A stretch of 64,000 nt of DNA, taken from the NCBI GenBank assembly GCA_963769985.1, contig CAVYNR010000007.1, forward strand, positions 6,762-70,761. The letters run 5' to 3'. Under the pieces are notes generated by a model. That model saw nothing but the letters and a program-made list of their open reading frames with translations, was not told where the DNA came from and searched no databases. Each line of letters starts with the position of its first letter. Position 1 is the stretch's first letter. This document shows, one piece after another, positions 1 to 64,000 of the stretch. The position numbers and the translations under genes are program-made. Origin of the DNA: an uncultured Actinomycetes bacterium (GTDB taxonomy: Bacteria > Actinomycetota > Acidimicrobiia > Acidimicrobiales > JACCXE01).

Positions 1-672
1 GTCGATGCTCATACGGCTGATGCGCTGCGTGTGATGCGAGCCTTCCTTCGCCATGTCGTTGGTGTCGACGATGCGCTCGACGCTCATGAACCGTCGACCG
101 GTCGGCGCGGCTTGCGCCATCAGGTCGTCGAAATACATGTCGGGACCGAGATACTGACCGTTGCCGCGCTCGTCGCCGCGGTTTTGGTGGATAAGCGCGG
201 CGTCCAATTCCAGCGCCGGCACCGCGACCAGTTCTTCGCCGTCGTCGTAGGGCGAGGTCACGGTCTTTAGTTTGGGGTTATCGCGGAACAGGTCACTGCC
301 GAGACCGACGCGCGTGGGCAGGAACGGAACCCGCCACGCCGCGGCCTGCAGCGCCAGCAGGAACATGCCTTCGTCGAGCGGTTCGTCTTCGATCGCTCCG
401 CTCTGACGCGCGGCGCGGAAGTGGGGCTCGAGCGGGATCGAGTCGAGCGACACGAAGGCGTAGATAACGCGCTTCACCTTGCCGGCCGCACAGAGCATGC
501 CGACATCCGGGCCGCCGTAGCTCACGATCGTCAGGTCCCTTAACGACGAGCGGGCGATCGCCCGCACCATCGACATGGGCTTTCGCCGCGAGCCCCATCC
601 CCCGATCGCGATCGTCATGCCGTCGCGTAACGACGCGACGACCTCGTCTTCGGTGGTGCGCTTGTCGCTCAC
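1..672 (-). CDS. ipdA: CoA-transferase alpha subunit (IpdA-like); 3' end runs off the window
   Basis: Hand translation of the reverse strand from GTG at 672 gives VSDKRTTEDEVVASLRDGMTIAIGGWGSRRKPMSMVRAIARSSLRDLTIVSYGGPDVG...TSPYDDGEELVAVPALELDAALIHQNRGDERGNGQY, an unbroken 224 codons. It matches my recollection of Rv3551 and lies directly downstream of echA20, as in M. tuberculosis. It is absent from the ORF track because no stop lies in the window. Confidence 0.85.
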   Translation of the reverse strand, partial: MSDKRTTEDEVVASLRDGMTIAIGGWGSRRKPMSMVRAIARSSLRDLTIVSYGGPDVGMLCAAGKVKRVIYAFVSLDSIPLEPHFRAARQSGAIEDEPLDEGMFLLALQAAAWRVPFLPTRVGLGSDLFRDNPKLKTVTSPYDDGEELVAVPALELDAALIHQNRGDERGNGQYLGPDMYFDDLMAQAAPTGRRFMSVERIVDTNDMAKEGSHHTQRISRMSID

Positions 673-685
673 TACTTCGAGCCCG

Positions 686-1444
686 TCACTTTGAAAACTT
701 GGCGTCGCGCTTTTCGACAAACGCATCGCGGGCTTCGTCGGCGACGCCCGACAAGTTGAGTTCGAACGTGAAGCCCTGCTCGTAGCGGTAGCTGCGCTTC
801 ACGTCGACCGGGTCGATCCCGTTGAGAGACGCCTTGGCGGCTCGGATGACCGTCGGACTCTTCGACGCGATCTGTTCGGCGACGTCGAGCGCAGCGGACC
901 GCAGGGCATCGGGCGACACGACCCGCAACACCGAACCGAAGGCGTGCAACTCTGCAGCGGTGGCGGTCGCGCTTGTGTAGACCATCGCCCGCATCTTGTG
1001 CTGCGGCACGAGGCGAGCGAGGTGCGTCGCCGCGCCGAGCGCGCCACGATCGACCTCGGGCAGACCGAAGGTCGCGTCGGTCGCCGCGATGACGACGTCG
1101 GCATTTCCCACCAGGCCGATGCCGCCGCCCAGGCAGAACCCGTTGACCGCCGCGATCACGGGAACCTCGCAGTCGTACACGGCAGCAAACGCAGCGAAGC
1201 AGCCCTTGTTCGCTCCAAGCAAGGCGTCGAAGCCGACGGTTGCCTGCATCTCCTTGATGTCGACGCCGGCGTTGAAGCCCCGGCCTTCCGCCCGCAACAC
1301 GACCACGTGCACGTCGGGATTCCGTCCCGCGGTGATCAGCTGATCGGCCAACTCGTACCACCCGGCGACGGTCAACGCGTTGACCGGCGGGTTGTCCATG
1401 ACGATCTCGGCGATGTGATCGGTGACCGTGGTGGAGATGCCCAT
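686..1444 (-). CDS. echA20: enoyl-CoA hydratase (EchA20-like crotonase)
   Basis: Intact ORF 686..1492 with crotonase motifs (RAEGRGFNAGVDIKE, FCLGGGIGLVGNADVVIA). I prefer the ATG at 1444 (MGISTTV) because AAGGAA lies 6 nt upstream. Synteny with ipdA supports the call. Confidence 0.85.
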   Translation of the reverse strand: MGISTTVTDHIAEIVMDNPPVNALTVAGWYELADQLITAGRNPDVHVVVLRAEGRGFNAGVDIKEMQATVGFDALLGANKGCFAAFAAVYDCEVPVIAAVNGFCLGGGIGLVGNADVVIAATDATFGLPEVDRGALGAATHLARLVPQHKMRAMVYTSATATAAELHAFGSVLRVVSPDALRSAALDVAEQIASKSPTVIRAAKASLNGIDPVDVKRSYRYEQGFTFELNLSGVADEARDAFVEKRDAKFSK

Positions 1445-1463
1445 AGATTCCTTGTTGTTAGTT

Positions 1464-1480
1464 TCTGATGCGTCGTCAGA
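1464..1480. promoter_or_regulatory. palindromic operator candidate TCTGATgcgtcGTCAGA (site 1 of 7)
   Basis: Lies in the divergent gap between echA20 (-) and the SDR at 1514 (+). One core mismatch. Preceded by the -10-like TAGTTT. Confidence 0.5.
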
Positions 1481-1513
1481 TTCCGTGAGCAAGGTAGCTC
1501 AGAAGGGGAATGC

Positions 1514-2254
1514 ATGGGCATTGCACTCGACATGAGCGGGCTGGTCGTGCTCGTGACCGGTGGTGCCCGCGGTGTTGGCCGCGGCATCAGCGACGTCTTC
1601 GCGTCCGCCGGCGCGACGGTCGTGATCTGTGGGCGCACCGAGCCCGAGGGCGGCCCGGAGTTCATCGCATGCGACGTACGCGAGCCGGAGCAGGTGGACG
1701 CGCTCGTGAGCACGATCGTCGACCGACATGGTCGGCTCGATGCCGTCGTCAACAACGCCGGCGGCTCGCCCGCGGCCGACGCCGCGACCGCCTCCCCCCG
1801 CTTCTCGGCGTCGATCATCGGACTGAACCTGTTGGGTCCGCTGCACGTGTCCCAGCGCGCCAACGCGGTTATGCAAGAACAGCCCGACGGCGGCGCGATC
1901 GTGAACGTGGGCAGCGTGAGCGCACTGCGGCCGTCGCCGGGAACCGCCGCCTATGCGGCGGCCAAGGGAGGCCTCATCAGCCTGACCCAGACGCTGGCGG
2001 TCGAGTGGGCGCCCAAGGTACGAGTGAACTTGGTGACCGGCGGCATCATCGCCACCGAGCAGTCCGAACTCTTCTACGGCGACGAGTCGCGGCAGGCCGC
2101 GATCGCAAAGACGATCCCCGCCGGGCGCATGGGCGAACCGCTCGACATCGCAAACGCGTGCGTGTTCCTCGCGTCTCCGTTGGCGAGCTATATCAGCGGC
2201 GCCAACCTCGTGGTGCACGGCGGCGGCGAACCGCCGCGCTACCTCGAAGCGTAG
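1514..2254 (+). CDS. short-chain dehydrogenase/reductase (Rv3549c-like position)
   Basis: Intact 246-aa ORF with VLVTGGARGVGRGI cofactor motif and YAAAKGG catalytic motif. Divergent from echA20. Confidence 0.85.
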   Translation: MGIALDMSGLVVLVTGGARGVGRGISDVFASAGATVVICGRTEPEGGPEFIACDVREPEQVDALVSTIVDRHGRLDAVVNNAGGSPAADAATASPRFSASIIGLNLLGPLHVSQRANAVMQEQPDGGAIVNVGSVSALRPSPGTAAYAAAKGGLISLTQTLAVEWAPKVRVNLVTGGIIATEQSELFYGDESRQAAIAKTIPAGRMGEPLDIANACVFLASPLASYISGANLVVHGGGEPPRYLEA

Positions 2255-3456
2255 GTATCCAACGCGCGCGCGGCGGCGCGCGGGCCATCGGCTCCCTGAA
2301 GTTCACGGGCCAAACTACCGGCACGCGCTCGAATCCCGGCGTCGTTGACGGCAGTGTGCAACCGTCCGACAAGCCTGGCGCGTGTCAGGCGCTTGGCCGG
2401 CAACGGCTTCGGACCCGCGCCCAGCTCGGCTATGCGTTTGCCGAAATAGAACTGGTCGGTGATGTGGGGCACGATCACCTGTGGCAATCCGACCCGCGCC
2501 GCCATCGCGGTGGTGCCCGCCCCGCCGTGGTGCACGATCACGGCCATGCGGGGCAGGAGACGCCGATGGTTGACTCCCGTCACCCAGTGAACGTTGTCGC
2601 CACTCGCACCGTTCCCCAGGCCACCCCAGCCCTGATCGAGCACCGCGCGCAGACCGCTCTCCTCCAAGGCTCCAACCACCAGCGACGTGCGCGCGTCTGG
2701 ATCGCCCGCGGGCATGCTCCCGAATCCGATGTAGACCGGCGGCGGCCCGGCCGTCAGAAACGCCTCGAGCCCTGCATCCAACGCGGCGCCATCATCTTCG
2801 AGCAGGCAGGCGCCGAGAGGTGACGTGCCGCGGTGGCGGGGGGCGACGATGGCTTGGTCGTAGAGACCGAGCACGAGTGGCGACGACGTGATGGACTCCA
2901 GGAGCCGTGTTGGACCGCTCTACGTCCCGCCCGCGAGTAGGTGTCCACGGCGACGTCGCGAAACAGCCGGTCGAAGACCGCGTTCTGCGCGCCCCACAAC
3001 ATCGCGTTGACGGCTCGACCGCCGCCGTGGAGCGGCACGAAGTGAGGCGGTAGTCCCGCCGCGCGCTCGTTCGTCAGGCGCGAACGACGCGTACACGTAG
3101 CGGATGCCCTGGCTGGCGCACAGAGGCGGCGCGAATAGCTGGAGGCCGGCGCCGACGACCACATCGACGTCGCGACACGCGGCATCGAGCGCGTCGAGCG
3201 CGATTCCCGCTGCTGGTCGAAGCTGTCGACCGGCGCGAAGAAGATCCCGGAGTCCACCGTCTAACCCGGTTGATAGATCCTGCGCGTCGACATCAATCGG
3301 CAGGAAGCGAATGCCTCGTCGCTCGAACACGTCACGAAAGTCGCGCGTCGTGCACGCGGTAACCTCCCAGCCCGCGGCCAGCAATTCGGTGCCGAGAACC
3401 GCCAGCGGCACGACGTCCCCCGTGCTGCCAATCGGAGCGAGCGCTACGCGCTTCAC
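2239..3456 (-). CDS. GT1-family (MGT/sterol-glucosyltransferase-like) glycosyltransferase, frameshifted in this assembly
   Basis: N-terminal fragment 2920..3456 (MKRVALAPIGSTGDVVPLAVLG...), middle piece in frame 2754..3257, C-terminal fragment 2239..2874 (VIVHHGGAGTTAMAARVGLPQVIVPHITDQFYFG, the UDP-sugar motif). At least two frame changes. The 3' end overlaps the convergent SDR by 16 nt. Confidence 0.7.
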
Positions 3457-3589
3457 CGCCAGCTCAGACGAGGCGCTGCGGCGCGGAAGCGTGCTGGGAG
3501 CCGTGCGAGCATCGACAACAACGGTAGACGGCCGCGTTCGACTTGCTGTCCGGCACCACGACGAACACGCGAGCCTCTAGCGTGCCGCC

Positions 3590-4506
3590 GTGATCCGTGT
3601 TGCCAACGTGTCGAAGCGGTATGGCGACACGACCGCGCTCTGCGAAGTTGACCTTGCGGTGGATGCCGGCGAGATCGTCACGCTTCTCGGGGCGAACGGT
3701 GCCGGCAAGACAAGTTTGCTTTCGCTCATCGCAGGGCTCCGCCGACCTGACGACGGAAACGTGACCATCGGTGACGCAGCCGGCGATCCCCGGTTGCCGT
3801 CGGTGCGAGCGATGCTCGGGTTCGCGCCGCAGGAACTTGGGATTTATCCCGGAATCAGCGTCGCGGCCAACATTCTCTTTTTTGCAGAACTCTCCGGCAT
3901 GCGCGGCCCACGCGCACGCATCCGCGTCGAGGAAACGGCCGCCGATCTCGGGCTCACCGACCTGCTGGCACGTCGAGCGGGTGGACTATCGGGTGGCGAG
4001 CGGCGCCGAGTGCACGTTGCTATGGCGCTCGTACACCGGCCGAGTGTGGTCGTGCTCGACGAACCAACCGCAGGCGTCGATGTTACGGCGCGCGGCGACC
4101 TGGTGAGCCTGGTTCGCGCGTCGCCGAGCGCGGCGCCACGGTCGTCTATTCGACGCACTACCTGGCGGAAGCTGAGGCTCTCAATGGGCGCGTTGCCGTG
4201 TTACATCGTGGTCGAAAGGTTGCCGACGCTCCGCTGCACGCGCTCACGCAGGGCCTGCCCGGTCGCGTGAAGCTGACGTTTGACGGTGGAGCGCCGATGC
4301 TGGCGCTCGACGCCGCGTTGTGCCCCACGCTCGACGGCAACGTGTTGACGATCAGTACCCCGGAACCGGAGCGTCATGCGGCCACGGTTCTCGCCGCCGC
4401 GGCGGGACACGTCGAACGTCTGCGCTCGGTCCGCATCCTGCCTGCCAGCCTCGAGGACGTCTACGTCGCGGCGACCGGTGAAGCGTTGGCCGAGGAGGGT
4501 CGATGA
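3590..4506 (+). CDS. ABC transporter ATP-binding protein (DrrA/ABC-2 exporter type), one frameshift near 4110
   Basis: Walker A GANGAGKTS, signature LSGGERRRV, Walker B VVVLDEPTAGVD in ORF 3590..4270. The sequence continues as ERGATVVYSTHYLAEAEAL...VLHRGRKVAD in ORF 4198..4506. Confidence 0.8.
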
Positions 4507-5300
4507 CCTCAGCCGTGAAACCGTCCCGCGCGCTCACGCGCTTGGTAGCGCTGTGGCGTCATGAGTCCCGGATCATCACTAGGCAGGCACCGCTGCTGAT
4601 CGCGTCGATCGTGATGCCACTCGTAGTCATGGTGTTCTTGCAGCCGACCTTTCGTGTCGCCTTGGAGAACGAGGGCTACACGAACGCCTCCGGCGCCGAG
4701 CAGGCCGTGCCAGGTGTCGCGGTGATGTTCTCGTTCTTCATCGTCGGCGTGGTCGCGGTTGCCTTCCTGCGCGAACACGGGTTCGGCACCTGGGATCGTC
4801 TCCGCGCGAGCCCGGCTGCTCCCTGGGAAATCATCATTGGCAAACTTGGCCTGTTGTCGATCGTGGCCGGTCTTCAACAGGGACTGCTCTTCATCATTGG
4901 CGTGATGGGTGCGGGACTCGTTATCCGCGGCAGTGTCGTAGCGCTGGCGCTAGTGGCCGCCGGTCTAGTGGCCTCAGTGCTAGGCCTCGGTGTCGCGGTC
5001 ATGGCGGTGTGCTCGACGCAGCAACAGATTGCGCTCGTCCAGACACTCGGCACGATGGCTTCCGCCGGCCTCAGCGGCTCCCTCACCCCCGCGTCGCTGA
5101 TGCCCGAGTTTGCGAGCGTCATCGGCCCTTGCCTGCCGGGCTATTGGGCCATGCGCGGCTACCGAGCCGTGCTACTCGATGGAGCGGGCGTCGCCGACGT
5201 TCTTGGGTCGGTCGGGATGTTGTTGGGATTCGCCGCGCTGTTTGGAGGCGTCGCGATTATCCGCTTCCGTTCAGAGGAACCGCGCGCGAGTTGGTGGTAG
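4503..5300 (+). CDS. ABC-2 type transporter permease
   Basis: Intact 265-aa ORF with about six hydrophobic segments. ATGA start/stop overlap with the ATPase gene. Confidence 0.8.
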   Translation: MTSAVKPSRALTRLVALWRHESRIITRQAPLLIASIVMPLVVMVFLQPTFRVALENEGYTNASGAEQAVPGVAVMFSFFIVGVVAVAFLREHGFGTWDRLRASPAAPWEIIIGKLGLLSIVAGLQQGLLFIIGVMGAGLVIRGSVVALALVAAGLVASVLGLGVAVMAVCSTQQQIALVQTLGTMASAGLSGSLTPASLMPEFASVIGPCLPGYWAMRGYRAVLLDGAGVADVLGSVGMLLGFAALFGGVAIIRFRSEEPRASWW

Positions 5301-5322
5301 GCGTAGCAAATATGAGCGGGCC

Positions 5323-6063
5323 GTGAGCGCGATCTACCGCGCGTTGGAGACGGTACGGGGACGGATCGATACCCATGTCGTGGCGCGGTCCTCGATGAAA
5401 TCGACTGGCCAGCGTCGGGAGGTGCTCGTTCTAGGCGACTCGCACGCCAAGGTCTTCGTGCAGCCGTTGTTCCGTGAGGAGTTTCCGAATCATTTCTTCG
5501 GCGTCGTCAGCGTGGGCGGCGCCACGATCTCAGGTCTCGATAATCCGAACTCCAAAACGAAGGCACTTCCCCTCTTCACGACATATATGGCGGCAAGACA
5601 GGCCGCGACCACGATCACGTTGCTCGGCGAGGTCGACGCAGGCTTTGTGCTCTGGTACCGCGCCAAGAAGGCCAACGTCTCGATCGAGACGATGTTGGAG
5701 CGCGCGGTCGAGAACTACGAAGCCTTCCTGCAGAAGGTGGGCGAACGCTCCCGCGTCGTGGTGATCAGCGCGCCGCTTCCAACCATTCCCGACGGCAGTC
5801 GTGCCGGCGTCGTAGCGAACGCCAGGAAGTCGGTCACTGCGAGTCAGCAAGAGCGAACCGATTTGACCCTGGCTTTCAACGGGCGAGTGCGCGACGTATG
5901 TCGCAAGCACGACTTCACCTTCGTGTCGCTCGACGCCGAGTCGGTGGGTCCTGACGGACTGGTGCGGCCTGACCTACTCGGCGGCAATCCGCGGGACCAC
6001 CACTACGACCGCGAGCGTTACGCAGCGCTTATCGCAGCGAAACTGCGAGAGGTGCTCGACTAG
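5323..6063 (+). CDS. hypothetical protein, SGNH/GDSL-hydrolase-like
   Basis: Intact frame. The VLVLGDSHAKVF block resembles the GDS(x) nucleophile motif. I chose the GTG at 5323, just after the permease stop; the ATG at 5395 is an alternative. Confidence 0.55.
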   Translation: MSAIYRALETVRGRIDTHVVARSSMKSTGQRREVLVLGDSHAKVFVQPLFREEFPNHFFGVVSVGGATISGLDNPNSKTKALPLFTTYMAARQAATTITLLGEVDAGFVLWYRAKKANVSIETMLERAVENYEAFLQKVGERSRVVVISAPLPTIPDGSRAGVVANARKSVTASQQERTDLTLAFNGRVRDVCRKHDFTFVSLDAESVGPDGLVRPDLLGGNPRDHHYDRERYAALIAAKLREVLD

Positions 6064-6064
6064 G

Positions 6065-7246
6065 TCAGTTCTCGTCCATGCCTCCGAGCACGTCGGTGTC
6101 GTAACCCCATTCTTCGAAGGCGAAGGCCCATTCAGATGCGATGCGGTCAGCGAGGGAACGTTCAAGACGAAAACGGCCAGGTTCATAACCCTGAATTTCA
6201 TTTAGGTGCTCTCGAAGCCGCGGTTCGAACGCAGCCCAGCCCCCCAAGCCGAGTTCTTCGTAGACCCGACGCAGGGTCGCTACGGGATCGGCAACCAGGT
6301 CTTCGTAACGAATCTCTGCGTACTGTCCGGCAGGAATCGACGCGCGTTGCACGATGTGTTCCTGCATCAGTTCGCGATAGGAGTGGTAGAAGAACTCGCG
6401 CAGCTGATCCTCGTCGTGCGGTGCGAGTTCCATGATGTGCGCACCCGCCTCGATCGCGTGCCAGGCGGACAGGTAGACCCCGTAGGGGTGGCGCACGATG
6501 TGCAGGAACGGCGCGTCTGGCCACCGCTTCTGAATGTGGAGCAGCCGTGCCGTGTTCCACGGATTTTTCGCGACCAGCCGCTTGCCGTCTGCCAGCCACG
6601 ACGCTTTCCGGAACACCTTCTCGCGTGTCCGTTCCCAGCGTTCGAGTTCTTTGGGGGCGAGGTCGCGCATGAGAGCCCACTTGTCGTAAAAGCGCTGAGC
6701 ATGACGGGGGAAGTAGAGGAACCCTGGCGTGCCCTTGCCGGAGAGGAGGAAGACCGAACCCTCCTCCTCCTCCGGTTCGTCGGGGTGGAACGCCATGTCG
6801 TCCATCGGACGTTTCTCGGGCCCCATCCCCCCTAACAATCGATCCGTCAGTGGGCGTCCAGTAGCGCACATCGCGGGAAAGATCGCTTGGCGAAAACGGA
6901 GAAAGCCGAATTGCTCATCACGCGCGAGCAGGCGGAACAACATCGTGGTTCCGGACCGAGCGTGACCTACTACGAAGAAGGGCGAGTGCTCGATTACGTG
7001 TTCGCGCAGAGAGCGGCGCGTCGCGACCGCCTCGACAAGACGGACCGGAGCAAGGGCCGACGTTGCTCCGAGCAGGATCGCCGCCCGCGGCCAGTTGTCG
7101 ATGCTGTCGCGGTTGCGCCAGAACAACCGCGCCAAGTTGGTAGTCGTACTCCCCGCCATGGGCGAGACGATGTCGTGTTGGATGCGTTGTCGAATCGATG
7201 CGAGTCTCGACTCGCTGGGTCCCAGACCAGCGCCAGGAGCCGTCAC
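6065..7246 (-). CDS. sulfotransferase family protein (copy 1)
   Basis: Intact. PAPS 5'-phosphosulfate loop FVVGHARSGTTMLFRLL and 3'-phosphate-type block IVRHPYGVYLS. The GTG at 7246 overlaps the upstream TGA (GTGA). Conservation with copy 2 begins just after this start. Confidence 0.8.
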   Translation of the reverse strand: MTAPGAGLGPSESRLASIRQRIQHDIVSPMAGSTTTNLARLFWRNRDSIDNWPRAAILLGATSALAPVRLVEAVATRRSLREHVIEHSPFFVVGHARSGTTMLFRLLARDEQFGFLRFRQAIFPAMCATGRPLTDRLLGGMGPEKRPMDDMAFHPDEPEEEEGSVFLLSGKGTPGFLYFPRHAQRFYDKWALMRDLAPKELERWERTREKVFRKASWLADGKRLVAKNPWNTARLLHIQKRWPDAPFLHIVRHPYGVYLSAWHAIEAGAHIMELAPHDEDQLREFFYHSYRELMQEHIVQRASIPAGQYAEIRYEDLVADPVATLRRVYEELGLGGWAAFEPRLREHLNEIQGYEPGRFRLERSLADRIASEWAFAFEEWGYDTDVLGGMDEN

Positions 7247-8397
7247 GACTCGTCGACGCCTGAGAACGCCCCGGGGTCGTAACCCCACTCGTCGAAGGCG
7301 AAGGCCCACTCCGAAGCAATTCGTTCCGCCATGTCAGCATCGAGACGAAACCGTCCGGGCTGATATCCCTCAATCTCGACCAGGTACGCCCGGAGCTTGG
7401 GCTCAAACGCCGGCCAGCCGCCAAGGTCGAGTTCCTCGTAGATGCGCCGGAGCGTCGCGACGGGATCGGTCACCAGATCTTCGTATCGAATCTCTGCGTA
7501 CTGGCCCGCAGGGACCAACGATCGTTGGGCAATATGGGCTTGCATCAGACTCCTGTACTCCCGAAAGAAGAACTCCCGGAGGTCGTTGTCGTCGTGGCTC
7601 GCGAGCTCCATGATGTGTGCACCCGCCTCGATCGCGTGCCACGCCGACAAATAGACCCCGTAGGGGTGTCGGACAATGTGGAGGATCGGCGCGTCCGGCC
7701 ACCGCTCGAGGATTTGCGGCAGCCACGCGGTATTCCACGGGTTCTTCGCGACTAAGCGCTTGCCGTCATCGAGCCAGGACGCCTTGCGGAATACGGCATC
7801 GCGGGTGCGTTCCCATCGCCGCTTTTCCCGAAGTGTCAAGCCCTGCATAAGCGCCCACTTGTCGAAATACCTTTCCGCGTTGCGAGGGAAGTAGAGGAAG
7901 CCTCCGATACCCGTTCCCGAAAGCTGGTCGAGAGATAGTTCCTCCTCGTCGGGCTGGTCCGGGTACACGTCCATATCATCCATGGGGCGTGTTGCAGGGC
8001 CCATCCCGGTTAAGAATCGGTCGGCCAACGGGCGGCCCGTTGCACACATGGCGGGGAAGATGGCCTGTCGAAACCTAAGGAAGCCGAACTGGTCGTCGCA
8101 GGCGAGAAGGCGAAAGAGCATCGTCGTACCCGAGCGGGCATGACCAACCACGAACAAGGGCGACTCTTGCATCACGTGTCTGCGAAGCGGGCGGTACGTC
8201 GCAATCGTCTCTGCTAGTCGTACCGGCGCCAGGACCGACGTCACGCCTAGTAGCAGTGCCGCCCGCGGCCAGTTATCGATGCTGTTGCGGTTCTGCCAAA
8301 ACATCCGAATGAGGTTCGTCGTCCGGGCGCCCGCCATTGGCGAAACGATGTCGTGTTCAATCCGGCGTCGGACAGACGCGATCGTCGGTCGGCTCAC
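7243..8397 (-). CDS. sulfotransferase family protein (copy 2, tandem paralogue)
   Basis: Intact, with the same motifs as copy 1. By eye roughly three quarters identical to copy 1. The GTG at 8397 overlaps the TGA of the upstream SDR (GTGA). Confidence 0.8.
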   Translation of the reverse strand: MSRPTIASVRRRIEHDIVSPMAGARTTNLIRMFWQNRNSIDNWPRAALLLGVTSVLAPVRLAETIATYRPLRRHVMQESPLFVVGHARSGTTMLFRLLACDDQFGFLRFRQAIFPAMCATGRPLADRFLTGMGPATRPMDDMDVYPDQPDEEELSLDQLSGTGIGGFLYFPRNAERYFDKWALMQGLTLREKRRWERTRDAVFRKASWLDDGKRLVAKNPWNTAWLPQILERWPDAPILHIVRHPYGVYLSAWHAIEAGAHIMELASHDDNDLREFFFREYRSLMQAHIAQRSLVPAGQYAEIRYEDLVTDPVATLRRIYEELDLGGWPAFEPKLRAYLVEIEGYQPGRFRLDADMAERIASEWAFAFDEWGYDPGAFSGVDES

Positions 8398-9170
8398 GGG
8401 TGTTGCGAGCTGACGGACAGAACCTCGCCCGTCATGTAGCTGGCGTAATCGCTCGCAAGGAAGATGATGACGTTGGCGACTTCCCACGGCTCAGCGGCGC
8501 GGCCGAAGGCCTCCTTCGCTGTGAGCTCTTCCAGCAGTTCCTCGGTCGTCACCTTCGACAAGAACTCGTGCATGGCGAGTGAAGGCGCGACCGCGTTGAC
8601 GCGCACGCCGAAGGGTGCGGCCTCGATGGCCGCCGAGCGGGTCAGCGCCATGACACCGGCCTTGGCCGCCGCGTAGTGCGCCTGGCCCGCCTGCGCGCGC
8701 CAACCGATGACCGACGCGTTGTTCACGATCGAACCCGACCCCCGTGCTGTCATGTGACGAAGGGCGGCGCGCGTGCAGCGCATCGTGCCGTTGAGCGTGA
8801 CGTCGACGACGGACGACCACTGCTCGTCGGTCATCTCCGCGAGATTCGCAGTACCGCCGAGGCCGGCATTGTTGACGGCCACGTCGATGCCGCCGTGCTG
8901 GCTGACGGCGGCGTCGAACAGCGCCTGCACTTGGGCTTCATCGGTAACGTCGCAGGCGACCGCGAGCGGGCGCGCGCCCATGATCGGTTCCAACGACTCG
9001 GCCGCTTCGTTGAGTCGGCGCTCGTGCCGGTCGCTCAGCACCACGACCGCGCCCTCTTCGGCGCAGCGCTTGGCCGTGGCAAACCCGATGCCGGTGCCGG
9101 CAGCGGCGGTGACCAGCACGATGCGATCACGCAGCAGGTTGTGACCCTCGACGTAGGGAGGCGAGGTCAC
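8394..9170 (-). CDS. short-chain dehydrogenase/reductase
   Basis: GTG at 9170 gives VTSPPYVEGHNLLRDRIVLVTAAAGTGIGFATAKRC...YAAAKAGV...; 258 codons, intact. Track ORF 8394..9503 is a chimera of this gene and the upstream gene's tail. Confidence 0.8.
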   Translation of the reverse strand: MTSPPYVEGHNLLRDRIVLVTAAAGTGIGFATAKRCAEEGAVVVLSDRHERRLNEAAESLEPIMGARPLAVACDVTDEAQVQALFDAAVSQHGGIDVAVNNAGLGGTANLAEMTDEQWSSVVDVTLNGTMRCTRAALRHMTARGSGSIVNNASVIGWRAQAGQAHYAAAKAGVMALTRSAAIEAAPFGVRVNAVAPSLAMHEFLSKVTTEELLEELTAKEAFGRAAEPWEVANVIIFLASDYASYMTGEVLSVSSQHP

Positions 9171-10074
9171 GCACGTTGGGCTTGTCACCCGATGCCGCGG
9201 CCTTGGCCATCTCCTCGAGACGGGCGAGCATCGGCATCTTCTCCTGGCCGACGGTGCCGTCGATCCGCGCCTCGATCTCCTCGGGCGTCCAGCGGCCGTC
9301 GGTGTACATCGCGCGCAACCCGTTGGTTGGTTCCACACCGCAATCTTGCCGCCGACGGCCGTGTACACCTGGCCAGTGATGTGGCGCGACTTGTCGCCGA
9401 GCAGATACACCACGAGCGGCGCCACGTCTTCGGGCTCACCCATTTCCGCCAGCTCCATCGGCACGTTGGCCGCCATCCGCGTACCGCGCGATCGGCGCCA
9501 CACAGTTGGCGGTGACGCCGTACTTGTTGAGGCCGAGCGCCACGCTACGCGTCAACGACACGATGCCGCCCTTGGCCGCCGAGTAGTTCGCCTGCGCGAC
9601 GCTGCCCTGGAACGCGCCGGACGTGAACCCGATCAACGACCCGGAGTTCTGCTTGCGCATCACCGCGGCCGCGGCGCGGAAGACCGTGAACGTGCCCTTC
9701 AGGTGCGTCTCGACTACCGGGTCGAACTCTTCCTCGGACATGTTGAACAGCATCCGTTCGCGCAGGATGCCGGCCACGCACACCACGCCGTCGATCCGGC
9801 CCCACTCGTCGATACCGGCCTGCACGATGCGCTCCCCACCCGCCATCGTGGTGACGGATTCGGCGATCGCGATCGCCGAGCCGCCAATTTCGCCGATCTC
9901 CTTGACGACGGCGTCGGCGACTTCGCTGGTGGGGTCCTCGCCGGCCATGCCGACGCCGTAATCGGCCACGACCACCCGGGCACCCTCGGCCGCGCAGGCC
10001 AACGCAACCGCTCGACCGATTCCTCTACCGGCACCCGTGATCGCAACGACTTTGTCCTGCAAATAACCGCTCAA
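9127..10074 (-). CDS. SDR of the MFE-2/Hsd4A-like 3-hydroxyacyl-CoA dehydrogenase type, about 2 frameshifts
   Basis: ORF 9436..10074 (KVVAITGAGRGIGRAVAL...YSAAKGGIVSLTRS) continues out of frame as TRMAANVPMELAEMGEPEDVAPLVVYLLGDKSRHITGQVYTAVGGKIAVWNQP, then RAMYTDGRWTPEEIEARIDG (ORF 9127..9336). Confidence 0.7.
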
Positions 10075-10095
10075 CGGGTCCCCTCTGGTTGGAAA

Positions 10096-10112
10096 TCTGA
10101 CGCGACGTTAGC
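10096..10112. promoter_or_regulatory. palindromic operator candidate TCTGACgcgacGTTAGC (site 2 of 7, weakest)
   Basis: Lies in the divergent gap between the SDR operon (-) and fadD19-like (+). The right arm is degenerate. Confidence 0.35.
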
Positions 10113-10163
10113 AAAATGGTTTGAGCGTTTGCCGGTCGAAATGAAACGTGTTCTACTTGCCAT

Positions 10164-11780
10164 GTGGAGTACCACCTGGCCGATCTGTTCGAGTACGCGG
10201 TCGACAATTTCGGCGAGCGCGACTTCGTCATCTGCGACGGAAAACGCCGCACGTACACGCAAATGGAGGAGCGGGCGAACCGCCTCGCGCACCACTTGCA
10301 GGCGGCCGGCGTGAAGCCCGGCGACCACGTCGGCATCTACTCGCTCAACTCGGTCGAGTGGATCGAGATCATGTGGGCGGTCTTCAAGATCCGCGCCGTG
10401 TGGATCAACATCAACTTCCGCTACGTCGAGGAGGAACTGCGCTACCTGTTCACCAACGCCGATCTGGTCGCGCTCGTGCATCAGCGCCAGTACTCACCAC
10501 CGCGTCGAAGGGGTGCTCCCGCACCTGCCGGACTTGAAGCACATCGTCACGATCGACGACGGCAGCGACGTCGCTGCGCCCACCGGCGCGATCGACTACG
10601 AGGACGCGGTCGCCAGCGGCTCACCCGAGCGTGACTTCGGTCCCCGCTCACCCGACGACCACTACATCCTCTACACGGGCGGCACGACCGGTATGCCCAA
10701 AGGGGTCGTGTGGCGGCAAGAAGACGTGTTCTTCGCGCTCGGCGGCGGCCTCGACCTGCCCACCGGCAACCGCGTAGCCAGCCCCAAGGGCATGGTCGAG
10801 CGCGGCCTCGCCAACGGACCGATCACGATGCTGCCGATCGCGCCGCTCATGCACGGCGCGACGCAGTGGGGCCTGATGCAGGGCGCGTTCATCGGAAACA
10901 AGCTCGTGCTCGTGCCCGAGTTCGACCCCGCCGAGGTGTGGCGGCTCGTGGGCGAGGAGCAGGTGAACGTCGTGATGATCACCGGCGACGCGATGGGTCG
11001 TCCGCTGGTGGAGGAACTCGACAACGAGGATGCGAACTACGACCTGTCGTCGTTGATCGCGCTGTCGTCGACGGCGGCGGTGTTCTCGCCGAGCGGTGAA
11101 GGACCAGTTCTTCAAGCGCTTGCCGAACCTGATCATGACCGACTCGGTCGGTTCGTCCGAAGGCGGCGCCAACGGGCTGACCTACGTGTCGAAGGACAAC
11201 ACCGCGATGAAGGGCGGCCCGACAGTCACCCCGAACGAAGACACCGCGGTGTTCGACGACGACGGCAACCGCGTGCAGCCGGGCTCCGGCGTGATCGGCA
11301 AGATCGCGCGCAGCGGCCCCGTCCCCATCGGGTACTACAAGGATCCTGAAAAGACCGCCGAGACATTCATCCAACTCGAAGGGCGTCGCTGGTCGGTACC
11401 GGGCGACTTCGCACAAGTCGAAGCCGACGGCACGATCACGCTGCTCGGCCGCGGTTCGGTGTCGATCAACTCGGGCGGCGAGAAGATTCACCCCGAAGAG
11501 GTCGAGGCCGCGGTGAAGTCGCACCCCGACGTGTGGGACGCGGTAGTCGTCGGCGTGCCCGACGAGCGCTGGGGTCAACGCGTGGCGGCGGTCATCCAGG
11601 CTCGTGCAGGCGTGTCGTCCTGACCTCGAGTCGATTCAAGAGCACTGCCGACTGTCGATCGCCCGTTACAAGGTGCCGCGCGAACTGCACGTCGTGGACG
11701 AGATGGTGCGTTCACCCAGCGGCAAGCCCGACTACCGCTGGGCCCTCAATATCGCTACCTCTGCAACCGCAATTTCCTAG
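10164..11780 (+). CDS. fadD19: steroid-side-chain acyl-CoA synthetase (FadD19-like), about 3 frameshifts
   Basis: Fragments 10164..10634, 10513..11349 and 11096..11623, plus a tail DLESIQEHCRLSIARYKVPRELHVVDEMVRSPSGKPDYRWA ending at TAG 11778. Blocks NFRYVEEELRYLF, YTGGTTGMPKGVVWRQED, GRGSVSINSGGEKIHPEEVE match my recollection of Rv3515c. Confidence 0.75.
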
Positions 11781-11789
11781 GAGCCAACC

Positions 11790-12898
11790 GTGCATACCGA
11801 TCTCTGCGACATGTTCGGCATCGACCTGCCGATCTTCGCCTTCAGTCATTGCCGCGACGTCGTGGCCGCCGTCAGCAAGGCGGGCGGCCTCGGCGTGCTC
11901 GGCGCGCTCGCGTTCACCAACGAGCAGTTGGAGATGGAGCTCAACTGGATCGACGACAACATCGGCGGCAAGCCCTACGGCGTCGACGTCGTGATGCCGG
12001 CGACCTACGAAGGCGCCGGCAACCTCGATCCCGAGCACATGGAAGAACAGCTCGAGGCGATGATCCCGCAGCAGCACAAGGACTGGATCAACAAGGTTCT
12101 CGACGAGAACCACGTTCCGCCGATGCCGGCCGACGAAGAGGTGCACGGCCTCCTCGGTTGGACGCATGAAGGCGCCCGTCCGCAGGTCGACATCGCGCTG
12201 GCCCATCCGATCAAGCTGCTCGTCAACGCGCTCGGCCCGCCCCCAAAGACATCGTCGACCTCGCCCACGAGCACGGCGTGAAGGTGGCCGCGCTCATCGG
12301 CAGCGTGCAGCAGGCGCAGCGTCAGGTGAACCAGGGCGTCGACATCATCGTCGCCCAGGGCCACGAAGCGGGCGGCCACACCGGCGAGATCGCGTCGATG
12401 GTGTTGCTGCCCGAAGTGGTCGACGCGGTCGCGCCCGTCCCCGTGCTCGGCGCCGGTGGCATCGGCCGCGGTCGACAGATCGCGGCCGCGATGGCGCTCG
12501 GCGCGCAGGGCGTGTGGACGGGTTCGGTGTGGCTCACCACCGCGGAGAGCGACATGCAGCCGATGGTCGTGGAGAAGCTGTTGGCGGCGTCGTCGCGCGA
12601 CACGGTGCGGTCGCGTTGCATGACCGGCAAGCCGGCGCGTCAGCTGCGCACCGGCTGGACCGACGCGTGGGAAGCCGAAGACGCGCCGGGCTTCCTCCCG
12701 ATGCCGCTGCAGTACCTGGCGACGGCCGAAGCGCAGCGCCGCATCGGCCGGTCGGGCAACCGCGAGCTGACCGGCATTCCCGTCGGTCAGATCGTCGGCT
12801 CGATGAACGAGGTGCGTCCGGTGAAGGACGTCATCTTCGAGATGGTCGAAGAGTTCATCGACGCCAGCGAGCGCGTGGCCAAGCTCGGCCAGGAGTAA
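11790..12898 (+). CDS. nitronate monooxygenase-family flavin oxidoreductase (IpdC-like?), one frameshift near 12240
   Basis: ORFs 11790..12281 and 12278..12898 join as ...NALGPPPKDIVDLAHEHGVKVAALIG...AQGHEAGGHTG if one base is added at the C5/A3 run at 12240..12247. AGGAG lies 7 nt upstream of the GTG. Confidence 0.7.
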
Positions 12899-12908
12899 AC
12901 AAGTCGGC

Positions 12909-14892
<1,984 letters not shown>

Positions 14893-14923
14893 GACGGACT
14901 CCCTCGACGACGACCAGACATAC

Positions 14924-14937
14924 TAGAACCTGTTCTG
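14924..14937. promoter_or_regulatory. KstR-type operator TAGAACctGTTCTG
   Basis: Matches TnnAACnnGTTnnA except at the last base. Lies in the fadA5-like/cyp142-like divergent gap. Confidence 0.65.
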
Positions 14938-14971
14938 ATTCGCCGCGTTCGGCTAGCTAGGCTTCGGCGCC

Positions 14972-16171
14972 TTGAGCGCAAACCGCGTCGTCAATCACCC
15001 GACCCGCGACGACATCGACCTCGTCAGCGGCGCGTTCTGGGGGCGCAATCCCCACGAAGAGATGGCGTGGATGCGCGCCAACGCCCCGGTCTACTGGGAC
15101 GGGCGCACGTGGGGCATCACCCGCTACGCCGATCTGAAGCACGTGTCGAGCGATCCCGCGACGTTCTCCAACGCCGGCGGCATCCGGCCCGACTCCGGGA
15201 CCGATCGCGATGATGATCGACATGGACGACCCGGATCACCTCCGGCGTCGCAAGCTCGTCAACCGCGGCTACACCCCGCGCCGCGTGCGCGACCGCGAAG
15301 CCGAGGTGCGCGCGACGTGTGACGCGATCATCGACCGCATCGTCGGGCAGGACACGTGCGACTTCGTGTGGGACATCGCCGCGCCGCTGCCGCTCGCGAT
15401 GATCGCCAACGACCTCGGCATGGACGAGTCCGATCGTCCGCAGCTGCTCGGAGTGGAGCGACGCCATGATGCGCGCCCTCACCGGCGACCCCGATGTCGT
15501 CGAGAAGGCTGGCGAAGCGTTCGGCGGGTACATGGGCGTACGCGGCTGATGTCATCGCCGACCGCACGCGAGAACCCGCGCGACGACTTGATGAGCGTGC
15601 TGTGCCACGCCGAAGTCGACGGCGAACAGCCTCGACGACGAGCGATCATCCACGAGTCGCTGCTGATCCTCATCGGCGGCGACGAGACAACCCGCCACGT
15701 CATCTCGGGCGGCGCGTACCAACTTCTGGTCGATCGGTCGCGGTGGGACGGCTCCGCGCCGATCCGAGCCTGCTCGGCGACCGCCGTCGAAGAAATGCTG
15801 CGGTGGGTGTCGCCGATCAAGAACATGGCTCGCACCGCGACGCGCGACGTCGAACTCGGCGGTCAAACGATCGCCGAGGGCGACAAGCTGCTGTTGCTTT
15901 ACCCGTCGGCCAATCGCGACGAGGAGATGTTCACCAACCCGTTCGACTTCGACATCGCGCGCACGCCAAACGAGCACGTGGCGTTCGGCTTCGGCACGCA
16001 TTTCTGTCTCGGCAACAGCCTCGCCCGACTCGAGCTCCAGGTGATGTTCGAACAACTCTTCCGCGCCTGCCCAACCTCGAACTGGTCTCCAACGCCGAGC
16101 CCGACTACCGGCCCGCCAACTTCATCTCCGGCTACGAATCGTTGCCGGTTCGCCTCGGCGCCGTCGTCTAA
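14972..16171 (+). CDS. cyp142: cytochrome P450, CYP142-like steroid 26-monooxygenase, several frameshifts
   Basis: FSNAGGIRPD, MMIDMDDPDHLRRRKLVNRGYTPRRV, LLILIGGDETTRH, AVEEMLRWVSPIKNMARTA and heme loop FGFGTHFCLGNSLARLEL are spread over ORFs 14972.., 15210.. and 15494..16171. Putative TTG start. Confidence 0.75.
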
Positions 16172-16254
16172 TCACTCCTGACTAAGTCTTCGCCCAAACA
16201 TTTGTTCGGATTAGGTCTTGTTGGTGTCACACCCCCGGCGGTAAAATTACATCG

Positions 16255-17404
16255 ATGTCATTCGTCACGTGGGCCGCGGAACTGGAATCGGCTGAGGTGC
16301 CCTCAGACGCCGATGGGCTGGCCGAAGCAGTCGCCTGCCATGACCGCTACACCGCCAAGTCGGCGCTCGCTCTGGCGGGGTTCAAGGCGTCGGGTGATTG
16401 GGATCTCGACGGGTCAACGTCGATGGTCGCATGGTTACGCGACCGCGGCATGACACGGGCGAACGCGGCGGAGCTCGTGGGTTTGGCCGACAAACTTCGG
16501 CATCTTCCGGTAACCGCGGCGGCCTGGGTGACCGGTGCGTTGTCGGGCGGCCAGGTGCAGGTGATCGCGGCGCTCGTGATCGACCGCCACATCGACTTGT
16601 TCGCCTCCCGCGAATCCGACCTCGTGCCCTCGTTCGCTGGCTTGTCGGTGGCTGACACCGCGGTGGCGATGCGCACGTGGCGCGCCAAGGCCGACGCGCT
16701 CGACGAGGGTCCCGAACCTCGCGACCCGGGCTGCGAAGCTCGCCTGTCGCCCACCCTCGATGACCGTGGCGTGTTGACGGCGTCGTTAGACGCCGAAGGC
16801 CACGCCCTCGCAGCCGCCGCGTTACAACTCGCCGACTCGAACGACTTCGACGTGCCCGCGCCGCAGCGGCGCGGCCAAGCACTCAAAGACATCTTCCGTT
16901 GGTTCCTCGACCACCAACAGTCAAAGACCGGTGGTCGGCACCGCCCGCACCTCAACATCGTGATCAAGGGCGAAACCATCGGCACCGAACACGTCGAAGG
17001 CCACGACGCCGTCAGCGGCATGCGCCTCGACTCACGCACCCTGGAGCGATTGATTCCGCGACCAGCATTGCCGCTACCCCGGCTGTGATCGCCCCGCCAC
17101 CTGGTGCGACGCCCACCACGTCACATGGTGGCGCCACAACGGTCCAACCTCGATCAACAACCTCGTGCTGTTGTGCTCACGTCACCACCACGTGATCCAC
17201 AAACCCCGCTGGAAAGCCGAACTTCGATTAACCGGCGAGTTCATCGTCACCACGCCGTGGGGATTCGCGCGAAGTAGCTGGCCACCCGGTCACGCGCGAC
17301 AACCCGAACTCAACTGGCTCAACCAGCCCGCTGGGCTGCCCGACGCCGACCAAGACGTCACCGAACTCGTAAGCCAACACGTCCGCGCACTCGTCGACGC
17401 GTAG
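16255..17404 (+). CDS. DUF222 + HNH endonuclease protein (REP13E12-like), one frameshift near 17050
   Basis: ORF 16255..17088 is the DUF222-type N-terminus. The C-terminus [43 protein letters not shown] lies in ORFs 16899.. and 17165..17404. Confidence 0.75.
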
Positions 17405-17596
17405 TCAATCTTCGATGGTGATGGCCTGCTTCGGGCAGACCTGCATCGCCTTCATGGCCTTCTCGCGTAGCTCCTCGGGCGGGTTCTCCTGGAGCACGTA
17501 GAGAAAGTCGTCGTCGCGAACTTCGAAGATCTCCGGCGCCTCGGCCATGCACAGGGCGTTGCTCTCACATAGGTCGAAATCGACAACTACTCGCAT
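17405..17596 (-). CDS. small ferredoxin (3Fe-4S/4Fe-4S type)
   Basis: Intact 63 aa, MRVVVDFDLCESNALCMAEAP...VCPKQAITIED, with the Cys pattern of actinobacterial P450 redox partners. Confidence 0.8.
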   Translation of the reverse strand: MRVVVDFDLCESNALCMAEAPEIFEVRDDDFLYVLQENPPEELREKAMKAMQVCPKQAITIED

Positions 17597-17609
17597 GACC
17601 TGACCCTAC

Positions 17610-18360
17610 CTAGAGGCCGGTGAAGCTGCCGCCATCGCAGGCGATGGTTTGGCCGGTTACGAAACCGGCGGCGTCCGACGCGAGAAACGCCACTACGGAG
17701 CCGACGTCGGTTTCCGGATCTCCGAGCCGTCCGAGCGGCGTGCGGCCTTCGAGGCGGCCCCGCAGGTTCGGGTTGGTCTTGAATGCCGACTCGAGCGCGG
17801 GGGTGACGGCGACCGGCGCGATGCAGTTGACGGTGACGCCGCGCTCTCCCCATTCCCGAGCGAGACTCTTGGCGAAGCCGCGCTGCGCCGCCTTGACCGC
17901 CGCGTACAGCGGCAGGTTGGCGCTGCCCTCCACTCCGGCGGCCGAGCTGACCAGGATCAACCGTCCCTGCTCGCTGGCGCGCAACGCGTCCGACGCCGCC
18001 TGCGCGCAGTAGATCGACGCCCACATCGCCGAGCACGAACGCGCGGTCCCAGTCGTCGAGCGTCGCCTCCTCCAGTTGGTAAGGCGAGTTCCGTCCGCTG
18101 AACGCGTTGTGCACCATCACGTCGAGACCGCCGAACTCGTCGAGGGCCACCGCTACCGCGGCCGCAATGTCGGCGCGCACGGTTACGTCGGTCGGCACGC
18201 ATACCGCGCGCCCGCCCCGCTGGCGGATCTCCTGAGCGACCGGTTCGCCGTTTTCGGCCCGTCGGGCGGCCACGACGACACCGAAGCCGTCGGCCGCGAG
18301 CGCGAGGGCGATGCCGCGGCCGACGCCTTGGCCGGCGCCGGTCACGAGCGCGGCCGTCAC
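17610..18360 (-). CDS. short-chain dehydrogenase/reductase (catalytic), one frameshift near 18030
   Basis: VTAALVTGAGQGVGRGIALAL... (frame of ORF 17587..18690) joins ORF 17610..18026 (SSAAGVEGSANLPLYAAVKAAQ). The GTG at 18360 overlaps the upstream TGA (GTGA). Confidence 0.75.
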
Positions 18361-18890
18361 AGCGCGAGCTCGCTTCCGCCGTCTACCGGCAGCGTCGCCC
18401 CGGTCAGGTAGTGCGAAGCCGCGCTCGCCAGGAACACCGCGAGCGGGCCGATCGGACCCGGGTCGGGCTCGAGGGATGTCGCCAGACAGTTCACGGTGAC
18501 GCCGAGCGTGCGCCATTGCCGCGCCGCCGACAGCGCCATCACCCGCTTTGCCTCTATGGCTGCACAGGTGGCCGACAGCCCCTTCGCGCCGAGCGACGCG
18601 ATCGACGGCGTCACGATGATCATGCGTGACGCGCCGCCGGCGCGCGCGCCTTGCATGAGCGTGAGGGCATCGACCACCGGCCGGTCCCACGCGGCGGCGA
18701 TCGCGGCGTCGTCGAACGCTTCAACGGGACGCTCGACCGACGCGATGTCGGCGATCACGAGCACGTCGACGCGATCCAGGGAGTCCGTCAGCGTTGCGCC
18801 GGCGGCAACCAACGCGTCGGCGATGCCGCGGGCTAACCGCTGGTCGGTTCCGGTCACGTATGCGAGTTGCTGGTCGAGGACGTCGGCCAC
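18357..18890 (-). CDS. truncated SDR-like protein lacking canonical cofactor and catalytic motifs
   Basis: 177 codons from GTG 18890: VADVLDQQLAYVTGTDQRLARGIADALVAAGA...TPSIASLGAKGLSATCAAIEAKRV...TGATLPVDGGSELAL. The Gly-rich motif is degenerate, and the YxxxK position reads C-A-A-I-E. Confidence 0.6.
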   Translation of the reverse strand: MADVLDQQLAYVTGTDQRLARGIADALVAAGATLTDSLDRVDVLVIADIASVERPVEAFDDAAIAAAWDRPVVDALTLMQGARAGGASRMIIVTPSIASLGAKGLSATCAAIEAKRVMALSAARQWRTLGVTVNCLATSLEPDPGPIGPLAVFLASAASHYLTGATLPVDGGSELAL

Positions 18891-18907
18891 GCCGTAGTTT
18901 GACGCGC

Positions 18908-19837
18908 ATGGCGGTGCCCGAGTCGTTTCGTGAGTTGGCGGCGTCGGTGAACAACTGGGGCCGGTGGGGCCGACGACGACGAGATCGGCACGCTCAACCT
19001 CATCACGCCCGAGGTGATCGCGCGCGCCGCCGGATGCGTGAAGACGGGCCGGGCGTTCTCGCTCGCCATTCCGCTGTCGGAGGACGGTCCGCAACTCGGC
19101 TTCGTGAAGGGCCGCGTCAACCCGAGCCGCACGATGATCATGATCAACGAACCGGCGTTCGGCGACGCCACAATGTTCTCCTCGAGCGACGACGTGGTGA
19201 CGATGGGCCTGCAGGCGGCCACGCACTGGGACTCGCTCGCCCACGTGACCTACGACGGTCGGCTCTACAACGGCGTGCACCCGTCGACGATCACCGAGGC
19301 CGGCGCGGCGAAGAACAGCATCGACAAGATCGCCACCCTCGTGAGCCGCGGCGTGCTGCTCGACGTGGCGCACGCGAAAGACGTGCACCGGCTTGAGCCT
19401 GGTTACTCGATCACGGGCGAGGACCTCGACGCCGCCGAAGCGCTGACCAACACGACCGTGACCAGCGGCGACATCGTGCTCGTGCGCACCGGCCAGATGC
19501 AGTTGCTACACGCCGGCGAGAAACTGCAGTACGCCCACCCGAGCCCGGGACCGTCGATCCACTCCGTGCGACTGGTTCCGCGAGCGACGACGTGGCCGCA
19601 GTGGCGACCGATACGTTCGTGTTCGAGGCGTTCCCCGGCGACAACCCCGACTTCCTGTTGCCCGTCCACCTCCTGCATCTCGTGGAGATGGGTCTCACCC
19701 AGGGGCAGAACTTCGACCTGGAAGAACTGTCGCAGGACTGCGCGACCGACGGCGTCTACGAGTTCCTGCTCGACGCGTCGCCTCAGCCCTTCGTCGGCGG
19801 CCTCGGGTCGCCCGTCAACCCTGTCGCGGTGAAATAG
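18908..19837 (+). CDS. cyclase-family (kynurenine formamidase-like) protein, 2 frameshifts
   Basis: MAVPESFRELAASVNNWGRWG, then ORF 19014..19832 (DSLAHVTYDGRLYNG), then ORF 19592..19837 (VAAVATDTFVFEAFPGD...LLHLVEMGLTQGQNF). Confidence 0.7.
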
Positions 19838-19848
19838 AACCTGTTACA
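19835..19848. promoter_or_regulatory. KstR-type operator TAGAACctGTTACA
   Basis: Perfect fit to TnnAACnnGTTnnA. Lies 9 nt upstream of the LLM start and overlaps the cyclase stop codon. Confidence 0.7.
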
Positions 19849-19856
19849 GTTTTGGC

Positions 19857-20986
19857 ATGGAATTCGGGATCTTCAACAGCCTGTATTTGCCGCCGCAACT
19901 GAAGGACGCGGACCCCGTCAACGCCGAGCACAACCGGCTGATGGACGAGATCGAGTGGGTCAAGGCGGCTGATCGTTCGGGCTTCAAGTACACGTGGGCG
20001 ACCGAGCACCACTTCCTCACCGAGTACTCGCACCTGTCGTCGAACGAGGCGTTCCTCGCCTACGTCGCCGGTGTCACCAACCGCATCCACATCGGCTGCG
20101 GGCATCTTCAACATCACCCCGCCGGTTATCGCCTCCGGCGCGCGTGGCCGAGAAGGTGGCGATGCTCGACCACCTCAGCGAAGGTCGCTTCGAGTTCGGC
20201 ATGGGCCGCGGTTCGAGCTCCACCGAACAGAAAGGATTCGGCATCGAGGACCCGGAGTTGACCCGCGAGATGTTCGACGAGGTCATCCCCGAGTTCAAGA
20301 AGATGTGGCGCGACGAGATGTACTCGTTCGACGGCAAGTACTTCTCGATGCCCGAGCGCAACGTGTTGCCCAAGCCCTACACGAAGCCCCACCCGCCGAT
20401 GTGGGTGGCCGCCGGCAGCCCGTCGACCTTCGAGAAAGCGGCGCAGATGGGCCTCGGTGTCCTGTGCTTCACCACCGGCTCACCCAAGACGCTCGCCCCA
20501 CTCATCGAGACCTACAAGCGTGAGATCAAGAACGCCGAGCCGGTCGGCGAGTACGTCAACAACAACGTGATGGTCACGAGCCAGATGCTCTGCCTGGAGG
20601 ACGGGCAGAAGGCGCGCGACATCGCGACCAACATGACCTCCGGCTATCACACGAGCCTCGTGTTCCGGTACCTCGACACGTTCCCGCGTCCGCCGGGCAT
20701 CCCCGAGTGGCCGGCGCTGATTCCCGATCAGACCGCCGAGCAGATCGACGAGCAGATCAAGCGCGGCCTGACCACGATCGGCACGCCCGACGAGTGCGCC
20801 AAGTGCGTGCAGAACTACGCGGACATCGGCGCCGACCAGATCACCTTCGGCATGCTGTCATCCACGATGCCGATCGAGATCGCGGTCGAAGCCGTCGAGA
20901 CGTTCGGCAAGTACGTCATCCCGCAGTTCGACAAGGACCCGATGCACTCCACCCAGCGCCAACGGGAAGAGCAGCTAGGCCGTTAG
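19857..20986 (+). CDS. luciferase-like monooxygenase (LLM) family oxidoreductase, frameshifts near 20095-20150
   Basis: MEFGIFNSLYLPP...WATEHHFLTEYSHLSSNEAFLAYVAG (ORF 19857..) joins ORF 19994..20986 (MLDHLSEGRFEFGMGRGSS...). Confidence 0.75.
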
Positions 20987-21542
20987 GGGTTACAGATCGG
21001 CAGGGCGACAAGCGACGTTGTCGCGGCGTTGACCTTCTTCAGGCCTTTGCGGCCGGCGACGGCTTGGCAGTCGGTGCGGTGGTACAGCGTGCCCTTGGCC
21101 GTGGCCACGTAGGTCTGCGAGGGGACGAGTTCGGCTACGAGTGACGACGTGTCGGCGCCGCCGGCACAGCAACTCCTCGATGCGTTCGAGCACGACGCGT
21201 GTCTCGGCGGTGTCGCGACGCGTCGCGCGCACGAGCTGCGTCATCCAGTAGGCGAAGTAGGCGAACCCGCCGCTGAACACGAGGCCGAGCCCGAGCATGC
21301 CGCCGCTGATCGAATACGGGATCTGCTCGTACACGTTGGGCGTGTGCGACGCGCCCCACCATCCGAGGAAGATGAAGACCAGGCCGAGCGGCGCGGCGAT
21401 CGAGCCGATGAACAGCAGGACGCGGGCGGCGTCGGTGGCGCTGCGTGCGCGTGCGCAGCGACGAGATGGCACGCGTCAGCCGGCGTTGACGGCTGGTGCT
21501 GTCGTCGGCGTCGAAACCGATATCGGAGGTGGCGGTCGTCAT
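20983..21542 (-). CDS. small membrane protein with C-terminal Cys/His motif domain, 2 frameshifts
   Basis: ATG 21542 with AAGGAG upstream: [19 protein letters not shown].... Two TM segments ([42 protein letters not shown]). Tail in another frame: [43 protein letters not shown], stop 20983. Confidence 0.5.
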
Positions 21543-21565
21543 CGAAACTCCTTGTGGCAGGCCAG

Positions 21566-22263
<698 letters not shown>

Positions 22264-22276
22264 ACGCCGGGCGCGG

Positions 22277-23569
22277 TCACGTGTCGTCTCCGGGCAATCG
22301 ACAGGCCATGGCCGCCGCCGGATCGGCCAGAACCGCCGTGTTTAACCGACGCATTCCCACCGCCAAGAACAGCGCGGCAATAACGCCAAGGAGCATCGCC
22401 ATCTTCGACAGCGGACGGCCGTCGACTGTCGCCGCCGTGGGCACGAGACGGTCGGCGCGCCGCCGCCGCCGATATCGGTGCCGGTCCCGAGGCCGGTGCC
22501 GAGGTCGCCGAAGTCGCTCGTGAGGCCGGAGTCGCCGAGGAAGTCCCCGCCCAGCACCCAGGTCACCGCCGACGTCGATCGAGGTGAAGTCTTCCAGTCC
22601 GCTGCCAACCGAGGCCACCGACGCGGCGCGGGCACCGCCGAGCGACGTAGCCAAGGGTGTAGCCCTGCTGGGTCACGGTGATCACGACCGAACTGCGCCG
22701 TTTCGACGGCCTGGGCGCCGGTGATCTCCTCGTGGCTGGCCCGACCGTGACCTTGATGCCGGCGGCGGCCAGTGCAGCTTGGTGAGCTGGTTGACGATCG
22801 CGTCGATCGGTTGATTGGTCGACGCCGAAGTGCAGGCCGGTCTCGTCGATGGTGACGCCCATGCCATGACGGTCGCGCCGGTAATGACGGTCTTGGCCGA
22901 CCCCGAACCGGTGATGCCGTCGCTCTTGGCCGTGGCCGTGCTGACGATCTGGTCGATCTTCAGCACACCGCCGATGTTGAGGTTGTGGATGACGCTGCGC
23001 GCAGTGGATGTGGCACCGCTGTCGGTGGCCACGGCGCGGCTGGTGGTCGACGCGGCACCGAACACGCCCGGCAGGCCCCGGAGTCCTTGCGCGGCGGCTT
23101 CAGCTTCAGCTGAGGTGGTCGTCGGCGCGCGAACGCATCGTGAGCCCCGGTGCTTCGAACACGGTGGTGGGCGGGTCCTGGCCGGTGCGCGCCTCGGCCC
23201 GCACCGGGTAGATGAGAAGTGCCGCGACTTCCGGCGGGAAGCCCGGGACCAGGATCCCGAGAGCGAGCCGCCGTTGGCGATGATGGCGCCGGGCCACGCC
23301 GCGCTCGCCAGGCCGTAGCCCGTGCCTGACTGCATGATCACGCTCGCCTGCGGGATGTTCAGCTCGGGCTGGACCTGTTGATCCGGAATCAGCGTGAAGA
23401 TCTGGAGGCCCCGGGCGTCGGCGGACATGTCGTAGCCAAGCAACTCATCGGCGCCAGCAGGATGCACGAAGGCGGCGACGCTCGCACCGGCCGCTACCAG
23501 CCCAGCCAGCAAGCACACAACCGCGCTGCGCGGCCACGCGACCTCATTGCACGGGCTCCATATCGTCAT
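22277..23569 (-). CDS. hypothetical exported protein with C-terminal membrane anchor, several frameshifts
   Basis: Signal-like N-terminus AVVCLLAGLVAAGASVAAFVHPAGA. Thr/Ser/Gly/Ala-rich body across ORFs 22682..23569, 23106..23297, 22563..22862. C-terminal hydrophobic MAMLLGVIAALFLAVGM (ORF 22277..22654). I recognise no family. An alternative ATG at 23547 overlaps the LivG stop. Confidence 0.45.
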
Positions 23570-24315
23570 CCAACTCGATCTCGAACGGACCCTTCGACGT
23601 GTCGATGCCGAGGTATGCGTCCTGCACCGCGCCGTCGGCCTGCACCTGCGCGGGGGTCCCGTGGGCGATCACCTCACCGAAGTCGAGCACGTAGATGTCA
23701 GCGCAGATCCGCATGACCAGTTCCACGTCGTGTTCGACCAACAGAATCGCCATCCCGCTGCTACGCCAGATCCTTGAGTAAATCGCCCAGCGCCAGCGTC
23801 TCCTCCGGGTTTAGGCCCGACCCAGGCTCGTCGAGCAGCAACAGCTTCGGACGGATGGCCAGCGCGCGACCGAGCTCGACGAGGCGGGCGAGACCGGTCG
23901 GCATCGAGTCGACCGGTTCGTCGGCAACCGCGCGCGAGCCCGACGATGTCGAGGATCTCGTTGGCGACCGCGTGCGCGTCCTCGGTGGTCGAATCCAGCC
24001 GTTGCGGATCTCGGCGCCGACGAGAATGTTCTCGCGCGCCGTCAGCGACCCGAACACCTCGAGCCGCTGGAACGTCCGCGCCACGTGCCGGCGCGCGCGT
24101 ACGTGCGGCTTGAGCTTCGTCACGTCTTCGCCGTCGATGAAGACCTTGCCGACCGACGGAGTCTGCAGGCCGGTGATCACGTTGAACAGCGTCGTCTTGC
24201 CCGCGCCGTTGGGACCGATGAGGCCGGTGACCTGCCCGGCGGCCGCGCCGAGCGTCACTTCGCTCAGCGCGGCGAGCACGCCGAACTTCACGTCGATGTC
24301 TTCAACTTCAAGCAC
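23544..24315 (-). CDS. HAAT-family ABC transporter ATP-binding protein (LivG-like), about 2 frameshifts
   Basis: GTG 24315 preceded by GAGGAGG: VLEVEDIDVKFGVLAALSEVTLGAAAGQVTGLIGPNGAGKTTLFN...LLLLDEPGSGLNPEE...MAILLVEHDVELVMRICADIYVLDFGEVIAHGTP. Confidence 0.75.
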
Positions 24316-25329
24316 TGACCACCTCCTCGCGCGGAGCGGCACCGTTGAGGTTGACCTCGGCCGCGGGCGGTGGATTCGGTTTCGATCGACGGGTGAGGGC
24401 GGCGCGCGCCTTGTCGAGGTTCGGGACGAGATCGCTGCGTCCAACCGTTGGGGTTGCGCCCGAGGGCGATGGCACCGAAACCCGCGCCGAGGAACGAGAG
24501 GCTCGGGATGCTCGGCAGCGCCCGCTGGATCTTCGGGAACAGCCCGAAGGTGAGACCGCCCATCAGCGCGCCGCGTCACGGTGTTGATGCCGGCGACCGA
24601 CACGAGCAGCAGCAGCACGAGGCTCTGCAGCATCTCGAAGTCGTTGAGCCCGACCTGGCCGCGCAGGCCGCCGTAGAACGCGCCGGCGAGTCCCGCCATG
24701 GCGGACGAGAGCGAGAACACGATGAGCTTGGTGGCGGTGAGGTTGAGGCCGAGCGTGGCGCACGCGGCGGGGCTCTCGCGCATCGCGACGAGCCGGCGGC
24801 CGAACGCACCGCGTCGCAGCGCCAGTACGCCGATGCCGCACAACGCGAACGTGACGCACACCAACATGAAGAACGCCTTGTCGCCGCGGAACGACACGCC
24901 CAGCACTTCGGGCCGACCCGACCTCGAGCCGGCCGCCGTAGCCGAAGACGTTTTGGTTCTTGAAGAAGAGCGCGCTCATGCCCTGCGCGAACGCCAGCGT
25001 GCTCAACGCGAGGTACAGGCCTTGCAGCCGGATGGCGGGCAACGCGGCGAAGCGCGCCGGCGAATCCGGCGAGCGCGGCGGCGGCGACGAAGCCGAGGAT
25101 CGAGTCGCCGCCGAAGAACTTGCCCATGGCGAACGCGCCGATGCCGACGAAGGTCATCTGCGCGAGCGACACCTGGCCGGCGTAACCCGTCAGCAGCACC
25201 AGCGACAGCATGATGAGCCCGAACACGACGCCTTGGCCGAGCGTGAACAGGTCGTCGGGCGACAGCACGACCGCCAGGACCGCCGGCGACGACCAGGAAC
25301 GCCGCGCCCGGCAACAGCGACTCGCGCAT
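24308..25329 (-). CDS. HAAT-family ABC permease (LivM-like), several frameshifts; boundaries approximate
   Basis: Hydrophobic pieces in three frames: GLIMLSLVLLTGYAGQVSLAQMTFVGIGAF, LPAIRLQGLYLALSTLAFAQ, ATLGLNLTATKLIVFSLSSAMAGLAGAFYG. Confidence 0.6.
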
Positions 25330-26250
25330 GCGACGCGACGCGCGGCGCGCGATGCGTGGCCACGACGCGCCCGACGCGCAGGCGCGCCTGGGGCAGGACG
25401 AGCAGCACCGCGTACAGGAAGATGATCGGCAGCGCCGGCTTGACGATGTTGAGGATGTTCGCTGGGCAGGTTGCCGATCGTGTGCGCCTCGGCGAGGCCG
25501 AGCGCGAGGCCACCGACGAACGTGAGCGGCAGGCTCCGCAGGCGGCCGACCATCGCCGCCGCGTAACCGTTGATGACGAGCAGCGTCAGCAGGATGATGT
25601 CGAGCGACACGAGCGGCGCCAGCAGGATGCCGGCGAGACCGGCCAGCGACGCGCCGAGCGCCCAGCTCACCGCGGCGACGCGGTCGGGCGCGGCGCCGTT
25701 GAGCGAGGCCAACTCGGGGTCGTCGACCACGGCGCGCATGGCGGTGCCGATGCGGGTGCGGAACAGGAACAAGCCGCAGGAAGACGGCGACGAGCACCGC
25801 CACGCTGATCATCGTGAGCTGGTGGTAGCTGACGAAGATGCTGAACACCTTCACGCTGTTGCCCGGCGAAGAACTCGGGCAGCGAGCGCGGTTCGCCCGG
25901 GTCCCACAAGATCGTGGCGACGCCGATGCAGCGACAGCAGCAGCCCGAGCGTGATCACGAGCGTCGTGCTGATCGACGCGCCGTAGAGCCGGCGCATCAA
26001 CGTGCGCTGGATGAGCGCGCCGAGCAGCGGCGCGATCATGCCGAGCACGACGACGAGCGCCAGCCACTGCGGCCAGCCGTTCTGCACGGTGAGCTGCCAG
26101 TACGTGAAGGCCATCAGCATGCCGATGGCGCCGTGGGCGAAGTTGAAGATGCCCGACGTCGTGTAGGTGACGACGAGCCCGCTGGCCGTGAGCGCGTAGA
26201 TGCAGCCGGTGGCGATACCGATGACGCTGTACGCCAGGAACGACGGTCAC
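25326..26250 (-). CDS. HAAT-family ABC permease (LivH-like), several frameshifts; 3' boundary approximate
   Basis: GTG 26250, then GIATGCIYALTASGLVVTYTTSGIFNFAHGAIGMLMAF and MRAVVDDPELASLNGAAPDRVAAVSWALGASLAGLAGILLAP in alternating frames. Confidence 0.6.
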
Positions 26251-26253
26251 GTG

Positions 26254-27734
26254 CTAGCCGAAGAACCAGGGGCCGTCGTCGCAGCGGAAGCCCGACGTCG
26301 GCGAGTCGAAGCGCACGTACTTGCCGCCGACGACCTTGGCGAGGATGAAGCACGGCGCCGGCTGCTTCGCCCGGGGTTCGACGGCGCGAACAAGCCGTAG
26401 CTCGTCGAACGGTCCCGATCTTGCGGATCTCGGCGTTGATCGCGGCGCGCGTCGGCTTGGGACCGACCTGTCTCCATCGCCTCGAACAGCAACCGGCCCG
26501 ACGCCCACGCGTAGGCGGCGAAGATGTCGGGTTTGAAGCCGGGCTTGACGTTCTGGATCCACTTGTTCATCAGCGCGACTTCCGGGACGACGCGCCGAGT
26601 CTTCGCCGCCGTAAAGCGCGGTCGAGGCGGTGACGAACATGCCCTCGGCGGCGTCGCCGGCCAGCGCGAGCACGTCGGCGTCGTAGCCCGAGCCGTTCGA
26701 CGATGAACAGCGTCGGGCTTGAAGCCTTGGGACTTCATCGCCTTGGCGAAGCGCGCCGCCGATCTTGTCGTCGACCGAGGTCAGGTAGACCATCTTCACG
26801 CCGCTGTCGCGCATGCGCACGACGTCGGACGTGAAGTCGGTCTCGGTCGCGCCGATGGCGCGTTCGTAGATGTACTTGTAGCCGACTGACTCGGCCGCCC
26901 GCTTGTAGCCGTGGTGCAGCGCTGGCCGCCGACGGGATGTCGGAGTAGATGCTGCCGACGGCCTTGATGGCCGTCGGGGTTACTTCTCCTTGAAGTAGTT
27001 GAACGGTCCGAGCGGGCCGCCGGTCACCGACGGCTGGATCGAGAAGTTGTTCGGGATCTTCGAGACGTGCCGACGCCGAGCGCGTGGCTCATGTCGGGAA
27101 TGTTCGCCGCTTTGATCTGCTCGGCGGCGGCGTCGTCGTAGAGCGAGAACGAACCGAGCATAGCCGAACGCCTTGCCGATGAGGTCGACGGTCTGCGAGC
27201 GGTTCTGCCCGGTGTCGAACTGGTCGTCGCGCGCGTCGAGCTTGAACTTGCGGCCCCACAGGCCGCCGAGCGAGTTCTCGTAGGCGACCACGGCTTGGGC
27301 GCCGACCGTCGCGCCCGGCGAACAGCCCGGGCACGGGACCGGTCAGCGTGCGACACGTTGCCGAGCGTGATGCGTGGTCGCGGTGACGCCGACGTCGGTC
27401 GCGCCGCCGTTGCCGCCGGCGGGCATTGCGTGCACGTTGGCACCGGCGACGGTGCCCGGCCTCACGCGTGGTGGCGGTCGCCGCCGGTGCCGCCGGTGCC
27501 GGCTCGCCCGGCGCGGCGGTCGAGCCGGCGACGGTGGTGTCGGTGCGTCCGCGGCATCGGTGACCGCCGGTCAGATCAGGCAGTCGTGTCGCTCGTGGAC
27601 GCCGCTGGCCGTATTCGCGCCGGTCGCGCACCGCGGTTCGCTGTTGATCGGTTAGGCGTGCGCCGCATGCGGCTGTCGACCAGGACCAGACCGCCAGCAA
27701 GGATGCTGATCAATCGAAGCTGCTTCGGTCTCAC
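26254..27734 (-). CDS. HAAT-family ABC substrate-binding lipoprotein (LivJ/K-like), many frameshifts
   Basis: VRPKQLRLISILAGGLVLV/STAACGA lipobox-like N-terminus, Thr/Pro/Ala linker, then ITLGNVS, VVAYENSLGGLWGRKFKLDARDDQFD, MRDSGVKMVYLTSVDD, CFILAKVVGGKYVRFDSP. Stop 26254. Confidence 0.6.
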
Positions 27735-27765
27735 TCGTCCCCCCGACCTCGTGGCTGTCGAGAAA

Positions 27766-27782
27766 TCTAACGCACCGTCAGA
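27766..27782. promoter_or_regulatory. palindromic operator candidate TCTAACgcaccGTCAGA (site 3 of 7)
   Basis: Lies in the gap between the ltp2-like stop and the SBP start, that is, at the head of the ABC operon. One core mismatch. A second small inverted repeat, GTGACacacGTCAC, follows at 27788-27801. Confidence 0.5.
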
Positions 27783-27796
27783 TATTGTGACACACG

Positions 27797-28992
27797 TCAC
27801 ACGCAGCTATTCGACCGGCCCAGGATCAGCCCGCTGGTTGGAACCCCGGTGCCCGCGGTGACGAGCACGTGTTCGGCGCCCGGAACCTGGTTGACGCTGG
27901 TGCCCCGCACCTGGCGCACGCCCTCGGCGATGCCGTTCATGCCGTGGATATACGCCTCGCCGAGCTGGCCGCCGTTGGTGTTGATGGGCAGGCCGCCGCC
28001 CAGCTCGATGCCGGCGTCGACGATGAAGTCCTTCGCCTCGCCCCGTCCGCAGAAGCCGAACTCTTCGAGCTGGCACAGCACGAACGGCGTGAAGTGGTCG
28101 TAGAGACCGCCGTCTGGATGTCCGCCGGGCTGACAGTCCCGACGTGCGCCCACAGCTGACGCGCGACCAGGCCCATCTCGGGCAGGCCGGCCATGTCGTC
28201 GCGGTAGTAGCTCGTCATCATCTCCTGGCCCTTCGACGCGCCCTGCGCCGCGGCTGCGATCACCGCCGCGCGGTTGCGGGCAGTCCACGGCGCGCTCGGC
28301 GCTGGTGATGACGAGCGCCTGCGCGCCGTCGCTCTCCTGGCAGCAGTCGAGCAGGTGCAGCGGCTCGACGATCCAGCGCGAGTTCTGGTGGTCCTCGAGC
28401 GTGATCGGCTGGTTGTAGAACCACGCGGCCGGGTTGGTCGACGCGTGGAACCGGTCGGCCACGGCGACGCGACCGAAGTCCTCGCTCGTCGCGCCGAAGG
28501 TGTGCATGTAGCGACGGGCGAACATCGCCACCCACTGCGCCGGCGTGACCAGGCCGTAGGGCGAGTACCACGCGTAGTGCGCGTTCTCGGTGTTGGGCGC
28601 CGGCGGGCGATCCTGCACGCCGGCACCGAAGCGGTTACCCGAGCGCTCGTTGAAGGCGCGGTAACAGACCACCACGTCGCACACGCCGCTGGCGACCGCC
28701 ATCGCCGCTTGCAGCATCGTGCCGCCGCCCGCGCCGCCGCCGTAGTGCACGCGGCTGAACAGCTTGAGGTCGTTCATGCCGAGGTTGCGCGCGACCTCGA
28801 TCTCGGGGTTGTTGTCCATGGTGAACGTGACCATGCCGTCGACTTCGGACGGCGCGATCCCGGCGTCGTCGAGCGCGGCCTTCGCCGCTTCGACGGCGAG
28901 GCGCAGTTCGCTGCGGCCCGAGTCCTTCGAGAACTCGGTGGCGCCGATGCCGGCGATGGCGGTGCGTCCGCCGATGTCGATGCGTCGGTCAT
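27797..28992 (-). CDS. ltp2: SCP-x-type thiolase / steroid side-chain aldolase-lyase (Ltp2-like), about 3 frameshifts
   Basis: AIAGIGATEFSKDSGRSELRLAVEAAKAALDDAG, YRAFNERSGNRFG, LYDHFTPFVLCQLEEFGFCGRGEAKDF, NGGQLGEAYIHGMNGIAEGVRQVRGTSVNQVPGAEHVLVTAGTGVPTSGLILG match my recollection of Rv3540c. Confidence 0.8.
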
Positions 28993-29405
28993 GGCGAGCT
29001 CGATCGGGACGGTCACCGTGACGGTGCCCGGTGACGTGGTCGCCGAGGTCGTTGGCGCCGCGCACGTCGACGGCGACGACGCTGTCGTCGACCGCGGTGA
29101 CGGTGCCCGTCAGGTGCATCGTGTCGCCCGGATAGTTGGGCGCGCCGAGGCGGATCGCGACGCTTCTTGATCACGCGCGCGCGGGCCGGCCCAGTCGGTC
29201 ACGAAGCGGCCGACGAATCCGTTGGTCGCTGAGGATGTTCATGAAGATGTCCTTCGACCCGCGCTCGTGCGCGAGCTCGCGAGTCGTGGTGCACGTCTTG
29301 GTAGTCGCGCGACGCGATCGCGGTGGCCACGATGAGCGTGCGCGTCGAGAGGAATGTCGAGCGGCGGCAGCTCGTCGCCGACCTGCACGTCTTCGGCCAC
29401 GCCAC
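28989..29405 (-). CDS. chsH1: MaoC-like enoyl-CoA hydratase small subunit (ChsH1-like), frameshifted; stop not resolved
   Basis: The ATG at 29405 overlaps the upstream TGA (ATGA): MSGVAEDVQVGDELPPLDIP, then IVATAIASRDYQDVHHD, then GDTMHLTGTVTAVDDSVVAVDVRGANDLGDHVTG in other frames. Confidence 0.6.
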
Positions 29406-30539
29406 TCATCGGTACGCCTCCGCGAGTTCGGCGCCGAGGCGCGCGAGTTGGCGGCTGGCGCCGCCGAGGCGTGTCGGCGATCTGCTTGCCCCACAGGAAG
29501 TAGCGGTGGACCGGGTAGTCGACATCCGCGCCCATGCCGCCGTGCAGGTGCTGCGTCGCGTGCACGACCCGCTCGCCGCCTTCGGCCGCCCACCACTTGG
29601 CGATCGCGACTTCCTTGCGACGCGTCGAGCCCGTGGTCGAGCCGCCACGCCGCCTGCCACAGCGTGACGTCCATGGCGCTCGGTGTCGATGTAGGCGTCG
29701 GCGGCGCGCAGCGACACGCCTTGGAACGTCGACAGCGGCTTGCCGAACTGCATGCGCGGTCCGAGGTGTACTCCGCCGTCAGTCGCAGCGCCTCCTCGGC
29801 CACGCCGAGTTGGATCGCCGCGAGCGCGACGAGCGCCGCGGTCGCGGATCCACGCTGCACGTCGGCGCCGCCGCCGATCTCGCCGACGACGTCGCCCGCG
29901 CGACGATGACCCCGTCGAATAGCACGTGGGCGTGGCTCTGACGGTCGGTCGTGTCGACGCGCTCGCGCTCGACGCCGGGCGCGGCGGGGTCGACAAGGAA
30001 CACCGTCACGGCGCCGTCGGGGTCGTGGCGGGAACGAGCACGCGGTCGGCGACGTGCCCGGCCGGCACCGCCGACTTCGTGCCGTCGATGCGCCACCCGT
30101 CGTCCTCAGGCATGGCGGTGGTGCGCGGCGCGGCCGACGTCGATCGAGCCGGGCTCGTCGAGCGCGGCGGTGAAGACGGCGTCGCCGCTCACGATCGCCG
30201 GCAGCCACTCGGCGCTGCTGCGTCGGCCGAACCGAACTCCGCCAGCGGCAGCGCGCCGAGTCGCATCGTCGCGAGCAACGGGACTGGCGCGAGGCGCCGG
30301 CCCTGCTCCTGCGAGCAACAGGCACAGCTCGACCATGCCGAGGCCGCTGCCGCCGTGCGCTTCGGGCACGGCAGAGACCGAGCAGGTTCGCCTTGGCCAA
30401 CGCGGCCCACAGCGCGTCGTCGATGCGCGTGTCGGTGGCCTCGACGGCCTTGATGCGTTCGACGCTGACCATGCCGTCGAAGATCTGCGCCGCCAGAGTC
30501 GCGCACGGCGAGTTGCTCGTCGGTGAAGGTGAAGTCCAT
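29406..30539 (-). CDS. acyl-CoA dehydrogenase, beta-type subunit (FadE28/FadE27-like), several frameshifts
   Basis: MDFTFTDEQLAVRDS, ANLLGL/SVPEAHGGSGLGMVELCLL, RMQFGKPLSTFQGVSLRAADAYIDTEAMDVTLWQAAWRL, HLHGGMGADVDYPVHRYFLWGKQIADTLGGASRQLARLG. Confidence 0.7.
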
Positions 30540-31470
30540 TAGCGCGCGCCCCCTTGCGGGACGGAACTGCGGCAGCGTGAGGTCGTCGTCGAACGCGACC
30601 ATCTCCGCCTCGACGGCCATGCCGATCGCCACGTCGGCGGGTTCGACGTCGATCAGGTTCGACACCAGCCGCGTGCCCTCTTCGAGCTCGATCACGGCGA
30701 CGATCAGCGGGTAGTCGAACGCCGGCACCTGCGGGTAGTGGTTGACGACGTAGCTGTAGACGGTGCCGCGGCCGCTGGCCTCGATCGTGTCCCACTCGAG
30801 CGAGTGACACGTCGGGCACATCGGCCCGGGCGGGTGGCGCAACGTGCCGCACGACGCGCAGCGCTGGATCAGCAGCTGGCCGTTCTTCGCGCCCTCGAAC
30901 CAGAAGGCGTTGTCGTGCGTGATCGACGGGCGCGGACGCTGCGGCCGCGCCGCCGCCTTGGGCACCGGCGCGAACTTGAGGATGCGGAACCGCATCGTGC
31001 CGACGAGTTCGCCGCGCCTCGTCGCGGTAACTCCTGCCGGGTCGTGACGAAGTGACCGACGCCGAGGCCGGTCGTCTTCTCTTCGCGAGACCGACTCGAT
31101 GGTGACGGTCGTGGTGATGCGATCACCGGGCTGGAGGTAGCGCACGTACTCCTGGTCGCAGTTGGTCGCGACGACCGACGTGAAGCCCGGCGCTGTCGAG
31201 CAGACGAAGCAGTTCGTCCTGCACGGTGGCGCCGCGTGCGGCCGCCGAGGCCGCGCATCGACCACGCCTGCAGCATCGTGGGCGGCGCCACGATGCCGGC
31301 GTGGCCGTCGGCGCGTGCCGCTTCGTCGTCGACGTAGATCGGGTTGTGGTCGCCGATGGCGTCGCACCAGTGGCGGATCATCGCCTCGTTGACGGCGTCG
31401 AGCGCCACGCGTCGGCGGGCCGATGACGCGGCCTTCGTACGCCGTGCAGCTGCTCGAGGAAGTCGCTCAC
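30539..31470 (-). CDS. chsH2: MaoC-like hydratase fused to DUF35 OB-fold/zinc-ribbon domain (ChsH2-like), several frameshifts
   Basis: VSDFLEQL..., AVNEAMIRHWCDAIGDHNPIYVDDEAA, then the DUF35 part NAFWFEGAKNGQLLIQRCASCGTLRHPPGPMCPTCHSLEWDTIEASGRGTVYSYVV. The track ORF reads through into the next gene; a TAA overlapping the ATG (TAATG) is reachable with a 1-nt change in a G5 run. Confidence 0.7.
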
Positions 31471-31472
31471 GC

Positions 31473-32658
31473 CTACCGCGCCTGCCTGGCCATGCCGAGG
31501 CCGACCGCTCGCCACGATCTCGCGCTGCACTTCGTTGACGCCGCCGCCGAACGTGTTGATCTGCGCCGAGCGCCCCGCCTTTTCGAGTTCGCCGGCGAGC
31601 ACGGCGCCGGGCGAGCCGGCGACGCAGGTAACCGGCCGCGCCGACGATGCCGAGCAGCACGCGGTACACCTCGACCGCGGTCTCGGTGCCGTAGACCTTC
31701 ACGGCGGACGAGTCGCCCGGGCTGAGCGTCCCGTCGGCGACCGCGGCGGCCATGCGCCAGTTCAGCAGCCTCATCGCTTCGAGCCTTGGCGTAGGTGCGG
31801 GCCAAGTCGAGCTGCACCCAGGGCACGTCGATCATGCGCTGGTCCGGCGCCGCTTCGGCGGTCGACGCCCAGCGCGCCACGTCGTCCCACAGGCGATGCG
31901 CCAGCCCGCCGAGCGCGGCGAGCCCGACGCGTTCGTGGTTTAGCTGCGTGGTGATCATCCGCCAGCCGGCGTTCTCTTCGCCGACGCGGTTGGCGACCGG
32001 CACGCGCACGTCGGCGTAGTAGGTCGCCGTGGTCTTGGTGCCGCCAACGGTCATGATCGGCGTGGCAGCTGAACCCGGGCGACGAGGTCGGCACGAGCAG
32101 GATCGAGATGCCGCGGTGCTTGGGCGCTTCGGTGTCGGTGCGACACGCCAGCCAGATGTAGTCGGCCTGGTCGGCGCCGCTGGTGAACACCTTGTTGCCG
32201 TTGATGACGTACTCGTCGCCGTCGCGCACGGCGCGCGTCTTGCAGCGACGCCAGGTCGGTGCCGGCGTCGGGCTCGGTGTAGCCGATGGCGAAGTTGATC
32301 TCGCCGCGCGACGATGCCGGGCAGGAACTCCTTCTTCTGCTCGTCGGAGCCGAACGCCATCAGCGTCGGGCCGACGGTGTTGAGCGTGACGAACGGGAAC
32401 GGCGCGGCGGCGCGCTGCACCTCGTCGAAGAAGATGAACTGGTCGGTCGCCGGCCGGCCCTGCCCGCCGAACTCCTTGGGCCACCCGACGCCGAGCCAGC
32501 CGTCGCTGCCCATCTGCCGCACGAGGCGGCGGAAGACCGGCCCGCCCTCGGGGTCGGCGGCGAGTTCGGCGCGCACGTCGGGGCGCAGGAGCTTGCGCGA
32601 AGTAGGCGCGCAGCTCGTCGCGAAGCGCGCGCTGCTCGGCGGTTTCTTCGAGGTGCAC
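31473..32658 (-). CDS. fadE29: acyl-CoA dehydrogenase, alpha-type subunit (FadE29-like), several frameshifts
   Basis: VHLEETAEQRALRDELRAYFA, LGVGWPKEFGGQGRPATDQFIFFDE, AVRDGDEYVINGNKVFTSGADQADYIWLACRTD, INTFGGGVNEVQREIVA. Confidence 0.7.
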
Positions 32659-32660
32659 GA

Positions 32661-33866
32661 CTAGTTCTTTACTAACTCGCGGAAGGGCATGTATTTGTCG
32701 GGCCGCGGTTCGGGCGGTAGACCCAGCACCCGCTCGCCCACCACGTTGCGCTGGACCTCGTCGGTGCCACCGCCAATGCGCGTGGCCCACTGCGTCAGGA
32801 ACTGCTGCTGCCACAGCCCTTCGTCGGGCGCGTCGGCTCCGGACAACATGCCGGCCGCGCCTTCAACGTCGACGCCTAGGTTGCCGTTGCGCTCGACGTG
32901 ACGCGAATACAGCAGCTTGAGGATCGACGCTTCCGCTCCGGGCATCCGCCCTTGTGCGAGCGCCGTCTGCACGCGGTAACCGATGAAGCGCAGCACCTCG
33001 AAACTCGTGAACACGTCGGCCAACTCCTGGCGCACGAGCGGGTCGTTGGTGCGACCGGACTTGCGGACGCGGTCGACGATGTCGCCGAACCCGATGCCGC
33101 CGGCGCCGCCGCCGATGAAGTTGCGTTCGCTGGCCAAGGTGGTGATCGCCACACCCCACCCGCCGTTGACTTCGCCGATCACGTTGCTCGTCGGAATGCG
33201 CACGTCGGTGAGGAACACCTCGTTGAAGTGGGCGACGCCGTTGATCTGGCGGAGCGGGCGCACCTCGATGCCGGGACTGCGCATGTCGAGCACGAAGTAC
33301 GTGAGGCCGTGGTGCTTGGGCTGGTCGAAGTCGGTACGCGCCAGCAGGATGGCCCAGTCGCTGTGCTGCGCGCCGGATGTCCACACCTTCTGCCCATTCA
33401 CCACGAACTCGTCGCCGTCGAGCTCGGCCTTCGTCGAGAGGCCGGCGAGGTCGGAGCCGGCGCCGGGCTCGCTGAAGAGTTGGCACCACACCTCGTCGCC
33501 GCGCAGCAGCGGCGGCAGGTAGCGGTTCTTCTGTTCGTCGGTCCCGTGGGCGATCAACGTTGGGCCCGCCATGCCCATGCCGACGGCGAAGAGTCCCGTC
33601 GACACGTCGAAGGCGGACTGCTCCTCGTTGAACAGCGACTGCTCACGACTACTGCCGCCGCGGCCTCCGTATTCGACGGGCCACGCGATCGCCGCCCACC
33701 CGGCATCGGCGAGCGTTGCTTGCCACTGCTTGCACCGCGCGACGTGCTCGGGGTCGTCGGCCGCGGCCCGGGCCGTCACCGCGCCGCGCAATGGCGCGTT
33801 TTCTTTCAACCAGGCGAGAGCCTCCCCGCGAAACGCGACGTCCTGGGGGCTCTCGTCGAAATCCAT
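32661..33866 (-). CDS. acyl-CoA dehydrogenase
   Basis: Intact 401-aa ORF with CQLFSEPGAGSDLAGLSTKAELDGDEFVVNGQKVWTSGA and GGGTDEVQRNVVGERVLGLP. Confidence 0.85.
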   Translation of the reverse strand: MDFDESPQDVAFRGEALAWLKENAPLRGAVTARAAADDPEHVARCKQWQATLADAGWAAIAWPVEYGGRGGSSREQSLFNEEQSAFDVSTGLFAVGMGMAGPTLIAHGTDEQKNRYLPPLLRGDEVWCQLFSEPGAGSDLAGLSTKAELDGDEFVVNGQKVWTSGAQHSDWAILLARTDFDQPKHHGLTYFVLDMRSPGIEVRPLRQINGVAHFNEVFLTDVRIPTSNVIGEVNGGWGVAITTLASERNFIGGGAGGIGFGDIVDRVRKSGRTNDPLVRQELADVFTSFEVLRFIGYRVQTALAQGRMPGAEASILKLLYSRHVERNGNLGVDVEGAAGMLSGADAPDEGLWQQQFLTQWATRIGGGTDEVQRNVVGERVLGLPPEPRPDKYMPFRELVKN

Positions 33867-33961
33867 TACTTACCCGGGCGGGCGCCCGCAGGCCCGCCCT
33901 CCTCCCAAGCATGGGGCCCCTCGCTCCGCTCGCCCCATGCGGGCCGTCCATACGGCAACAG

Positions 33962-34880
33962 CTAGGGCCGGGAACCGATAACCGGGACGTGCGGCGTGGC
34001 CTTGGCCATGAGGTCGCGCACGGCGTCGCCGATCTCAGCCGGCTCCCACCGGTCACCCTTGTTGATCTCCGGCCCGTGCTGCCAACCGACGGCAACGGAG
34101 ATCTTGCCGCCGTCGACTTCGAACACCTGGCCGGTCACGTCCGCCGACAGCGGGCTGCCGAGCCACACCACGAGCGGCGCCACGTTGTCGGCCGCCATCG
34201 CGTCGAATCCACCGTCCTTCGGTGCCTGCATCGAGTCGGGGAACAAATCCTCGGTCATGCGCGTCCGCGCGATCGGCGCGATCGCGTTGCACGTGACGCC
34301 GTAACCCGCGCGAGCTCGGCCGACGCGACGCGGCTCATCGCCGCGATACCTGCCTTGGCCGCCGCGTAGTTCGACTGCCCGACGTTGCCGAAGAGTCCGG
34401 CGGCCGAACTGGTGTTGATGATGCGGGCGTCGTTGGTCTCGCCCGCCTTCGACGCGGTCGCGCCAGAAGTTGCCCGCGTGATGCATCGGCGCGTACGTGC
34501 CCTTCAGGTGCACCTTGATGACCGCGTCGAACTCGGCCTCGGACATGCTCACGAGCATCCGGTCGCGCAGGATGCCGGCGTTGTTCACCAGCGACGTCTA
34601 GCCCGCCGAACGTGTCGATCGCCGTCTGCACCATGCGGCGAGCGCCCTCGAAATCGCTGACGTCGTCGCCGTTGGCGACCGCCTCGCCACCCATCGCACG
34701 AATGGCGTCGACCACTTCGCCGGCGGGACCCTCCGAACTGCCCGTCCCGTTGGGCTCGGCGCCCAGATCGTTGACTACGACCTTGGCCCCCTGCCGTGCG
34801 AACTCAAGGGCGTGACCCCGTCCGATCCCACGACCGGACCCGGTCACGATCACCACGCGGCCTTTACAAATCCCTGCCAT
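33962..34880 (-). CDS. SDR of the MFE-2/Hsd4A-like 3-hydroxyacyl-CoA dehydrogenase type, about 3 frameshifts
   Basis: MAGICKGRVVIVTGSGRGIGRGHALEFARQGAKVVVNDLG (ORF 34335..34895) joins NNAGILRDRMLVSMSEAEFDAVIKVHLKGT and the C-terminal part of ORF 33962..34588. Confidence 0.7.
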
Positions 34881-34916
34881 CGGTCGCCCTCCCAAGCTGT
34901 CCGCTCGCGCCGAGAC

Positions 34917-34930
34917 TAGAACAGATTCTA
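34917..34930. promoter_or_regulatory. degenerate KstR-type box TAGAACagATTCTA
   Basis: 13 of 14 informative positions fit TnnAACnnGTTnnA (G to A in the right half). The arms CTAGAA/TTCTAG are palindromic. Lies upstream of the 34880-to-27797 operon. Confidence 0.45.
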
Positions 34931-34933
34931 GTT

Positions 34934-34950
34934 TCTGACAACCCGTCAGA
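34934..34950. promoter_or_regulatory. palindromic operator candidate TCTGACaacccGTCAGA (site 4 of 7, perfect)
   Basis: Lies 3 nt from the KstR-like box. The -10-like TAGTTT overlaps its left edge. Confidence 0.6.
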
Positions 34951-34967
34951 AGCCCGCACTCCTGCGC

Positions 34968-36152
34968 CTACGCCGGTGCGCGTGCGCGTTTGGTGGGGAC
35001 AAACTGTGGTTCTCCGCTGCCGTCGATCCGGAACTCGTAGAGCCCCCGCGATTTCAAGTCATGGTGATACCGGCACAACCACCGGAGATTCACGAGCTCC
35101 GTCGGCCCGCCCCGAGCGAACTCATCGTCGTGGTCTCGCTCGAGACCCTTGGTCCGCCCGCACCCCGGCACCGCACAACACAACCCGCGCGCCGCGAGCG
35201 CGTCGCGTAATCGCGCCGGTATGTACCGCTTGTGCGACGTGATGCTGCGCACGTCGACTTGGTCGAACGCGACTTCCTGCACCTTGGTGTCCGGGTCCGA
35301 CATCGCCTCGTCGACCACGCGTATGGGTATCGGTTTGCCGTCGGCGGTCTCACACTTCTCACCCGGCTGCAGGTAACCCCGATCCACCGCGGCTTTGGTG
35401 ACGAGCAGCTGCACCATGGTGCGCGGCCCACGCCTCGCGCGGCCGTTGCCGGTCGCACCGCACGACTCGACGATGTCGGCGAGCGCGTCGGCCATTCGCT
35501 GCTCGGGCGTGTCGATGTTCTCTTGCTTGGCGCGCACCTGTGCCCGGAAGAGCCGGTCGGCGCGTCGCTCGATCTCCGCGACGAGCTTCGCGCTCACAAC
35601 CGGTTCGAACTCGCCGTTGATACACGTCATGCCCAAGGCGTTCGTCCAGTGCCGCAAACGCCGCGCCTGACGTTGTCGCGCCGCCAGCGTCCCGTCGGCG
35701 TCTAATGCGTCGCGCCGGATCCGGTCACACTCGGACAACAAATCCGACGCCGACGCACCCGACGCCGCCAGATCCAGCAACGTCTCCTCCGCGTCCGGCG
35801 CCGCATCGACGGCGTCGGCGATCGCGTTGGCTTGCGTCGGCGACAACCGTCCCTTGTCGAAGGCGTCCGCCGTCTTCTGTTTGCCCCGCAACTTCTTCTT
35901 CAGCCGCGTCTGCTGACGAGCCTGCCCAGACGTGATCCCCGACGAATTGGCAACGGCCTGCTCGGCGTCCAAACCGATTTCCTCGGCCCGCGCCGCCGCT
36001 CGCAACTTCGCCGCGCACGCAACCCGTTCTATCCCCGCCCACTGCGCCACCGCCGCCTCCGCGGTGAACGTGTTCAACACACGAGGCTCGAACCAGTCCG
36101 CGACCTTCTCCACCACAAGGCGCAATTTGGTGAGCCGGCAATCTTCCATCAC
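34968..36152 (-). CDS. DUF222 + HNH endonuclease protein (REP13E12-like)
   Basis: Intact 394 aa. C-terminal CAVPGCGRTKGLERDHDDEFARGGPTELVNLRWLCRYHHDLK. Confidence 0.8.
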   Translation of the reverse strand: MMEDCRLTKLRLVVEKVADWFEPRVLNTFTAEAAVAQWAGIERVACAAKLRAAARAEEIGLDAEQAVANSSGITSGQARQQTRLKKKLRGKQKTADAFDKGRLSPTQANAIADAVDAAPDAEETLLDLAASGASASDLLSECDRIRRDALDADGTLAARQRQARRLRHWTNALGMTCINGEFEPVVSAKLVAEIERRADRLFRAQVRAKQENIDTPEQRMADALADIVESCGATGNGRARRGPRTMVQLLVTKAAVDRGYLQPGEKCETADGKPIPIRVVDEAMSDPDTKVQEVAFDQVDVRSITSHKRYIPARLRDALAARGLCCAVPGCGRTKGLERDHDDEFARGGPTELVNLRWLCRYHHDLKSRGLYEFRIDGSGEPQFVPTKRARAPA

Positions 36153-36275
36153 TCAACTCAACAACCCGAACACCCGTTCGACAAGACCCAATTTGAAGAT
36201 TTCTTTCGAGGATGTGGCGCCGTGAGGTGGTCACCGTTCTGAAACCTTCGATCGCCTCCTCGGGTCTAGAGACCA

Positions 36276-36551
36276 GTGAAAACGAAGCCGCCGTTCAGAC
36301 CGCGCATGCTCGCGCCAAGGCCACCGTGGTGGGCGCGCACTCGTACGGGACTGCGTCTCGCCGCTCGGTTCGTGCAGGTGAGCTGCGCCGTCGCCTTCGT
36401 GGCCGGACTGCTGATGTGCGTGTTCGGATCCTCCGACGACGGCCTCCACTGCGCCGGAGTCTTCCTTGCTGTGATCTACAGCGTTCCGCTCGTCCTCGCG
36501 GCGCAACTCGTTGTGGTGCTCACAACCCGAGACGAACGACCTACCGGCTGA
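36276..36551 (+). CDS. hypothetical small membrane protein
   Basis: 91-aa ORF with two hydrophobic stretches (VSCAVAFVAGLLMCVF, AGVFLAVIYSVPLVLAAQLVVVL). I recognise no homology, and the coding status is uncertain. Confidence 0.3.
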   Translation: MKTKPPFRPRMLAPRPPWWARTRTGLRLAARFVQVSCAVAFVAGLLMCVFGSSDDGLHCAGVFLAVIYSVPLVLAAQLVVVLTTRDERPTG

Positions 36552-36704
36552 CGCCCGGCCACATCGTTGTCGGAGTCCGCGGCGCTGCCCAGGTTCTCGG
36601 TGCAGCAGTGCGTGGGTCTGCGAGCAGTCCTGCGCCGAGAAGGTGAAGGGTGAGCGCGCGTTCACATCGCGACAGCGCGGGACAGCCGGCTGCCGCGCGC
36701 GCTG

Positions 36705-37292
36705 CTACTCGTGGCGAAGTAGCAACCGCGCGGCGAACTCGAGTTCGTCGCCGACCGCGCCGACGCTGGTCCAGCCGTTCACCCAACCGAGGAGCGAGGC
36801 GAACCAGACGTGGGCGAGCACGCGGGCGGTGCCGGCGCGGATTTCCGGATCGATGCCCTCGAGCGGGCACGACAGGACCGTCGCGACAATCCGTTGCACC
36901 TCGGCCTGGCACTCCGACACCGCAGGGTCCGGCGCGGTAATCGCGGTTACGAGCGCGGCAAACAAATCCGGCTCCCGCGCCGACGCCTTGGTGATGCGGC
37001 GGATCATCTCCACCAATCGGTCGACGGGCGTGTCGCCCGTCGGCACCGAACGCTGTCCGGCCGCGGACTCGAACGTGCGCGCCCACTCCAGCAGGGCGGC
37101 CGACAGCAGGTGGTCCTTCGAGCTGAAGTAGCGGTACACGGTGCCAAGCGCCACGCCCGCACTCGCGGCGACGTCGCGCATTTGCACCGCGTCGTAGCCG
37201 CCGTCGTGCGCCAGCTCCATCGCCGCGGCGATCACGCGCGCCCGGCGCGCGTGCTGGCTGCGGGTGAGCACCTCGGGTGCGGGAGTCGCCAT
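36705..37292 (-). CDS. kstR: TetR-family transcriptional repressor, KstR-like
   Basis: Intact 195 aa. RVIAAAMELAHDGGYDAVQMRDVAASAGVALGTVYRYFSSKDHLLSAAL closely parallels my recollection of Rv3574 (ILDATMAIASKGGYEAVQMRAVADRADVAVGTLYRYFPSKVHLLVSAL). KstR boxes are present in the window. Confidence 0.7.
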   Translation of the reverse strand: MATPAPEVLTRSQHARRARVIAAAMELAHDGGYDAVQMRDVAASAGVALGTVYRYFSSKDHLLSAALLEWARTFESAAGQRSVPTGDTPVDRLVEMIRRITKASAREPDLFAALVTAITAPDPAVSECQAEVQRIVATVLSCPLEGIDPEIRAGTARVLAHVWFASLLGWVNGWTSVGAVGDELEFAARLLLRHE

Positions 37293-37315
37293 TACCCCGT
37301 TAGTTTCTGGGAGCG

Positions 37316-37816
37316 ATGGCGAAAAACCTGCGTGGACAGATTGTGATGACCGAGGACGAGATGATCGCGTTCCTCAATTCGAGTCGCACGATGACGATGG
37401 CAACCAACGGCAAGGGCGGTCATCCGCACGTGGTGGCGATGTGGTTTGCCGTCGTCGACCATCAGATCTGCTTCGAAACCAAGCGCAAATCGCAGAAGGT
37501 GCAGAACCTGTTGCGCGACCCGCGCATCACGTGCTCGATCGAAGCGGGCAAGACCTACGACACACTGCGCGGCGTGTCGTTCGAGGGCACGGCCGAGATC
37601 ATCGACGACCCCGACTATCTGTGGCGCGTCGGGCTCTCGGTCTTCGAGCGCTATCAGGGCGTCTACACCGACGAGATGAAGCCGATTGTCGAGACCATGC
37701 TCAACAACCGCGTCGCCGTGAAGGTCAACGTCACCCGCGCCCGCAGCTGGGACCACCGCAAGATGGGCATGCCCGCCATGCCGATCGCCGGCACCACTGC
37801 GGGCGAACCGACGTAA
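37316..37816 (+). CDS. pyridoxamine 5'-phosphate oxidase (PPOX) family, probably F420-dependent, oxidoreductase
   Basis: Intact 166 aa. MATNGKGGHPHVVAMWFAVVDHQICFETKRKSQKVQNLLRDPRI is a typical PPOX split-barrel sequence. Confidence 0.75.
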   Translation: MAKNLRGQIVMTEDEMIAFLNSSRTMTMATNGKGGHPHVVAMWFAVVDHQICFETKRKSQKVQNLLRDPRITCSIEAGKTYDTLRGVSFEGTAEIIDDPDYLWRVGLSVFERYQGVYTDEMKPIVETMLNNRVAVKVNVTRARSWDHRKMGMPAMPIAGTTAGEPT

Positions 37817-37821
37817 GGAAC

Positions 37822-38927
37822 TCAAGCGGGCTCGGAAGCTAGGAGCGCGCCGAGTTTGCGCAGTTGTTTGGTCGCCCCGCCGAGGCTGAGTTCCAGTTGC
37901 TTGGCCCAGAGGAAGTAGCGGTGCAGCGGGTAGTCGCGATCCACGCCCACGCCGCCGTGGATGTGTTGCGCGGCGTGCACCACGCGCTGTCCTCCGTCGG
38001 CCGCCCAGAACTTGGCCGTCGCCACTTCGGCCGCCGCCGGTAAGCCCTCGCTGAGAGCGCCACGCCGCTTGCCAGATGGTGAGACGGATCGCTTCGGTGT
38101 CGATGTACGCGTCGGCGGCGCGCTGGCCGACCGCTTGGAACGTGCCGATCGGCTTGTCGAACTGGCTGACGCGTGCCGGCGTAGGTCGCGGTCATCGCGA
38201 GCGCCTGCTCGCAACATCCGAGCATGGTGGCGGACAGACCAACCGTCATCCGATCGAGCAGCCACTCGAGGACGTCGAGCACCACCGAGCAACGCTGCGT
38301 CGGGCACGAAGACGCTGTTGAAGTCGAGGCGCGCCTCGGGGATACCGCTCGTGGTGTTAAGGCGCGTGCGTTCGACGCCGGAGGAAGACAGGTCGACAAT
38401 GAACGTGCGCACGCCCTGATCCGCGGCGTGTGCGGGCACGAGTGCGTGTGACGCGTCGAGGCCCGCGGGAACGCAAATCTTCACGCCGTCGATGCGCCAG
38501 CCGTCGCCGTCACGCCGCGGTGGTGGTGGGTTCGGTCGGTTCAGCACCGGCCTCGACCAACGCGGAGGTGAGCACGCGATCGCCGCTGACCACATCGTTT
38601 AGCAACGTTCGGTGGTCGGGCGTACCGAACTCGGCAATCGCCGCCGCGCTGACCAGCGTCGGCACCAACGGGATGGGCGCTGAGGTGCGTCCGACCTGTT
38701 CGAAGCAGCAGACACAACTCGACGAACCCCAGACCGCTGCCGCCCGCCGATTCGGGCAACGCGATGCCGAGCAGATTCGCCTTGGCCAGTTCCGCCCACG
38801 CGTCGCGGGCGAAATATTCGCCGGAGGTTTCGAGGGCGCGCAGCCGCTCGTGCGGCAGCTGCGTCTCCAGGATCTGCGTGGCCAGATCGCGCACCGCTTC
38901 TTGTTCTTCGCTGAATCCAAAATCCAT
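37822..38927 (-). CDS. fadE27: acyl-CoA dehydrogenase beta-type subunit (FadE27-like), about 3 frameshifts
   Basis: MDFGFSEEQEAVRDLATQIL, QFDKPIGTFQAVGQRAADAYIDTEAIRLT (alternate frames), ATAKFWAADGGQRVVHAAQHIHGGVGVDRDYPLHRYFLWAKQLELSLGGATKQLRKLG. Confidence 0.7.
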
Positions 38928-38941
38928 TGCGCCGTACCTAT

Positions 38942-40126
38942 CTATCGGAGGGACCGGGGCATGCCCAGGCCGAACATGGCGATGAGATCGCGCTGGACTT
39001 CGTTGACGCCGCCGCCGAACGTGAGGATGAGCAGGCTGCGGTAGTACCGCTCGAGGCGCGCCTTGAGAACTGCATCAGGCGAGTCGTGCGTGAGGTAGCT
39101 GGCTTCGCCGATGATCTCGAACATCAGCCGGAACGCCTCGAGGTAGAACTCGGTGCCGAACACTTTGATCGTCGACGCGTCGGCGATGTTGAGCCCCTGC
39201 GCCACTGCTGGCGCGACCACGCCACCTTCCAGTTGACGAGCTTGAGGAACTCGAGGCGGGCGTACACGCGCGCCAGGTTGATCTGCACCCACTCCTGATC
39301 GATGACGCGCTGACCGTTGGCGAGCTTGGTCTGCTGGGCCCAACGACGCACGTCGGTGAGCATGGACTCGGGAATGCCGGTCGAACACAGCGTGACGCGC
39401 TCGTGGTTGAGCTGGTTGGTGATCAGGCCCCAGCCGTTGTTCTCGCCGCCGACGCAGTTGGTGACGGGCACGCGCACGTCGTCGTAGATACGTCTGGTTG
39501 ATGTCGTGCTCGCTCAGCAAGTGCATCGGCTGGTACGAGAAGCCCGGCGTCTCCCGTCGGCACGATGATGATCGAGATGCCCTTGTGCTTCTTCACTTCG
39601 GGATCGGTGCGCGCCGCGAGCCACACGTAGTCGGCGTCGCTCGACAGGCTGCGTGAAGGTCTTCTGGCCGTTGATGACGTACTCGTCGCCGTCGCGCACG
39701 GCCGCGGGTCTGCAGCGACGCGAGGTCGGTGCCGGCACCCGGTTCGCTGTAGCCGACGCAGAACATGATCTCGCCGCGGAGAATCCGCGGCAGGTAGTCG
39801 TTCTTCTGCTCGTCGGTGCCGAACTGCATGATCGTCGGGCCGACGGTGTTGATCGTCAGCATCGGCACCGGCGCGCCGCAGCGCATCGACTCGTCGAAGA
39901 ACACGAACTGCTCGAGCTGGCTGCGGCCCTGGCCGCCGTACTCCTTCGGCCAGCCGATGCCGACCCATCCGTCGGCCGCCATCTGCTTGAAGATGCGCCG
40001 CGTGACGGGACCGACGCCGTGCTCTTTGCCGAGTTCGGCTTCGACCTCGGGCGTCAGCAGCTCGCGGTAGTACGCCCGCAACTCTTGGCGGAGCTTCTCT
40101 TGCTCTTCGGTGTAACCGATGTACAC
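38942..40126 (-). CDS. fadE26: acyl-CoA dehydrogenase alpha-type subunit (FadE26-like), about 4 frameshifts
   Basis: VYIGYTEEQEKLRQELRAYY, IGWPKEYGGQGRSQLEQFVFFDE, AVRDGDEYVINGQKTFT, NQLNHERVTL, LILTFGGGVNEVQRDLIAMFGLGMPR. The start is GTG 40126, or 40144. Confidence 0.7.
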
Positions 40127-40157
40127 GGCAGGCTGTCCCTTCACGGCTGGCCAAAAC

Positions 40158-40171
40158 TGGAACGCGTTACA
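40158..40171. promoter_or_regulatory. KstR-type operator TGGAACgcGTTACA
   Basis: Perfect fit to TnnAACnnGTTnnA. Lies in the divergent gap between the fadE26-like gene and the LLM at 40181. Followed by an isolated TCTGAC half-site. Confidence 0.7.
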
Positions 40172-40180
40172 GTCTGACAC

Positions 40181-41206
40181 GTGAAGCTCGGCTTGCACAT
40201 GGGCTACTGGGGCGCCGGCCCGCCGGCGAACCCCGTCGACACGATCCTCGAGGCCGAACGCCTCGGCTTCGACTCGGTCTGGGTGGCCGAGTCCTACGGC
40301 TCGGACGCCCTGACTCCGCTGGCGTGGTGGGGCGCGGCGACCTCGACGATCCGGCTCGGCACCAACCTCGCCCAACTGTCGGCGCGCTCGCCGACGGCGA
40401 TGGCGATGGCCGCCCAGACCCTCGATCACCTCTCCGGCGGGCGCTTCGTGCTCGGTCTCGGCGTGTCGGGCCCGCAAGTCGTCGAGGGTTGGTACGGCGC
40501 GTCGTTCGAGAAGCCGCTGGCCCGCACCCGCGAGTACATCGACATCATTCGCAAGGTGCTGGCGCGCGAGGGTCCCGTCACCAACGACGGCCCGCACTAC
40601 CCGCTCCCGCATCCCGGCGGGCTCGGATTGGGCAAGCCGCTCAAGTCGATCGTGCATCCGCTGCGCGCCGAGCATCCCGATCATCCTCGGCGCCGAAGGC
40701 CCGAAGAACGTCGCGCTGGCGGCCGAGATCGCCGACGGATGGTTCCCGATCTTCTTCTCGCCGCGTCACGACCAGATGTACCGCGACGCGCTGGCGGCGG
40801 GCTTTGCCGATCGCGCCGGCGGCAAGCCCGACGGGTTCGAGGTCAACCCGATGGTGACCGTGTCGATCAACGACGACGTCGAGGTCGCGGCCGACGCGCT
40901 GCGCCCGATGATCGCGTTGTACGTCGGCGGCATGGGTGCGCAGCGAGATGAACTTCCACTTCGACGTGTTCTGCCGCATGGGCTACGAGGGCGAGGCCCA
41001 CAAGATCCAGGACCTGTACCTCGACGGCCACCAAGCCGACGCCATCGCGGCGGTACCGACGTCGATGGTCGAGGAGATCTGCCTCATCGGTCCGGTCGCC
41101 AAGATCCGCGACGACCTCGAACTGTGGAAGTCGTCGATGGTCACGACGCATGCTCACCAACGGCTCGCCCGACCTGCTGCGCACGATGGCCGAGCTGGTT
41201 CTCTAA
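40181..41206 (+). CDS. LLM-class (likely F420-dependent) oxidoreductase, about 3 frameshifts
   Basis: MKLGLHMGYWGAG...FDSVWVAESYGSDALTPLAWW...LDHLSGGRFVLGLGVSGPQVVEGWYG, then EIADGWFPIFFSP, then LIGPVAKIRDDLELWKSS, ending MAELVL with TAA 41204. Confidence 0.75.
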
Positions 41207-41231
41207 ACCCCGCTTCTTGACGGAAGCAAAC

Positions 41232-42171
41232 CTAAAGGCGGGAGGCGAGGTATTCGCTGTGGGCGTCGGGGGTGCCGAAGGCGGTGTCGAGGACCCAGGC
41301 GCGTTTGAGGTAGAGGTGGGCGTCGACTTCCCAGGTGAAGCCCATACCGCCGTGGACTTGGATGGCGGCCTTGCCGTTCTTCACCGCCGCTTCGCCGGCG
41401 GTGATCTTCGCTGCCGCGACCGCGCGGCCCGCGTCGCCGACCGACGGGTCGTCGAGCGTGACGCCGGCGGCGTAGACCGCGGCGCGCGCGACCTCGGTGC
41501 GCACGAGCATGTCGGCCAGCATGTGCTTGACCGCCTGGAACGAGCCGATCGGCTTGTCGAACTGCTGCGCGTTCCTTCGCGTACGCCACGGCGATGTCGA
41601 GCACCGCTTCGGACAGCCCGAGTTGCAGCGCGGCGGTGAGCAGCGCGCCGTGCGCCGCCGAAGGACAGCGGGCTCGGCGTCGCCAACGACTCGCCCATCG
41701 GCAGCGACGTCGGCGACCCACACCGGCGTGAGCGGGTCGAGCGGATGGGCGACGGGGTTCGGCGACGACCGCCTCGGGTCCACGAACGTCGACGGCGGCG
41801 TCGTCGATCACGAGCAGCCGGTCGAGCGCCGCCGAGGTACTCGACGACGACGGGCCCGCGACGCGCTCGACGATGCCCACCACTTCGTTCGACGCCGCCA
41901 ACTCGCTGCCGACCAGCGGGCCGGGCACGCACGCCCGGCCGAGTTCCTCGAACACCAGCACCGACTCGGCGGAACCGAGGCCGACGCCGCCAGCGTCTTC
42001 GGGCACGCGCAAGCTGAACACGCCGGCGTCGACGAGCTCCTGCCACAGATCGCGGTCGACGCCGTCGCGTGCTTCGAGTCCGCGCACCGTCTCCATCGGG
42101 AAGCGGCCTTCGCACAGCTTGCGCACGCCGTCTTGCAGGTCGACCTGGTCGGGGCTGAGTTCGAAGTCCAT
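41232..42171 (-). CDS. short acyl-CoA dehydrogenase-family subunit (FadE32/33-like), 2-3 frameshifts
   Basis: MDFELSPDQVDLQDGVRKLCEGRFP (ORF 41203..42171), then QQFDKPIGSFQAVKHMLADMLVRTEVARAAVYAAG...IQVHGGMGFTWEVDAHLYLKRAW (ORF 41232..41783). Confidence 0.7.
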
Positions 42172-43314
42172 CAGCGGTCCTTCGGCAGTCCGAGGACGCG
42201 CTCGGCCACGATGTTGCGCTGGATCTGCGACGTGCCCGCCGCGATCGCGATCGAGATCGCGTGCATCTGGCCCTCGACGTGTTTGTTGTCGAGCGACAGA
42301 CCCTCGCGCTCGAACACGCGCATGGCCAACTCGCCGAGGCGGTGGCGCGTCTCGGAGTAGTGCAGCTTGAACACCGAGCCGCCGACGCCCGGCACGCCCG
42401 TGCGCGCCGCTTGCGCACGTTGCGCTTGGTCAGCGCCCACAGCGCGTCGAGGTCAGCCGACGAGGTGACCGAGTTCTCGCCGGTGACCCGCGTCGGTCGG
42501 CCACTTCGGCGAGGTCGCGCACGAGCTGCATCGACTGCAGCATCTCGCCCACGAACGCCGTGCCGCGCTCGAAGCTGAACGTCGACCATCGCGACGCGCC
42601 AGCCGTCGTTCTCGTCGCCGACGCGGTTGGCGACGGGCACGCGCACGTCGTCGAGGAACACCTCGCTGAACTCGCTGCCGCCGACGATGGTTTTGCAGCG
42701 GCCGCACGTCGATGCCCGGCGTCGTCCATCGGCACGATCAGCCAGCTGATGCCGCGGTGCTTGTCGACGTTCGGGATCGGTGCGCACGAGCATCTCGCAG
42801 TAGTCCGCGACTTGCGCGTGCGAGGTCCAGATCTTGGATCCGTTGATGACGTACTCGTCGCCGTCGCGCTCCGCGCGTGTGCGCAGCGACGCAAGGTCCG
42901 ATCCGGCCGACGGCTCGGAGAAGCCCTGGCACCACACCTCGTCGCCGCGCAGGATCTTCGGCAGGTGCGCGGCCTTCTGCTCGGCCGACGCCTCGGCGTA
43001 CAGCGTCGGCCCGGCGTGCAGCAGCCCGACGAAGTTCACGCCCACGTAGGGCGCGCCCGCCTTCTCGGTTTCCTCGAGAAAGATCAGCTGCTCGCTCGGC
43101 GTCGCGCCGCGACCGCCGACGTCCTTTGACCACGCGATCCCGGCGTACCCGGCGTCGAACAGCGTGCGCTGCCACGCCGTGTCGTAGTCGCGGCGGCCCT
43201 GCCAGTCATCCTCACCCGGCCGGTCCGCCGGAAACGGTCGGCAACACGCTCCGCCAGCCAGGCTCGCAACTCGGCGCGGAATGCGGCGTCGGTGTCGGAA
43301 TCGCGCAGGTTCAC
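42171..43314 (-). CDS. acyl-CoA dehydrogenase (FadE31-like), several frameshifts
   Basis: The GTG at 43314 overlaps the cupin TGA: VNLRDSDTDAAFRAELRAWLAE. Then GIAWSKDVGGRGATPSEQLIFLEE, CQGFSEPSAGSDLASLRTRAERDGDEYVINGSKIWTS, IAIAAGTSQIQRNIVAERVLGLPKDR. Confidence 0.7.
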
Positions 43315-43866
43315 TGCGACGCGCGCCAGGCGGCGTTGGCTTCGGCGAACTGGCGGCGGGTGTGCTCCAAATCGTGGGGGCTCTCGGTCGACAGGTCGGG
43401 GGGCCACTGGCTGCGCGGCTGGGAGAAGAAGTCGCCGCCGTAGATGTGGATCGCACCCGTCAGTTGCTCGCGCGCGTTCGTGACGGAATGGATCGTGTCG
43501 TCCCCCAAGAGCACCGCATCACCCTCGGTGAGTTGCTTGCCGCCAGACTCGACGATGGACGCCGCGCCCGGCGCGGCGCGCCGGTAAAACGCATTGTCCT
43601 CCTGGCCGGTGTAAATGCCGATGGCGGCCCACATGCGGTGGTCGTGCGGCAACAGCTTCATCTTTGGCGCCCACACCACGTGCAAGACGGTGAGGTCGTC
43701 GGCGCGATGCAGCGTGTTGAGCCCGCCCTCCTCCGGCTTTCAGCGCGTCGGCCATGGCGGACGTGTCGGTCAACGCGCGATCCAGCACCTCGCGAATCGC
43801 GCGCCGCGGCTCTCCCTCACGGATCGCGGCTTGACACTCGGCCACGAACTCCTCGACGTCGAACAT
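43311..43866 (-). CDS. cupin (double-stranded beta-helix) metalloprotein-like, one frameshift
   Basis: MFDVEEFVAECQAAIREGEP... joins ORF 43311..43685 (VVWAPKMKLLPHDHRMWAAIGIYTGQEDNAFY...IHSVTNA), giving a His-rich cupin-type motif. Confidence 0.6.
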
Positions 43867-43868
43867 GG

Positions 43869-44380
43869 TCACGACCGTATCGCCGCCGCCAGTTCGTCGA
43901 CCAGCGCGGCGACTTCCTTGCGCGCAGGCGACGACGACGTCGATTTCGCCGCCGGCGGGATCCTCGACGTTCTCCCATGGCTTCGAGCGCGACATCGGCC
44001 AACCGCAACGACGCGACCCGCTCCCCCAGAACGCCCGCGGTCGACGGAAGGTCGCGCACGAGCCGGCGGATCGTCGCCGTCTTGTCCGCCGCCTCGGGGT
44101 GCGTGCGGCGGACGTACTCGACGTGGAACGTCTCGAAGCACACGATCAGGTCGGAGTCGCGCGGCGTCGTTGTCGCTCAGTTGGCGGCTGCGGTGCGCGG
44201 GCACGGTACACGCCGAGATCCTGCAGCGCGTGCTGGGTCCGCCAACTCATCGGTAGGCCCTCGATCACCATCGTGCCGGCGGTCACGACCTGGGCCCCGC
44301 CCATGTGCGACAGGACGGCGCCCGCCATGACGCTGCGCGCCGCGTTACCGGTACAGACGAACACGACCAGGGGGTGGTCG
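43869..44380 (-). CDS. low-molecular-weight phosphotyrosine phosphatase / ArsC-like protein, 2-3 frameshifts; start unresolved
   Basis: The P-loop VVFVCTGNAARSVMAG fits CX5R(S/T). Later pieces: DLIVCFETFHVEYVRRTHPEA and EVAALVDELAAAIRS, stop 43869. Confidence 0.55.
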
Positions 44381-44384
44381 ACGG

Positions 44385-45192
44385 CTACCAGAGCTGGTCG
44401 GTGTAGGTGTCGGTGCCGACGATCGGTCGGGATGAACGGCGACGCCCACAGCAGCGTGCCGAGCCCGCTCGCCTTGAGCGCGTCGCCTTCCTCGGCGAAG
44501 CGCGGACCACGAGTCGGCCGGGTCGCCGTCGGTGAAGAACAGCAACATGAAGCGCCGCTCGACGCCTTCCTGACGCGCGGCACGTCGCTCGGGGCGTCGG
44601 CCAGCAACGGCATGGGCGAGAAGCGGATGGCCGAGTGCGACGTCGGAGCCGCTCATCAGCTCGGGCAGCCGTGTGTCGCGGTACCAGGCGTCGATCTCCT
44701 CGTGCTCACGCCCTCGGCGAGCTCGCCGACGACCGTCACGATGCCCGCCGAAGCGGTGGTCGAAGGCGAGCTCGAGCCGGCACGCCGTCTGCGTCGCGGT
44801 CTGAACGACCACTCGTAGTTGTAGAGCGACGGTGTGGATGTGGTCGCGCTCGGTGAACATGCGGCCGTTGGCGTGCAGCTTGTTGACCTGGTCGACCGCC
44901 CAGCGGTTCCACTCGCCGTGGTGGCCTTCGAGGACCCAGTAGATCGCGACGTAGGAACCGGTCGAGCGGGTCGGGCGTGATCGGCGAGTCGATCGGATAG
45001 CGCAGGTCCTTGTACGGACGCGTCGCGACGAAGCGCTGGCCGGCGAACTGGTACGGCGCCGACCATGCAGCCGGCGTAGAAGTGGTCGCGCTCGTACCAG
45101 CGGTTGTACGCGACCTCGTGGCCCTTGCGGGGCTCGACGAGCGTGTAGAGCATCGATCCGAGACGGATCTCGTCGGTCTCGTTTCCGGCCAT
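44385..45192 (-). CDS. conserved-looking hypothetical protein, multiple frameshifts
   Basis: ATG 45192: MAGNETDEIRLGSMLYTLVEPRKGHEVAYNRWYERDHFYAGCMVGA, then YQFAGQRFVATRPYKDLRYP, WVLEGHHGEWNRWAVDQVNKLHANGRMFTERDHIHTV, HEEIDAWYRDTRLPELM, FMLLFFTDGDP, ASPFIPT..TDQLW, stop 44385. I cannot name a family. Confidence 0.45.
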
Positions 45193-45193
45193 G

Positions 45194-46778
45194 TCAGCGG
45201 CCTCCGTATTCGTCGCGGCACGGGCTGGCTCGTACTTCAGGACTTTGCCGCTGGCGTTCAGCGGCAACGCGTCGACGACGAACACGCGCCGCGGCACTTT
45301 GTAGTTCGCCATGCGGTCGCGGCTCCACGCGATGCAACTCGTCGGCGTCGGCGCCGGACCGTGGCCGCGGCACGACGAACGCCACGCCGACTTCGCCCAG
45401 GCGCTCGTCGGGCGCGCCGACTACCGCGGCCTGCGCGATCTGCGGATGGCCGAGCAGCGTGTTCTCGATCTCGGCCGGATACGCGTTGAAGCCGCCGACG
45501 ATGAACATGTCCTTCAACCGGTCCGTGATCTTGATGTACCCGCGGTCGTCCATCGTGCCGATGTCGCCGGTGTGCAACCAGCCGTCGGCGTCGATCGCCT
45601 CCGCGGTCGCCTCGGGGTTCTCGAAGTAACCGCGCATCACGTTGTAACCGCGCACGAGGATCTCGCCGGGCTCGCCGCGGGCAATTCGTGGTTGCTCTCG
45701 TCGACGATGCGCACCTCGGTGTCGGGGATGGCGCAGCCCGACGTGGTCGCGATCGTCTCGGGGTCGTCGCCCTCGGCCGGCAGATCGACGACGACGCCGG
45801 TCGACTCCGTCAGCCCGTACGCCGTCACGATGGTCTTGTAGGTCAACTCGTTGCGCATGCGCACGATCATCTCGACGGGTACGGGCGCCGCGCCCGTCAC
45901 ACACAAACGCAGCGACGACAGGTCGAACGATGTCCGCGTTCGGGGTGGTCGAGGATCGACTGGTGCAGCGTCGGGCGGACCGGGCAGCATCGAGATGCGT
46001 TCCTCGGCGATGCGGGCGAGCACCGTCGGCACGTCGAACACCGGGTGCGGCACGATCGTCGCGCCCTTGATGAGGCACGCCAGGAAGCCGGCCTTGAAGC
46101 CGAACGTGTGGAAGAACGGGTTGACGATCAGGTAGCGGTCGCCTTCGGTCAGCCCGACGATCGACGCCCACTGTTCGAACACCCGCAGCGTCTGGCCGTG
46201 CGTGGTGACCACGCCCTTGGGCCGGCCCGTCGTGCCGGAAGTGAAGATCAGGTCGGACATGTCGTCGGCGGTGAGCGCGGCGATGCGCGTGTCGACCTCG
46301 GCCCACGCGCTCGTCGACGCCGCGCCGGCGGTCAGGAAGTCGTCCCACGACGCCGTCTCGGAACACGACAGTGCGCTCGAGATGCGGCAGGTCGATGCCC
46401 TCGAGCATCGGCGGGATAGTCCGTATCGAGGAATCCAGCGATGGTGAAGAGGAACTCGCGCCTTGCTGGCGTTCAGCACGAAGGCCGCCTCGTCGCCCTT
46501 GAAGCGGGTGTTGATGGGCACGACCACGCCGCCGGCGGCGAGCACGCCGAGCGCGGCGATCGATCCACTCGCCGACGTTCGGCGCCCAGATCGCGGCCCG
46601 CTCGCCTGGCTCCAGCCCGGCCGCAACCGCGGCGGCCGCGGCACCGTCGACCGCGGTCGGAGAGCTCGGCAAAGCTCAGCCGCGAGTCGCCGTCGACCAG
46701 CGCTTCGGCGTCGCCAAATTGTTCGGCGGCGCGTCGCACCAAGCGAGGGATGCTGCCCCACTCGAGATCGCCGCGCAC
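45194..46778 (-). CDS. fadD3: HIP-CoA-type acyl-CoA synthetase (FadD3-like), several frameshifts
   Basis: [130 protein letters not shown] match my recollection of Rv3561. Confidence 0.75.
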
Positions 46779-46780
46779 GC

Positions 46781-47121
46781 CTACAGCCGGTCGAAGATGA
46801 CGTCGGGCTCTTCGGTCAGCACGAATTCGAGGCGTGACGGTGTCGAGGAACTTCTCGATGTCGGCCGCGATCTCCGCGTAGTCGGGCTCGCGCAACGACG
46901 CGTAGAACGTCGTCGACCGACTCGTACCACTGGACGGTCACGCCGTCGTAGCCGTCGGTATCTTTTTCTTCCCGAACTACGTGGTTCTGCTCGTAGCGCA
47001 ACACGTGCGACCCGTTCTGTCGTGCGCGCGATCAGCGGGCCGTGCACGTCGCGCCAGTAGCGGTGGAAGTCGTCGGCCGACATTCCCGGCTTGCGGCGGA
47101 CGAAACAGATCAGCTTGATCA
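46781..47121 (-). CDS. EthD-domain protein, about 2 frameshifts
   Basis: The ATG at 47121 overlaps a TGA (ATGA): MIKLICFVRRKPGMSADDFHRYWRDVHGPLIA, then VLRYEQNHVVREEKDTDGYDGVTVQWYESVDD, then LEFVLTEEPDVIFDRL. Confidence 0.6.
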
Positions 47122-48104
47122 TGTGAGGTTGGGCATGACCTTCGACGCCGATGAGCTCGAGGCTCGACCACGCCTGGTCCGGCGGCATGCCACCGATCAG
47201 TGGATGCAGCACCAGCGATCCCATCGGGCCGAGTTCGTTGGCCACCTTGACGCACTCTTCGGGCGTGACGATCAGGTAATTGCCTTCGGCGCGCAGCTCG
47301 TCGACGGTGGTCGCGTGCGAGTGCACGTGGCTCGTCTGCCCCGGCAGCTGCCAGGACGCGTACACCATCGTCTCGTAGAGGAGGTACTCGCCGATCTCCG
47401 CCCACGCCTTGTCGGGGTCCTCGGCGACGTGCACGAACCCCGGCCCGCTGGGGAGCAGCACCATGCCGGGCGACGTGCCGAGCCGCGCGCACTCGTCCGT
47501 GTAGACCTGCTGCAACGCGGGATCACCGAGCGCGGGAAAGAACGACATGCCGTGCTTGGCGGCGCGCTTGGCCGCGTTGGGCGACGATCCGCCGATGAAG
47601 ATCATCGGGTGGGGCTGGCTCATCGGCTTCGGCGTCACCGGCACGGTGCGGCCTTGGTACTCGAAGGGTTCGCCCGTCCACGCCTGCTTCAGCACGCCGA
47701 GCATTTCGTCGAACTCCTTGCCGCGCCCCTTCCATTCCTTGTCGAACATCGCGTACTCCGACGGGCGGTAGCCGAGGCCGAGCACGAGCGACAGCCGCCC
47801 GCCGCTGGCGAGATCGAGCACGGCGATGTCTTCGGCCAGGCGCAGCGGGTCGTGCAGCGGCGCGAGCACGGCGGCGATGTTGATCATGATGTTCTTCGTC
47901 GCGCCGGCGATCGCTCCGGCCATGACCATCGGCGACGACAGGTATCCGTCGTCGACGCCGTGGTGCTCGGACACGATCACGCTGGCCAGCCCGTTCTGGC
48001 TCGGCCCACTCCGACTGTTCGAGCGCCGTGCGGTACAGCTCGCCGGCGACGCCGGCGAGATCGCCGGGCGGCGCATGTCGAATCGCATCACGAACAGTGG
48101 CCAT
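47118..48104 (-). CDS. LLM-family flavin-dependent oxidoreductase, about 2 frameshifts
   Basis: ATG 48104 with AAGGAG upstream: MATVRDAIRHAPPGDLAGVAGELYRTALEQSEWAE, then the bulk of ORF 46781..48091 (VIVSEHHGVDDGYLSSP...LDLASGGRLSLVLGLGYRPSEY). The expected end, EVMPNLT-stop, is reachable by a 1-nt shift. Confidence 0.7.
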
Positions 48105-49772
48105 CAGATACTCCTTAAGGATTGGGGACGAGGTTGGCGCGGCCGTGCGTCGTCGAACTCGGCGTGAAGGGCGGTGCGGTCGGCGTCGGTCATCGGGCGA
48201 TAGCTCGGGTCGCCGCGCCCGGCGCGCCAGAACACGGCGATCGTCGGTGATCCACGCCTGCGGCGCGGAGCCCGGTCTTCATGCACCTTGTTGGATCCGG
48301 TCAGCGGCATGTGCGCGACGACGCGCACGAACCGCGGCGCCCACTTCGTGCCGAGGTCGGGTTGCGCGGCGAGAAACGCCGCCGAACGCGTCGCCGTCGA
48401 ACGCCGCGTCCGATGCGCAGCTCGATTGCCGCCATCACTTGGTCGCCGCTCAACGCGATCGGGCACGGCGTACACCGCGGCGGCCGCCACGCCGTCGAGG
48501 CGCGACAGGATGCGCTCGACGGGCGCGGCGGCGAAGTTCTCGCCGTCGACGCGCAACCAGTCGGCGGAGCGACCGGCGAACCAGAAGAACCCCTTGTCGT
48601 CGCGATATGCCAGATCGCCGCTCCAGTACCAGCCGTTGCGCGACCGCTCGGCGAAGGCTTCGTCGTTGCGGTAGTAGCCCTCGAAGCGCTCGAGGCCTTC
48701 CTTGTTGACGATCTCGCCGGTGGCCTCTTCGGCGTTGAGCAGGCGGCCGCCGCCGTCGAAGTCGCGCCGGCGGGCACTCCTGCATCGTCTCGGGGTTGAC
48801 CACCATCACGCCGGGCGCATCCCACGCCGAGCGAGCCGGCGCGGCATGTCGGGCACGCGCAGGATCACGGCGCCGCCTTCGCTCGATCCGTAGCCCTCGA
48901 TGATGCGGCAGCCGAAGCGCGCTCTGGAACCGTTCGATGTCGAGGTCGGACGCTTCGTTGCCGAAGCCGCGCTCGAGCGTGTTGTCGGCGTCGTCGGGCT
49001 GCCGCCGGGCGTGCCGAGCACATAGGTCAGCGCCTTGCCGACGTAGGTGAAGTACGTCGCCTGGTAGCGACGCACGTCGCGCAGGAACCCGCTGGCGGAG
49101 AACTTCGGCGTGAGCGCGACGGTGGCACCGGCGCGCACCGCCGGTGCCCACAACGCCATCAGCGCGTTGCCGTGGAACAGCGGCATCGGCGCGTAACAGA
49201 CGTCGTTGCGGTTGACGCCGTACTGCGCCTCGACCCGCTCGGCGATCGACGCCAGCCGGCCCTGCGTGCACCGCACCGCCTTGGGCGCGCCCGTGGTCCC
49301 CGACGTGAACAGCAGCAGCAACAGCGGCTCGACTGGTCAACTCGCGTTCTGCATCCGGCACCGGCGTGTCGGCGTCGATTCGCAGAACCAGTTGCTTGTA
49401 CTCGGTGGAACCGATGTCGAGGACGCGGTCGGCGTCGACGCCGATGTCGAGGCCGTCGAGCGTCGCTGCGCCGGTCGGCGTCGGTGACGATGAGCTGGCA
49501 GTCGGTGTGGCGAATGTCGTTGGCCAAGCTCGGCACCGCGGCGCGTCGGGTTGATGCCGACGACGACCGCGCCCGCCAGCGCCGCGCCGCCGATCCAGAA
49601 CAGGAACTCGGGCACGTTGTCGAGCAGCACGCCGACGTGCGGCGGCCCGTCGACGCGCAGCGCGTCGAACAGCGCCGCGCGCGGTCGCGCTCTCGCGCAC
49701 GACCTCGTCCCACGTCCACGACTCGTCGCCGGCGCGCAGACCGATGTGGTCGTCGCCGGCCCGCGCCGCCAA
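48104..49772 (-). CDS. fadD17: acyl-CoA synthetase (FadD17-like), many frameshifts; N-terminus may extend to about 49797
   Basis: LLLLFTSGTTGAPKAV, IIEGYGSSEGGAVI, GWYWSGDLAYRDDKGFFWFAGRSADWLRVDGENFAAAPVERIL, GDQVMAAIEL, FLAAQPDLGTKWAPRFVRVVAHMPLTGSNKV are spread across frames. Confidence 0.65.
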
Positions 49773-49799
49773 CAGACCGGCGACGGTCGAAGTCCTCCG

Positions 49800-51345
49800 C
49801 TACACTGGAGAACCGGGAACGCAGTTCGTGCTTGAGCACTTTGCCCGTCGGGTTGCGCGGCAACGCGTCGACGTACTCGACCTGCTCGGGCACCTTCTGG
49901 ATCATCAGGCCCTTGCCGGTGAGGAAGTCGGCGATTTCCTTCAGACCGACCTGCGCCATCGGCGTCGGCGGGCACGACCACGGCGCACGCGATCTCCGCC
50001 CGCGAGGGGTCGGGCAGGCCGATCACCGCGACATCGGCGATCTTGTCGTGCGTGAACAGCAGGTCTTCGACTTCTTTGGCGCTGATGTTCTCGCCCTTGC
50101 GGATGATGATGTCCTTGAGGCGACCGGTGATGCGCACGTTGCCGTCGGCGTCGATCACGCCGAGGTCGCCGGTGCGGAACCAGCCGTCCTCGTCGAACGC
50201 GTCGGCGTCGAGCGACGGGTCGAGGTAGCCCTTCATCAGCTGCGGCGCCTTGGCGCGGATCTCGCCTTCTTCGCCGATGCCGGCGACCTTGCCTTCGAGC
50301 GTGACGGCGCGCAGCTGCCACGCCGCGCGTGGCGCGGCCTTCGGTGTCGGCGCGAGCACTTCGTCGGTGTCGGTGACGCTGCGCCATGGCGATGATCGGC
50401 GCCTCGGTGAGCCCGTAGCCCGACACGATGCCGACGCCGCCGAGTTCGTTCTTCAGGTCGTAGTGCAGCTGCGGCGGCTTGGGCGCGCCGCCGCCAGGGA
50501 AGGCGCGCACGTTCGGGAACAGCTTCGTCGTCCGGGCTGCGCGCGCTGCGCGGCGAGGTACGCCATGTGGAACGTCGTGCCCGAGCCGGCGAGCGTGACG
50601 CCTTCGCGCTGCCAGCACCGGCGGCGTGGTCACGGGATCGAACGCCTCGACGAGGATCGTGCGGCAGCCTTCGAGCAGCGTCGAGAACAGCCACGTGATC
50701 CCGCCGATGTGCGTGAAGGGGAACACCAGCCCGCTGCGGTCGTCGGCGGTGAGCGCGATGCGCTCGTTCATCGCGATGGCCGTCGCCATGATCGTGGCGT
50801 CGGTGTGCTGCGCGCCCTTCGGGTCGGCGGTCGTGCCCGACGTGTAGAAGAGCCAGCGGACGGGGTCGTCGTCTGCTCGAGCGGCCGCAGGCGGCAGCAG
50901 CGACGGATCGCCGCCCGGCAGCTCCTTGTCGGCGGTGAGCACGTCGAGGCCGTCGACCTCGCCCGCGATCTCGTTGGCCATGGCGAGGAAGTCGAAGCCG
51001 CGCCACTCGCTCGGCACGACCAGCAGCTTGCGTCTTGGCCTGCTGGCACACGAAGGCGACCTCGCGCTTGCGGTAGATCGGCAGGATCGGGTTCTGCACC
51101 GCGCCGAGGCGGGCCAGCGCGCCGACGAGCACGAACGACTCGATCCACGTCGGCAGCTGCCACGACACCACGTCGCCCTGGCCGACGCCGTGCGCGGCGA
51201 ACCCGGCGGCGGCGCGCTCGACGGCTTCGCGGTACTCGGCGAAGGTCATCGTCCGCTCGTCTTGGTCGACGAGCATCACGGCGTCGGGCGTCGCCGCCGC
51301 CCGCTTGGTCGATGAGATCGACCAGAGTCCGGTGGCCTCGATCAT
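49800..51345 (-). CDS. AMP-dependent acyl-CoA synthetase/ligase, several frameshifts
   Basis: ATG 51345: MIEATGLW.... Then WLFYTSGTTADPKGAQHTD, GIVSGYGLTEAPII, GWFRTGDLGVIDADGNVRITGRLKDIIIRKGENISAKEVE, LPRNPTGKVLKHELR. The stop is assigned to TAG 49800 after a frame change. Confidence 0.65.
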
Positions 51346-53079
51346 CTGCGCCGCTCCTGTGAGGACGGTTTCGGTGTCGCGGCCCGAGCGCAGGATCGCG
51401 CCCGGCGTGGCGCCGGTCGCCTTGCCGTCGGCGACGGTCTCGACGCCGTTGACGAGCACGCGCACGACGCCGATCGAATCGGCGGTCAGGCGCTTGGCGT
51501 CGCCGGGCAGGTCGGCCACGAGCGTGGCGGGCTCGGAGTCGATGGTCGCGGGGTCGAACACGACGAGGTCGGCGTGGTTGCCGACTTCGATGCGGCCGCG
51601 GCCCTTGAGCCCGAACAGCCGCGCCGGCGCGTCGGTGATCATCTGGATCGCCTTCTCGACGGGCACGAGCTTGCGGCCGCGCAGCATGTCGCCGACGAAC
51701 CGCGTCGTGTACGGCGCGCCGCACATGCGGTCGAGGTGGGCGCCGGCGTCGGAGCCGCCGAGCATGGCCCGGTCGTCCTCCCACACCTGCTGGCGCAGCT
51801 CCCACGTGTCGGGGTCGTTGTCGGGCGGCATCGGCCACAGCACCGTGCGCAGTTCGTCGTTGCACACGATCTCGACGAGCACGTCGAACGGGATCGCCGC
51901 CGCGCTCGTCGGCCACGTCCTGCACGACGCGGCCCTTCAGCCCCTCGTTCTGCGGCGAGTAGGTGTCGCCGATGACGTACTTGCCGAAGTAGGTGAGGCG
52001 CTTGAACACGCCCGCTTCCTTGCTGCGGCCCTTCTCGATCAGCTCCTTGCGCACCTCGGGGTCGCGCAGCTTCTCCATGCGCTCGGCGACGGGCAGGCTC
52101 ATCACGTCTTGCCATCCGGGGATGAGGAACAGCGCGCAGTGCGTGCCGAAGCTCATGTTCATCGGCACGAGCACCGGCATGGTCAGCGCCACGATCTCGC
52201 CGCCCGCGTTCGCGCGCCTGCGTCGACGCGTCGAGTTGGCGCGTCACACGTTCGGGCACGCGGGCGTCGACGGTCAACACGTTCCAGTTGATCGGGCGGC
52301 GCGCCGCCACGCTCATGCCGACGAGCAGGTCGATCTCGTCGTCGCTGAACTGGTCGAGGCAGCCCTGCACGATGCCCTCGAGCGTCGTGCCTTCGTGCTC
52401 GCCGGTGACGCGTGCACAGGCGCAGCAGTTCTTCGGGCGTCGCCCAGCGCGACGCGACCGGTTGGCCGTCGCCGTCGGAGTGGGTGCTGGACAGCGTGGT
52501 CGAGAAGCCGAGCCCGCCGGCGCGATCGACTCGCCGCAGCACGCGCGCCATCTCGTCGAGCTGCTCGGGCGTGGCTTCGTTGCCGATGGCGTCGGCGCCC
52601 ATCACGTAGCGGCGCAGGCCGCAGTGGCCGACGAGGAACCCGGCGTTGACCGCGGTGTTGCCGTCGAGCGCGTCGAGGTACTCGCCGAACGTCTCCCAGC
52701 TCCACGGCACGCCCGTCTCGAGCGCTTCCAGCGGCATGCCTTCGACCTTGGCCATCATGCGGCGGATGTAGTCGCCGTCCTCGGCGCGGATCGGCGCCAG
52801 CGTGAAACCGCAGTTGCCGCCGATGACCGTGGTCACGCCGTGCACGTTCGACGGCGTGGCGAACGGGATCCCAGAACAGCTGGGCGTCGTAGTGCGTGTG
52901 CGGGTCGACGAAGCCGGGGCAGACGATCGAGCCCGTCGGCGTCGAACACGGTCTCGGCGGCCTCGTCGATGTCGCCGACGCCGACGATCATTCCGTCCGC
53001 ACGCCGACGTTGCCGACGTAGCCCGGAGCGCCCGTTCCGTCGATGATGGTGGCGCCTCGCGAACGAGGTAGTCGAGCAT
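51342..53079 (-). CDS. large metal-dependent amidohydrolase (N-acyl-D-amino-acid deacylase family-like), several frameshifts
   Basis: MLDYLVR/GATIIDGTGAPGYVGNVGV, PGFVDPHTHYDAQLFWDP, NVHGVTTVIGGNCGFTLAP, LGGSDAGAHLDRMCGAPYTTRFV, GNHADLVVFDPATI. Confidence 0.65.
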
Positions 53080-53093
53080 CGCGCTGGATAGTA

Positions 53094-53110
53094 TCTGACG
53101 CACCGTCAGG
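53094..53110. promoter_or_regulatory. palindromic operator candidate TCTGACgcaccGTCAGG (site 5 of 7, perfect core)
   Basis: Lies in the divergent gap between the amidohydrolase-led 10-kb operon (-) and the LLM at 53129 (+). Confidence 0.6.
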
Positions 53111-53128
53111 AATCACATCGGAGGCACT

Positions 53129-53992
53129 TTGCGGCATCGGCATCACGACGTTCGTGACGGATTACACGATCGACATCGTGACGCTTGGCGCGGGCCGTCG
53201 AGGAGCGCGGGTTCGCCTCGTTGTACCTGCCCGAGCACACCCACATCCCGGCGAGTCGCGGCGACGCCGGCGCCGACGGGTGACGAGAGCTCGGCCAGGC
53301 GTACAGCCACCTGGTCGACCCGTTCGTGTCGCTGGCCGCGGCGGCCGCGGTGACCTCGACGCTCACGCTCGGCACCGGCGTGTCGCTGGTGGCGCAGCAC
53401 GACCCGATCGATGCATGGCCAAGCAGGTCGCCACGCTCGACGACCTCTCGCGGCGGCCGGTTCGTGCTCGGCGTCGGGCTTCGGCTGGAACCGCGAGGAG
53501 ATGGCGTCCCACGGCGTCGACTACGCGCCGCCGCCGCGACGTCGTGCGCGAGAAGGTGCTCACGATGAAGGCGCTGTGGCGCGACGACGAGGCGTCGTTC
53601 GGCGGCGAGCACGTGCAACTCGAGCCGAGTTGGCAGTGGCCCAAGCCCGTCCGCGGCGACGTGCCGGTCCTCATCGGCGGTGCCGCGGGCCCGAAGCTGT
53701 TCGCCGCCATCTGCGACTACGCCGACGGCTGGATCCCGATCGGCGGCGCCGGTCTGTCGAAGACGTTGCCCGAGTTGCGCGCGCAGTTCGAAGCCGCCGG
53801 CCGCGATCCGTCGACGCTGCGCTGCGTGCCCGTTCGGCACGATCCCCGACGCCGGCAAGCTCGATCACTACCGCGTCCTCGGCATCGACGAAGTCGTCCT
53901 GCGCATCAACGAAGGCCCGACTGACGACGTCCTCCGCCGCTCGACCTCGCACCGCGGTCCTGCGAGCTGGTCGCGTCACTCTTCGGGCGTAG
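53129..53992 (+). CDS. LLM-class (likely F420-dependent) oxidoreductase, about 4 frameshifts; ends approximate
   Basis: GITTFVTDYTIDIVTLG, AVEERGFASLYLPEHTHIPASR, LTLGTGVSLVAQHDPI, KALWRDDEASFGGEHVQLEPSWQWPKP...ADGWIPIGG. GGAGG lies upstream of TTG 53129. Confidence 0.6.
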
Positions 53993-55072
53993 ACGGCGAA
54001 CTGATCGCTGATCGACAGGACGCCGCGGGCGACGTCGCCGTGGTGGAGGTCGTCGATGGCGGCGTGGACGTCGTCGAGCTTGTAGGTCTTGGTGACGAGC
54101 TCGTCGAGCTTGAGGCGGCCGGCGAGGTACAGGTCGACGATCATCTTGAAGTCGTGGTGCGGACGGGCCGATCCGTAGCGGCAGCCCATGATCGTCTTGT
54201 CGAGGTACATCGACGACACGTTGAACGCGGCCTCGGTCCCCTGCGGCGGCACGCCGAGGATCACGCACGTGCCGGCCCAGTCGAGCAGGTCGATCGCGGT
54301 GCGGATGAGCGCGGGGTGGCCGACGCACTCGAACGCGAAGTCGACGCCGGCCGTTGCAGATCGCCTTCACGCCCTCGGTCGGCGTCGACCTTCGACGCGT
54401 CGACGAAGTGCGTGGCGCCGAACGCGCGCGCCAACTCTTCCTTCGCCGGGTTGGTGTCGACGGCGATGATCGGCAGCGCGTCGGCGAGGCGCAGGCCCTG
54501 GATCACGTTGAGGCCGATGCCGCCGACGCCGATGACGACGGCCGATTGGTCGTGCGTCACCTTCGCCCGGTTCAGCACCGCGCCGACACCGGTGACGACG
54601 CCGCAACCGATCAGCGACGCCACCTCGAGCGGCACGCCCTTGTCGATGGGCACGCACTGGTTCGCCTTGACGACCGTGTACTCGGAGAACGACGACACGT
54701 TGGCAAACGCGTAGGCCGGTTCACCGTCGAGCGTGAACGGCTGCGGGCGCTGACCGAACGTCGAGCGGCACATCGTGGGATGGCCCGACGTCGCAGTACC
54801 GACACGCGCCGCAGTTGCCGAGCGTGGACAGCACGACGTGGTCGCCGACCTTCACCGACGTGACCGCCGACACCGATCTCCTCCACGACGCCCGCGCCTT
54901 CGTGACCGAGCACGACCGGCGTCGGGAACGGGATCGTTCCTTCGATCACCGACAGGTCGCTGTGGCACACACCCGACGCAGCGATGCGCACGCGGACTTC
55001 GTTGGCGCCGGGGTCGCGTACCTCGATGTCACGGACCTTCGTTTCGGTCCCGTCGAAGACGACGCCTCTCAT
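53976..55072 (-). CDS. zinc-dependent alcohol dehydrogenase (class III/medium-chain type), about 4 frameshifts
   Basis: The ATG at 55072 overlaps the ALDH TGA (ATGA): MRGVVFDGTETKVRDIEVRDPGANEVRVRIAASGVCHSDLSVIEGTIPFPTPVVLGHEGAGVVEEIG. Then SAVVIGVGGIGLNVIQG and ILGVPPQGTEAAFNVSSMYL. Confidence 0.7.
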
Positions 55073-56531
55073 GTTGCCCACACCACCGACTGCAGCTCGC
55101 TGTACGCGTGCAGGCCGAACGACCCGCCGTCGCGCCCGACGCCGCTCATCTTGAAGCCGCCGAACGGCGCCTCGTGGTTGCGCTGCGCGGTGTTGATGCC
55201 GACGTTGCCCGAGCGCAGTCGCTTGGCCACGTCCATGCCCTTGCTGTCGTCACCGGTGAACACGTAGTCGTACAGGCCGAACGGGGTGCTGTTGGCCAGC
55301 GCGATCGCCTTCGTCGTCGTCGTCGAAGGCCAGGGCGACGACGACCGGGCCGAAGATCTCTTCCTGCACCGGCGTCATGCCCTGCCGGCAGCCGGCAAGC
55401 AGCGTCGGAGCGACGTAGTAGCCCGGCGCGATGTCAGGGCGTTCGCCACCGGCGAGGACCTCGGCGCCCTCGTCGCGACCTGTCTTCACGTAGCCCTCGA
55501 TGCGGTCGCGGGCGGCGGCAGAGATGACCGGGCCGACGAGCGTGTCGGGCGCCAGCGGGTCGCCCACCTTCAGGTACTTCGCCGCCGCCGCCAGCTTCTC
55601 GACCAGCTGGTCGTAGATGCCGCGCTGCGCGATGACGCGCGTCGGCGCCGTGCAGATCTGGCCGGAGTGGAAGCCCCACGTGCTGGCGATGCCGCCGACG
55701 GCGAGCGTCGACCGACGCGTCGTCGAACACGAGCGCCGCGCCCTTGCCGCCGAGTTCGAGCAGCAGCCGCTTCATCGTGCGCGCCCCCGCTTCGGCGATG
55801 CGCACGCCGACGCTCGTCGAGCCGGTGAAGCTGATCATGTCGACGTCGGCGCGACTCGACCAGCGCCTCGCCCGTCTCGGGCGTCGAACCGGTCACGATG
55901 TTTACGACGCCCGGCGGAAAGCCCGCTTCTTCGAGCACGGCGACCAGTTCGAGCACGGCGAGCGGGTTCTGCGGCGCCGGCTTGATGACGCACGTGTTGC
56001 CCATCGCCAGCGCCGGGCCGATCTTGCCCGCCGCGTTCACGATCGGGAAGTTGTACGGCGTGATGCACGCGACGACGCCGACGGGTTGGCGGATGGCGAC
56101 CGCGCCGACGATGCCGCCGGGCGCGAGCGCGGTGGCCTGCGCCTGCTGCGGTGGCAGCGGGATCTGGTTCGGCTCGACCTGCGCGTAGCGACGGAAGCGC
56201 TGCGCCACGATCGGCACCTGCATCGTCGACGCGACGCGCATCGTCGCGCCGGTCTCGGCCTGCACCAGCGGCACCAGTTCGTCGTTGCGCGCCATCAGCA
56301 GATCGGCGGCGCGCGTGCAGCAGCGCGGCACGCTCGTGCTGCGACGTGCGCGACCACGGCCGAACGCGTCGCGCGCCGCCGCCGCCGCCGCTTCGGCGTC
56401 CGAGCGCGAGCACTCGGGCGCGTGGCCGACCACTTGCTCGGTGGCCGGGTTGATGACGTCGTAGGTGCCCTTGCCCGCCTCGACCCACTCGCCGCCGATG
56501 AAGACCGTGCCCGGCTTCGTTTCCCGGTCAT
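55069..56531 (-). CDS. NAD(P)-dependent aldehyde dehydrogenase, about 5 frameshifts
   Basis: MTG/ETKPGTVFIGGEWVEAGKGTYDVINPATEQVVG (needs one extra G in the run at 56523-56525), VACITPYNFPIVNAAGKIGPALAMGNTCVIKPA, FTGSTSVGVRIAE, LLLELGGKGAALVFDDA, EEIFGPVV. Confidence 0.7.
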
Positions 56532-57759
56532 GAAACGGGCAGCGATCTTGTCGAAGTCCAACTCGAACAGCTTGATCGCGTTGCCGCGCACGATCTTGTA
56601 ATGCGTCTCTTCGGGCAGATGACCCATCAGCTTCTTCGCCACTTCAAGCGTGTGCGGCCACGTCGAGTCGGAGTGCGGGTAGTCGGTCTCGAACGTGATG
56701 TTGTCGACGCCGACGGCGTCGAGGTTGTCAAGCCCGTGCGTGGTCGTCGAAGAAGCAACCGGTCATGTTCTTGAAGTAGTAGGTGCTCGGCGGCTCGGGG
56801 ATCTTGTCGGCCACGCCGCCCCACGCGCGGTTGTCCTCCCACACCTTGTCGGCGCGCTCGAGGATGTAGGGGATCCACCCGATCTGGCCTTCGGAGTACG
56901 CCAGCTTCACCTTCGGGTACTTCACCAGCAGCCCGCTGAACAGCCAGTCGGTCATCGACATCATCGCGTTGTTGAACGTCAGCGTTGATCCGACCGCGGG
57001 CGGCGCGTCAGCCGACGTCGAGGGCATCTTCGACGACGACCCGATGTGCATGTTGATCACGGTGCCGGTCTCGGCGCACGCCTCGACGAACGGCTCCCAG
57101 TAGCCGTTGGCGTCGTGCACCGACGGCAGTCCGAGGAACGGCGGGATCTCGCTGAAGCACGTCGGCGCGCACGCCGCGCGCCGCGTTGCGACGCACTTCG
57201 TCAGCGGCCAGCTCCGCGTCCCACAGCGGCACGATGATCAGCGGGATCAAGTCGGCCGCCGGTGCCGGCGCACCACTCGTCGACCATCCAGTCGTTGTAG
57301 GCCTGCACGCAGAGCAGCGCGAGTTCCTTGTCCTTGGCCTCGGTGAAGGTCTGGCCGCAGAAGCGCGGGAAGCTCGGGAACGCCAGCGACGCTTCGACGT
57401 GGTTGACGTCCATGTCCTCGAGGCGGGCGACGGGATCCCAGCAGCCCTTGCGCATCTCCTCGTAGGTGATCGCGGTGATCTTCACCTCGTCGCGCGGGAA
57501 GCCGGCCGCGGCCGACAGGCGCGTCGTCGGGATCTTCAGGTCCTCGTAGTACCACCAGTCGCAGTCGGCGCCTTCGCCCGCGGAGTACGGAGAACTTGCC
57601 GCCGACGAACACCATCTCGCCGAGCTTGGCCCGCACCGACCGCGGACCGCTCTCCTTGTACTTCTCCGGCAGCCGGTCCTGCCACACGTTCGGCGGCTCG
57701 AGCACGTGGTCGTCGACCGAGATGATCTTGGGAAACGTTTCGTCCGGGTGCTGCGTCAC
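56528..57759 (-). CDS. amidohydrolase_2 (ACMSD-like metal-dependent hydrolase/decarboxylase) family protein, about 4 frameshifts
   Basis: VTQHPDETFPKIISVDDHVLEPPNVWQDRLP, VNHVEASLAFPSFPRF, INMHIGSSSKMPSTSADAPPAVGSTLTFNN, AYSEGQIGWIPYILERAD, FETDYPHSDSTWP. Paralogue of the gene at 63263. Confidence 0.65.
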
Positions 57760-57778
57760 GTGGGGAGCGTAACGGGTT

Positions 57779-57795
57779 TCTGACGGTCCGTCAGG
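57779..57795. promoter_or_regulatory. palindromic operator candidate TCTGACggtccGTCAGG (site 6 of 7, perfect core)
   Basis: Lies 20 nt upstream of the amidohydrolase_2 GTG and overlaps the stop codon of the upstream SDR. Confidence 0.55.
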
Positions 57796-58556
57796 TGCGA
57801 CCCGAGGCGGCGGCGGCGCCGCCGTCGACCGGCATCGCCATGCCCGTCACGTACGACGCGCTGCTCCGAGCACAACCACACGACGGCGGCGGCGATTTCC
57901 TCGGGTGTGGCCAGGCGGCCGATCGGCATCATCTTGCCCATCGCCTGCAGCGTCGCCTCGTCGCCGCCGGTGAATCCCTCGAGCATCGGCGTGCGCACGG
58001 TGCCCGGGCACACGGCGTTGATGCGGATGTTCGCGCGGGCGTATTCGAGCGCGGCGGTCTTGGTGAGGCCGATCACGCCGTGCTTGCTGGCCACATACGC
58101 CGACAGCCCGGCGAAGCCCATCAGGCCGGCGCCCGACGACGTGTTCACGATCACGCCGCCGCCGTTGGCCTGCATGACGCGGGAGTCTCGGCGCGCATGC
58201 AGAGGAAGACGCTCACAAGGTTGAGGTCGATGACCCGGCGCCACTCGTCGATGTCGGCGTCGGCGATGTTGCCGAAGTTGCCCGACGTACCGGCGTTGTT
58301 GAACGCGATGTCGAGGCCGTCGCCACGCCGCGGCCACGAGCGCGTCGACCTGCGCCGGGTCGGTCACGTCGGTGCGCACGAAGCGGCGTCGCCGCCGATG
58401 GCGGCGGCCGTCTCTTCGCCGCCGACGCTCGTTGACGTCGGCCACGATCACGGTCGCACGCCTGCTGCGCCCAGCTGAATCGCCGGTCGCCCGGCCGATG
58501 CCGGAACCGCCTCCGGTGACGATCGCGACCTTGCCGGCAAACGCCTGCGCATCCAT
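57791..58556 (-). CDS. short-chain dehydrogenase/reductase, about 3 frameshifts
   Basis: MDAQAFAGKVAIVTGGGSGIGRAT, VRTDVTDPAQVDALVAAA, NTSSGAGLMGFAGLSAYVASKHGVIGLTKTAALEYA, then ASYVTGMAMPVDGG, stop 57791. Confidence 0.7.
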
Positions 58557-58557
58557 A

Positions 58558-58574
58558 TCTGACAATCTGTCAGA
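58558..58574. promoter_or_regulatory. palindromic operator candidate TCTGACaatctGTCAGA (site 7 of 7, perfect; extended ATCTGACA/TGTCAGAT)
   Basis: Centred in the 41-nt gap between two divergent SDR genes. Confidence 0.65.
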
Positions 58575-58597
58575 TTCGCGACGGAGGGATTGGCTCG

Positions 58598-59342
58598 ATG
58601 GGACGTTTCGACGGACGGGTGGTGCTCGTCACCGGCTCGGCATCGGGAATTGGACAGGCATCGGCGATGCGATTCGGCGAGGACGGCGCCACCGTCGTCT
58701 GCGCCGACCTCAACGCAGAGGGCGCGGCGGCCACCGCCGACAAGATCGGCAACGGCGCGACCAGCGTGGGTCTCGACGTGAGTGACCCCGTCGCCGCGGA
58801 GAAGGTCGTCAACGACGCCGTCGCGACCCACGGCAAGCTCGACGTGCTGGCGAATGTCGCCGGCATCCTGCAGTTCGGTCACGCCACCGAGCTGGGCTTC
58901 GACGAGTGGAGCCGCGTCATCGCCGTCAACCTCACGGGCATGTTCAACATGATTCGTCCGGCGCTCCCCCACCTGCTCGAGAGCAAAGGCAACATTGTCA
59001 ACGTCGCGTCGACGGCCGGACATACTCGGCCAGCCCTACAGCGCGGCGTACTCCGCGTCGAAGGGCGGCGTGGTCCTGATGACAAAGGCGCTCGCGGTCG
59101 AGTTCGCGAAAAAGGGTGTCCGGTTCAACGCCGTGTGCCCCGGCGGCGTCGACACGCCGCTCGTGGCCAATATGACAATCCCCGACGACGTCGAAGGCTT
59201 CCTCGTCGCGCGCATGGAGTTGGTGCGCGGCCACTTCGCGCCGCCATCGGACATCGCCAGTGTCTTGTGCTTCCTGGCCTCCGACGACGCCCGCAATATG
59301 ACGGGAGCCGCGGTGCCCGTCGACTACGGGATGTCGGCCTAG
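58598..59342 (+). CDS. short-chain dehydrogenase/reductase, one frameshift near 59025
   Basis: MGRFDGRVVLVTGSASGIGQASA... (ORF 58598..) joins ORF 58995..59342 (YSAAYSASKGGVVLMTKALAVEFAKKGVRFNAVCPGGVDTP). Confidence 0.8.
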
Positions 59343-59345
59343 TCA

Positions 59346-60197
59346 ATGAAATTTTGGCTGGCGCTCGCGTTCGTCGAGACGGAGCAGACGCTCGAACTGG
59401 CCAAGGCCGCCGATCGTTCCGGCTATCACGGCATCACGGTCTCGGATCATCTGTTCGCTCCCCAGACCCGCATCGCGCACTACCCGTACTCCGACGACGG
59501 CGCGCCGCCGTTCACCGACGAAACGGCGTGGCCCGACGCGTGGGCGTTGATCTCGGCGATGGCCGCGGTGACCGAACAGATCCGCTTCACCACCAACGCC
59601 TACGTCGCGCCGCTGCGTGATCTGTTCACCGTGGCCAAGCTGGTGTCGACCGCATCCGTGCTGTCGAAGGGTCGCGTGACGCTGGGCGCGGCGCCCGGTT
59701 GGTGTCAGGAGGAGTTCGACCAGGTCGGCCAAGCCTTCGACAAGCGCGGCGCGCGCCTCGAAGAGATGATCGACGTGTGTCGTCGGCTGTGGGCGGGCGG
59801 CTGGGTCGAGCACCACGGCACCTATTACGACTTCGATCCGCTGCGCATCGAGCCCGTCCCCGCGGCACCGGTCCCCGTCTACATCGGCGGGCACTCCGAG
59901 ATCGCGTTGTCGCGTGCGGCGCGCATCGGTGACGGCTGGATCGGTAACGCCTATTCGCCCGACGAGGCCGAAGTAATGCTCGGACGCATGCGGGGCCACC
60001 TCGAGCATGTCGACCGCGCCGACGACCCGAGCTTCGAGAGCATCATCGCCCTGAAGGCTCGACCGACACCGGAGCTGCACGACCGCATGGCGTCACTCGG
60101 TGCGACGGGACTGCTGTGCGCGCCCTGGATGATGGCGCCCGACCTCGAGGACCGCATCGGCGCGATCGAAGGCTTCGCCAAGCACTTCTGGGGGTAG
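59346..60197 (+). CDS. LLM-class F420-dependent oxidoreductase (Rv2161c-type family)
   Basis: Intact 283 aa. MKFWLALAFVETEQTLELAKAADRSGYHGITVSDHLF...IGDGWIGN. Confidence 0.8.
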   Translation: MKFWLALAFVETEQTLELAKAADRSGYHGITVSDHLFAPQTRIAHYPYSDDGAPPFTDETAWPDAWALISAMAAVTEQIRFTTNAYVAPLRDLFTVAKLVSTASVLSKGRVTLGAAPGWCQEEFDQVGQAFDKRGARLEEMIDVCRRLWAGGWVEHHGTYYDFDPLRIEPVPAAPVPVYIGGHSEIALSRAARIGDGWIGNAYSPDEAEVMLGRMRGHLEHVDRADDPSFESIIALKARPTPELHDRMASLGATGLLCAPWMMAPDLEDRIGAIEGFAKHFWG

Positions 60198-60214
60198 CCG
60201 GACGTTCGAGTGCT

Positions 60215-61015
60215 TTAGGCCTGGTTCATGAAGTGGCCGCCGTTGACCGGCAGGGCCGTACCGGTGATGCACTTCGACAGATCGCTGGCGTAGAAGAGCA
60301 CGGCGCCCGCGATCTCACTTGAGTGCGGCAGGTACTTCAGCGCCGTCTCGCCGGCGATCTCGTCATAAATCTCTTGCGGTGTGACGTCGCGTTGTTTGGC
60401 CAGCTCGCCGAAGTACCACTCGACCGAGTCGCCCCAGATGTAGCCGGGGTGAACCGCGTTGACGCGAATGCCGTCCTTGCCAAGTTCGACCGCGAGCGTC
60501 TTGGTGACCGTCGCGAGCGCTCCTTTCGATCCGGCGTACGCGCCGTAGCCCTCTTGTACGCGCTGCACCGACATCGTGTTGACCATCACAATGTGGCCGC
60601 CGCCGCGCGCGCGCATCGAAGGCACCACCGCTTTGGTGAGTTGCAGCGTGCCGAAGAAGTTGGTGTCCATCGTCTCGCGCCACGTATCGAGGTTGCCGTC
60701 CATGAACGGCGTGTAGTCGCCGCCGTGGAACGCGTTGTTGACCAGCACGTCGACCCCACCGAACTCGCTCGACGCCTCTGCGACCAACGCCACACATGCG
60801 TCGTTGTCGGTGATGTCGCAGGTGATGCAGAGGCAGCGCCCACCCTTGTCGATGATCTCCTTCTCCACCTTTTCCATGCGCTTGGGTGTGCGCGCCGCCA
60901 GGACTACGTCGGCGCCTTCCTCGGCGAACTGGAGCGAAATGTCGCGGCCCATGCCGGGGCCGAGCCCGGACACGATCGCCACCTTTCCTTCGAGCAACCC
61001 CGGTCGTGAGCTCAC
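60215..61015 (-). CDS. short-chain dehydrogenase/reductase
   Basis: The GTG at 61015 overlaps the upstream TGA: VSSRPGLLEGKVAIVSGLGPGMGRDISLQFAEEGADVV...YAGSKGALATVTKTLAVE. This is the intact in-frame part of the 825-aa track ORF. Confidence 0.8.
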   Translation of the reverse strand: MSSRPGLLEGKVAIVSGLGPGMGRDISLQFAEEGADVVLAARTPKRMEKVEKEIIDKGGRCLCITCDITDNDACVALVAEASSEFGGVDVLVNNAFHGGDYTPFMDGNLDTWRETMDTNFFGTLQLTKAVVPSMRARGGGHIVMVNTMSVQRVQEGYGAYAGSKGALATVTKTLAVELGKDGIRVNAVHPGYIWGDSVEWYFGELAKQRDVTPQEIYDEIAGETALKYLPHSSEIAGAVLFYASDLSKCITGTALPVNGGHFMNQA

Positions 61016-61966
61016 GCCCGCGCCCCCTTCAGTAGTGGCCCGACTTCGGAGCCAAACGCCAACATCTGGTCGACGGACTCGTCGAGCGAACGCGAACCGG
61101 AAGCGCACCTGCATGTGCGAGCAGCCCATCGCCCCGAACTCGCGCAGGCGCTCGGCGATGAAGTCCGGCGAGCCGCTCAGCGTCTTGTCGCCGACGTCCC
61201 ACGAGGGCTCGCCGACATACAGGATCTCGGTAATGCAGCCGATCTCGATCGGCTCCGCGATGCCGGCGCGCTCACGATGCGCCAACACCGTGGCGATCTG
61301 GTCCGGCATCTGGGCGCGTGGCGTTCCCTGGGGCAACCAGCCGTCGCCCTTCTCCCCCGCCCGGTGTAGCGACGGCGGCGCTGAGCCGCCAATCCACACC
61401 GGCGGGCGCGGCTGTTGGACGGGCCGGGGGGCAACGCCGACGTCGCGCACCGGCCACGTCGGTCCGTCGGCGATCGGGAACTCGTCGAGCAGCGCCGCTT
61501 TGACCACGTCGATGGCTTCGTCGAGCAACGCGCCGCGCTTGGCGAAGTCGACGCCCAGCGTGGCGAACTCATCGGCGGCATGACCGGCGCCGGCGCCGAG
61601 GATGGCGCGGCCGTGCGAGAGCGTGTCGAGCGTGGCGATGGCCTTCGCCGTCATCAAAGGGTGGCGATACGGCAGCACCGCGACGTGCGACATGAGTCGG
61701 GTCCGCATCGTGATCCCGGCAAGGAAGCCGAGCGTGGTCATCGTGTCGTACCACGTCGTTCCCATCGCGGTGGCGAGCGACCGCGGGATGGCGACGTGGT
61801 CGCACACGGCGACGTAGAAGAAGTTGGCATCGTCGGCCGCGCGCGCCAACGCCGCGAGCTCGTCGGCACCGGCGTCTTTCTCCCAGGCTTCTACGAACAG
61901 CGTGCTCTGCGCCTGCACCGGCAGCTGCAGGCCGTAGACCAGTTCGCCTGACGGGATAAGTGTCAC
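61012..61966 (-). CDS. LLM-class (likely F420-dependent) oxidoreductase, one frameshift near 61085
   Basis: GTG 61966: VTLIPSGELVYGLQLPVQAQS...VCDHVAIP...LDTLSHGRAILGAGAGH...GDGWLPQG. The expected tail RSLDESVDQMLAFGSEVGPLLKGARA-stop lies in the +1 frame. Confidence 0.75.
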
Positions 61967-62655
61967 TACCGCGGCGCTGACTTGCCGGTGAGGGTCGTGT
62001 AGATGATGTCGGCCATGCTGCGGCGGAAGTCGGCGGTGCGGATGCCCCAGAACTCGAAGCCGTACTGGTGGGCGGCGACGTGGGCAAGCATGGCCACGAG
62101 CACTCCCGCGGTCGCCATGGGATCGGGCGCGAGCGACCCGCGGCGCGCCGGCTGCAACGCGGCGGCGACCGTGCTGAGCTCCACGGTCAGCGCGTTGAGC
62201 ATCCCGGTGCGGATGGACCGGAACCGCAGGTCGCCTTCGGCTACGACGAGGTCCACCACGCGCAGCACGGCGCGATGCCGGTCCCAGAACGCCAGGAACT
62301 CGTCGGCGAGCGCGAGCGCGACGTCGTGGCCGCTCTTGGACTTCCACGAACCCTCGCGGACGAGTTCGGTCAGTGGTTCGGCGTCGAGCGCGGTGGCTTC
62401 GGCGAGCGCGAGCACCGCCGACTCCACGTCGGGGAAGTACTGGTAGAAGGTGGCGGGCGACGTCTTCGCCTCGCGGGCGATGTCGATCACCTTCAGCTCG
62501 CGGTACGACGTCTTGTCGAGCAGGTCGGCGGTGCAGTCGAGCAACCGTGTGCGAGTGGCGCGACCGCGCCGGCCCGGTACGCGCCCGTCGGACGCGCGCG
62601 GATCCTCGTCGTCGACCACCATGAGTTTGGCGTCGGGCTTCACGTCGCTGACCAT
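61966..62655 (-). CDS. TetR-family transcriptional regulator
   Basis: Intact 229 aa, with HTH region YRELKVIDIAREAKTSPATFYQYFPDVESAVLAL. By my recollection it is not KstR- or KstR2-like. Confidence 0.8.
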   Translation of the reverse strand: MVSDVKPDAKLMVVDDEDPRASDGRVPGRRGRATRTRLLDCTADLLDKTSYRELKVIDIAREAKTSPATFYQYFPDVESAVLALAEATALDAEPLTELVREGSWKSKSGHDVALALADEFLAFWDRHRAVLRVVDLVVAEGDLRFRSIRTGMLNALTVELSTVAAALQPARRGSLAPDPMATAGVLVAMLAHVAAHQYGFEFWGIRTADFRRSMADIIYTTLTGKSAPR

Positions 62656-63258
62656 GCCACGACGAGATCATCGCTGGCGACCACGGTCGCAAGCAGCGAC
62701 AGCGTATTGTCGATCACCGCGTCGGCATACGCGGCGGGGATGCCCGCCACGCAGTCGCGCGGCAACACGAACTGGTAGCCCGCGTTCACCGCGTCCATGA
62801 CGAAGTTCGTCATGCCGACATTCACCGATACCCCAACTCCGACGATCGTGGTCGCGCCGAGGTTGCGACACACCGCGTCGAGGTCGGTGCCGCCCATGGG
62901 CCCGATGCCGTGGAATCGTCCGAGCGTGAGATCACGGTCGCCGACGAGGGTGGGCACGACCGCGGCGCCCGGCGTGCCGGGAGCGATCTTCACGCCGCTC
63001 TTCGGCATGGCCTTGAACAGCCGGGCGTTCTCGTTCGAGCCGACGCCGTCGTCGCGCCGCCACGCCACGCAATGGACCACGGGCACGCCCGCAGAACGCG
63101 CCGCCGCACCCAGCTCGCGCGATCGCGCCGAGGATGGGCTCCGCCGCCGCCTTCAGTTCGGCGAGCGGTGACGATTCTCCGATTACGCCGACTTGGCACT
63201 CCTGGGTGACAAGCACCGTGTGCGACGGATCGACGAGCGCCGCGAGGTCGAGAGGCAT
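62640..63258 (-). CDS. isochorismatase-family cysteine hydrolase, one frameshift near 63110
   Basis: MPLDLAALVDPSHTVLVTQECQVGVIGE joins ORF 62640..63086 (VVHCVAWRRDDG...ATTIVGVGVSVNVGMTNFVMDAVNAGYQFVLPRDCVAG). Confidence 0.7.
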
Positions 63259-63262
63259 GCGA

Positions 63263-64000
63263 CTACGCGTCGAGCGACAGGCTGAGCATCTTGATCGCGT
63301 TGCCACGCACGATCTTGCGGATCACGTCGGCGGGCAGATGCCCCATCATCTCGATGGCGACTTCCTTTGTGTCGGGCCACGTCGAGTCGGTGTGCGGGTA
63401 ATCGGTTTCGAACGTCACGTTGTCGACGCCGATCGCGTTGAGGGCGGTCAGCCCAAAGTTGTCTCGGAAGAAGCAGCCGTACATCTGACGGAAGTAGTAC
63501 GTGCTCGGCGGCTCCGGAATCAGGTCCTTCACGCCACCCCACGCGCGGTGCTCCTGCCACACGGTGTCGACGCGCTCGAGGATGTAGGGAATCCAGCCGA
63601 TCTGCCCCTCGGAGTACGCCAGCTTCAAGTTCGGGTAGCGGACGAGCACTCCGGAGAACAGAAAGTCACTCATGGACGCCATCGAGTTGTTGAACGACAG
63701 CGTCGCCGCGACTGCCGGAGGCGCGTCGCCCGACGTCGAGGGCATGCGCGAACTCGACCCGATGTGCATGCTCACCACGGTCTCGGTTTCCTCGCACGCG
63801 GCAAAGAACGGGTCCCAGTAGCCGGTATGGATCGACGGCAGCCCGAGGTGCGCGGGAATCTCGCTAAAGCACACTGCGTGGGCGCCCCGCGCCGCGTTGC
63901 GGCGGACCTCGCCCGCCGCCAGATCGGCATCCCAGAGCGGAATGATCGGCAGCGGAATCAGCCGGCCGCCGCTGTCGCCGCACCACTCCTCGACCATCCA
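63263..64000 (-). CDS. amidohydrolase_2 (ACMSD-like) family protein, 5' end beyond the window
   Basis: ORF 63263..63997. HIGSSSRMPSTSGDAPPAVAATLSFNN, AYSEGQIGWIPYILERVD, FETDYPHTDSTWP. Collinear with the paralogue at 56528..57759. The last window bases encode W-M-V-E-E-W-C, which is internal in the paralogue. Confidence 0.75.
   Translation of the reverse strand, partial: WMVEEWCGDSGGRLIPLPIIPLWDADLAAGEVRRNAARGAHAVCFSEIPAHLGLPSIHTGYWDPFFAACEETETVVSMHIGSSSRMPSTSGDAPPAVAATLSFNNSMASMSDFLFSGVLVRYPNLKLAYSEGQIGWIPYILERVDTVWQEHRAWGGVKDLIPEPPSTYYFRQMYGCFFRDNFGLTALNAIGVDNVTFETDYPHTDSTWPDTKEVAIEMMGHLPADVIRKIVRGNAIKMLSLSLDA

Follow-up and report, generated by a model that had tools for sequence, protein, structure and literature searches.

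The question raised by this locus is which protein controls late steroid-ring degradation in the window, the 64-kb stretch of DNA from an uncultured Actinomycetes bacterium that was analysed as a whole. In Mycobacterium and Rhodococcus, the ring C/D genes are controlled by KstR2 (Rv3557c), a HIP-CoA-responsive TetR repressor with the operator AnCAAGnnCTTGnT (Kendall et al., 2010, PMC3068626), which in M. tuberculosis binds the gap between Rv3549c and Rv3550 (PMC3068626). As a preliminary description of this DNA had pointed out, the corresponding echA20/SDR gap (PRK07938 enoyl-CoA hydratase and PRK07856 short-chain dehydrogenase, SDR; a match to the KstR2-controlled promoter by position only) holds one of seven copies of the palindrome TCTGAC-N5-GTCAGA. 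Neither a KstR2 gene nor a KstR2 box was found within the 64 kb. A second steroid-pathway regulon that may replace KstR2 had been proposed, with the TetR protein encoded at 61966–62655, here called TetR38, as one candidate binder. Judged from sequence evidence, the probability that the palindrome (hereafter the box) is the operator of the TetR_C_38 protein TetR38 is about 0.75. In uncultured Acidimicrobiia, this protein and its box most likely control the late steroid-ring degradation genes that are targets of KstR2 in mycobacteria. No description of the pair was found in the searchable literature.

Seven copies of the box in the window

All seven copies were recovered where they had been reported, four with a perfect CTGAC-N5-GTCAG core (34935, 53095, 57780 and 58559) and three (sites 1, 2 and 3) with one core mismatch each; the outer A is also lost in site 2, and A or T occupies 14 of the 14 bases flanking the sites (Table 1). 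Perfect 10-nt cores had been estimated to arise by chance far less than once in 64 kb, and dinucleotide shuffles gave 0.07 against the four seen, a count reached in 0 of 100 shuffles. With up to two mismatches in the 17-mer, nine matches were found against 2.26 expected, namely the seven sites and weak matches at 19693 and 27559, the latter being the near-miss GTGAC-N5-GTCAGA noticed earlier inside the solute-binding protein (SBP) gene. The seven sites scored 16.1–32.3 bits with a 29-column position weight matrix (PWM) built from sites in related loci of other genomes, and everything else in the window stayed below 10 bits, in line with the earlier view that there is no further full site. The distribution of PWM scores is bimodal, with few matches at 8–16 bits.

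Several sites are wrongly overlapped in the mechanical ORF list because the assembly contains many frameshifts. After correction of the frames, the copies lie in non-coding gaps or at operon starts as had been claimed, with the nuance that one half-site of site 6 contains the stop codon (TGA, 57791–57793) of the upstream SDR gene. The edge of every site is 1–65 nt upstream of a start codon, and four sites sit in divergent gaps 50–90 nt wide. The box thus has the form of a TetR-type operator, an inverted repeat at a short distance from the starts of adjacent or divergent genes. Promoters proper were not located around the box in the regions of sites 1 and 6–7 that were scanned. The synthetase beside site 2 belongs to the PRK07798 type rather than being a FadD3 equivalog. 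The CRP/FNR-type pattern TGTGA-N6-TCACA was also tried and fits none of the seven sites; a separate, perfect CRP-type site adjoins site 3 at 27786–27801.

Table 1. Putative operator sites (with PWM scores), predicted target genes and regulators in the window.
Feature	Position	Strand	Sequence	Score (bits)	Context
Site 1	1464–1480		TCTGATgcgtcGTCAGA	26.5	Centre of 69-nt gap; 19 nt to echA20 (ATG 1444, -), 33 nt to SDR (ATG 1514, +)
Site 2	10096–10112		TCTGACgcgacGTTAGC	16.1	Weakest copy; 21 nt to SDR (TTG 10074, -), 51 nt to acyl-CoA synthetase operon (GTG 10164, +)
Site 3	27766–27782		TCTAACgcaccGTCAGA	26.7	65 nt to SBP gene (start about 27700), Liv-type ABC transporter operon (-)
Site 4	34934–34950		TCTGACaacccGTCAGA	25.1	53 nt to SDR (ATG 34880), SDR/ACAD/ChsH2/Ltp2 operon (-)
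Site 5	53094–53110		TCTGACgcaccGTCAGG	28.5	~50-nt gap; 14 nt to Amidohydro_3 (ATG 53079, -), ~20 nt to luciferase-like monooxygenase, LLM (start near 53130, +)
Site 6	57779–57795		TCTGACggtccGTCAGG	26.7	19 nt to Amidohydro_2 (GTG 57759, -)
Site 7	58558–58574		TCTGACaatctGTCAGA	32.3	Divergent SDR genes; 1 nt to ATG 58556 (-), 23 nt to ATG 58598 (+)
echA20-type enoyl-CoA hydratase, IpdA-like CoA-transferase subunit	1–1444	-			Hydratase 686–1444 (PRK07938, 417 bits); IpdA-like gene runs off window edge
SDR	1514–2254	+			PRK07856 (Rv3549c-like) type
Two SDR genes	8394–10074	-			PRK07791-like 9436–10074; PRK07831 about 8394–9503
Acyl-CoA synthetase, NMO/IpdC-like reductase, alpha/beta-hydrolase	10164–13745	+			Synthetase of PRK07798 type, frameshifted
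Liv-type ABC transporter operon	21143–27700	-			SBP, permeases, ATPases
SDR, acyl-CoA dehydrogenases, MaoC/ChsH2-like hydratase parts, Ltp2-like thiolase	27797–34880	-			SDR Hsd4A-like
Amidohydro_3 enzyme, AMP-binding acyl-CoA synthetase(s)	49822–53079	-			Heavily frameshifted
Luciferase-like (F420/FMN) oxidoreductase	53130–54138	+			Start approximate; GGAGG RBS at about 53121
Amidohydro_2, aldehyde dehydrogenase, Zn-dependent alcohol dehydrogenase	53986–57759	-			
SDR upstream of Amidohydro_2	57791–58556	-			
SDR, F420-type LLM	58598–60197	+			LLM of TIGR03619
Repressor operon	60215–64000	-			Amidohydro_2 (cut by window end), isochorismatase-like (ATG about 63256), TetR38, LLM+SDR
TetR38, candidate repressor	61966–62655	-			229 aa; Pfam TetR_N + TetR_C_38
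KstR orthologue	36705–37292	-			Full-length match to M. tuberculosis KstR at E 3.5e-29; context, outside the new regulon

Conservation of the box in other genomes

Orthologues of TetR38 were used to fetch 81 loci (1.44 Mb), and co-occurrence of regulator and box was examined locally, within these loci. They contain 45 perfect boxes and 77 one-mismatch copies, whereas about 0.04 perfect boxes would be expected from base composition, an enrichment of more than 1000-fold around the orthologues. The extended consensus reads A-TCTGAC-G-N3-C-GTCAGA-T, a palindrome of 17–19 bp in which T3-G4-A5 of the half-site is invariant. Coding and non-coding DNA differ in box frequency, 71% of the perfect boxes falling in the 14% of these loci called intergenic, mostly 4–50 nt from start codons.

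Orthologous promoters in relatives carry the box as well. Among 79 metagenomic echA20 orthologues (G+C 0.49–0.74), it was found 16–106 nt upstream of the gene in 48 and was absent in 28, while a KstR2 box was present at only one; more boxes precede ipdA and ACAD genes. The gap orthologous to that of site 1 also has a box in one related locus. In locus L029, a synthetase homologous to that of site 2 is divergent from the adjoining TetR38 gene with a box between them. Homologues of the Amidohydro_2 gene of site 6 have upstream boxes in four loci, among them L001, where the SDR/SDR gap syntenic with site 7 holds a perfect box at 14065, and a box adjoins Aldedh orthologues in nine loci. These comparisons support the proposed replacement of KstR2 in steroid degradation, but the regulon is not confined to steroid catabolism: the acyl-CoA genes next to the box in Streptomyces are non-steroid ones, and no steroid genes are recognisable in the Streptomyces regulon.

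TetR38 as the candidate repressor

The AlphaFold model of TetR38 (pLDDT 83.8, twelve helices) predicts a canonical TetR fold, with an N-terminal helix-turn-helix (HTH) and an all-helical ligand-binding domain. All Foldseek matches are TetR proteins, including the acyl-CoA-binding FadR, FasR and PvrA, and the nearest structure is EthR. The N-terminal arm DGRVPGRRGxATR and the recognition helix TSPATFYQYF are invariant from Acidimicrobiia to Streptomyces, matching the invariant T3-G4-A5 of the half-site.

The head of the TetR38 operon lies beyond base 64000, outside the window. In L001, tandem boxes stand upstream of the Amidohydro_2-TetR38 operon; in many Acidimicrobiales, a box is found at the head of an isochorismatase-x-TetR38 operon, and in eight loci directly upstream of the TetR38 gene. 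Where identity is 57% or higher, a box heads the orthologue's own gene or operon in most cases, and most TetR38 genes of the clade with 49–55% identity (Acidimicrobiaceae, Streptomyces) have an own promoter without a good box. TetR38 adjoins echA20 in one locus and is the divergent neighbour of a KstR orthologue in 20. The association of the box with the regulator gene lends weight to the original choice of TetR38 as candidate binder.

It is inferred that a TetR38 dimer would bind the extended consensus with one HTH per TCTGAC half-site. Since the sites lie so close ahead of one or two start codons, a dimer in place there would block access to the core promoter and thereby repress the flanking operons. 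An intermediate of the pathway may then release the repressor, a CoA thioester of late steroid catabolism being the likeliest kind, although this effector is a guess. The predicted regulon would comprise the ring C/D (HIP) genes echA20-ipdA with the divergent SDR, the acyl-CoA synthetase/NMO operon, a side-chain-type beta-oxidation operon, the ABC importer and three amidohydrolase/LLM/SDR/aldehyde-dehydrogenase operons next to TetR38.

Alternative explanations

It is unlikely that the box is the genuine operator of another transcription factor, off-window or unrecognised, and that TetR38 merely belongs to its regulon. Cross-regulation would also place a box upstream of the regulator's operon and is indistinguishable from autoregulation, and the distant TetR38 genes without a box at their own promoter would be readily accommodated. 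Most box-bearing echA20 contigs have no TetR38 within 6 kb, but these contigs are mostly short. Moreover, the strong enrichment was obtained in loci fetched via TetR38 alone, and KstR, the one regulator besides TetR38 that was detected in the window, has a different known box that occurs there separately. TetR dimers typically bind palindromes of this kind, 17 bp long with half-sites of 6 bp, and the pairing of invariant recognition helix and invariant half-site holds across classes, which favours TetR38 over another factor.

That the palindrome works as a nucleic-acid hairpin, either an intrinsic terminator or attenuator or a REP-like extragenic palindrome, is very improbable. A stem of 6–8 bp with a loop of 3–5 nt is possible and sites 3, 4 and 6 lie just 3' of a co-directional gene, yet scans around sites 1 and 6–7 showed no terminator-like site with a T-tract, and four of the sites separate divergent start codons, a place where transcripts do not end. 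Departures from the consensus at core positions 2–6 broke the pairing in 44 cases and compensated it in one, in a set of sites biased by having been picked with the consensus PWM, indicating that the identity of the bases is kept rather than their pairing, as in sequence-specific recognition by a protein. Whereas REP families are lineage-specific, the box is kept at orthologous 5' regions of distant lineages, over the whole G+C range given above.

Even less probable is a reading of the sites as divergent KstR2 or KstR boxes, with a divergent orthologue of either protein as the binder, an idea to which the shared pathway, promoter (the echA20/SDR gap) and protein family give some appeal. The geometry of 6+5+6 differs from the 14-bp palindromes with a 2-nt centre, and so do the half-site sequences. 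As previously stated, the sites resemble neither consensus: the KstR2 pattern AnCAAGnnCTTGnT fits 0 of 7 and the KstR palindrome TnnAACnnGTTnnA fits none. Allowing one mismatch, the KstR2 pattern has one match in the window, inside a gene, compared with 0.53 in shuffles. The window also encodes a genuine KstR orthologue (best profile match NF033703), which the preliminary description had overlooked. Four KstR-type boxes of its own accompany it, at 10142, 19835, 40158 and about 34913; that at 10142–10155 adjoins site 2 and that at about 34913–34926, with one mismatch, lies between site 4 and the start codon, so that two promoters bear both kinds of box.

TetR38 was also rejected as an orthologue of Rv3557c or ro04598, which accords with the earlier remark that no KstR2-like repressor is visible. 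Its C-terminal Pfam domain is a different one (TetR_C_38), and the KstR2 structures 2IBD and 4W97 are absent both from the PDB sequence or profile matches listed (60 of 83 sequence matches at E up to 1) and from the top 50 fold matches. KstR matches TetR38 in the HTH only (E 0.03). Finally, it is scarcely credible that so short a palindrome arose at these sites by chance in G+C-rich DNA. This reading has nothing but the shortness of the half-sites in its favour and is refuted by the shuffles and the cross-genome conservation; the bimodal PWM scores also speak against it.

Comparison with known TetR regulators

EthR (Rv3855), the nearest solved relative, shares with TetR38 an all-helical TetR fold in which a long tunnel, hydrophobic in character, takes up the ligand; taken over the EthR chain, the TM-score is about 0.84, at a sequence identity of only about 18%. 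EthR, which controls ethA, occupies a long stretch of 55 bp in octameric form and is not known to be linked to this box or pathway. The acyl-CoA-sensing repressors FadR (Bacillus and Thermus), FasR, PvrA and DesT are like TetR38 at the level of fold, and their control of CoA-dependent lipid catabolism or synthesis fits the window targets (synthetases, ACADs, thiolases and hydratases). They differ in their operators and have no sequence-level orthology with TetR38.

KstR (Rv3574) belongs to the same protein family and the same cluster, but both protein and box are distinct from TetR38 and the new box. KstR2 is closer in logic, as a TetR repressor whose palindromic operator occupies narrow gaps between divergent genes; it targets the promoter pair of echA20-ipdAB and the Rv3549c-type SDR, and shares one catabolic cluster with KstR. 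However, its operator is unrelated in sequence and geometry to the 17-bp, 6-N5-6 box, and TetR38 has a ligand-binding domain of another family and no specific similarity to KstR2. The predicted regulon of the box is also larger, counting seven promoters or more within the 64 kb, adds the importer, the side-chain-type beta-oxidation genes and the amidohydrolase/LLM/SDR operons, and extends over Acidimicrobiia and, with other target genes, Streptomyces.

The best reading of these data is that TetR38 and the box form a new repressor/operator pair, a non-orthologous replacement of KstR2 with a wider regulon. TetR38 would be related to KstR2 by the family fold alone and would act alongside the KstR orthologue of the same cluster. 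With the regulon proposed for the window, TetR38 would therefore fill the role that KstR2 has in Mycobacterium and Rhodococcus.

Box sites and their placement

The preliminary description had listed seven copies of a TCTGAC-N5-GTCAGA palindrome (the box), and a 17-mer scan at up to 2 mismatches recovered all of them among 9 matches, against 2.26 expected; the remaining two, at 19693 and 27559, are weak, the latter being an in-gene near-miss. Four copies of the perfect CTGAC-N5-GTCAG core occur, as had been stated, against 0.07 expected from dinucleotide shuffles (0/100 shuffles reached four), in line with the rough estimate that such a core should arise by chance far less than once in 64 kb. 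The flanks, described as A/T, are A or T at 14/14 positions. Scored with a PWM built on box sites from other genomes, the seven sites reach 16.1–32.3 bits, site 2 being the lowest-scoring copy; everything else in 64 kb stays below 10 bits, in agreement with the earlier manual scan of coding sequence, in which no further full site had been seen. The extended consensus from the PWM reads A-TCTGAC-G-N3-C-GTCAGA-T.

The window has a G+C content of 0.62–0.71 and is frameshifted throughout, with single genes spread over two to six frames, so that mechanical ORF lists run across several of the sites. Simple ORF and GC3 gene calling was replaced by frame-aware coding segments combined with Pfam and NCBIfam searches, and start codons were set from the frames bearing recognisable protein N-termini. 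In these frames all seven sites lie upstream of a start codon, which upholds the earlier view that the copies are non-coding, apart from the overlap of site 6 with a stop codon. Since a sigma-70 promoter scan at sites 1, 6 and 7 found none, the overlap of the sites with promoters is judged from start-codon distances alone. Frameshifts break up dozens of genes; the switches fall inside single Pfam domains of contiguous coding-like segments, and the related ENA contig L001 is fragmented likewise, which suggests indel errors of a long-read MAG and not true pseudogenes. A plasmid search gave distant matches only.

Coordinates of the box sites, other predicted operators and associated features (window unless a locus is named)
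Feature	Position (strand)	Context
Site 1	1464	19 nt to echA20; 33 nt to divergent SDR
Site 2	10096	21 nt to SDR; 51 nt to acyl-CoA synthetase
Site 3	27766	65 nt to solute-binding protein gene of ABC transporter
Site 4	34934	53 nt to Hsd4A-like SDR
Site 5	53094	14 nt to Amidohydro_3 gene; ~20 nt to luciferase-like monooxygenase (LLM)
Site 6	57779	19 nt to Amidohydro_2 gene; stop codon overlapped is that of upstream SDR
Site 7	58558	1 nt and 23 nt to two divergent SDR genes
KstR box	10142-10155	
KstR box	19835-19848	
KstR-type box, one mismatch	~34913-34926	
KstR box	40158-40171	
Perfect CRP-type palindrome TGTGACACACGTCACA	27786-27801	3 nt from site 3 and just upstream of it, ahead of ABC transporter operon; overlaps Ltp2 stop codon
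KstR orthologue	36705-37292 (-)	
TetR38	61966-62655 (-)	
Arginine-rich arm of TetR38	62575-62610	Residues 20-35, ahead of HTH
Sulfotransfer_3 tandem paralogues	6065-7309 (-), 7243-8487 (-)	74% identity over 383 residues
394-aa ORF	34968-36152 (-)	Directly upstream of site 4, between two catabolic operons
583-aa LLM-SDR ORF	60215-61966 (-)	
LLM and SDR genes, L001	10690-12442	Two overlapping genes
Frameshift examples	49961-52872 (-), 10164-11623 (+), 53986-57765 (-)	
Boxes, Streptomyces sediminimaris L069	3786, 12448, 17327, 20454	
TCGGTACCATGGGCCGCCATG at TetR38 start	~9940-10000	L039, L043, L044, L045, L052, L070, L078
CGGTAAGCTGACGGCATGACAGG at TetR38 start	~9930-9995	L046, L049, L053, L057, L069, L072, L075, L080

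The palindromes might instead be read as hairpins. Four of the sites stand between divergent start codons, which argues against this reading, and a terminator scan at sites 1, 6 and 7 returned no terminator-like feature. At core positions 2–6 of 259 sites, 44 uncompensated changes were counted against 1 compensated change, which is the pattern predicted for base-specific recognition, subject to the bias that site selection by a consensus PWM disfavours double changes. The PWM scores are bimodal, with few matches at 8–16 bits and many at 20–36.

Gene content and other predicted operators

In Pfam and NCBIfam searches, the cluster around the sites is steroid-catabolism-like. One divergent arrangement sets an EchA20-type hydratase (PRK07938), accompanied by an IpdA-like CoA-transferase subunit, against an SDR of the PRK07856 type. 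Also encoded are an acyl-CoA synthetase (PRK07798), an NMO/IpdC-like reductase, a P450 and a thiolase, and a side-chain-type operon combines an SDR and ACADs with MaoC/ChsH2 parts and a thiolase resembling Ltp2. The ABC importer is of the Liv type; sulfotransferases are present, and LLM, SDR, amidohydrolase and aldehyde-dehydrogenase genes are numerous. The name FadD3 was dropped for the synthetase beside site 2, which passes the PRK07798 cut-off and not the FadD3 model. The 394-aa ORF next to site 4 found no match in Pfam or NCBIfam; by eye it resembles an actinobacterial DUF222/HNH-endonuclease (13E12-type) protein, possibly brought in as a mobile insertion. The window has its LLM and SDR domains in a single ORF, L001 in two overlapping genes; the single ORF may reflect a genuine fusion or a frameshift in the assembly.

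Two TetR regulators are encoded in the window. One is a KstR orthologue, matching M. tuberculosis KstR over the full length (E 3.5e-29) and NF033703 best in NCBIfam, which the preliminary description had overlooked; the other, with a TetR_C_38 Pfam domain, is TetR38, the predicted binder of the box. TetR38 is not KstR2, and the earlier statement that no KstR2-like repressor is visible in the window stands. A KstR2 box was likewise not found there. At two promoters, ~10.1 kb and ~34.9 kb, the new box adjoins a KstR box. This implies that they are under dual control, in the form of predicted dual repression through the KstR orthologue and the new box. As regards the CRP-type palindrome beside site 3, shuffles yield ~1 match to this pattern at ≤1 mismatch, and the lone copy is not significant by itself.

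The box around TetR38 relatives

In L001, the closest contig with context (TetR 71% identical, syntenic with the window), two boxes stand in tandem upstream of the Amidohydro_2-TetR operon and another precedes a ChsH2-type gene; perfect copies occupy the SDR/SDR gap orthologous to site 7 and the region upstream of another Amidohydro_2 gene. Together with 80 further TetR38 loci from GTDB species representatives, covering Acidimicrobiia and ~20 Streptomyces, this gave 1.44 Mb, in which 45 perfect (~0.04 expected, a base-composition estimate), 77 one-mismatch and 106 two-mismatch copies were counted. By a crude gene call, 32/45 perfect copies fall in intergenic DNA, which makes up 14% of the sequence, and most perfect copies lie 4–50 nt from start codons. 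Recurrent neighbours are the divergent pair of Amidohydro_2 and isochorismatase-x-TetR38, an acyl-CoA synthetase facing an Ltp2-like thiolase, aldehyde dehydrogenases, ACADs and TetR38 itself.

At ≥57% identity, the box lies directly upstream of TetR38 or heads its operon in most orthologues; in distant clades the gene of the regulator itself often lacks a good box. A KstR orthologue is the divergent neighbour of TetR38 in 20 loci, and the shared gap carries the box in 8 of these, 4 of which also carry a KstR-like box. In the window, the TetR38 operon is tightly packed (Amidohydro_2, isochorismatase, TetR, LLM-SDR) and extends past the window end, and autoregulation is for this reason not visible. 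A hidden operator of the regulator was considered in the 173-nt 'gap' that precedes the isochorismatase gene, and rejected: the gap is a frameshifted 5' part of this gene, and the PWM found no match in it.

Two other elements mark TetR38 starts. TCGGTACCATGGGCCGCCATG is conserved in seven Acidimicrobiaceae loci with divergent kstR/TetR38 where the box is absent. Streptomyces TetR38 genes start within the nearly invariant CGGTAAGCTGACGGCATGACAGG. With 3 mismatches this is a degenerate box; it overlaps the ATG and a -10-like hexamer (TAAGCT) and may serve a leaderless transcript as a weak site of autoregulation. Streptomyces boxes neighbour two facing gene pairs, acyl-CoA synthetase with Ltp2-like thiolase and ACAD with thiolase, as well as an FMO/BVMO-like monooxygenase. 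In Streptomyces sediminimaris (L069), no canonical steroid genes were found within 20 kb; such boxes without recognisable steroid genes indicate a family-level function broader than steroids. The predicted regulon content thus varies by lineage.

The box at echA20 promoters

Site 1 had been placed in the gap where KstR2 acts in M. tuberculosis, and this is correct: the Rv3549c-Rv3550 gap is a proven KstR2 site (PMC3068626). Among 80 metagenomic loci of EchA20 orthologues (71–83% identity, G+C 0.49–0.74, 463 kb), 79 have upstream sequence, and in 48/79 the box precedes the echA20 start by 16–106 nt, mostly 25–45 nt. Conservation at orthologous promoters, the subject of the footprinting proposed earlier, is shown by these loci. 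A KstR2 box stands upstream of echA20 in 1/79 and a KstR-type box in 3/79; the KstR box is perfect (TGAAACATGTTCTA) in L100 and L110, as is the KstR2 box (ACCAAGCGCTTGCT) in L145. Strong PWM matches number 61 in the 463 kb, 45 of them in the echA20/SDR gap, and most of the others precede ipdA, ACAD or NMO genes. One conserved echA20 promoter with different predicted TetR operators by lineage looks like operator turnover. The two data sets are tied by L018, where a box-bearing echA20/SDR gap lies 5 kb from TetR38; in L158, TetR38 adjoins the SDR/echA20 pair.

The TetR38 protein

Single-sequence searches of the PDB gave TetR38 weak matches, the best at E 2.7e-4 and most of them limited to the N-terminal HTH region. 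With the family profile, EthR is the best match (E 7.6e-8) and KstR reaches only E 0.03; the 60 PDB matches listed include no KstR2 structure. Superposition of the AlphaFold model (pLDDT 83.8) also ranks EthR first, then FasR, FadR, PvrA and DesT, and EthR is thus the nearest match by both routes, with acyl-CoA sensors present among the fold neighbours. Homologues number in the thousands, mostly from Acidimicrobiales MAGs. In alignments, the recognition helix TSPATFYQYF and the N-terminal arm DGRVPGRRGxATR are invariant from Acidimicrobiia to Streptomyces. The arm is predicted to be disordered (pLDDT <50 at residues 1–24). It is speculative that the arm contacts the conserved A/T positions beside the box.

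Proposed mechanism and significance

A TetR38 dimer on the palindrome would block the promoters of the flanking operons until a pathway intermediate frees it, with KstR working in parallel. The effector may be a CoA thioester from late steroid catabolism, which is favoured because CoA-dependent enzymes dominate the targets and acyl-CoA sensors are found among the fold neighbours. The preliminary description had proposed a second steroid-pathway regulon, possibly in place of KstR2. In its most far-reaching form, our reading would be that an ancient TetR_C_38/box pair, unchanged from Acidimicrobiia to Streptomyces, serves in the abundant uncultured Acidimicrobiia of soil and freshwater as master switch of late steroid (HIP) catabolism, having taken the KstR2 role, added uptake, side-chain and novel amidohydrolase/F420-LLM steps, and come to sense a steroid-derived CoA thioester other than the KstR2 effector. 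It is tentative, with a probability of roughly one in three.

As a kind of system, TetR repressors and their palindromic operators are entirely familiar; the regulator subfamily, its predicted operator and the putative replacement of KstR2 at a conserved promoter would be new. Literature searches on the motif, PF19352/TetR_C_38 and Acidimicrobiia steroid regulators found no description, which is no proof of absence as most subscription journals lay outside the search. To our knowledge, the way bacteria regulate steroid catabolism has been described almost exclusively in Mycobacterium and Rhodococcus (KstR, KstR2), with a few Proteobacteria besides.

In Acidimicrobiia, which are widespread and uncultured, the present data point to a third, unrelated TetR repressor and operator for the ring C/D genes. 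If the predicted binding is true, the box would offer an inexpensive way of tracing the extent of the regulon in metagenomes and of finding candidates for new pathway enzymes, namely the constant companions of the regulator (Amidohydro_2, isochorismatase-like, F420-type LLM and SDR) and the ABC importer. The conserved echA20 promoter, with the new, KstR or KstR2 box depending on lineage, would be a clear example of one regulator replaced by a non-orthologous one, and TetR38 would be a candidate sensor protein for steroid-derived metabolites. On the far-reaching reading above, the box would moreover be a metagenome marker of steroid-degrading capacity and of unknown accessory enzymes, and the protein a new steroid-metabolite biosensor.

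Follow-up and report, generated by a model that had tools for sequence, protein, structure and literature searches.

In rhizobia, the Nod factor is a glycolipid that is sulfated from PAPS, adjusted in its acylation and exported via an ABC-2 pump, while O-antigen and capsule-type loci hold diverged, mosaic alleles for sugar tailoring and ABC-2 export between conserved flanks. The DrrAB exporters (daunorubicin resistance, and DrrABC for PDIM in mycobacteria) associate an ATPase with a translationally coupled ABC-2 permease, the GT1 enzymes of antibiotics and natural products (GtfA/B/D, Rgt, MGT/OleD/OleI) share a GT-B fold with Glyco_transf_28 and EryCIII-like domains, and the mycobacterial Stf proteins share a PAPS-dependent Sulfotransfer_3 fold. 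In the stretch of 64,000 nucleotides analysed here (the window), whose host is an uncultured actinobacterium, probably resembling Acidimicrobiia and distinct from Mycobacterium, members of these families occur together in a six-gene island (~2239–8393) located between two convergent SDR genes of the HIP (steroid ring C/D) catabolic cluster. With about even confidence, we interpret this island as an accessory, mobile set of genes that diverges fast, is exchanged horizontally, and would serve to produce and export a predicted sulfated glycoside or glycolipid. Its conserved core comprises a Stf-family PAPS-dependent sulfotransferase, a GT1 UDP-glycosyltransferase of a type active on small lipophilic aglycones and a DrrAB-type ABC-2 exporter. 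A hydroxylated lipophilic acceptor would be glycosylated by the GT1 in the cytoplasm, sulfate from PAPS would be added by the sulfotransferase(s), and the resulting anionic glycoside would be pumped by the exporter to the envelope or the medium. The tandem duplication of the Stf gene, the inversion of the ABC/ABC-2 pair with respect to L001 (a related contig described below) and the addition of an SGNH-fold protein are elaborations of this core in the present genome.

Pfam and fold searches recovered the whole gene content that the original prediction had listed, and its scheme, in which sulfation and/or glycosylation precedes export through an ABC-2 pump, agrees with the gene families present. 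The left-flank SDR (1514–2254, plus strand; Pfam adh_short_C2, 1.5e-54), divergent from echA20, is Rv3549c-like by synteny and 86% identical to its orthologue in L001, a contig of 4.1 Mb that was obtained independently from a different sample. Its 3′ end overlaps by 16 nt that of a GtfB/Rgt-like GT1 UDP-glycosyltransferase (2239–3456, minus strand; Pfam Glyco_transf_28 N-terminal and EryCIII-like_C domains), and an identical overlap occurs in L001. The divergent intergenic region between the GT1 and the ABC operon (3457–3589) presumably holds internal promoters; neither a sigma-70-like site, an operator motif nor an excess of terminators was detected in it. A DrrA/NodI-like ABC transporter ATPase (3590–4506, plus strand; Pfam ABC_tran, 1.5e-29) is followed by a DrrB-like ABC-2 type permease (4503–5300, plus strand; Pfam ABC2_membrane, 9.7e-20, full length), the stop of the former and the start of the latter overlapping as ATGA at 4503–4506. 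The next gene (5323–6063, plus strand) encodes an SGNH-fold esterase/acyltransferase-like protein of 246 aa (identical to P0091) that reaches weak Pfam SGNH/GDSL matches below gathering, retains the conserved motifs GDSH, GGATxSG, GEVD and DHHYD, and yields an AlphaFold model (pLDDT 81.7) that confirms the fold, its best structural matches being PAF acetylhydrolase and sialate O-acetylesterase. It is probably an O-acyl esterase or transferase. Two sulfotransferases of 364 aa complete the island, StfA (6065–7159, minus strand; identical to P0001; Pfam Sulfotransfer_3, 2.3e-29) and its tandem paralogue StfB (7243–8337, minus strand; matching P0002; Sulfotransfer_3), which are 74% identical, with a direct repeat spacing of 1178 nt and a dN/dS of 0.11. 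Their PAPS-binding motifs are invariant and their Pfam scores lie far above cut-off; both copies are under purifying selection and are predicted to be competent PAPS-dependent sulfotransferases.

On the right side, the gene at 8394–9170 (minus strand) is an ipdF (Rv3559c)-like SDR, named by synteny with fadD3/fadE30/ipdF (PMC5380842). It shares 86% identity with L001 9208–9984, adjoins the left-flank SDR in relatives devoid of the island, and is part of the catabolic cluster, outside the island, whose proposed end at 9170 is therefore not borne out. The island does interrupt neighbouring SDR genes as originally stated, but the pair that it separates is not the expected Rv3549c/Rv3548c one, since its immediate right neighbour is the ipdF-like SDR and the Rv3548c-like SDR is the next gene (9436–10107), in inverted orientation.

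Comparison with described systems revealed shared folds and motifs together with a distinct gene association. The closest solved folds to StfA and StfB are the mycobacterial STF9 (PDB 2z6v) and STF1 (PDB 2zq5), with which the 5′-PSB (GxxRSGTT) and 3′-PB (RHP...S) motifs are common. However, identity to mycobacterial Stf is only ~20–30%, reaching ~30% with proteins annotated as omega-hydroxy-beta-dihydromenaquinone-9 sulfotransferase, and the cassette Stf has no adjacent P450 partner, unlike Stf3/Cyp128 of sulfomenaquinone S881. Furthermore, known mycobacterial Stf loci are not linked to a GT1 and an ABC-2 exporter, whereas the cassette Stf always is in the contexts read. The ABC pair matches drrA and drrB as its best NCBIfam models, with scores under the cut-offs (182 bits versus 312 for TIGR01188 drrA with the L001 ATPase orthologue; 44 versus 223 for drrB), and differs from DrrAB-type exporters, including DrrABC, in having a single permease gene. 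The functional logic suggested by the cassette genes would resemble that of rhizobial NodH/NoeE, NodL and NodIJ, with a NodI match of 7e-44 for the ATPase and a faint NoeE one for the Stf, but NodABC are missing, the glycosyltransferase is a GT1 instead of a GT2 and the scores fall far under equivalog cut-offs; this likeness would be one of working mode, not of membership. As in O-antigen and capsule-type loci, conserved flanks frame strongly diverged, mosaic alleles of sugar-tailoring and ABC-2 export genes at a single chromosomal site, although the cargo found here in relatives is not always glycan-related and neither a polymerase nor an initiating transferase is present.

Several observations support the horizontal acquisition initially put forward for this island. 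In relatives, the two flanking SDRs are separated by 55 nt (L108) or 0.64 kb (L148), or enclose an L,D-transpeptidase (L129), an M1 peptidase (L090) or a Liv-type importer (L089), while L001 carries a homologous 4-gene cassette at the same SDR/SDR junction. The meeting point of these two convergent HIP-cluster operons thus looks like a permissive insertion hot spot for cargo, and the position of the cassette is by itself no proof of an action on steroids. Protein identity between the window and L001 reaches 86–96% in the flanks against 49–73% for the island genes, with dN of 0.04–0.10 versus 0.18–0.24 and dS of 0.8–0.95 versus 1.1–1.8, respectively. Relationships among the GT1s are discordant, that of L001 being 68% identical to GT1b of L167 but only 49% to that of the window. 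The SGNH gene occurs only in the window's version of the cassette; its homologues (43–57% identity) belong to other, non-actinobacterial phyla, adjoin sulfotransferases in two of three contexts and also have glycosyltransferase neighbours. The identical 16-nt GT1/SDR overlap of window and L001 could, however, reflect one ancient insertion whose genes then diverged rapidly, rather than repeated exchange.

Composition points in the same direction, GC3 being lower across all island genes (0.70–0.78) than in the flanks (0.80–0.89), a decrease also found in the L001 cassette and not in those of L002 or L003. The total GC dip announced earlier (53–58% against 75–78%) is real, but its size was overestimated. 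The lowest 1-kb windows (60.7–63.6%, for a whole-window mean of 67.7%) do lie at 4.5–8.5 kb, and 60-nt lines at or below 58% GC represent 27% of the island versus 6% outside; nevertheless, the mean for lines in 4503–8390 is 62.3%, compared with 68.1% elsewhere (Mann-Whitney p = 5e-14), and the line at 25021 (78.3%) belongs to the upper tail, so that the dip amounts to ~6 points, not ~20. It is restricted to 4.5–8.4 kb, the GT1 (68.4%) and ATPase (66.7%) not being low in total GC.

The portability of the core emerges from its other contexts. At 55% identity or more, the Stf clade contains 12 sequences in 5.8 billion, and in all six contexts read, a handful among the matches listed, the Stf genes adjoin ABC, ABC-2 and GT1 genes; the more distant Stf homologues examined lack this linkage. 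The window permease is 67–74% identical to those of all other cassettes. Three contexts (L003, L005 and L167) harbour extended cassettes in which a FabH-like KAS III, an SDR and an FtsX permease accompany the core, the linkage of KAS III and SDR to the Stf/GT1 genes persisting through rearrangements. This points to an aglycone that would be a fatty-acid- or polyketide-derived lipid; since the reduced cassette (window, L001 and L002) has no KAS III, SDR or FtsX partner, this proposal extends to it what is seen in clusters that are more distant.

An exchangeable module of this kind might instead confer resistance, the GT1 and Stf inactivating a lipophilic xenobiotic or antibiotic and the DrrAB-like pump expelling the conjugate, as a bacterial counterpart to phase II/III metabolism. 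Resistance determinants are typically small, portable and exchangeable cassettes, the DrrA/DrrB drug-efflux models are the closest to the ABC pair, and the similarity of the cassette GT1s to enzymes that modify antibiotics extends along the entire protein (GtfB at 2e-30; Rgt at 1.8e-28 with the L001 GT1; MGT at 9e-33, and also OleI, with GT1a of L003), GtfB, GtfA and GtfD being the closest solved structures. These similarities remain far under curated equivalog cut-offs (Rgt 99.8 versus 800, MGT 114 versus 260, in addition to the drrA shortfall), unlike antibiotic GT1 loci the cassette has no NRPS/PKS scaffold genes nearby, no regulator gene (e.g. TetR, MarR) was found in it, and the KAS III and SDR of the three extended versions would be superfluous for pure detoxification. 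We consider this explanation possible, though rather unlikely.

We regard as decidedly unlikely that the cassette forms a side branch of steroid catabolism, for detoxification or signalling, in which a hydroxylated steroid, or an intermediate derived from a steroid, would be sulfated and/or glycosylated and then exported. The cassette does sit inside the HIP cluster in both the window and L001, and the Stf genes directly follow the co-directional ipdF-like SDR, with gaps of 56 nt (StfB) and 16 nt, respectively. A palindromic 17-mer, TCTGATGCGTCGTCAGA (1464–1480), candidate operator of the catabolic cluster, occupies the echA20/SDR divergent intergenic region in the flank and has an equivalent in L001 (14784–14800); seven sites of this type with at most 2 mismatches occur in the window versus 0.46 expected. 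A second operator-like copy (10096–10112), in the SDR/fadD3 divergent intergenic region, precedes on the same strand the run formed by the Rv3548c-like SDR, the ipdF-like SDR, StfB and StfA. Given this operator-bearing promoter, the co-directional arrangement and the lack of any detected terminator, Stf expression may be coupled to steroid catabolism in the window and L001. However, the motif is absent within the island, including at the GT1/ABC divergent promoter, and the two steroid-linked cases share junction and lineage and therefore represent at most one event. The four other contexts (L002, L003/L004, L005/L006 and L167/L168) are unrelated to steroids, so that orthologous islands are largely tied to non-steroid loci, and in relatives the SDR/SDR junction is occupied by other genes with no relation to the cassette. 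The resemblance of the GT1 to sterol 3-beta-glucosyltransferase (5e-20) is confined to the C-terminal, donor-binding domain, and a literature search turned up no KstR2–sulfotransferase link. In addition, the fadD3/fadE30/ipdF-type neighbours handle CoA-thioester ring C/D fragments and not free hydroxysteroids (PMC5380842), and such thioesters hardly lend themselves to being glycosylated and exported. The steroid substrate originally favoured is consequently unsupported, and the sulfated glycolipid then mentioned as an alternative fits better.

The unit could also be a decaying remnant in which no activity beyond that of StfA, StfB and the SGNH protein persists; if the frameshifts of the GT1 and ATPase were real, the pathway would be broken in this genome. 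Frame reconstruction placed two compensating 1-nt frameshifts in the GT1 (~2905 and ~3078) and one in the ATPase (~4112–4119), whose tblastn matches are divided between two frames, and the window GT1 is the most diverged component (45–55% identity to other GT1b genes). Nonetheless, this GT1 gives full-length tblastn alignments with those of L002 (55%) and L001 (49%) in which only the middle stretch is out of frame, aligning end to end outside it with the motif HHGGAGT retained, and full-length alignments to homologues show the ABC-2, both Stf and ipdF-like SDR genes to be intact. Furthermore, a codon-model frame tracker counted 73–106 frameshift-like switches over the 64 kb, including in core catabolic genes that are still 76–96% identical to L001, and within 2.8 kb of fadD3/ipdC-like sequence four single-base indels were directly visible, a pattern that fits errors of a low-coverage long-read assembly and not gene decay. 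Single-base indels throughout the window are probably assembly errors, making decay a very improbable explanation. The long frameshift-free run noticed earlier at 4.5–9.2 kb was recovered (4111–9327, the longest at those tracker settings), but carries little biological weight because switch density follows local GC (Spearman 0.50–0.56) and the whole first 10 kb is switch-poor. An assembly chimera, joining a lower-GC, frameshift-poor stretch from another organism, would account for a composition and frameshift density unlike most of the window, but is barely credible given that the independent contig L001 has the homologous cassette at the same junction, with the same GT1/SDR overlap and Stf position behind the ipdF-like SDR, and that the first 2.2 kb, undoubted flank, is equally frameshift-free.

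The five gene types listed in the original prediction were all recovered by Pfam, NCBIfam and orthologue alignments, namely a GT1 glycosyltransferase (2239–3456, − strand), an ABC ATPase (3590–4506, +) coupled by an ATGA overlap (4503–4506) to an ABC-2 permease (4503–5300, +), an SGNH-like protein (5323–6063, +) and two tandem Sulfotransfer_3 genes, StfA (6065–7159, −) and StfB (7243–8337, −). On the left they are flanked by an ipdA-like CoA transferase (1–798, −), an echA20-like hydratase (686–1444, −) and the SDR divergent from echA20 (1514–2254, +), and on the right by an ipdF-like SDR (8394–9170, −) and a further, Rv3548c-like SDR (9436–10107, −), all assigned by the same alignments, followed from 10125 by fadD3-like, ipdC-like (NMO) and hydrolase genes (+). 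The island had been drawn to 9170; the SDR at 8394–9170 is a conserved flank, and the island proper spans ~2239–8393.

Scanning metagenomes with the left-flank SDR as query returned 80 loci. Many show a Mycobacterium-like layout, in which a second SDR of the same orientation comes immediately after the echA20-divergent SDR, as in Rv3549c/Rv3548c (names from PMC5380842). In loci closer to the window, an SDR+ACAD pair, corresponding by synteny to ipdF/fadE30 beside fadD3, lies convergent to the left-flank SDR (names from PMC5380842). At this junction, the gap is empty in L108 (55 nt), has no identified gene in L148 (0.64 kb), and carries an L,D-transpeptidase in L129 (1.2 kb), an M1 peptidase in L090 (1.8 kb), a Liv-type ABC importer in L089 (5.5 kb), Stf, ABC, ABC-2 and GT1 genes in L001 (4.0 kb; 10001–14021) and the island in the window (6.1 kb). 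The junction where the 3′ ends of two operons meet is a cargo hot spot, so a steroid action should not be assumed for genes lying between the Rv3549c-like and ipdF-like SDRs. The predicted insertion into the steroid cluster thus stands, with relatives either empty at this point (L108) or bearing unrelated cargo (L089, L090, L129), but the idea that it split an M. tuberculosis-type SDR pair holds only in part: the right neighbour is the ipdF-like SDR, and the Rv3548c-like SDR comes one gene further on, inverted. Orthologue alignment and the synteny of relatives (PMC5380842) led us to reject the SDR at 8394–9170 as the Rv3548c orthologue, and for this window M. tuberculosis offers no more than a distant comparison. 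The place of the inverted Rv3548c-like SDR (9436–10107) is taken in L001 (8045–9211) and other relatives by a fadE30-like ACAD; the rest of the window yielded no orthologue of this ACAD (best match 42% identity). The fadD3/ipdF-like interval is a second rearrangement point, adjoining the island.

Composition also sets the island apart. The lowest 1-kb GC values of the window (67.7% GC overall) fall at 4.5–8.5 kb (60.7–63.6%; mean 67.7, SD 2.4), and the 60-nt lines of 4503–8390 average 62.3% GC, with 27% of them at or below 58% and 0% at or above 75%, vs 68.1%, 6% and 15% outside the island (Mann-Whitney, p = 5e-14). The predicted low-GC island is accordingly real and modestly atypical, but its contrast was overstated: the earlier spot counts were genuine (line 25021 does have 78.3% GC) and drawn from the tails of the distribution, the true difference being ~6 points. 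By gene, GC decreases from 68.4% (GT1), 66.7% (ATPase) and 64.3% (ABC-2 permease) to 62.2% (SGNH protein) and 61.7% (both Stf genes), and third-position GC (GC3) is 0.70–0.78 in every island gene vs 0.80–0.89 in flanking genes. Since the Stf gene lies 1.5–4 points under the locus average in all relatives examined, part of the dip is intrinsic to this gene, a share doubled in the window by the tandem copy. Among related cassettes, those of the window and L001 have lowered GC3, but those of L002 and L003 match their host background. Frameshifts and gene boundaries confounded a max-phase GC scan, and some ORFs of the automatic picker were chosen in the wrong frame.

The history of the locus is best read against L001, an independent 4.1-Mb contig whose junctions match those of the window exactly: in both, the 3′ ends of GT1 and SDR overlap by 16 nt and an Stf gene comes next after the ipdF-like SDR. 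Flanking proteins of the two loci are highly similar (amino-acid identity of 94% for echA20, 92% for ipdA, 86% for both SDRs and 89–96% for the ipdC-like protein) vs 72–73% for Stf, 66% for the ABC ATPase, 68% for the ABC-2 permease and 49% for GT1 within the island, with dN of 0.18–0.24 vs 0.04–0.10 and dS of 1.1–1.8 vs 0.8–0.95. The window cassette is about equally close to that of L001 and to that of L002, which sits beside dnaE and a patatin gene, and the L001 GT1 shares 68% identity with a GT1 (L167b) of the quite different L167 cluster and just 49% with the window GT1. Relative to L001, the window has its ABC/ABC-2 pair inverted, an SGNH gene gained and the Stf gene duplicated. A tandem Stf pair occurs in L002 as well (8925–9984 and 10052–11143), the upstream one with one frameshift and part of its region called as an opposite-strand 404-aa ORF; StfA and StfB are more alike than either is to any L002 copy. 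The SGNH protein has no close actinobacterial homologue, and hundreds of homologues at 43–57% identity in cyanobacteria, methanotrophs, Verrucomicrobiota and others. Any repeats flanking the island, direct or inverted, are of chance size only, no integrase or transposase domain occurs among its Pfam matches, no tRNA marks it, and a search for repeats at its borders, for promoters and for terminators gave nothing above chance except the tandem Stf duplication.

Taken together, the contrasts in identity, dN and dS, the discordant GT1, the rearrangements, the GC3 pattern, the SGNH relatives and the lack of mobility marks indicate that the locus is accessory and mosaic and has been passed between lineages, probably through recombination within the conserved flanks. 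The horizontal acquisition initially proposed is supported by the empty or alternatively occupied site, the lower GC3 and the lower identity to L001 in the island (49–73%) than in its flanks (86–96%). Less probably, the locus goes back to one ancient insertion that then diverged rapidly. An assembly chimera is excluded by the same junctions recurring in the independent L001 contig.

Both Stf genes score far above the PF13469 cut-off (103.6 and 106.5 bits vs 27), and the 5′-phosphosulfate-binding loop (GHARSGTT) and 3′-phosphate-binding motif (VRHPYGVYLS) are invariant across their clade and align with those of STF1 and the olefin-synthase sulfotransferase. A structural model (pLDDT 72.7) found STF9 (2z6v) and STF1 (2zq5) as its best Foldseek matches (probability 1.00, TM 0.52–0.59), and StfA and StfB both evolve under purifying selection (dN/dS 0.11). 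Profile, motifs and fold thus agree in predicting PAPS-dependent Sulfotransfer_3 enzymes. Their ~30% identity to proteins annotated as belonging to the Stf3-type sulfomenaquinone system does not extend to orthology with Stf3, no NCBIfam equivalog being matched; furthermore, the Stf3/Cyp128 system pairs with a P450, whereas no P450 adjoins Stf in any cassette here. The P450 fragment of the window (15.1–16.2 kb) lies 7 kb from the island, in the catabolic cluster.

The Stf clade comprises 12 sequences at least 55% identical, below which identity falls to 38%. All members with a readable context (window, L001, L002, L003/L004, L005/L006 and L167/L168) adjoin a DrrAB-like ABC/ABC-2 pair and a GT1, a linkage not seen in more distant Stf homologues. 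Similarly, among the matches listed by a contig scan, sulfotransferases were at most 35% identical, mostly planctomycete, and without ABC-2 or GT1 linkage. In L003, L005 and L167 the core is extended by a FabH-like KAS III, an SDR, a second, MGT-like GT1 and a large FtsX-type permease, of which KAS III and SDR remain beside Stf and GT1 although gene order varies; the window, L001 and L002 have none of these extras. In addition, L003/L004 carry a large sulfatase (PF00884) gene (1–1776) at a distance of ~8 kb from their extended Stf cluster; this gene may be coincidental or encode a turnover enzyme for a sulfated product.

The GT1 protein has both expected domains (PF03033, 34.7 vs a cut-off of 26.2; PF06722, 69 vs 31.7) and aligns full length to GtfB, which places it, by sequence, in the natural-product/xenobiotic branch (GtfB, Rgt, MGT-like). 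All its NCBIfam equivalog scores were far under cut-offs, and the L001 GT1 is likewise neither Rgt (99.8 vs 800) nor MGT (36.7 vs 260). The exporter pair (PF00005, 103.7 bits; PF01061, 71.4 bits) resembles DrrAB and NodIJ in having an adjacent, coupled ABC_tran ATPase and ABC2_membrane permease, but scores under these subfamilies (drrA 182 vs 312, drrB 40–44 vs 223, NodI 150 vs 521). For the SGNH protein, Pfam scores stay below threshold (PF19040, 20 vs 27; PF13472, 19.3 vs 32.9) and NCBIfam gave no match, but its GDSH nucleophile block and DHHYD C-terminal His block are invariant in 18 homologues. Its model (pLDDT 81.7) retrieved a PAF acetylhydrolase, a sialate O-acetylesterase and acetylxylan esterases by Foldseek (probability 1.00), so that the predicted fold is that of small O-acetyl esterases/acyltransferases for sugars and lipids. 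In two of three unrelated contexts, SGNH homologues adjoin sulfotransferases and glycosyltransferases or nonulosonic-acid genes, which suggests a recurrent functional pairing of this family, itself below Pfam thresholds, with sulfotransferases. In the corresponding loci (L173, 3027–6753; L174–L176, 6001–8834), the neighbours are Sulfotransfer_1, _2 and _3 genes and GT4 or NeuB/CMP-sugar genes.

We propose that GT1 would glycosylate a hydroxylated lipophilic acceptor in the cytoplasm, that StfA and StfB would O-sulfate the glycoside from PAPS, perhaps modifying two positions or two acceptors, that the SGNH enzyme could then adjust the acyl decoration and that the ABC-2 pump would export the product. 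The scheme follows a logic similar to Nod-factor tailoring and export (NodH/NoeE, NodL, NodIJ), a resemblance of function only. Judging by the extended clusters with KAS III and SDR, the aglycone may derive from a fatty acid or a polyketide. The cassette is a conventional-looking tailoring-plus-export module that had not been characterised before: all its parts come from known enzyme and transporter families and the novelty is their conserved combination, which seems confined to a few uncultured actinobacteria. In the literature, we found no paper on a rare-clade Stf joined to GT1 and DrrAB-type ABC-2 exporter genes, matches for the cassette being restricted to sulfated natural products and gut steroid sulfotransferases. 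If the product is a sulfated glycolipid or glycoside, it would represent a new class of envelope or secreted metabolite in Acidimicrobiia-like soil bacteria, and the pairing of sulfotransferases with the SGNH family would gain a testable role.

The steroid substrate first envisaged is not supported. It is unlikely that the cassette is a bacterial counterpart of phase II/III metabolism wired into steroid catabolism, in which Stf would be read through at the time of steroid use and, with GT1, would turn a hydroxylated steroid-derived or co-occurring lipophilic metabolite into a sulfated glycoside, secreted by the ABC-2 pump as detoxification product or signal. The location of the cassette in the HIP cluster speaks for a steroid link, as does an operator-like palindrome at the upstream divergent promoter; moreover, in both steroid-linked genomes the Stf genes lie close behind the ipdF-like SDR, in the same direction and with no terminator detected, so that co-transcription is possible and, judged by position, Stf read-through from the ipdF-like operon may occur. 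However, the only steroid-linked cases are the window and L001, at one common junction, while orthologous islands occur outside steroid clusters in four contexts (L002, L003/L004, L005/L006 and L167/L168) and relatives carry unrelated cargo at the same site. The neighbouring enzymes act on CoA-bound ring C/D fragments and not on free hydroxysteroids (PMC5380842), and we found no publication connecting KstR2 with a sulfotransferase. Neither a conserved linkage to steroid genes nor an operator site of its own thus ties the island to a steroid substrate, the motif being absent from the island and its internal divergent promoter.

This motif, a palindromic 17-mer (TCTGACG-N3-CGTCAGA), occurs at seven window sites with at most two mismatches vs 0.46 expected, two of them having served to derive the pattern; none falls within 2239–8393. 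The sites are 1464–1480, 10096–10112, 27766–27782, 34934–34950, 53094–53110, 57779–57795 and 58558–58574, with a further one in L001 (14784–14800), and the two inspected ones sit between divergently oriented genes of the catabolic cluster. The palindrome may serve as operator of a TetR-type repressor; it differs from the mycobacterial KstR2 box, which has no real match in the window.

Reading frames require caution throughout this contig. GT1 contains two compensating frameshifts (~2905 and ~3078), its middle 58 codons being correct only in another frame, so that it has no uninterrupted reading frame in the window; these may be assembly errors. The ATPase has one frameshift (~4115), the fadD3/ipdC-like region, aligned with L001 at the nucleotide level (87% identity), revealed four 1-nt coding indels over 2.8 kb, and single-base indels split or fuse most genes (e.g. 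at 10494, 11092, 12236, 13.8–14.7 kb and 23.7–27 kb). A codon-model frame tracker counted 73–106 frameshift-like switches across the 64 kb, given only as a range because the tracker depends on its switch penalty, high values missing verified frameshifts and low ones over-calling in an intact AMP-binding ORF. Long stop-to-stop ORFs were rejected as guides to intact stretches, two genes being fused across frameshifts. The tracker's longest switch-free interval (4111–9327) covers the 4.5–9.2 kb run noted as the longest without frameshift. This run is of little biological meaning, since orthologues of shifted genes are still 76–96% identical, which makes gene decay unlikely, since switch density increases with local GC (Spearman 0.50–0.56), and since there are signs of assembly error; few switches occur across the entire first 10 kb. 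The Flye-style names of related contigs (contig_6680 and similar) and the fragmentation also seen in the lower-quality L002 indicate that the indels are likely errors of low-coverage long-read assembly, and gene-level annotation of this contig requires frameshift-aware methods.

Beyond the island, the window carries a large steroid gene set of HIP and side-chain type over 1–20.6 kb and further, including thiolase-like (27800–29170) and ChsH2-like (30192–31466) genes and ACADs (31476–33869). The closest named relatives of the genome are Acidimicrobiales and Microthrixaceae MAGs. The best named relatives of the echA20-like protein are all MAG proteins, with 88–92% identity for Actinomycetota, 82–86% for Acidimicrobiales, 83% for Microthrixaceae and 80–81% for Acidimicrobiia, a class named by no paper among the best literature matches; its closest relatives overall (P0212, P0216, P0218, P0223, P0226 and P0231) reach 88–94%. 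The host is thus an uncultured actinobacterium, probably of Acidimicrobiia type. Within the catabolic cluster, an ORF with a DUF222 domain (16186–17085), a family linked in actinobacteria to mobile genes of HNH endonuclease-like type, directly follows the P450 fragment.

Follow-up and report, generated by a model that had tools for sequence, protein, structure and literature searches.

The window, by which we mean the whole stretch of 64,000 nucleotides analysed here, encodes two intact Sulfotransfer_3 paralogues, Stf1 and Stf2, located directly behind an IpdF-type SDR gene. On balance, these are probably active, diverged PAPS-dependent enzymes belonging to an accessory cassette, together with a GT1 glycosyltransferase and a DrrAB/NodIJ-like ABC-2 exporter. 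The function of this cassette would most likely be to sulfate a glycoconjugate within the cytoplasm, at two positions or on two acceptors, and then to export it. As part of the same cassette model, we lean towards considering the IpdF preceding the sulfotransferases as a neighbour by insertion, not as a pathway partner. The features discussed are listed in Table 1.

Table 1. Cassette genes, adjoining steroid genes and predicted operator in the window.
Feature	Position	Strand	Remarks
GT1 glycosyltransferase (GtfB / Rgt / sterol-GT-like)	2239..3456	-	two frame breaks
ABC ATPase (DrrA/NodI-like)	3590..4506	+	one frame break near 4114-4120
ABC-2 type permease (DrrB-like)	4503..5300	+	68% identical to L001 permease
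SGNH-fold esterase/acyltransferase	5323..6063	+	GTG 5323 or ATG 5395 start; weak Pfam SGNH match
Stf1	6065..7246	-	393 aa; Stf2 paralogue, 74% identity; GTG start shares GTGA with Stf2 stop
Stf2	7243..8397	-	384 aa; PAPS-type Sulfotransfer_3; GTG start shares GTGA with ipdF stop
IpdF-type SDR	8394..9170	-	258 aa; starts with GTG at 9170; core gene of steroid ring C/D degradation, outside the cassette
Rv3548c-like SDR (PRK07791 type)	9127..10074	-	two frame breaks; first gene of the minus-strand unit; fadE30 position in relatives
KstR-type operator box TGAAACGTGTTCTA	10142..10155		predicted; separates fadD3 from the divergent SDR-ipdF-stf2-stf1 unit

On the minus strand, the stop codon of the SDR gene (TGA, 8396-8394) overlaps the GTG start of stf2 (8397-8395) and the stop codon of stf2 (TGA, 7245-7243) overlaps the GTG start of stf1 (7246-7244), both junctions reading GTGA exactly as the original prediction had it. 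In line with the translational coupling that was deduced from these junctions, the Stf pair is probably co-translated with the upstream gene. Overlaps of 4 nt are commonplace here. The upstream GTG starts are themselves plausible, not proven, as the gene caller of the sequence collection chose a downstream ATG (MAG..., 364 aa; P0001 and P0003), with which the GTGA overlaps would vanish. In favour of the upstream GTG, the protein segment preceding the downstream ATG is conserved; the G005 orthologue, from the same genus, has an ATG start immediately ahead of that segment (MPSLASVRQRIEHDVTSPMAG); and codons 1-30 show a pN of 0.26 versus a pS of 0.69. No other start codon was found between either GTG and the conserved segment.

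Both proteins score far above the cut-off of 27 for the Pfam family PF13469, Sulfotransfer_3 (103.9 bits for Stf1 and 106.8 bits for Stf2). The 5'-phosphosulfate loop (xxRSGTT) is GHARSGTT and the 3'-phosphate motif (R-x-P-x5-S) is VRHPYGVYLS in both, and both retain all the cofactor and catalytic columns that are invariant in 34 sequences (P80, R88, G90, T91, E151, R243, P245, and S251 in Stf2). Judging from this conservation, the catalytic base might be the invariant E151, which lies in a P-x-E-E-E motif, or H86, which is nearly invariant. The top 50 PDB matches of the Stf2 AlphaFold2 model (pLDDT 92.4) are almost all sulfotransferases. Among solved folds, M. avium STF9 (2z6v) comes first with a TM of 0.67, followed by M. 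tuberculosis STF1 (2zq5) with about 0.6; cytosolic and steroid SULT structures reach a TM of just 0.3-0.4, and this fold comparison revealed no closeness to steroid-sulfating enzymes (SULT2-type). An APS-kinase domain is encoded in the same genome and would account for PAPS supply. The clade is rare: among 1.84 billion representatives of 50%-identity clusters, a single one is more than 50% identical to Stf2, while roughly 635 representatives of the family have an E-value below 1e-30. We know of no close relative of the Stf1/Stf2 clade with a known substrate, and even STF1 and STF9, the mycobacterial enzymes with solved structures, are not known to have been given an acceptor.

The two sulfotransferases, which had been judged three quarters identical by eye, are genuine tandem paralogues: BLASTP aligns them (393 versus 384 aa) with 282 identities over 383 positions (74%), 0 gaps and a constant 9-residue offset. 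The common motifs described beforehand are indeed found in both, namely the PAPS loop, an identical WPDAP..HIVRHPYGVYLSAWHAIEAGAHIMELA core and the SIRQRIQHDIVSPMAG / SVRRRIEHDIVSPMAG segment. As for the divergence said to be concentrated around residues 150-200, residues 121-210 or so of Stf2 are the least conserved (57-67% identity over 30-residue segments), but the divergence is not restricted to this region, since segments 271-300 and 331-360 (Stf2 numbering) are equally low at 63%. It is plausible that Stf1 and Stf2 differ in their specificity for the acceptor or for the position. The genes themselves share 71% DNA identity with saturated synonymous sites (pS 0.67), and a dN/dS of about 0.11, with equal terminal branches (0.19), indicates that purifying selection acts on the two copies alike. 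In the tree, the duplication and the split from G005 form a trichotomy (AU p 0.46 and 0.21). The locus L012 has its own Stf-Stf pair, which is not monophyletic (AU p = 0.006) and whose members overlap by 14 nt; tandem Stf pairs have arisen at least two times.

The SDR gene belongs to the steroid ring C/D degradation genes. Its product scores 440.7 bits against the NCBIfam equivalog PRK07831 (cut-off 336), which we infer to correspond to IpdF. It is 86-87% identical to the product of the gene that follows fadE30 in four same-genus genomes (G003-G006) and occupies the ipdF slot of their fadD3 / fadE30-ipdF unit, an arrangement that we describe with the steroid cluster gene numbering given in Table 1 of PMC5380842. 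The PDB matches of the SDR include levodione reductase (1iy8), a likeness stated for IpdF too (PMC5380842). IpdF (Rv3559c) oxidises the 5-hydroxyl of HIC-CoA, and the SDR of the window is like it in its PRK07831 match and in its slot in relatives; the ring C/D intermediates on which IpdF acts are CoA thioesters (PMC5380842). Unlike the ipdF unit of the relatives, the window has fadD3 but a Rv3548c-like SDR in the place of fadE30.

A KstR-type box is predicted ahead of this unit, and the same box lies between fadD3 and fadE30 in L001 and L028. The motif TnnAACnnGTTnnA, taken here as the KstR operator consensus, has three exact matches in the window versus 0.21 expected; none was found in the divergent gap between the GT and ABC genes. 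Generic promoter and terminator scans of positions 1400-10300 gave nothing exceeding shuffled controls. A match to AnCAAGnnCTTGnT, presumably the KstR2-type operator, was also considered and rejected: the only one, with one mismatch, lies within the fadD3 coding region and is no more than chance would give. As stf2 overlaps the ipdF stop codon, the Stf pair is probably read from the upstream KstR-box promoter, a co-transcription with ipdF that would, in our reading, be a by-product of the site in which the cassette landed.

Comparison with relatives of the same genus shows an insertion of the cassette at a variable site, flanked on one side by the end of the ipdF operon and on the other by a convergent Rv3549c-like SDR gene. 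In G006, the next core gene comes directly after ipdF, whose stop codon lies 69 nt from this convergent gene; G003 and G004 carry unrelated cargo after ipdF; and G005 has, at that site, a Stf-ABC-ABC-GT set in which a single Stf follows ipdF and which is entirely co-directional with fadE30-ipdF. Third-position GC content (GC3) also separates stf1 and stf2 (0.72-0.75) from ipdF, echA20, and the Rv3549c-like SDR gene (0.84-0.87). The 3' end of ipdF is a hot spot for cargo in steroid clusters, and genes found there should not be taken as pathway members.

What does accompany these sulfotransferases is an exporter and a glycosyltransferase: GT1, ABC_tran, and ABC2_membrane genes adjoin the sulfotransferase in all six distinct loci of homologues with at least 54% identity. 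We used the combination of Stf, GT1, and ABC-2 genes as an operational grouping, for which the window, L001, L012, L013, L019/L020, and L021/L022 qualify. No GT1/ABC-2 company was seen in the inspected loci of remoter homologues (30-38% identity), and a contig scan yielded a single close relative, its other three loci being distant ones from Verrucomicrobiales. L012, an unrelated metagenome locus organized as Stf-Stf-ABC-ABC-GT, and L013/L019 are outside any steroid context, and G001, a genome of the same genus that is 98% complete, has the cassette without a detectable ipdF or ipdA match.

Within the window, the 3' end of the GT1 gene overlaps the end of the core SDR gene at 1514-2254. The intact, orthologue-like GT of L001 matches GtfB (1iir), GtfD, GtfA, and sterol 3-beta-glucosyltransferase, and the best NCBIfam model for the GT is the rifamycin-inactivating Rgt, with a score far under the cut-off. 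Stop and start codons overlap by 4 nt at the ABC ATPase/permease junction (4503-4506), as they do at several L001 junctions. The SGNH gene, which converges on stf1 with a gap of 1 nt, is cargo peculiar to the window's version of the cassette; the model of its product (pLDDT 88) has sialate and carbohydrate O-acetylesterases as best folds, and its GDSH and DHH columns are invariant. Homologues occur in sulfated-polysaccharide clusters in two of the three places checked (L038 and L039, with sulfotransferases, Wzx, and GT4), these three look-ups being the whole of the context evidence for this gene. Frame breaks occur in the GT1 and ABC ATPase genes and elsewhere in the window (the Rv3548c-like SDR, fadD3, and ipdC), so that the cassette could be partly decayed in this genome, although breaks that compensate each other in pairs have the look of consensus errors.

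We would order the steps as follows. The GT1 would glycosylate a hydrophobic acceptor at the cytoplasmic face of the membrane, after which Stf1 and Stf2 would transfer the sulfate of PAPS to two positions or to two acceptor variants; the SGNH enzyme might then remove or move an acyl group, and the sulfated glycoconjugate would leave through the ABC-2 transporter, to the envelope or the medium.

The gene order can be read otherwise. The original prediction saw a steroid-pathway SDR-Stf-Stf triad and took as its refutation that no relative conserves it; in a functional triad, the SDR would make or oxidise a hydroxyl before the sulfotransferases act. The three genes are tightly linked through their GTGA overlaps, and in the cassette version of L013/L019/L021 the sulfotransferase has another SDR, of 293 aa, next to it; but the IpdF-type SDR occurs with no sulfotransferase behind it in G003, G004, and G006, no second triad was found in 61 related genomes or six close-homologue loci, the very outcome named as refuting, and CoA thioesters are the substrates of IpdF (PMC5380842). 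With GT1 and an ABC-2 exporter, not such an SDR, as the partners of the clade, we find a functional triad very improbable and its place in a steroid pathway unsupported. That the two sulfotransferases instead form an obligate heteromer, made in equal amounts through translational coupling, would agree with their tandem, overlapping genes and with the second pair in L012, but cassettes with a single sulfotransferase (G005, G001, L013, and L019) indicate that one chain is enough for function, and neither copy looks like a degenerate partner, every cofactor and catalytic column being kept in both; we consider such a heteromer improbable. Least credible of all is a tandem of two strain variants of one gene set, produced by poor long-read assembly. 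The many frame breaks of the window and the 61.5% completeness of this MAG might suggest it, but strain variants would be near-identical; the 71% DNA identity, saturated synonymous sites, and strong purifying selection speak against an artefact, and the tandem pair of L012 is independent.

The most serious competitor, although still an unlikely one, is the conjugation and efflux of steroids or xenobiotics, whereby the GT1 and the sulfotransferases would modify hydroxylated steroids or dead-end intermediates that the ABC-2 transporter then expels, the whole being switched on along with steroid catabolism through the KstR-box promoter. The overlap of stf2 with the ipdF stop codon and the KstR-type box upstream of the unit are consistent with it, as is the G005 cassette continuing the fadE30-ipdF operon; the C-terminal domain of the GT matches sterol 3-beta-glucosyltransferase (Rgt being the best, if sub-threshold, NCBIfam model), and bacterial PAPS-dependent cholesterol sulfation is known from BT0416 of Bacteroides (PMC9417993). 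Yet the cassette occurs without steroid genes in L012, L013, L019, and G001, and its two steroid-cluster copies, found at a single insertion site within one genus, amount to roughly one event. In G003 and G004 that site is occupied by unrelated cargo, the GT/ABC divergent gap is devoid of a KstR box, steroid and cytosolic SULT folds match weakly, and ring C/D CoA thioesters (PMC5380842) are not obvious sulfate acceptors. We give somewhat less credence still to a steroid-induced "phase II / phase III" system, KstR-controlled, that would glycosylate and doubly sulfate steroid-derived alcohols and pump the conjugates out. It should be noted that two species have the cassette where the ipdF operon ends, and that in G005 all of it is co-directional with fadE30-ipdF; this would also fit a steroid-linked role and weighs against the model that we favour.

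The glycoconjugate cassette remains our preferred reading. The constant association of this sulfotransferase clade with a small-molecule GT1 and an ABC-2 exporter suggests that uncultured soil actinomycetes make a sulfated glycoconjugate not described so far, and the cassette is a compact gene set that could be expressed to find the molecule. Tandem Stf pairs, moreover, are a natural experiment on how enzymes of this fold come to differ in their specificity for acceptor or position. The lesson for steroid catabolism is mainly cautionary.

Among known systems, the mycobacterial STF9 and STF1 are like the sulfotransferases of the window in their Pfam family, their length (about 380-390 aa), and the long helical N-terminal extension ahead of the PAPS loop, but they differ in sequence, with 16-19% identity in structural alignments and phmmer E-values of 8.6e-6 and 4.4e-3, and are therefore not orthologues; M. 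tuberculosis Stf1 (Rv3529c) was rejected as such on an E-value of 8.6e-6 (28 bits) for 2zq5 and 16% structural identity. They also differ in that GT1 and ABC-2 neighbours are conserved in the clade described here. Like the window Stfs, Rv3529c has an oxidoreductase neighbour in the cholesterol region (Rv3530c, annotated as a "possible oxidoreductase"), the neighbour here being, by synteny, an IpdF-type SDR of the Rv3559c slot; the layout had been called undescribed for a steroid pathway, but a sulfotransferase gene adjoining that of an oxidoreductase in a cholesterol region has this precedent. Stf3, the omega-hydroxy-beta-dihydromenaquinone-9 sulfotransferase, is a distant relative of the same superfamily that acts on a membrane lipid (the protein of that name, P0036, gives an E-value of 1.2e-13 and 28% identity). 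Its partner is reportedly a P450, not GT1/ABC-2; a Stf-P450 pair is present in L033. DrrAB-type exporters have the ABC_tran ATPase and ABC2_membrane permease in common with the cassette, DrrA and DrrB being among the top NCBIfam models, although the window transporter scores beneath the subfamily cut-offs. The likeness to the Nod factor system (NodH/NoeE and NodIJ) is likewise one of analogy, not of membership, with scores of 150 for the ATPase against NodI (cut-off 521) and 19 for Stf1 against NoeE (cut-off 500), and the GT of the window is of the GT1 small-molecule type, unlike the chitin synthase NodC; what the two would share is their logic, with PAPS-dependent sulfation of a glycoconjugate made in the cytoplasm and its export through an ABC-2 ATPase/permease pair.

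The SDR encoded immediately upstream of the two sulfotransferases matches the NCBIfam equivalog PRK07831 with 441 bits, for a cut-off of 336, and its PDB matches include levodione reductase, the best characterised IpdF homologue (PMC5380842). A gene 86–87% identical is present in four same-genus genomes, where fadA6, ipdC, and fadD3 (minus strand) are followed by a fadE30-like gene and the SDR gene (plus strand) and, beyond it, by a convergent Rv3549c-like SDR gene, then echA20 and ipdA; the fadD3/fadE30-ipdF arrangement is that of the KstR2 regulon, as tabulated by Crowe et al. (PMC5380842). From the PRK07831 match, this synteny, and the levodione reductase match, we conclude that the SDR is an IpdF-type enzyme of steroid ring C/D catabolism. 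Same-genus genomes carry a fadE30-like acyl-CoA dehydrogenase gene upstream of ipdF (4060–5208 of L001, the locus of the closest relative among the genomes compared, “uncultured Actinomycetes bacterium MFD04212.bin.c.7”, G005), whereas an Rv3548c-like SDR gene fills this slot in the window, where the best fadE30-like match (32703–33836) is only 42% identical.

What adjoins ipdF varies from one same-genus genome to another. In G006, only 69 nt separate the ipdF stop from the convergent SDR gene, with no cargo; G003 has an unrelated 270-aa gene there, and G004 three unrelated genes (SRPBCC-like, cupin-like, and HD-domain/LuxR-like, named by eye from their translations). G005 carries Stf, ABC ATPase, ABC-2 permease, and GT1 genes, all co-directional with ipdF, and the window Stf2-Stf1, then an inverted SGNH gene, permease, and ATPase, then GT1. 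The GC3 of stf1 and stf2 is 0.72–0.75, against 0.84–0.87 for intact flanking core genes, and an Stf homologue (E < 1e-20) was found in only two of nine other same-genus genomes and in none of another 51 genomes from the order. This variable content, lower GC3, and patchy distribution support the reading of both genes as cargo at the ipdF site. The original prediction of a dehydrogenase-coupled steroid step is thus unsupported, the SDR being a core IpdF-type enzyme and the Stfs cargo with GT1/ABC-2 partners. The convergent ipdF/Rv3549c-like SDR junction is itself a cargo hot spot (L027 11626–14127, L029 10561–11524, and L028 11000–11069).

Those partners are constant: at all reachable loci with Stf homologues of at least 54% identity (window, L001, L012, L013, L019/L020, and L021/L022, the latter being G001), a GT1 glycosyltransferase, an ABC ATPase, and an ABC-2 permease adjoin Stf, joined at some of them by a KAS III-like gene, a distinct SDR of 293 aa, and a large FtsX-type permease. 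Homologues at 30–38% identity lie in other gene contexts. The GT is a small-molecule GT1. We lean, by a modest margin of belief, towards a cassette that glycosylates, sulfates, and exports its substrate, the two paralogues sulfating different positions or acceptors.

A perfect TnnAACnnGTTnnA box, which we take to be the KstR-type operator consensus, lies within the 90 nt that separate fadD3 from the minus-strand unit formed by the Rv3548c-like SDR, ipdF, stf2, and stf1; L001 and L028 have the same box in the equivalent gap. The window holds three exact boxes (0.21 expected) and 18 matches when one mismatch is allowed (5.7 expected); no box was found in the GT/ABC divergent gap. Further boxes, exact or with one mismatch, occur in the steroid cluster at 14924–14937, 19835–19848, 34917–34930, and 40158–40171. 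The pair stf2-stf1 may therefore be expressed together with the steroid genes; the variable cargo at the ipdF site suggests that this is incidental. That the cassette serves steroid or xenobiotic conjugation seems unlikely to us: G001, a 98% complete genome carrying it, has no match to ipdF or ipdA, which makes the cassette independent of the steroid pathway.

For the proposed glycosylating and exporting cassette, the SGNH gene favours a sugar-containing substrate: its model is confident (pLDDT 88), the closest folds are sialate and other carbohydrate O-acetylesterases, and at two of three loci checked (L038 3581–6747 and L039 3350–7865) homologues from other phyla (50–55% identity) are flanked by genes for sulfotransferase, Wzx flippase, and GT4. 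The family is widespread, about 240 aa long, mostly without a Pfam match, and about 50% identical across phyla; glycan sulfation may have a dedicated partner in it. A separate cluster of the window's own genome (L036, contig C10:33000–52000), in which three or four additional sulfotransferase genes accompany GT4 and a Wzx-type flippase, looks like a sulfated-polysaccharide locus.

The tandem itself was rightly described as sulfotransferase paralogues about three quarters identical: the proteins share 74% identity over 383 ungapped positions, and both match Pfam Sulfotransfer_3 well over the cut-off. DNA identity is 71%, with pS 0.67 (saturated synonymous sites), pN 0.165, and dN/dS about 0.11, which shows purifying selection on both copies; the DNA identity and synonymous saturation also rule out a strain-collapse artefact. 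In a 34-sequence alignment, the 5′-phosphosulfate loop GHARSGTT (R88, G90, T91), the 3′-phosphate motif R243-x-P245-x5-S251, and E151 of the P-x-E-E-E motif, a candidate catalytic Glu, are invariant and present in both copies. Divergence had been placed at residues 150–200; identity is indeed lowest at Stf2 residues ~121–210, a stretch including the candidate Glu, but equally low at 271–300 and 331–360. An APS-kinase domain encoded elsewhere in the genome could provide PAPS. This domain (L034/L035, contig C2:218878–219331) sits inside a 605-codon open frame; its final portion, beyond a TGA, is read in a different frame. The gene is probably a CysNC-type fusion that suffered a frame error like those of the window genes.

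We accept the two GTGA junctions as read: the SDR stop TGA (8396–8394) overlaps the Stf2 GTG (8397–8395), and the stop of the 384-codon Stf2 frame (7245–7243) overlaps the GTG (7246–7244) of the 393-codon Stf1 frame. The collection's gene caller chose a downstream ATG for both copies (364 aa; P0001, P0003), with which these overlaps would vanish. The upstream GTGs are favoured, as about 20 residues before the ATG are conserved in both paralogues and the G005 orthologue (whose own ATG sits just upstream of this segment), non-synonymous change is well below synonymous over codons 1–30, the Stf2 model has a helix at residues 6–17, and neither GTG is separated from the conserved segment by another possible start. 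Overlaps of 4 nt are common in this DNA (window 4503–4506; L001 5205–5208 and 7143–7146).

Stf1, Stf2, and the single G005 gene group together with good support as a trichotomy, with equal Stf1 and Stf2 branch lengths; the duplication would thus date from about the time at which the two species separated. A second tandem pair, on an unrelated metagenome contig (L012 8901–11146; 14-nt overlap, one frame break near 9720 in the first copy), lies between a patatin-like gene upstream and ABC, ABC-2, and GT1 genes downstream. Monophyly of this pair is rejected (AU p = 0.006), so that tandem pairs arose at least twice in the clade.

The source MAG, from an uncultured actinomycete, is 3.0 Mb and 61.5% complete, the window being its contig C7. 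Frame breaks here are often paired, two compensating shifts within about 50–60 codons, a pattern that resembles errors of a long-read consensus more than decay; stf1, stf2, ipdF, the permease, the SGNH gene, and echA20 are intact.

Features of the window around the sulfotransferase pair
Feature	Position	Strand	Remark
GT1	2239–3456		frame-broken
ABC ATPase	3590–4506		frame-broken
SGNH gene	5323/5395–6063	+	SGNH-hydrolase columns (GDSH, DHH) present
stf1	6065–7246	−	
stf2	7243–8397	−	
ipdF-type SDR	8394–9170	−	
Rv3548c-like SDR	9127–10074	−	frame-broken (two breaks)
TnnAACnnGTTnnA box	10142–10155		perfect
fadD3	10164–11780		frame-broken
ipdC	11790–12898		frame-broken
fadA6	13732–14981		frame-broken

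Among known systems, the confident AlphaFold2 model of Stf2 (pLDDT 92.4, pTM 0.90) has STF9 of M. avium as its best solved neighbour (TM 0.67), with STF1 of M. tuberculosis at about 0.6, both at only 16–19% identity. A distant homologue (33% identity; L033 6001–8438) overlaps a cytochrome P450 gene and has a DrrA-like ABC pair behind it, a layout reminiscent of the stf3-cyp128 pairing of M. tuberculosis. As for the cassette, its GT resembles GtfB/GtfD/GtfA, Rgt, and the C-terminal domain of sterol 3-beta-glucosyltransferase, and its transporter resembles DrrAB/NodIJ.
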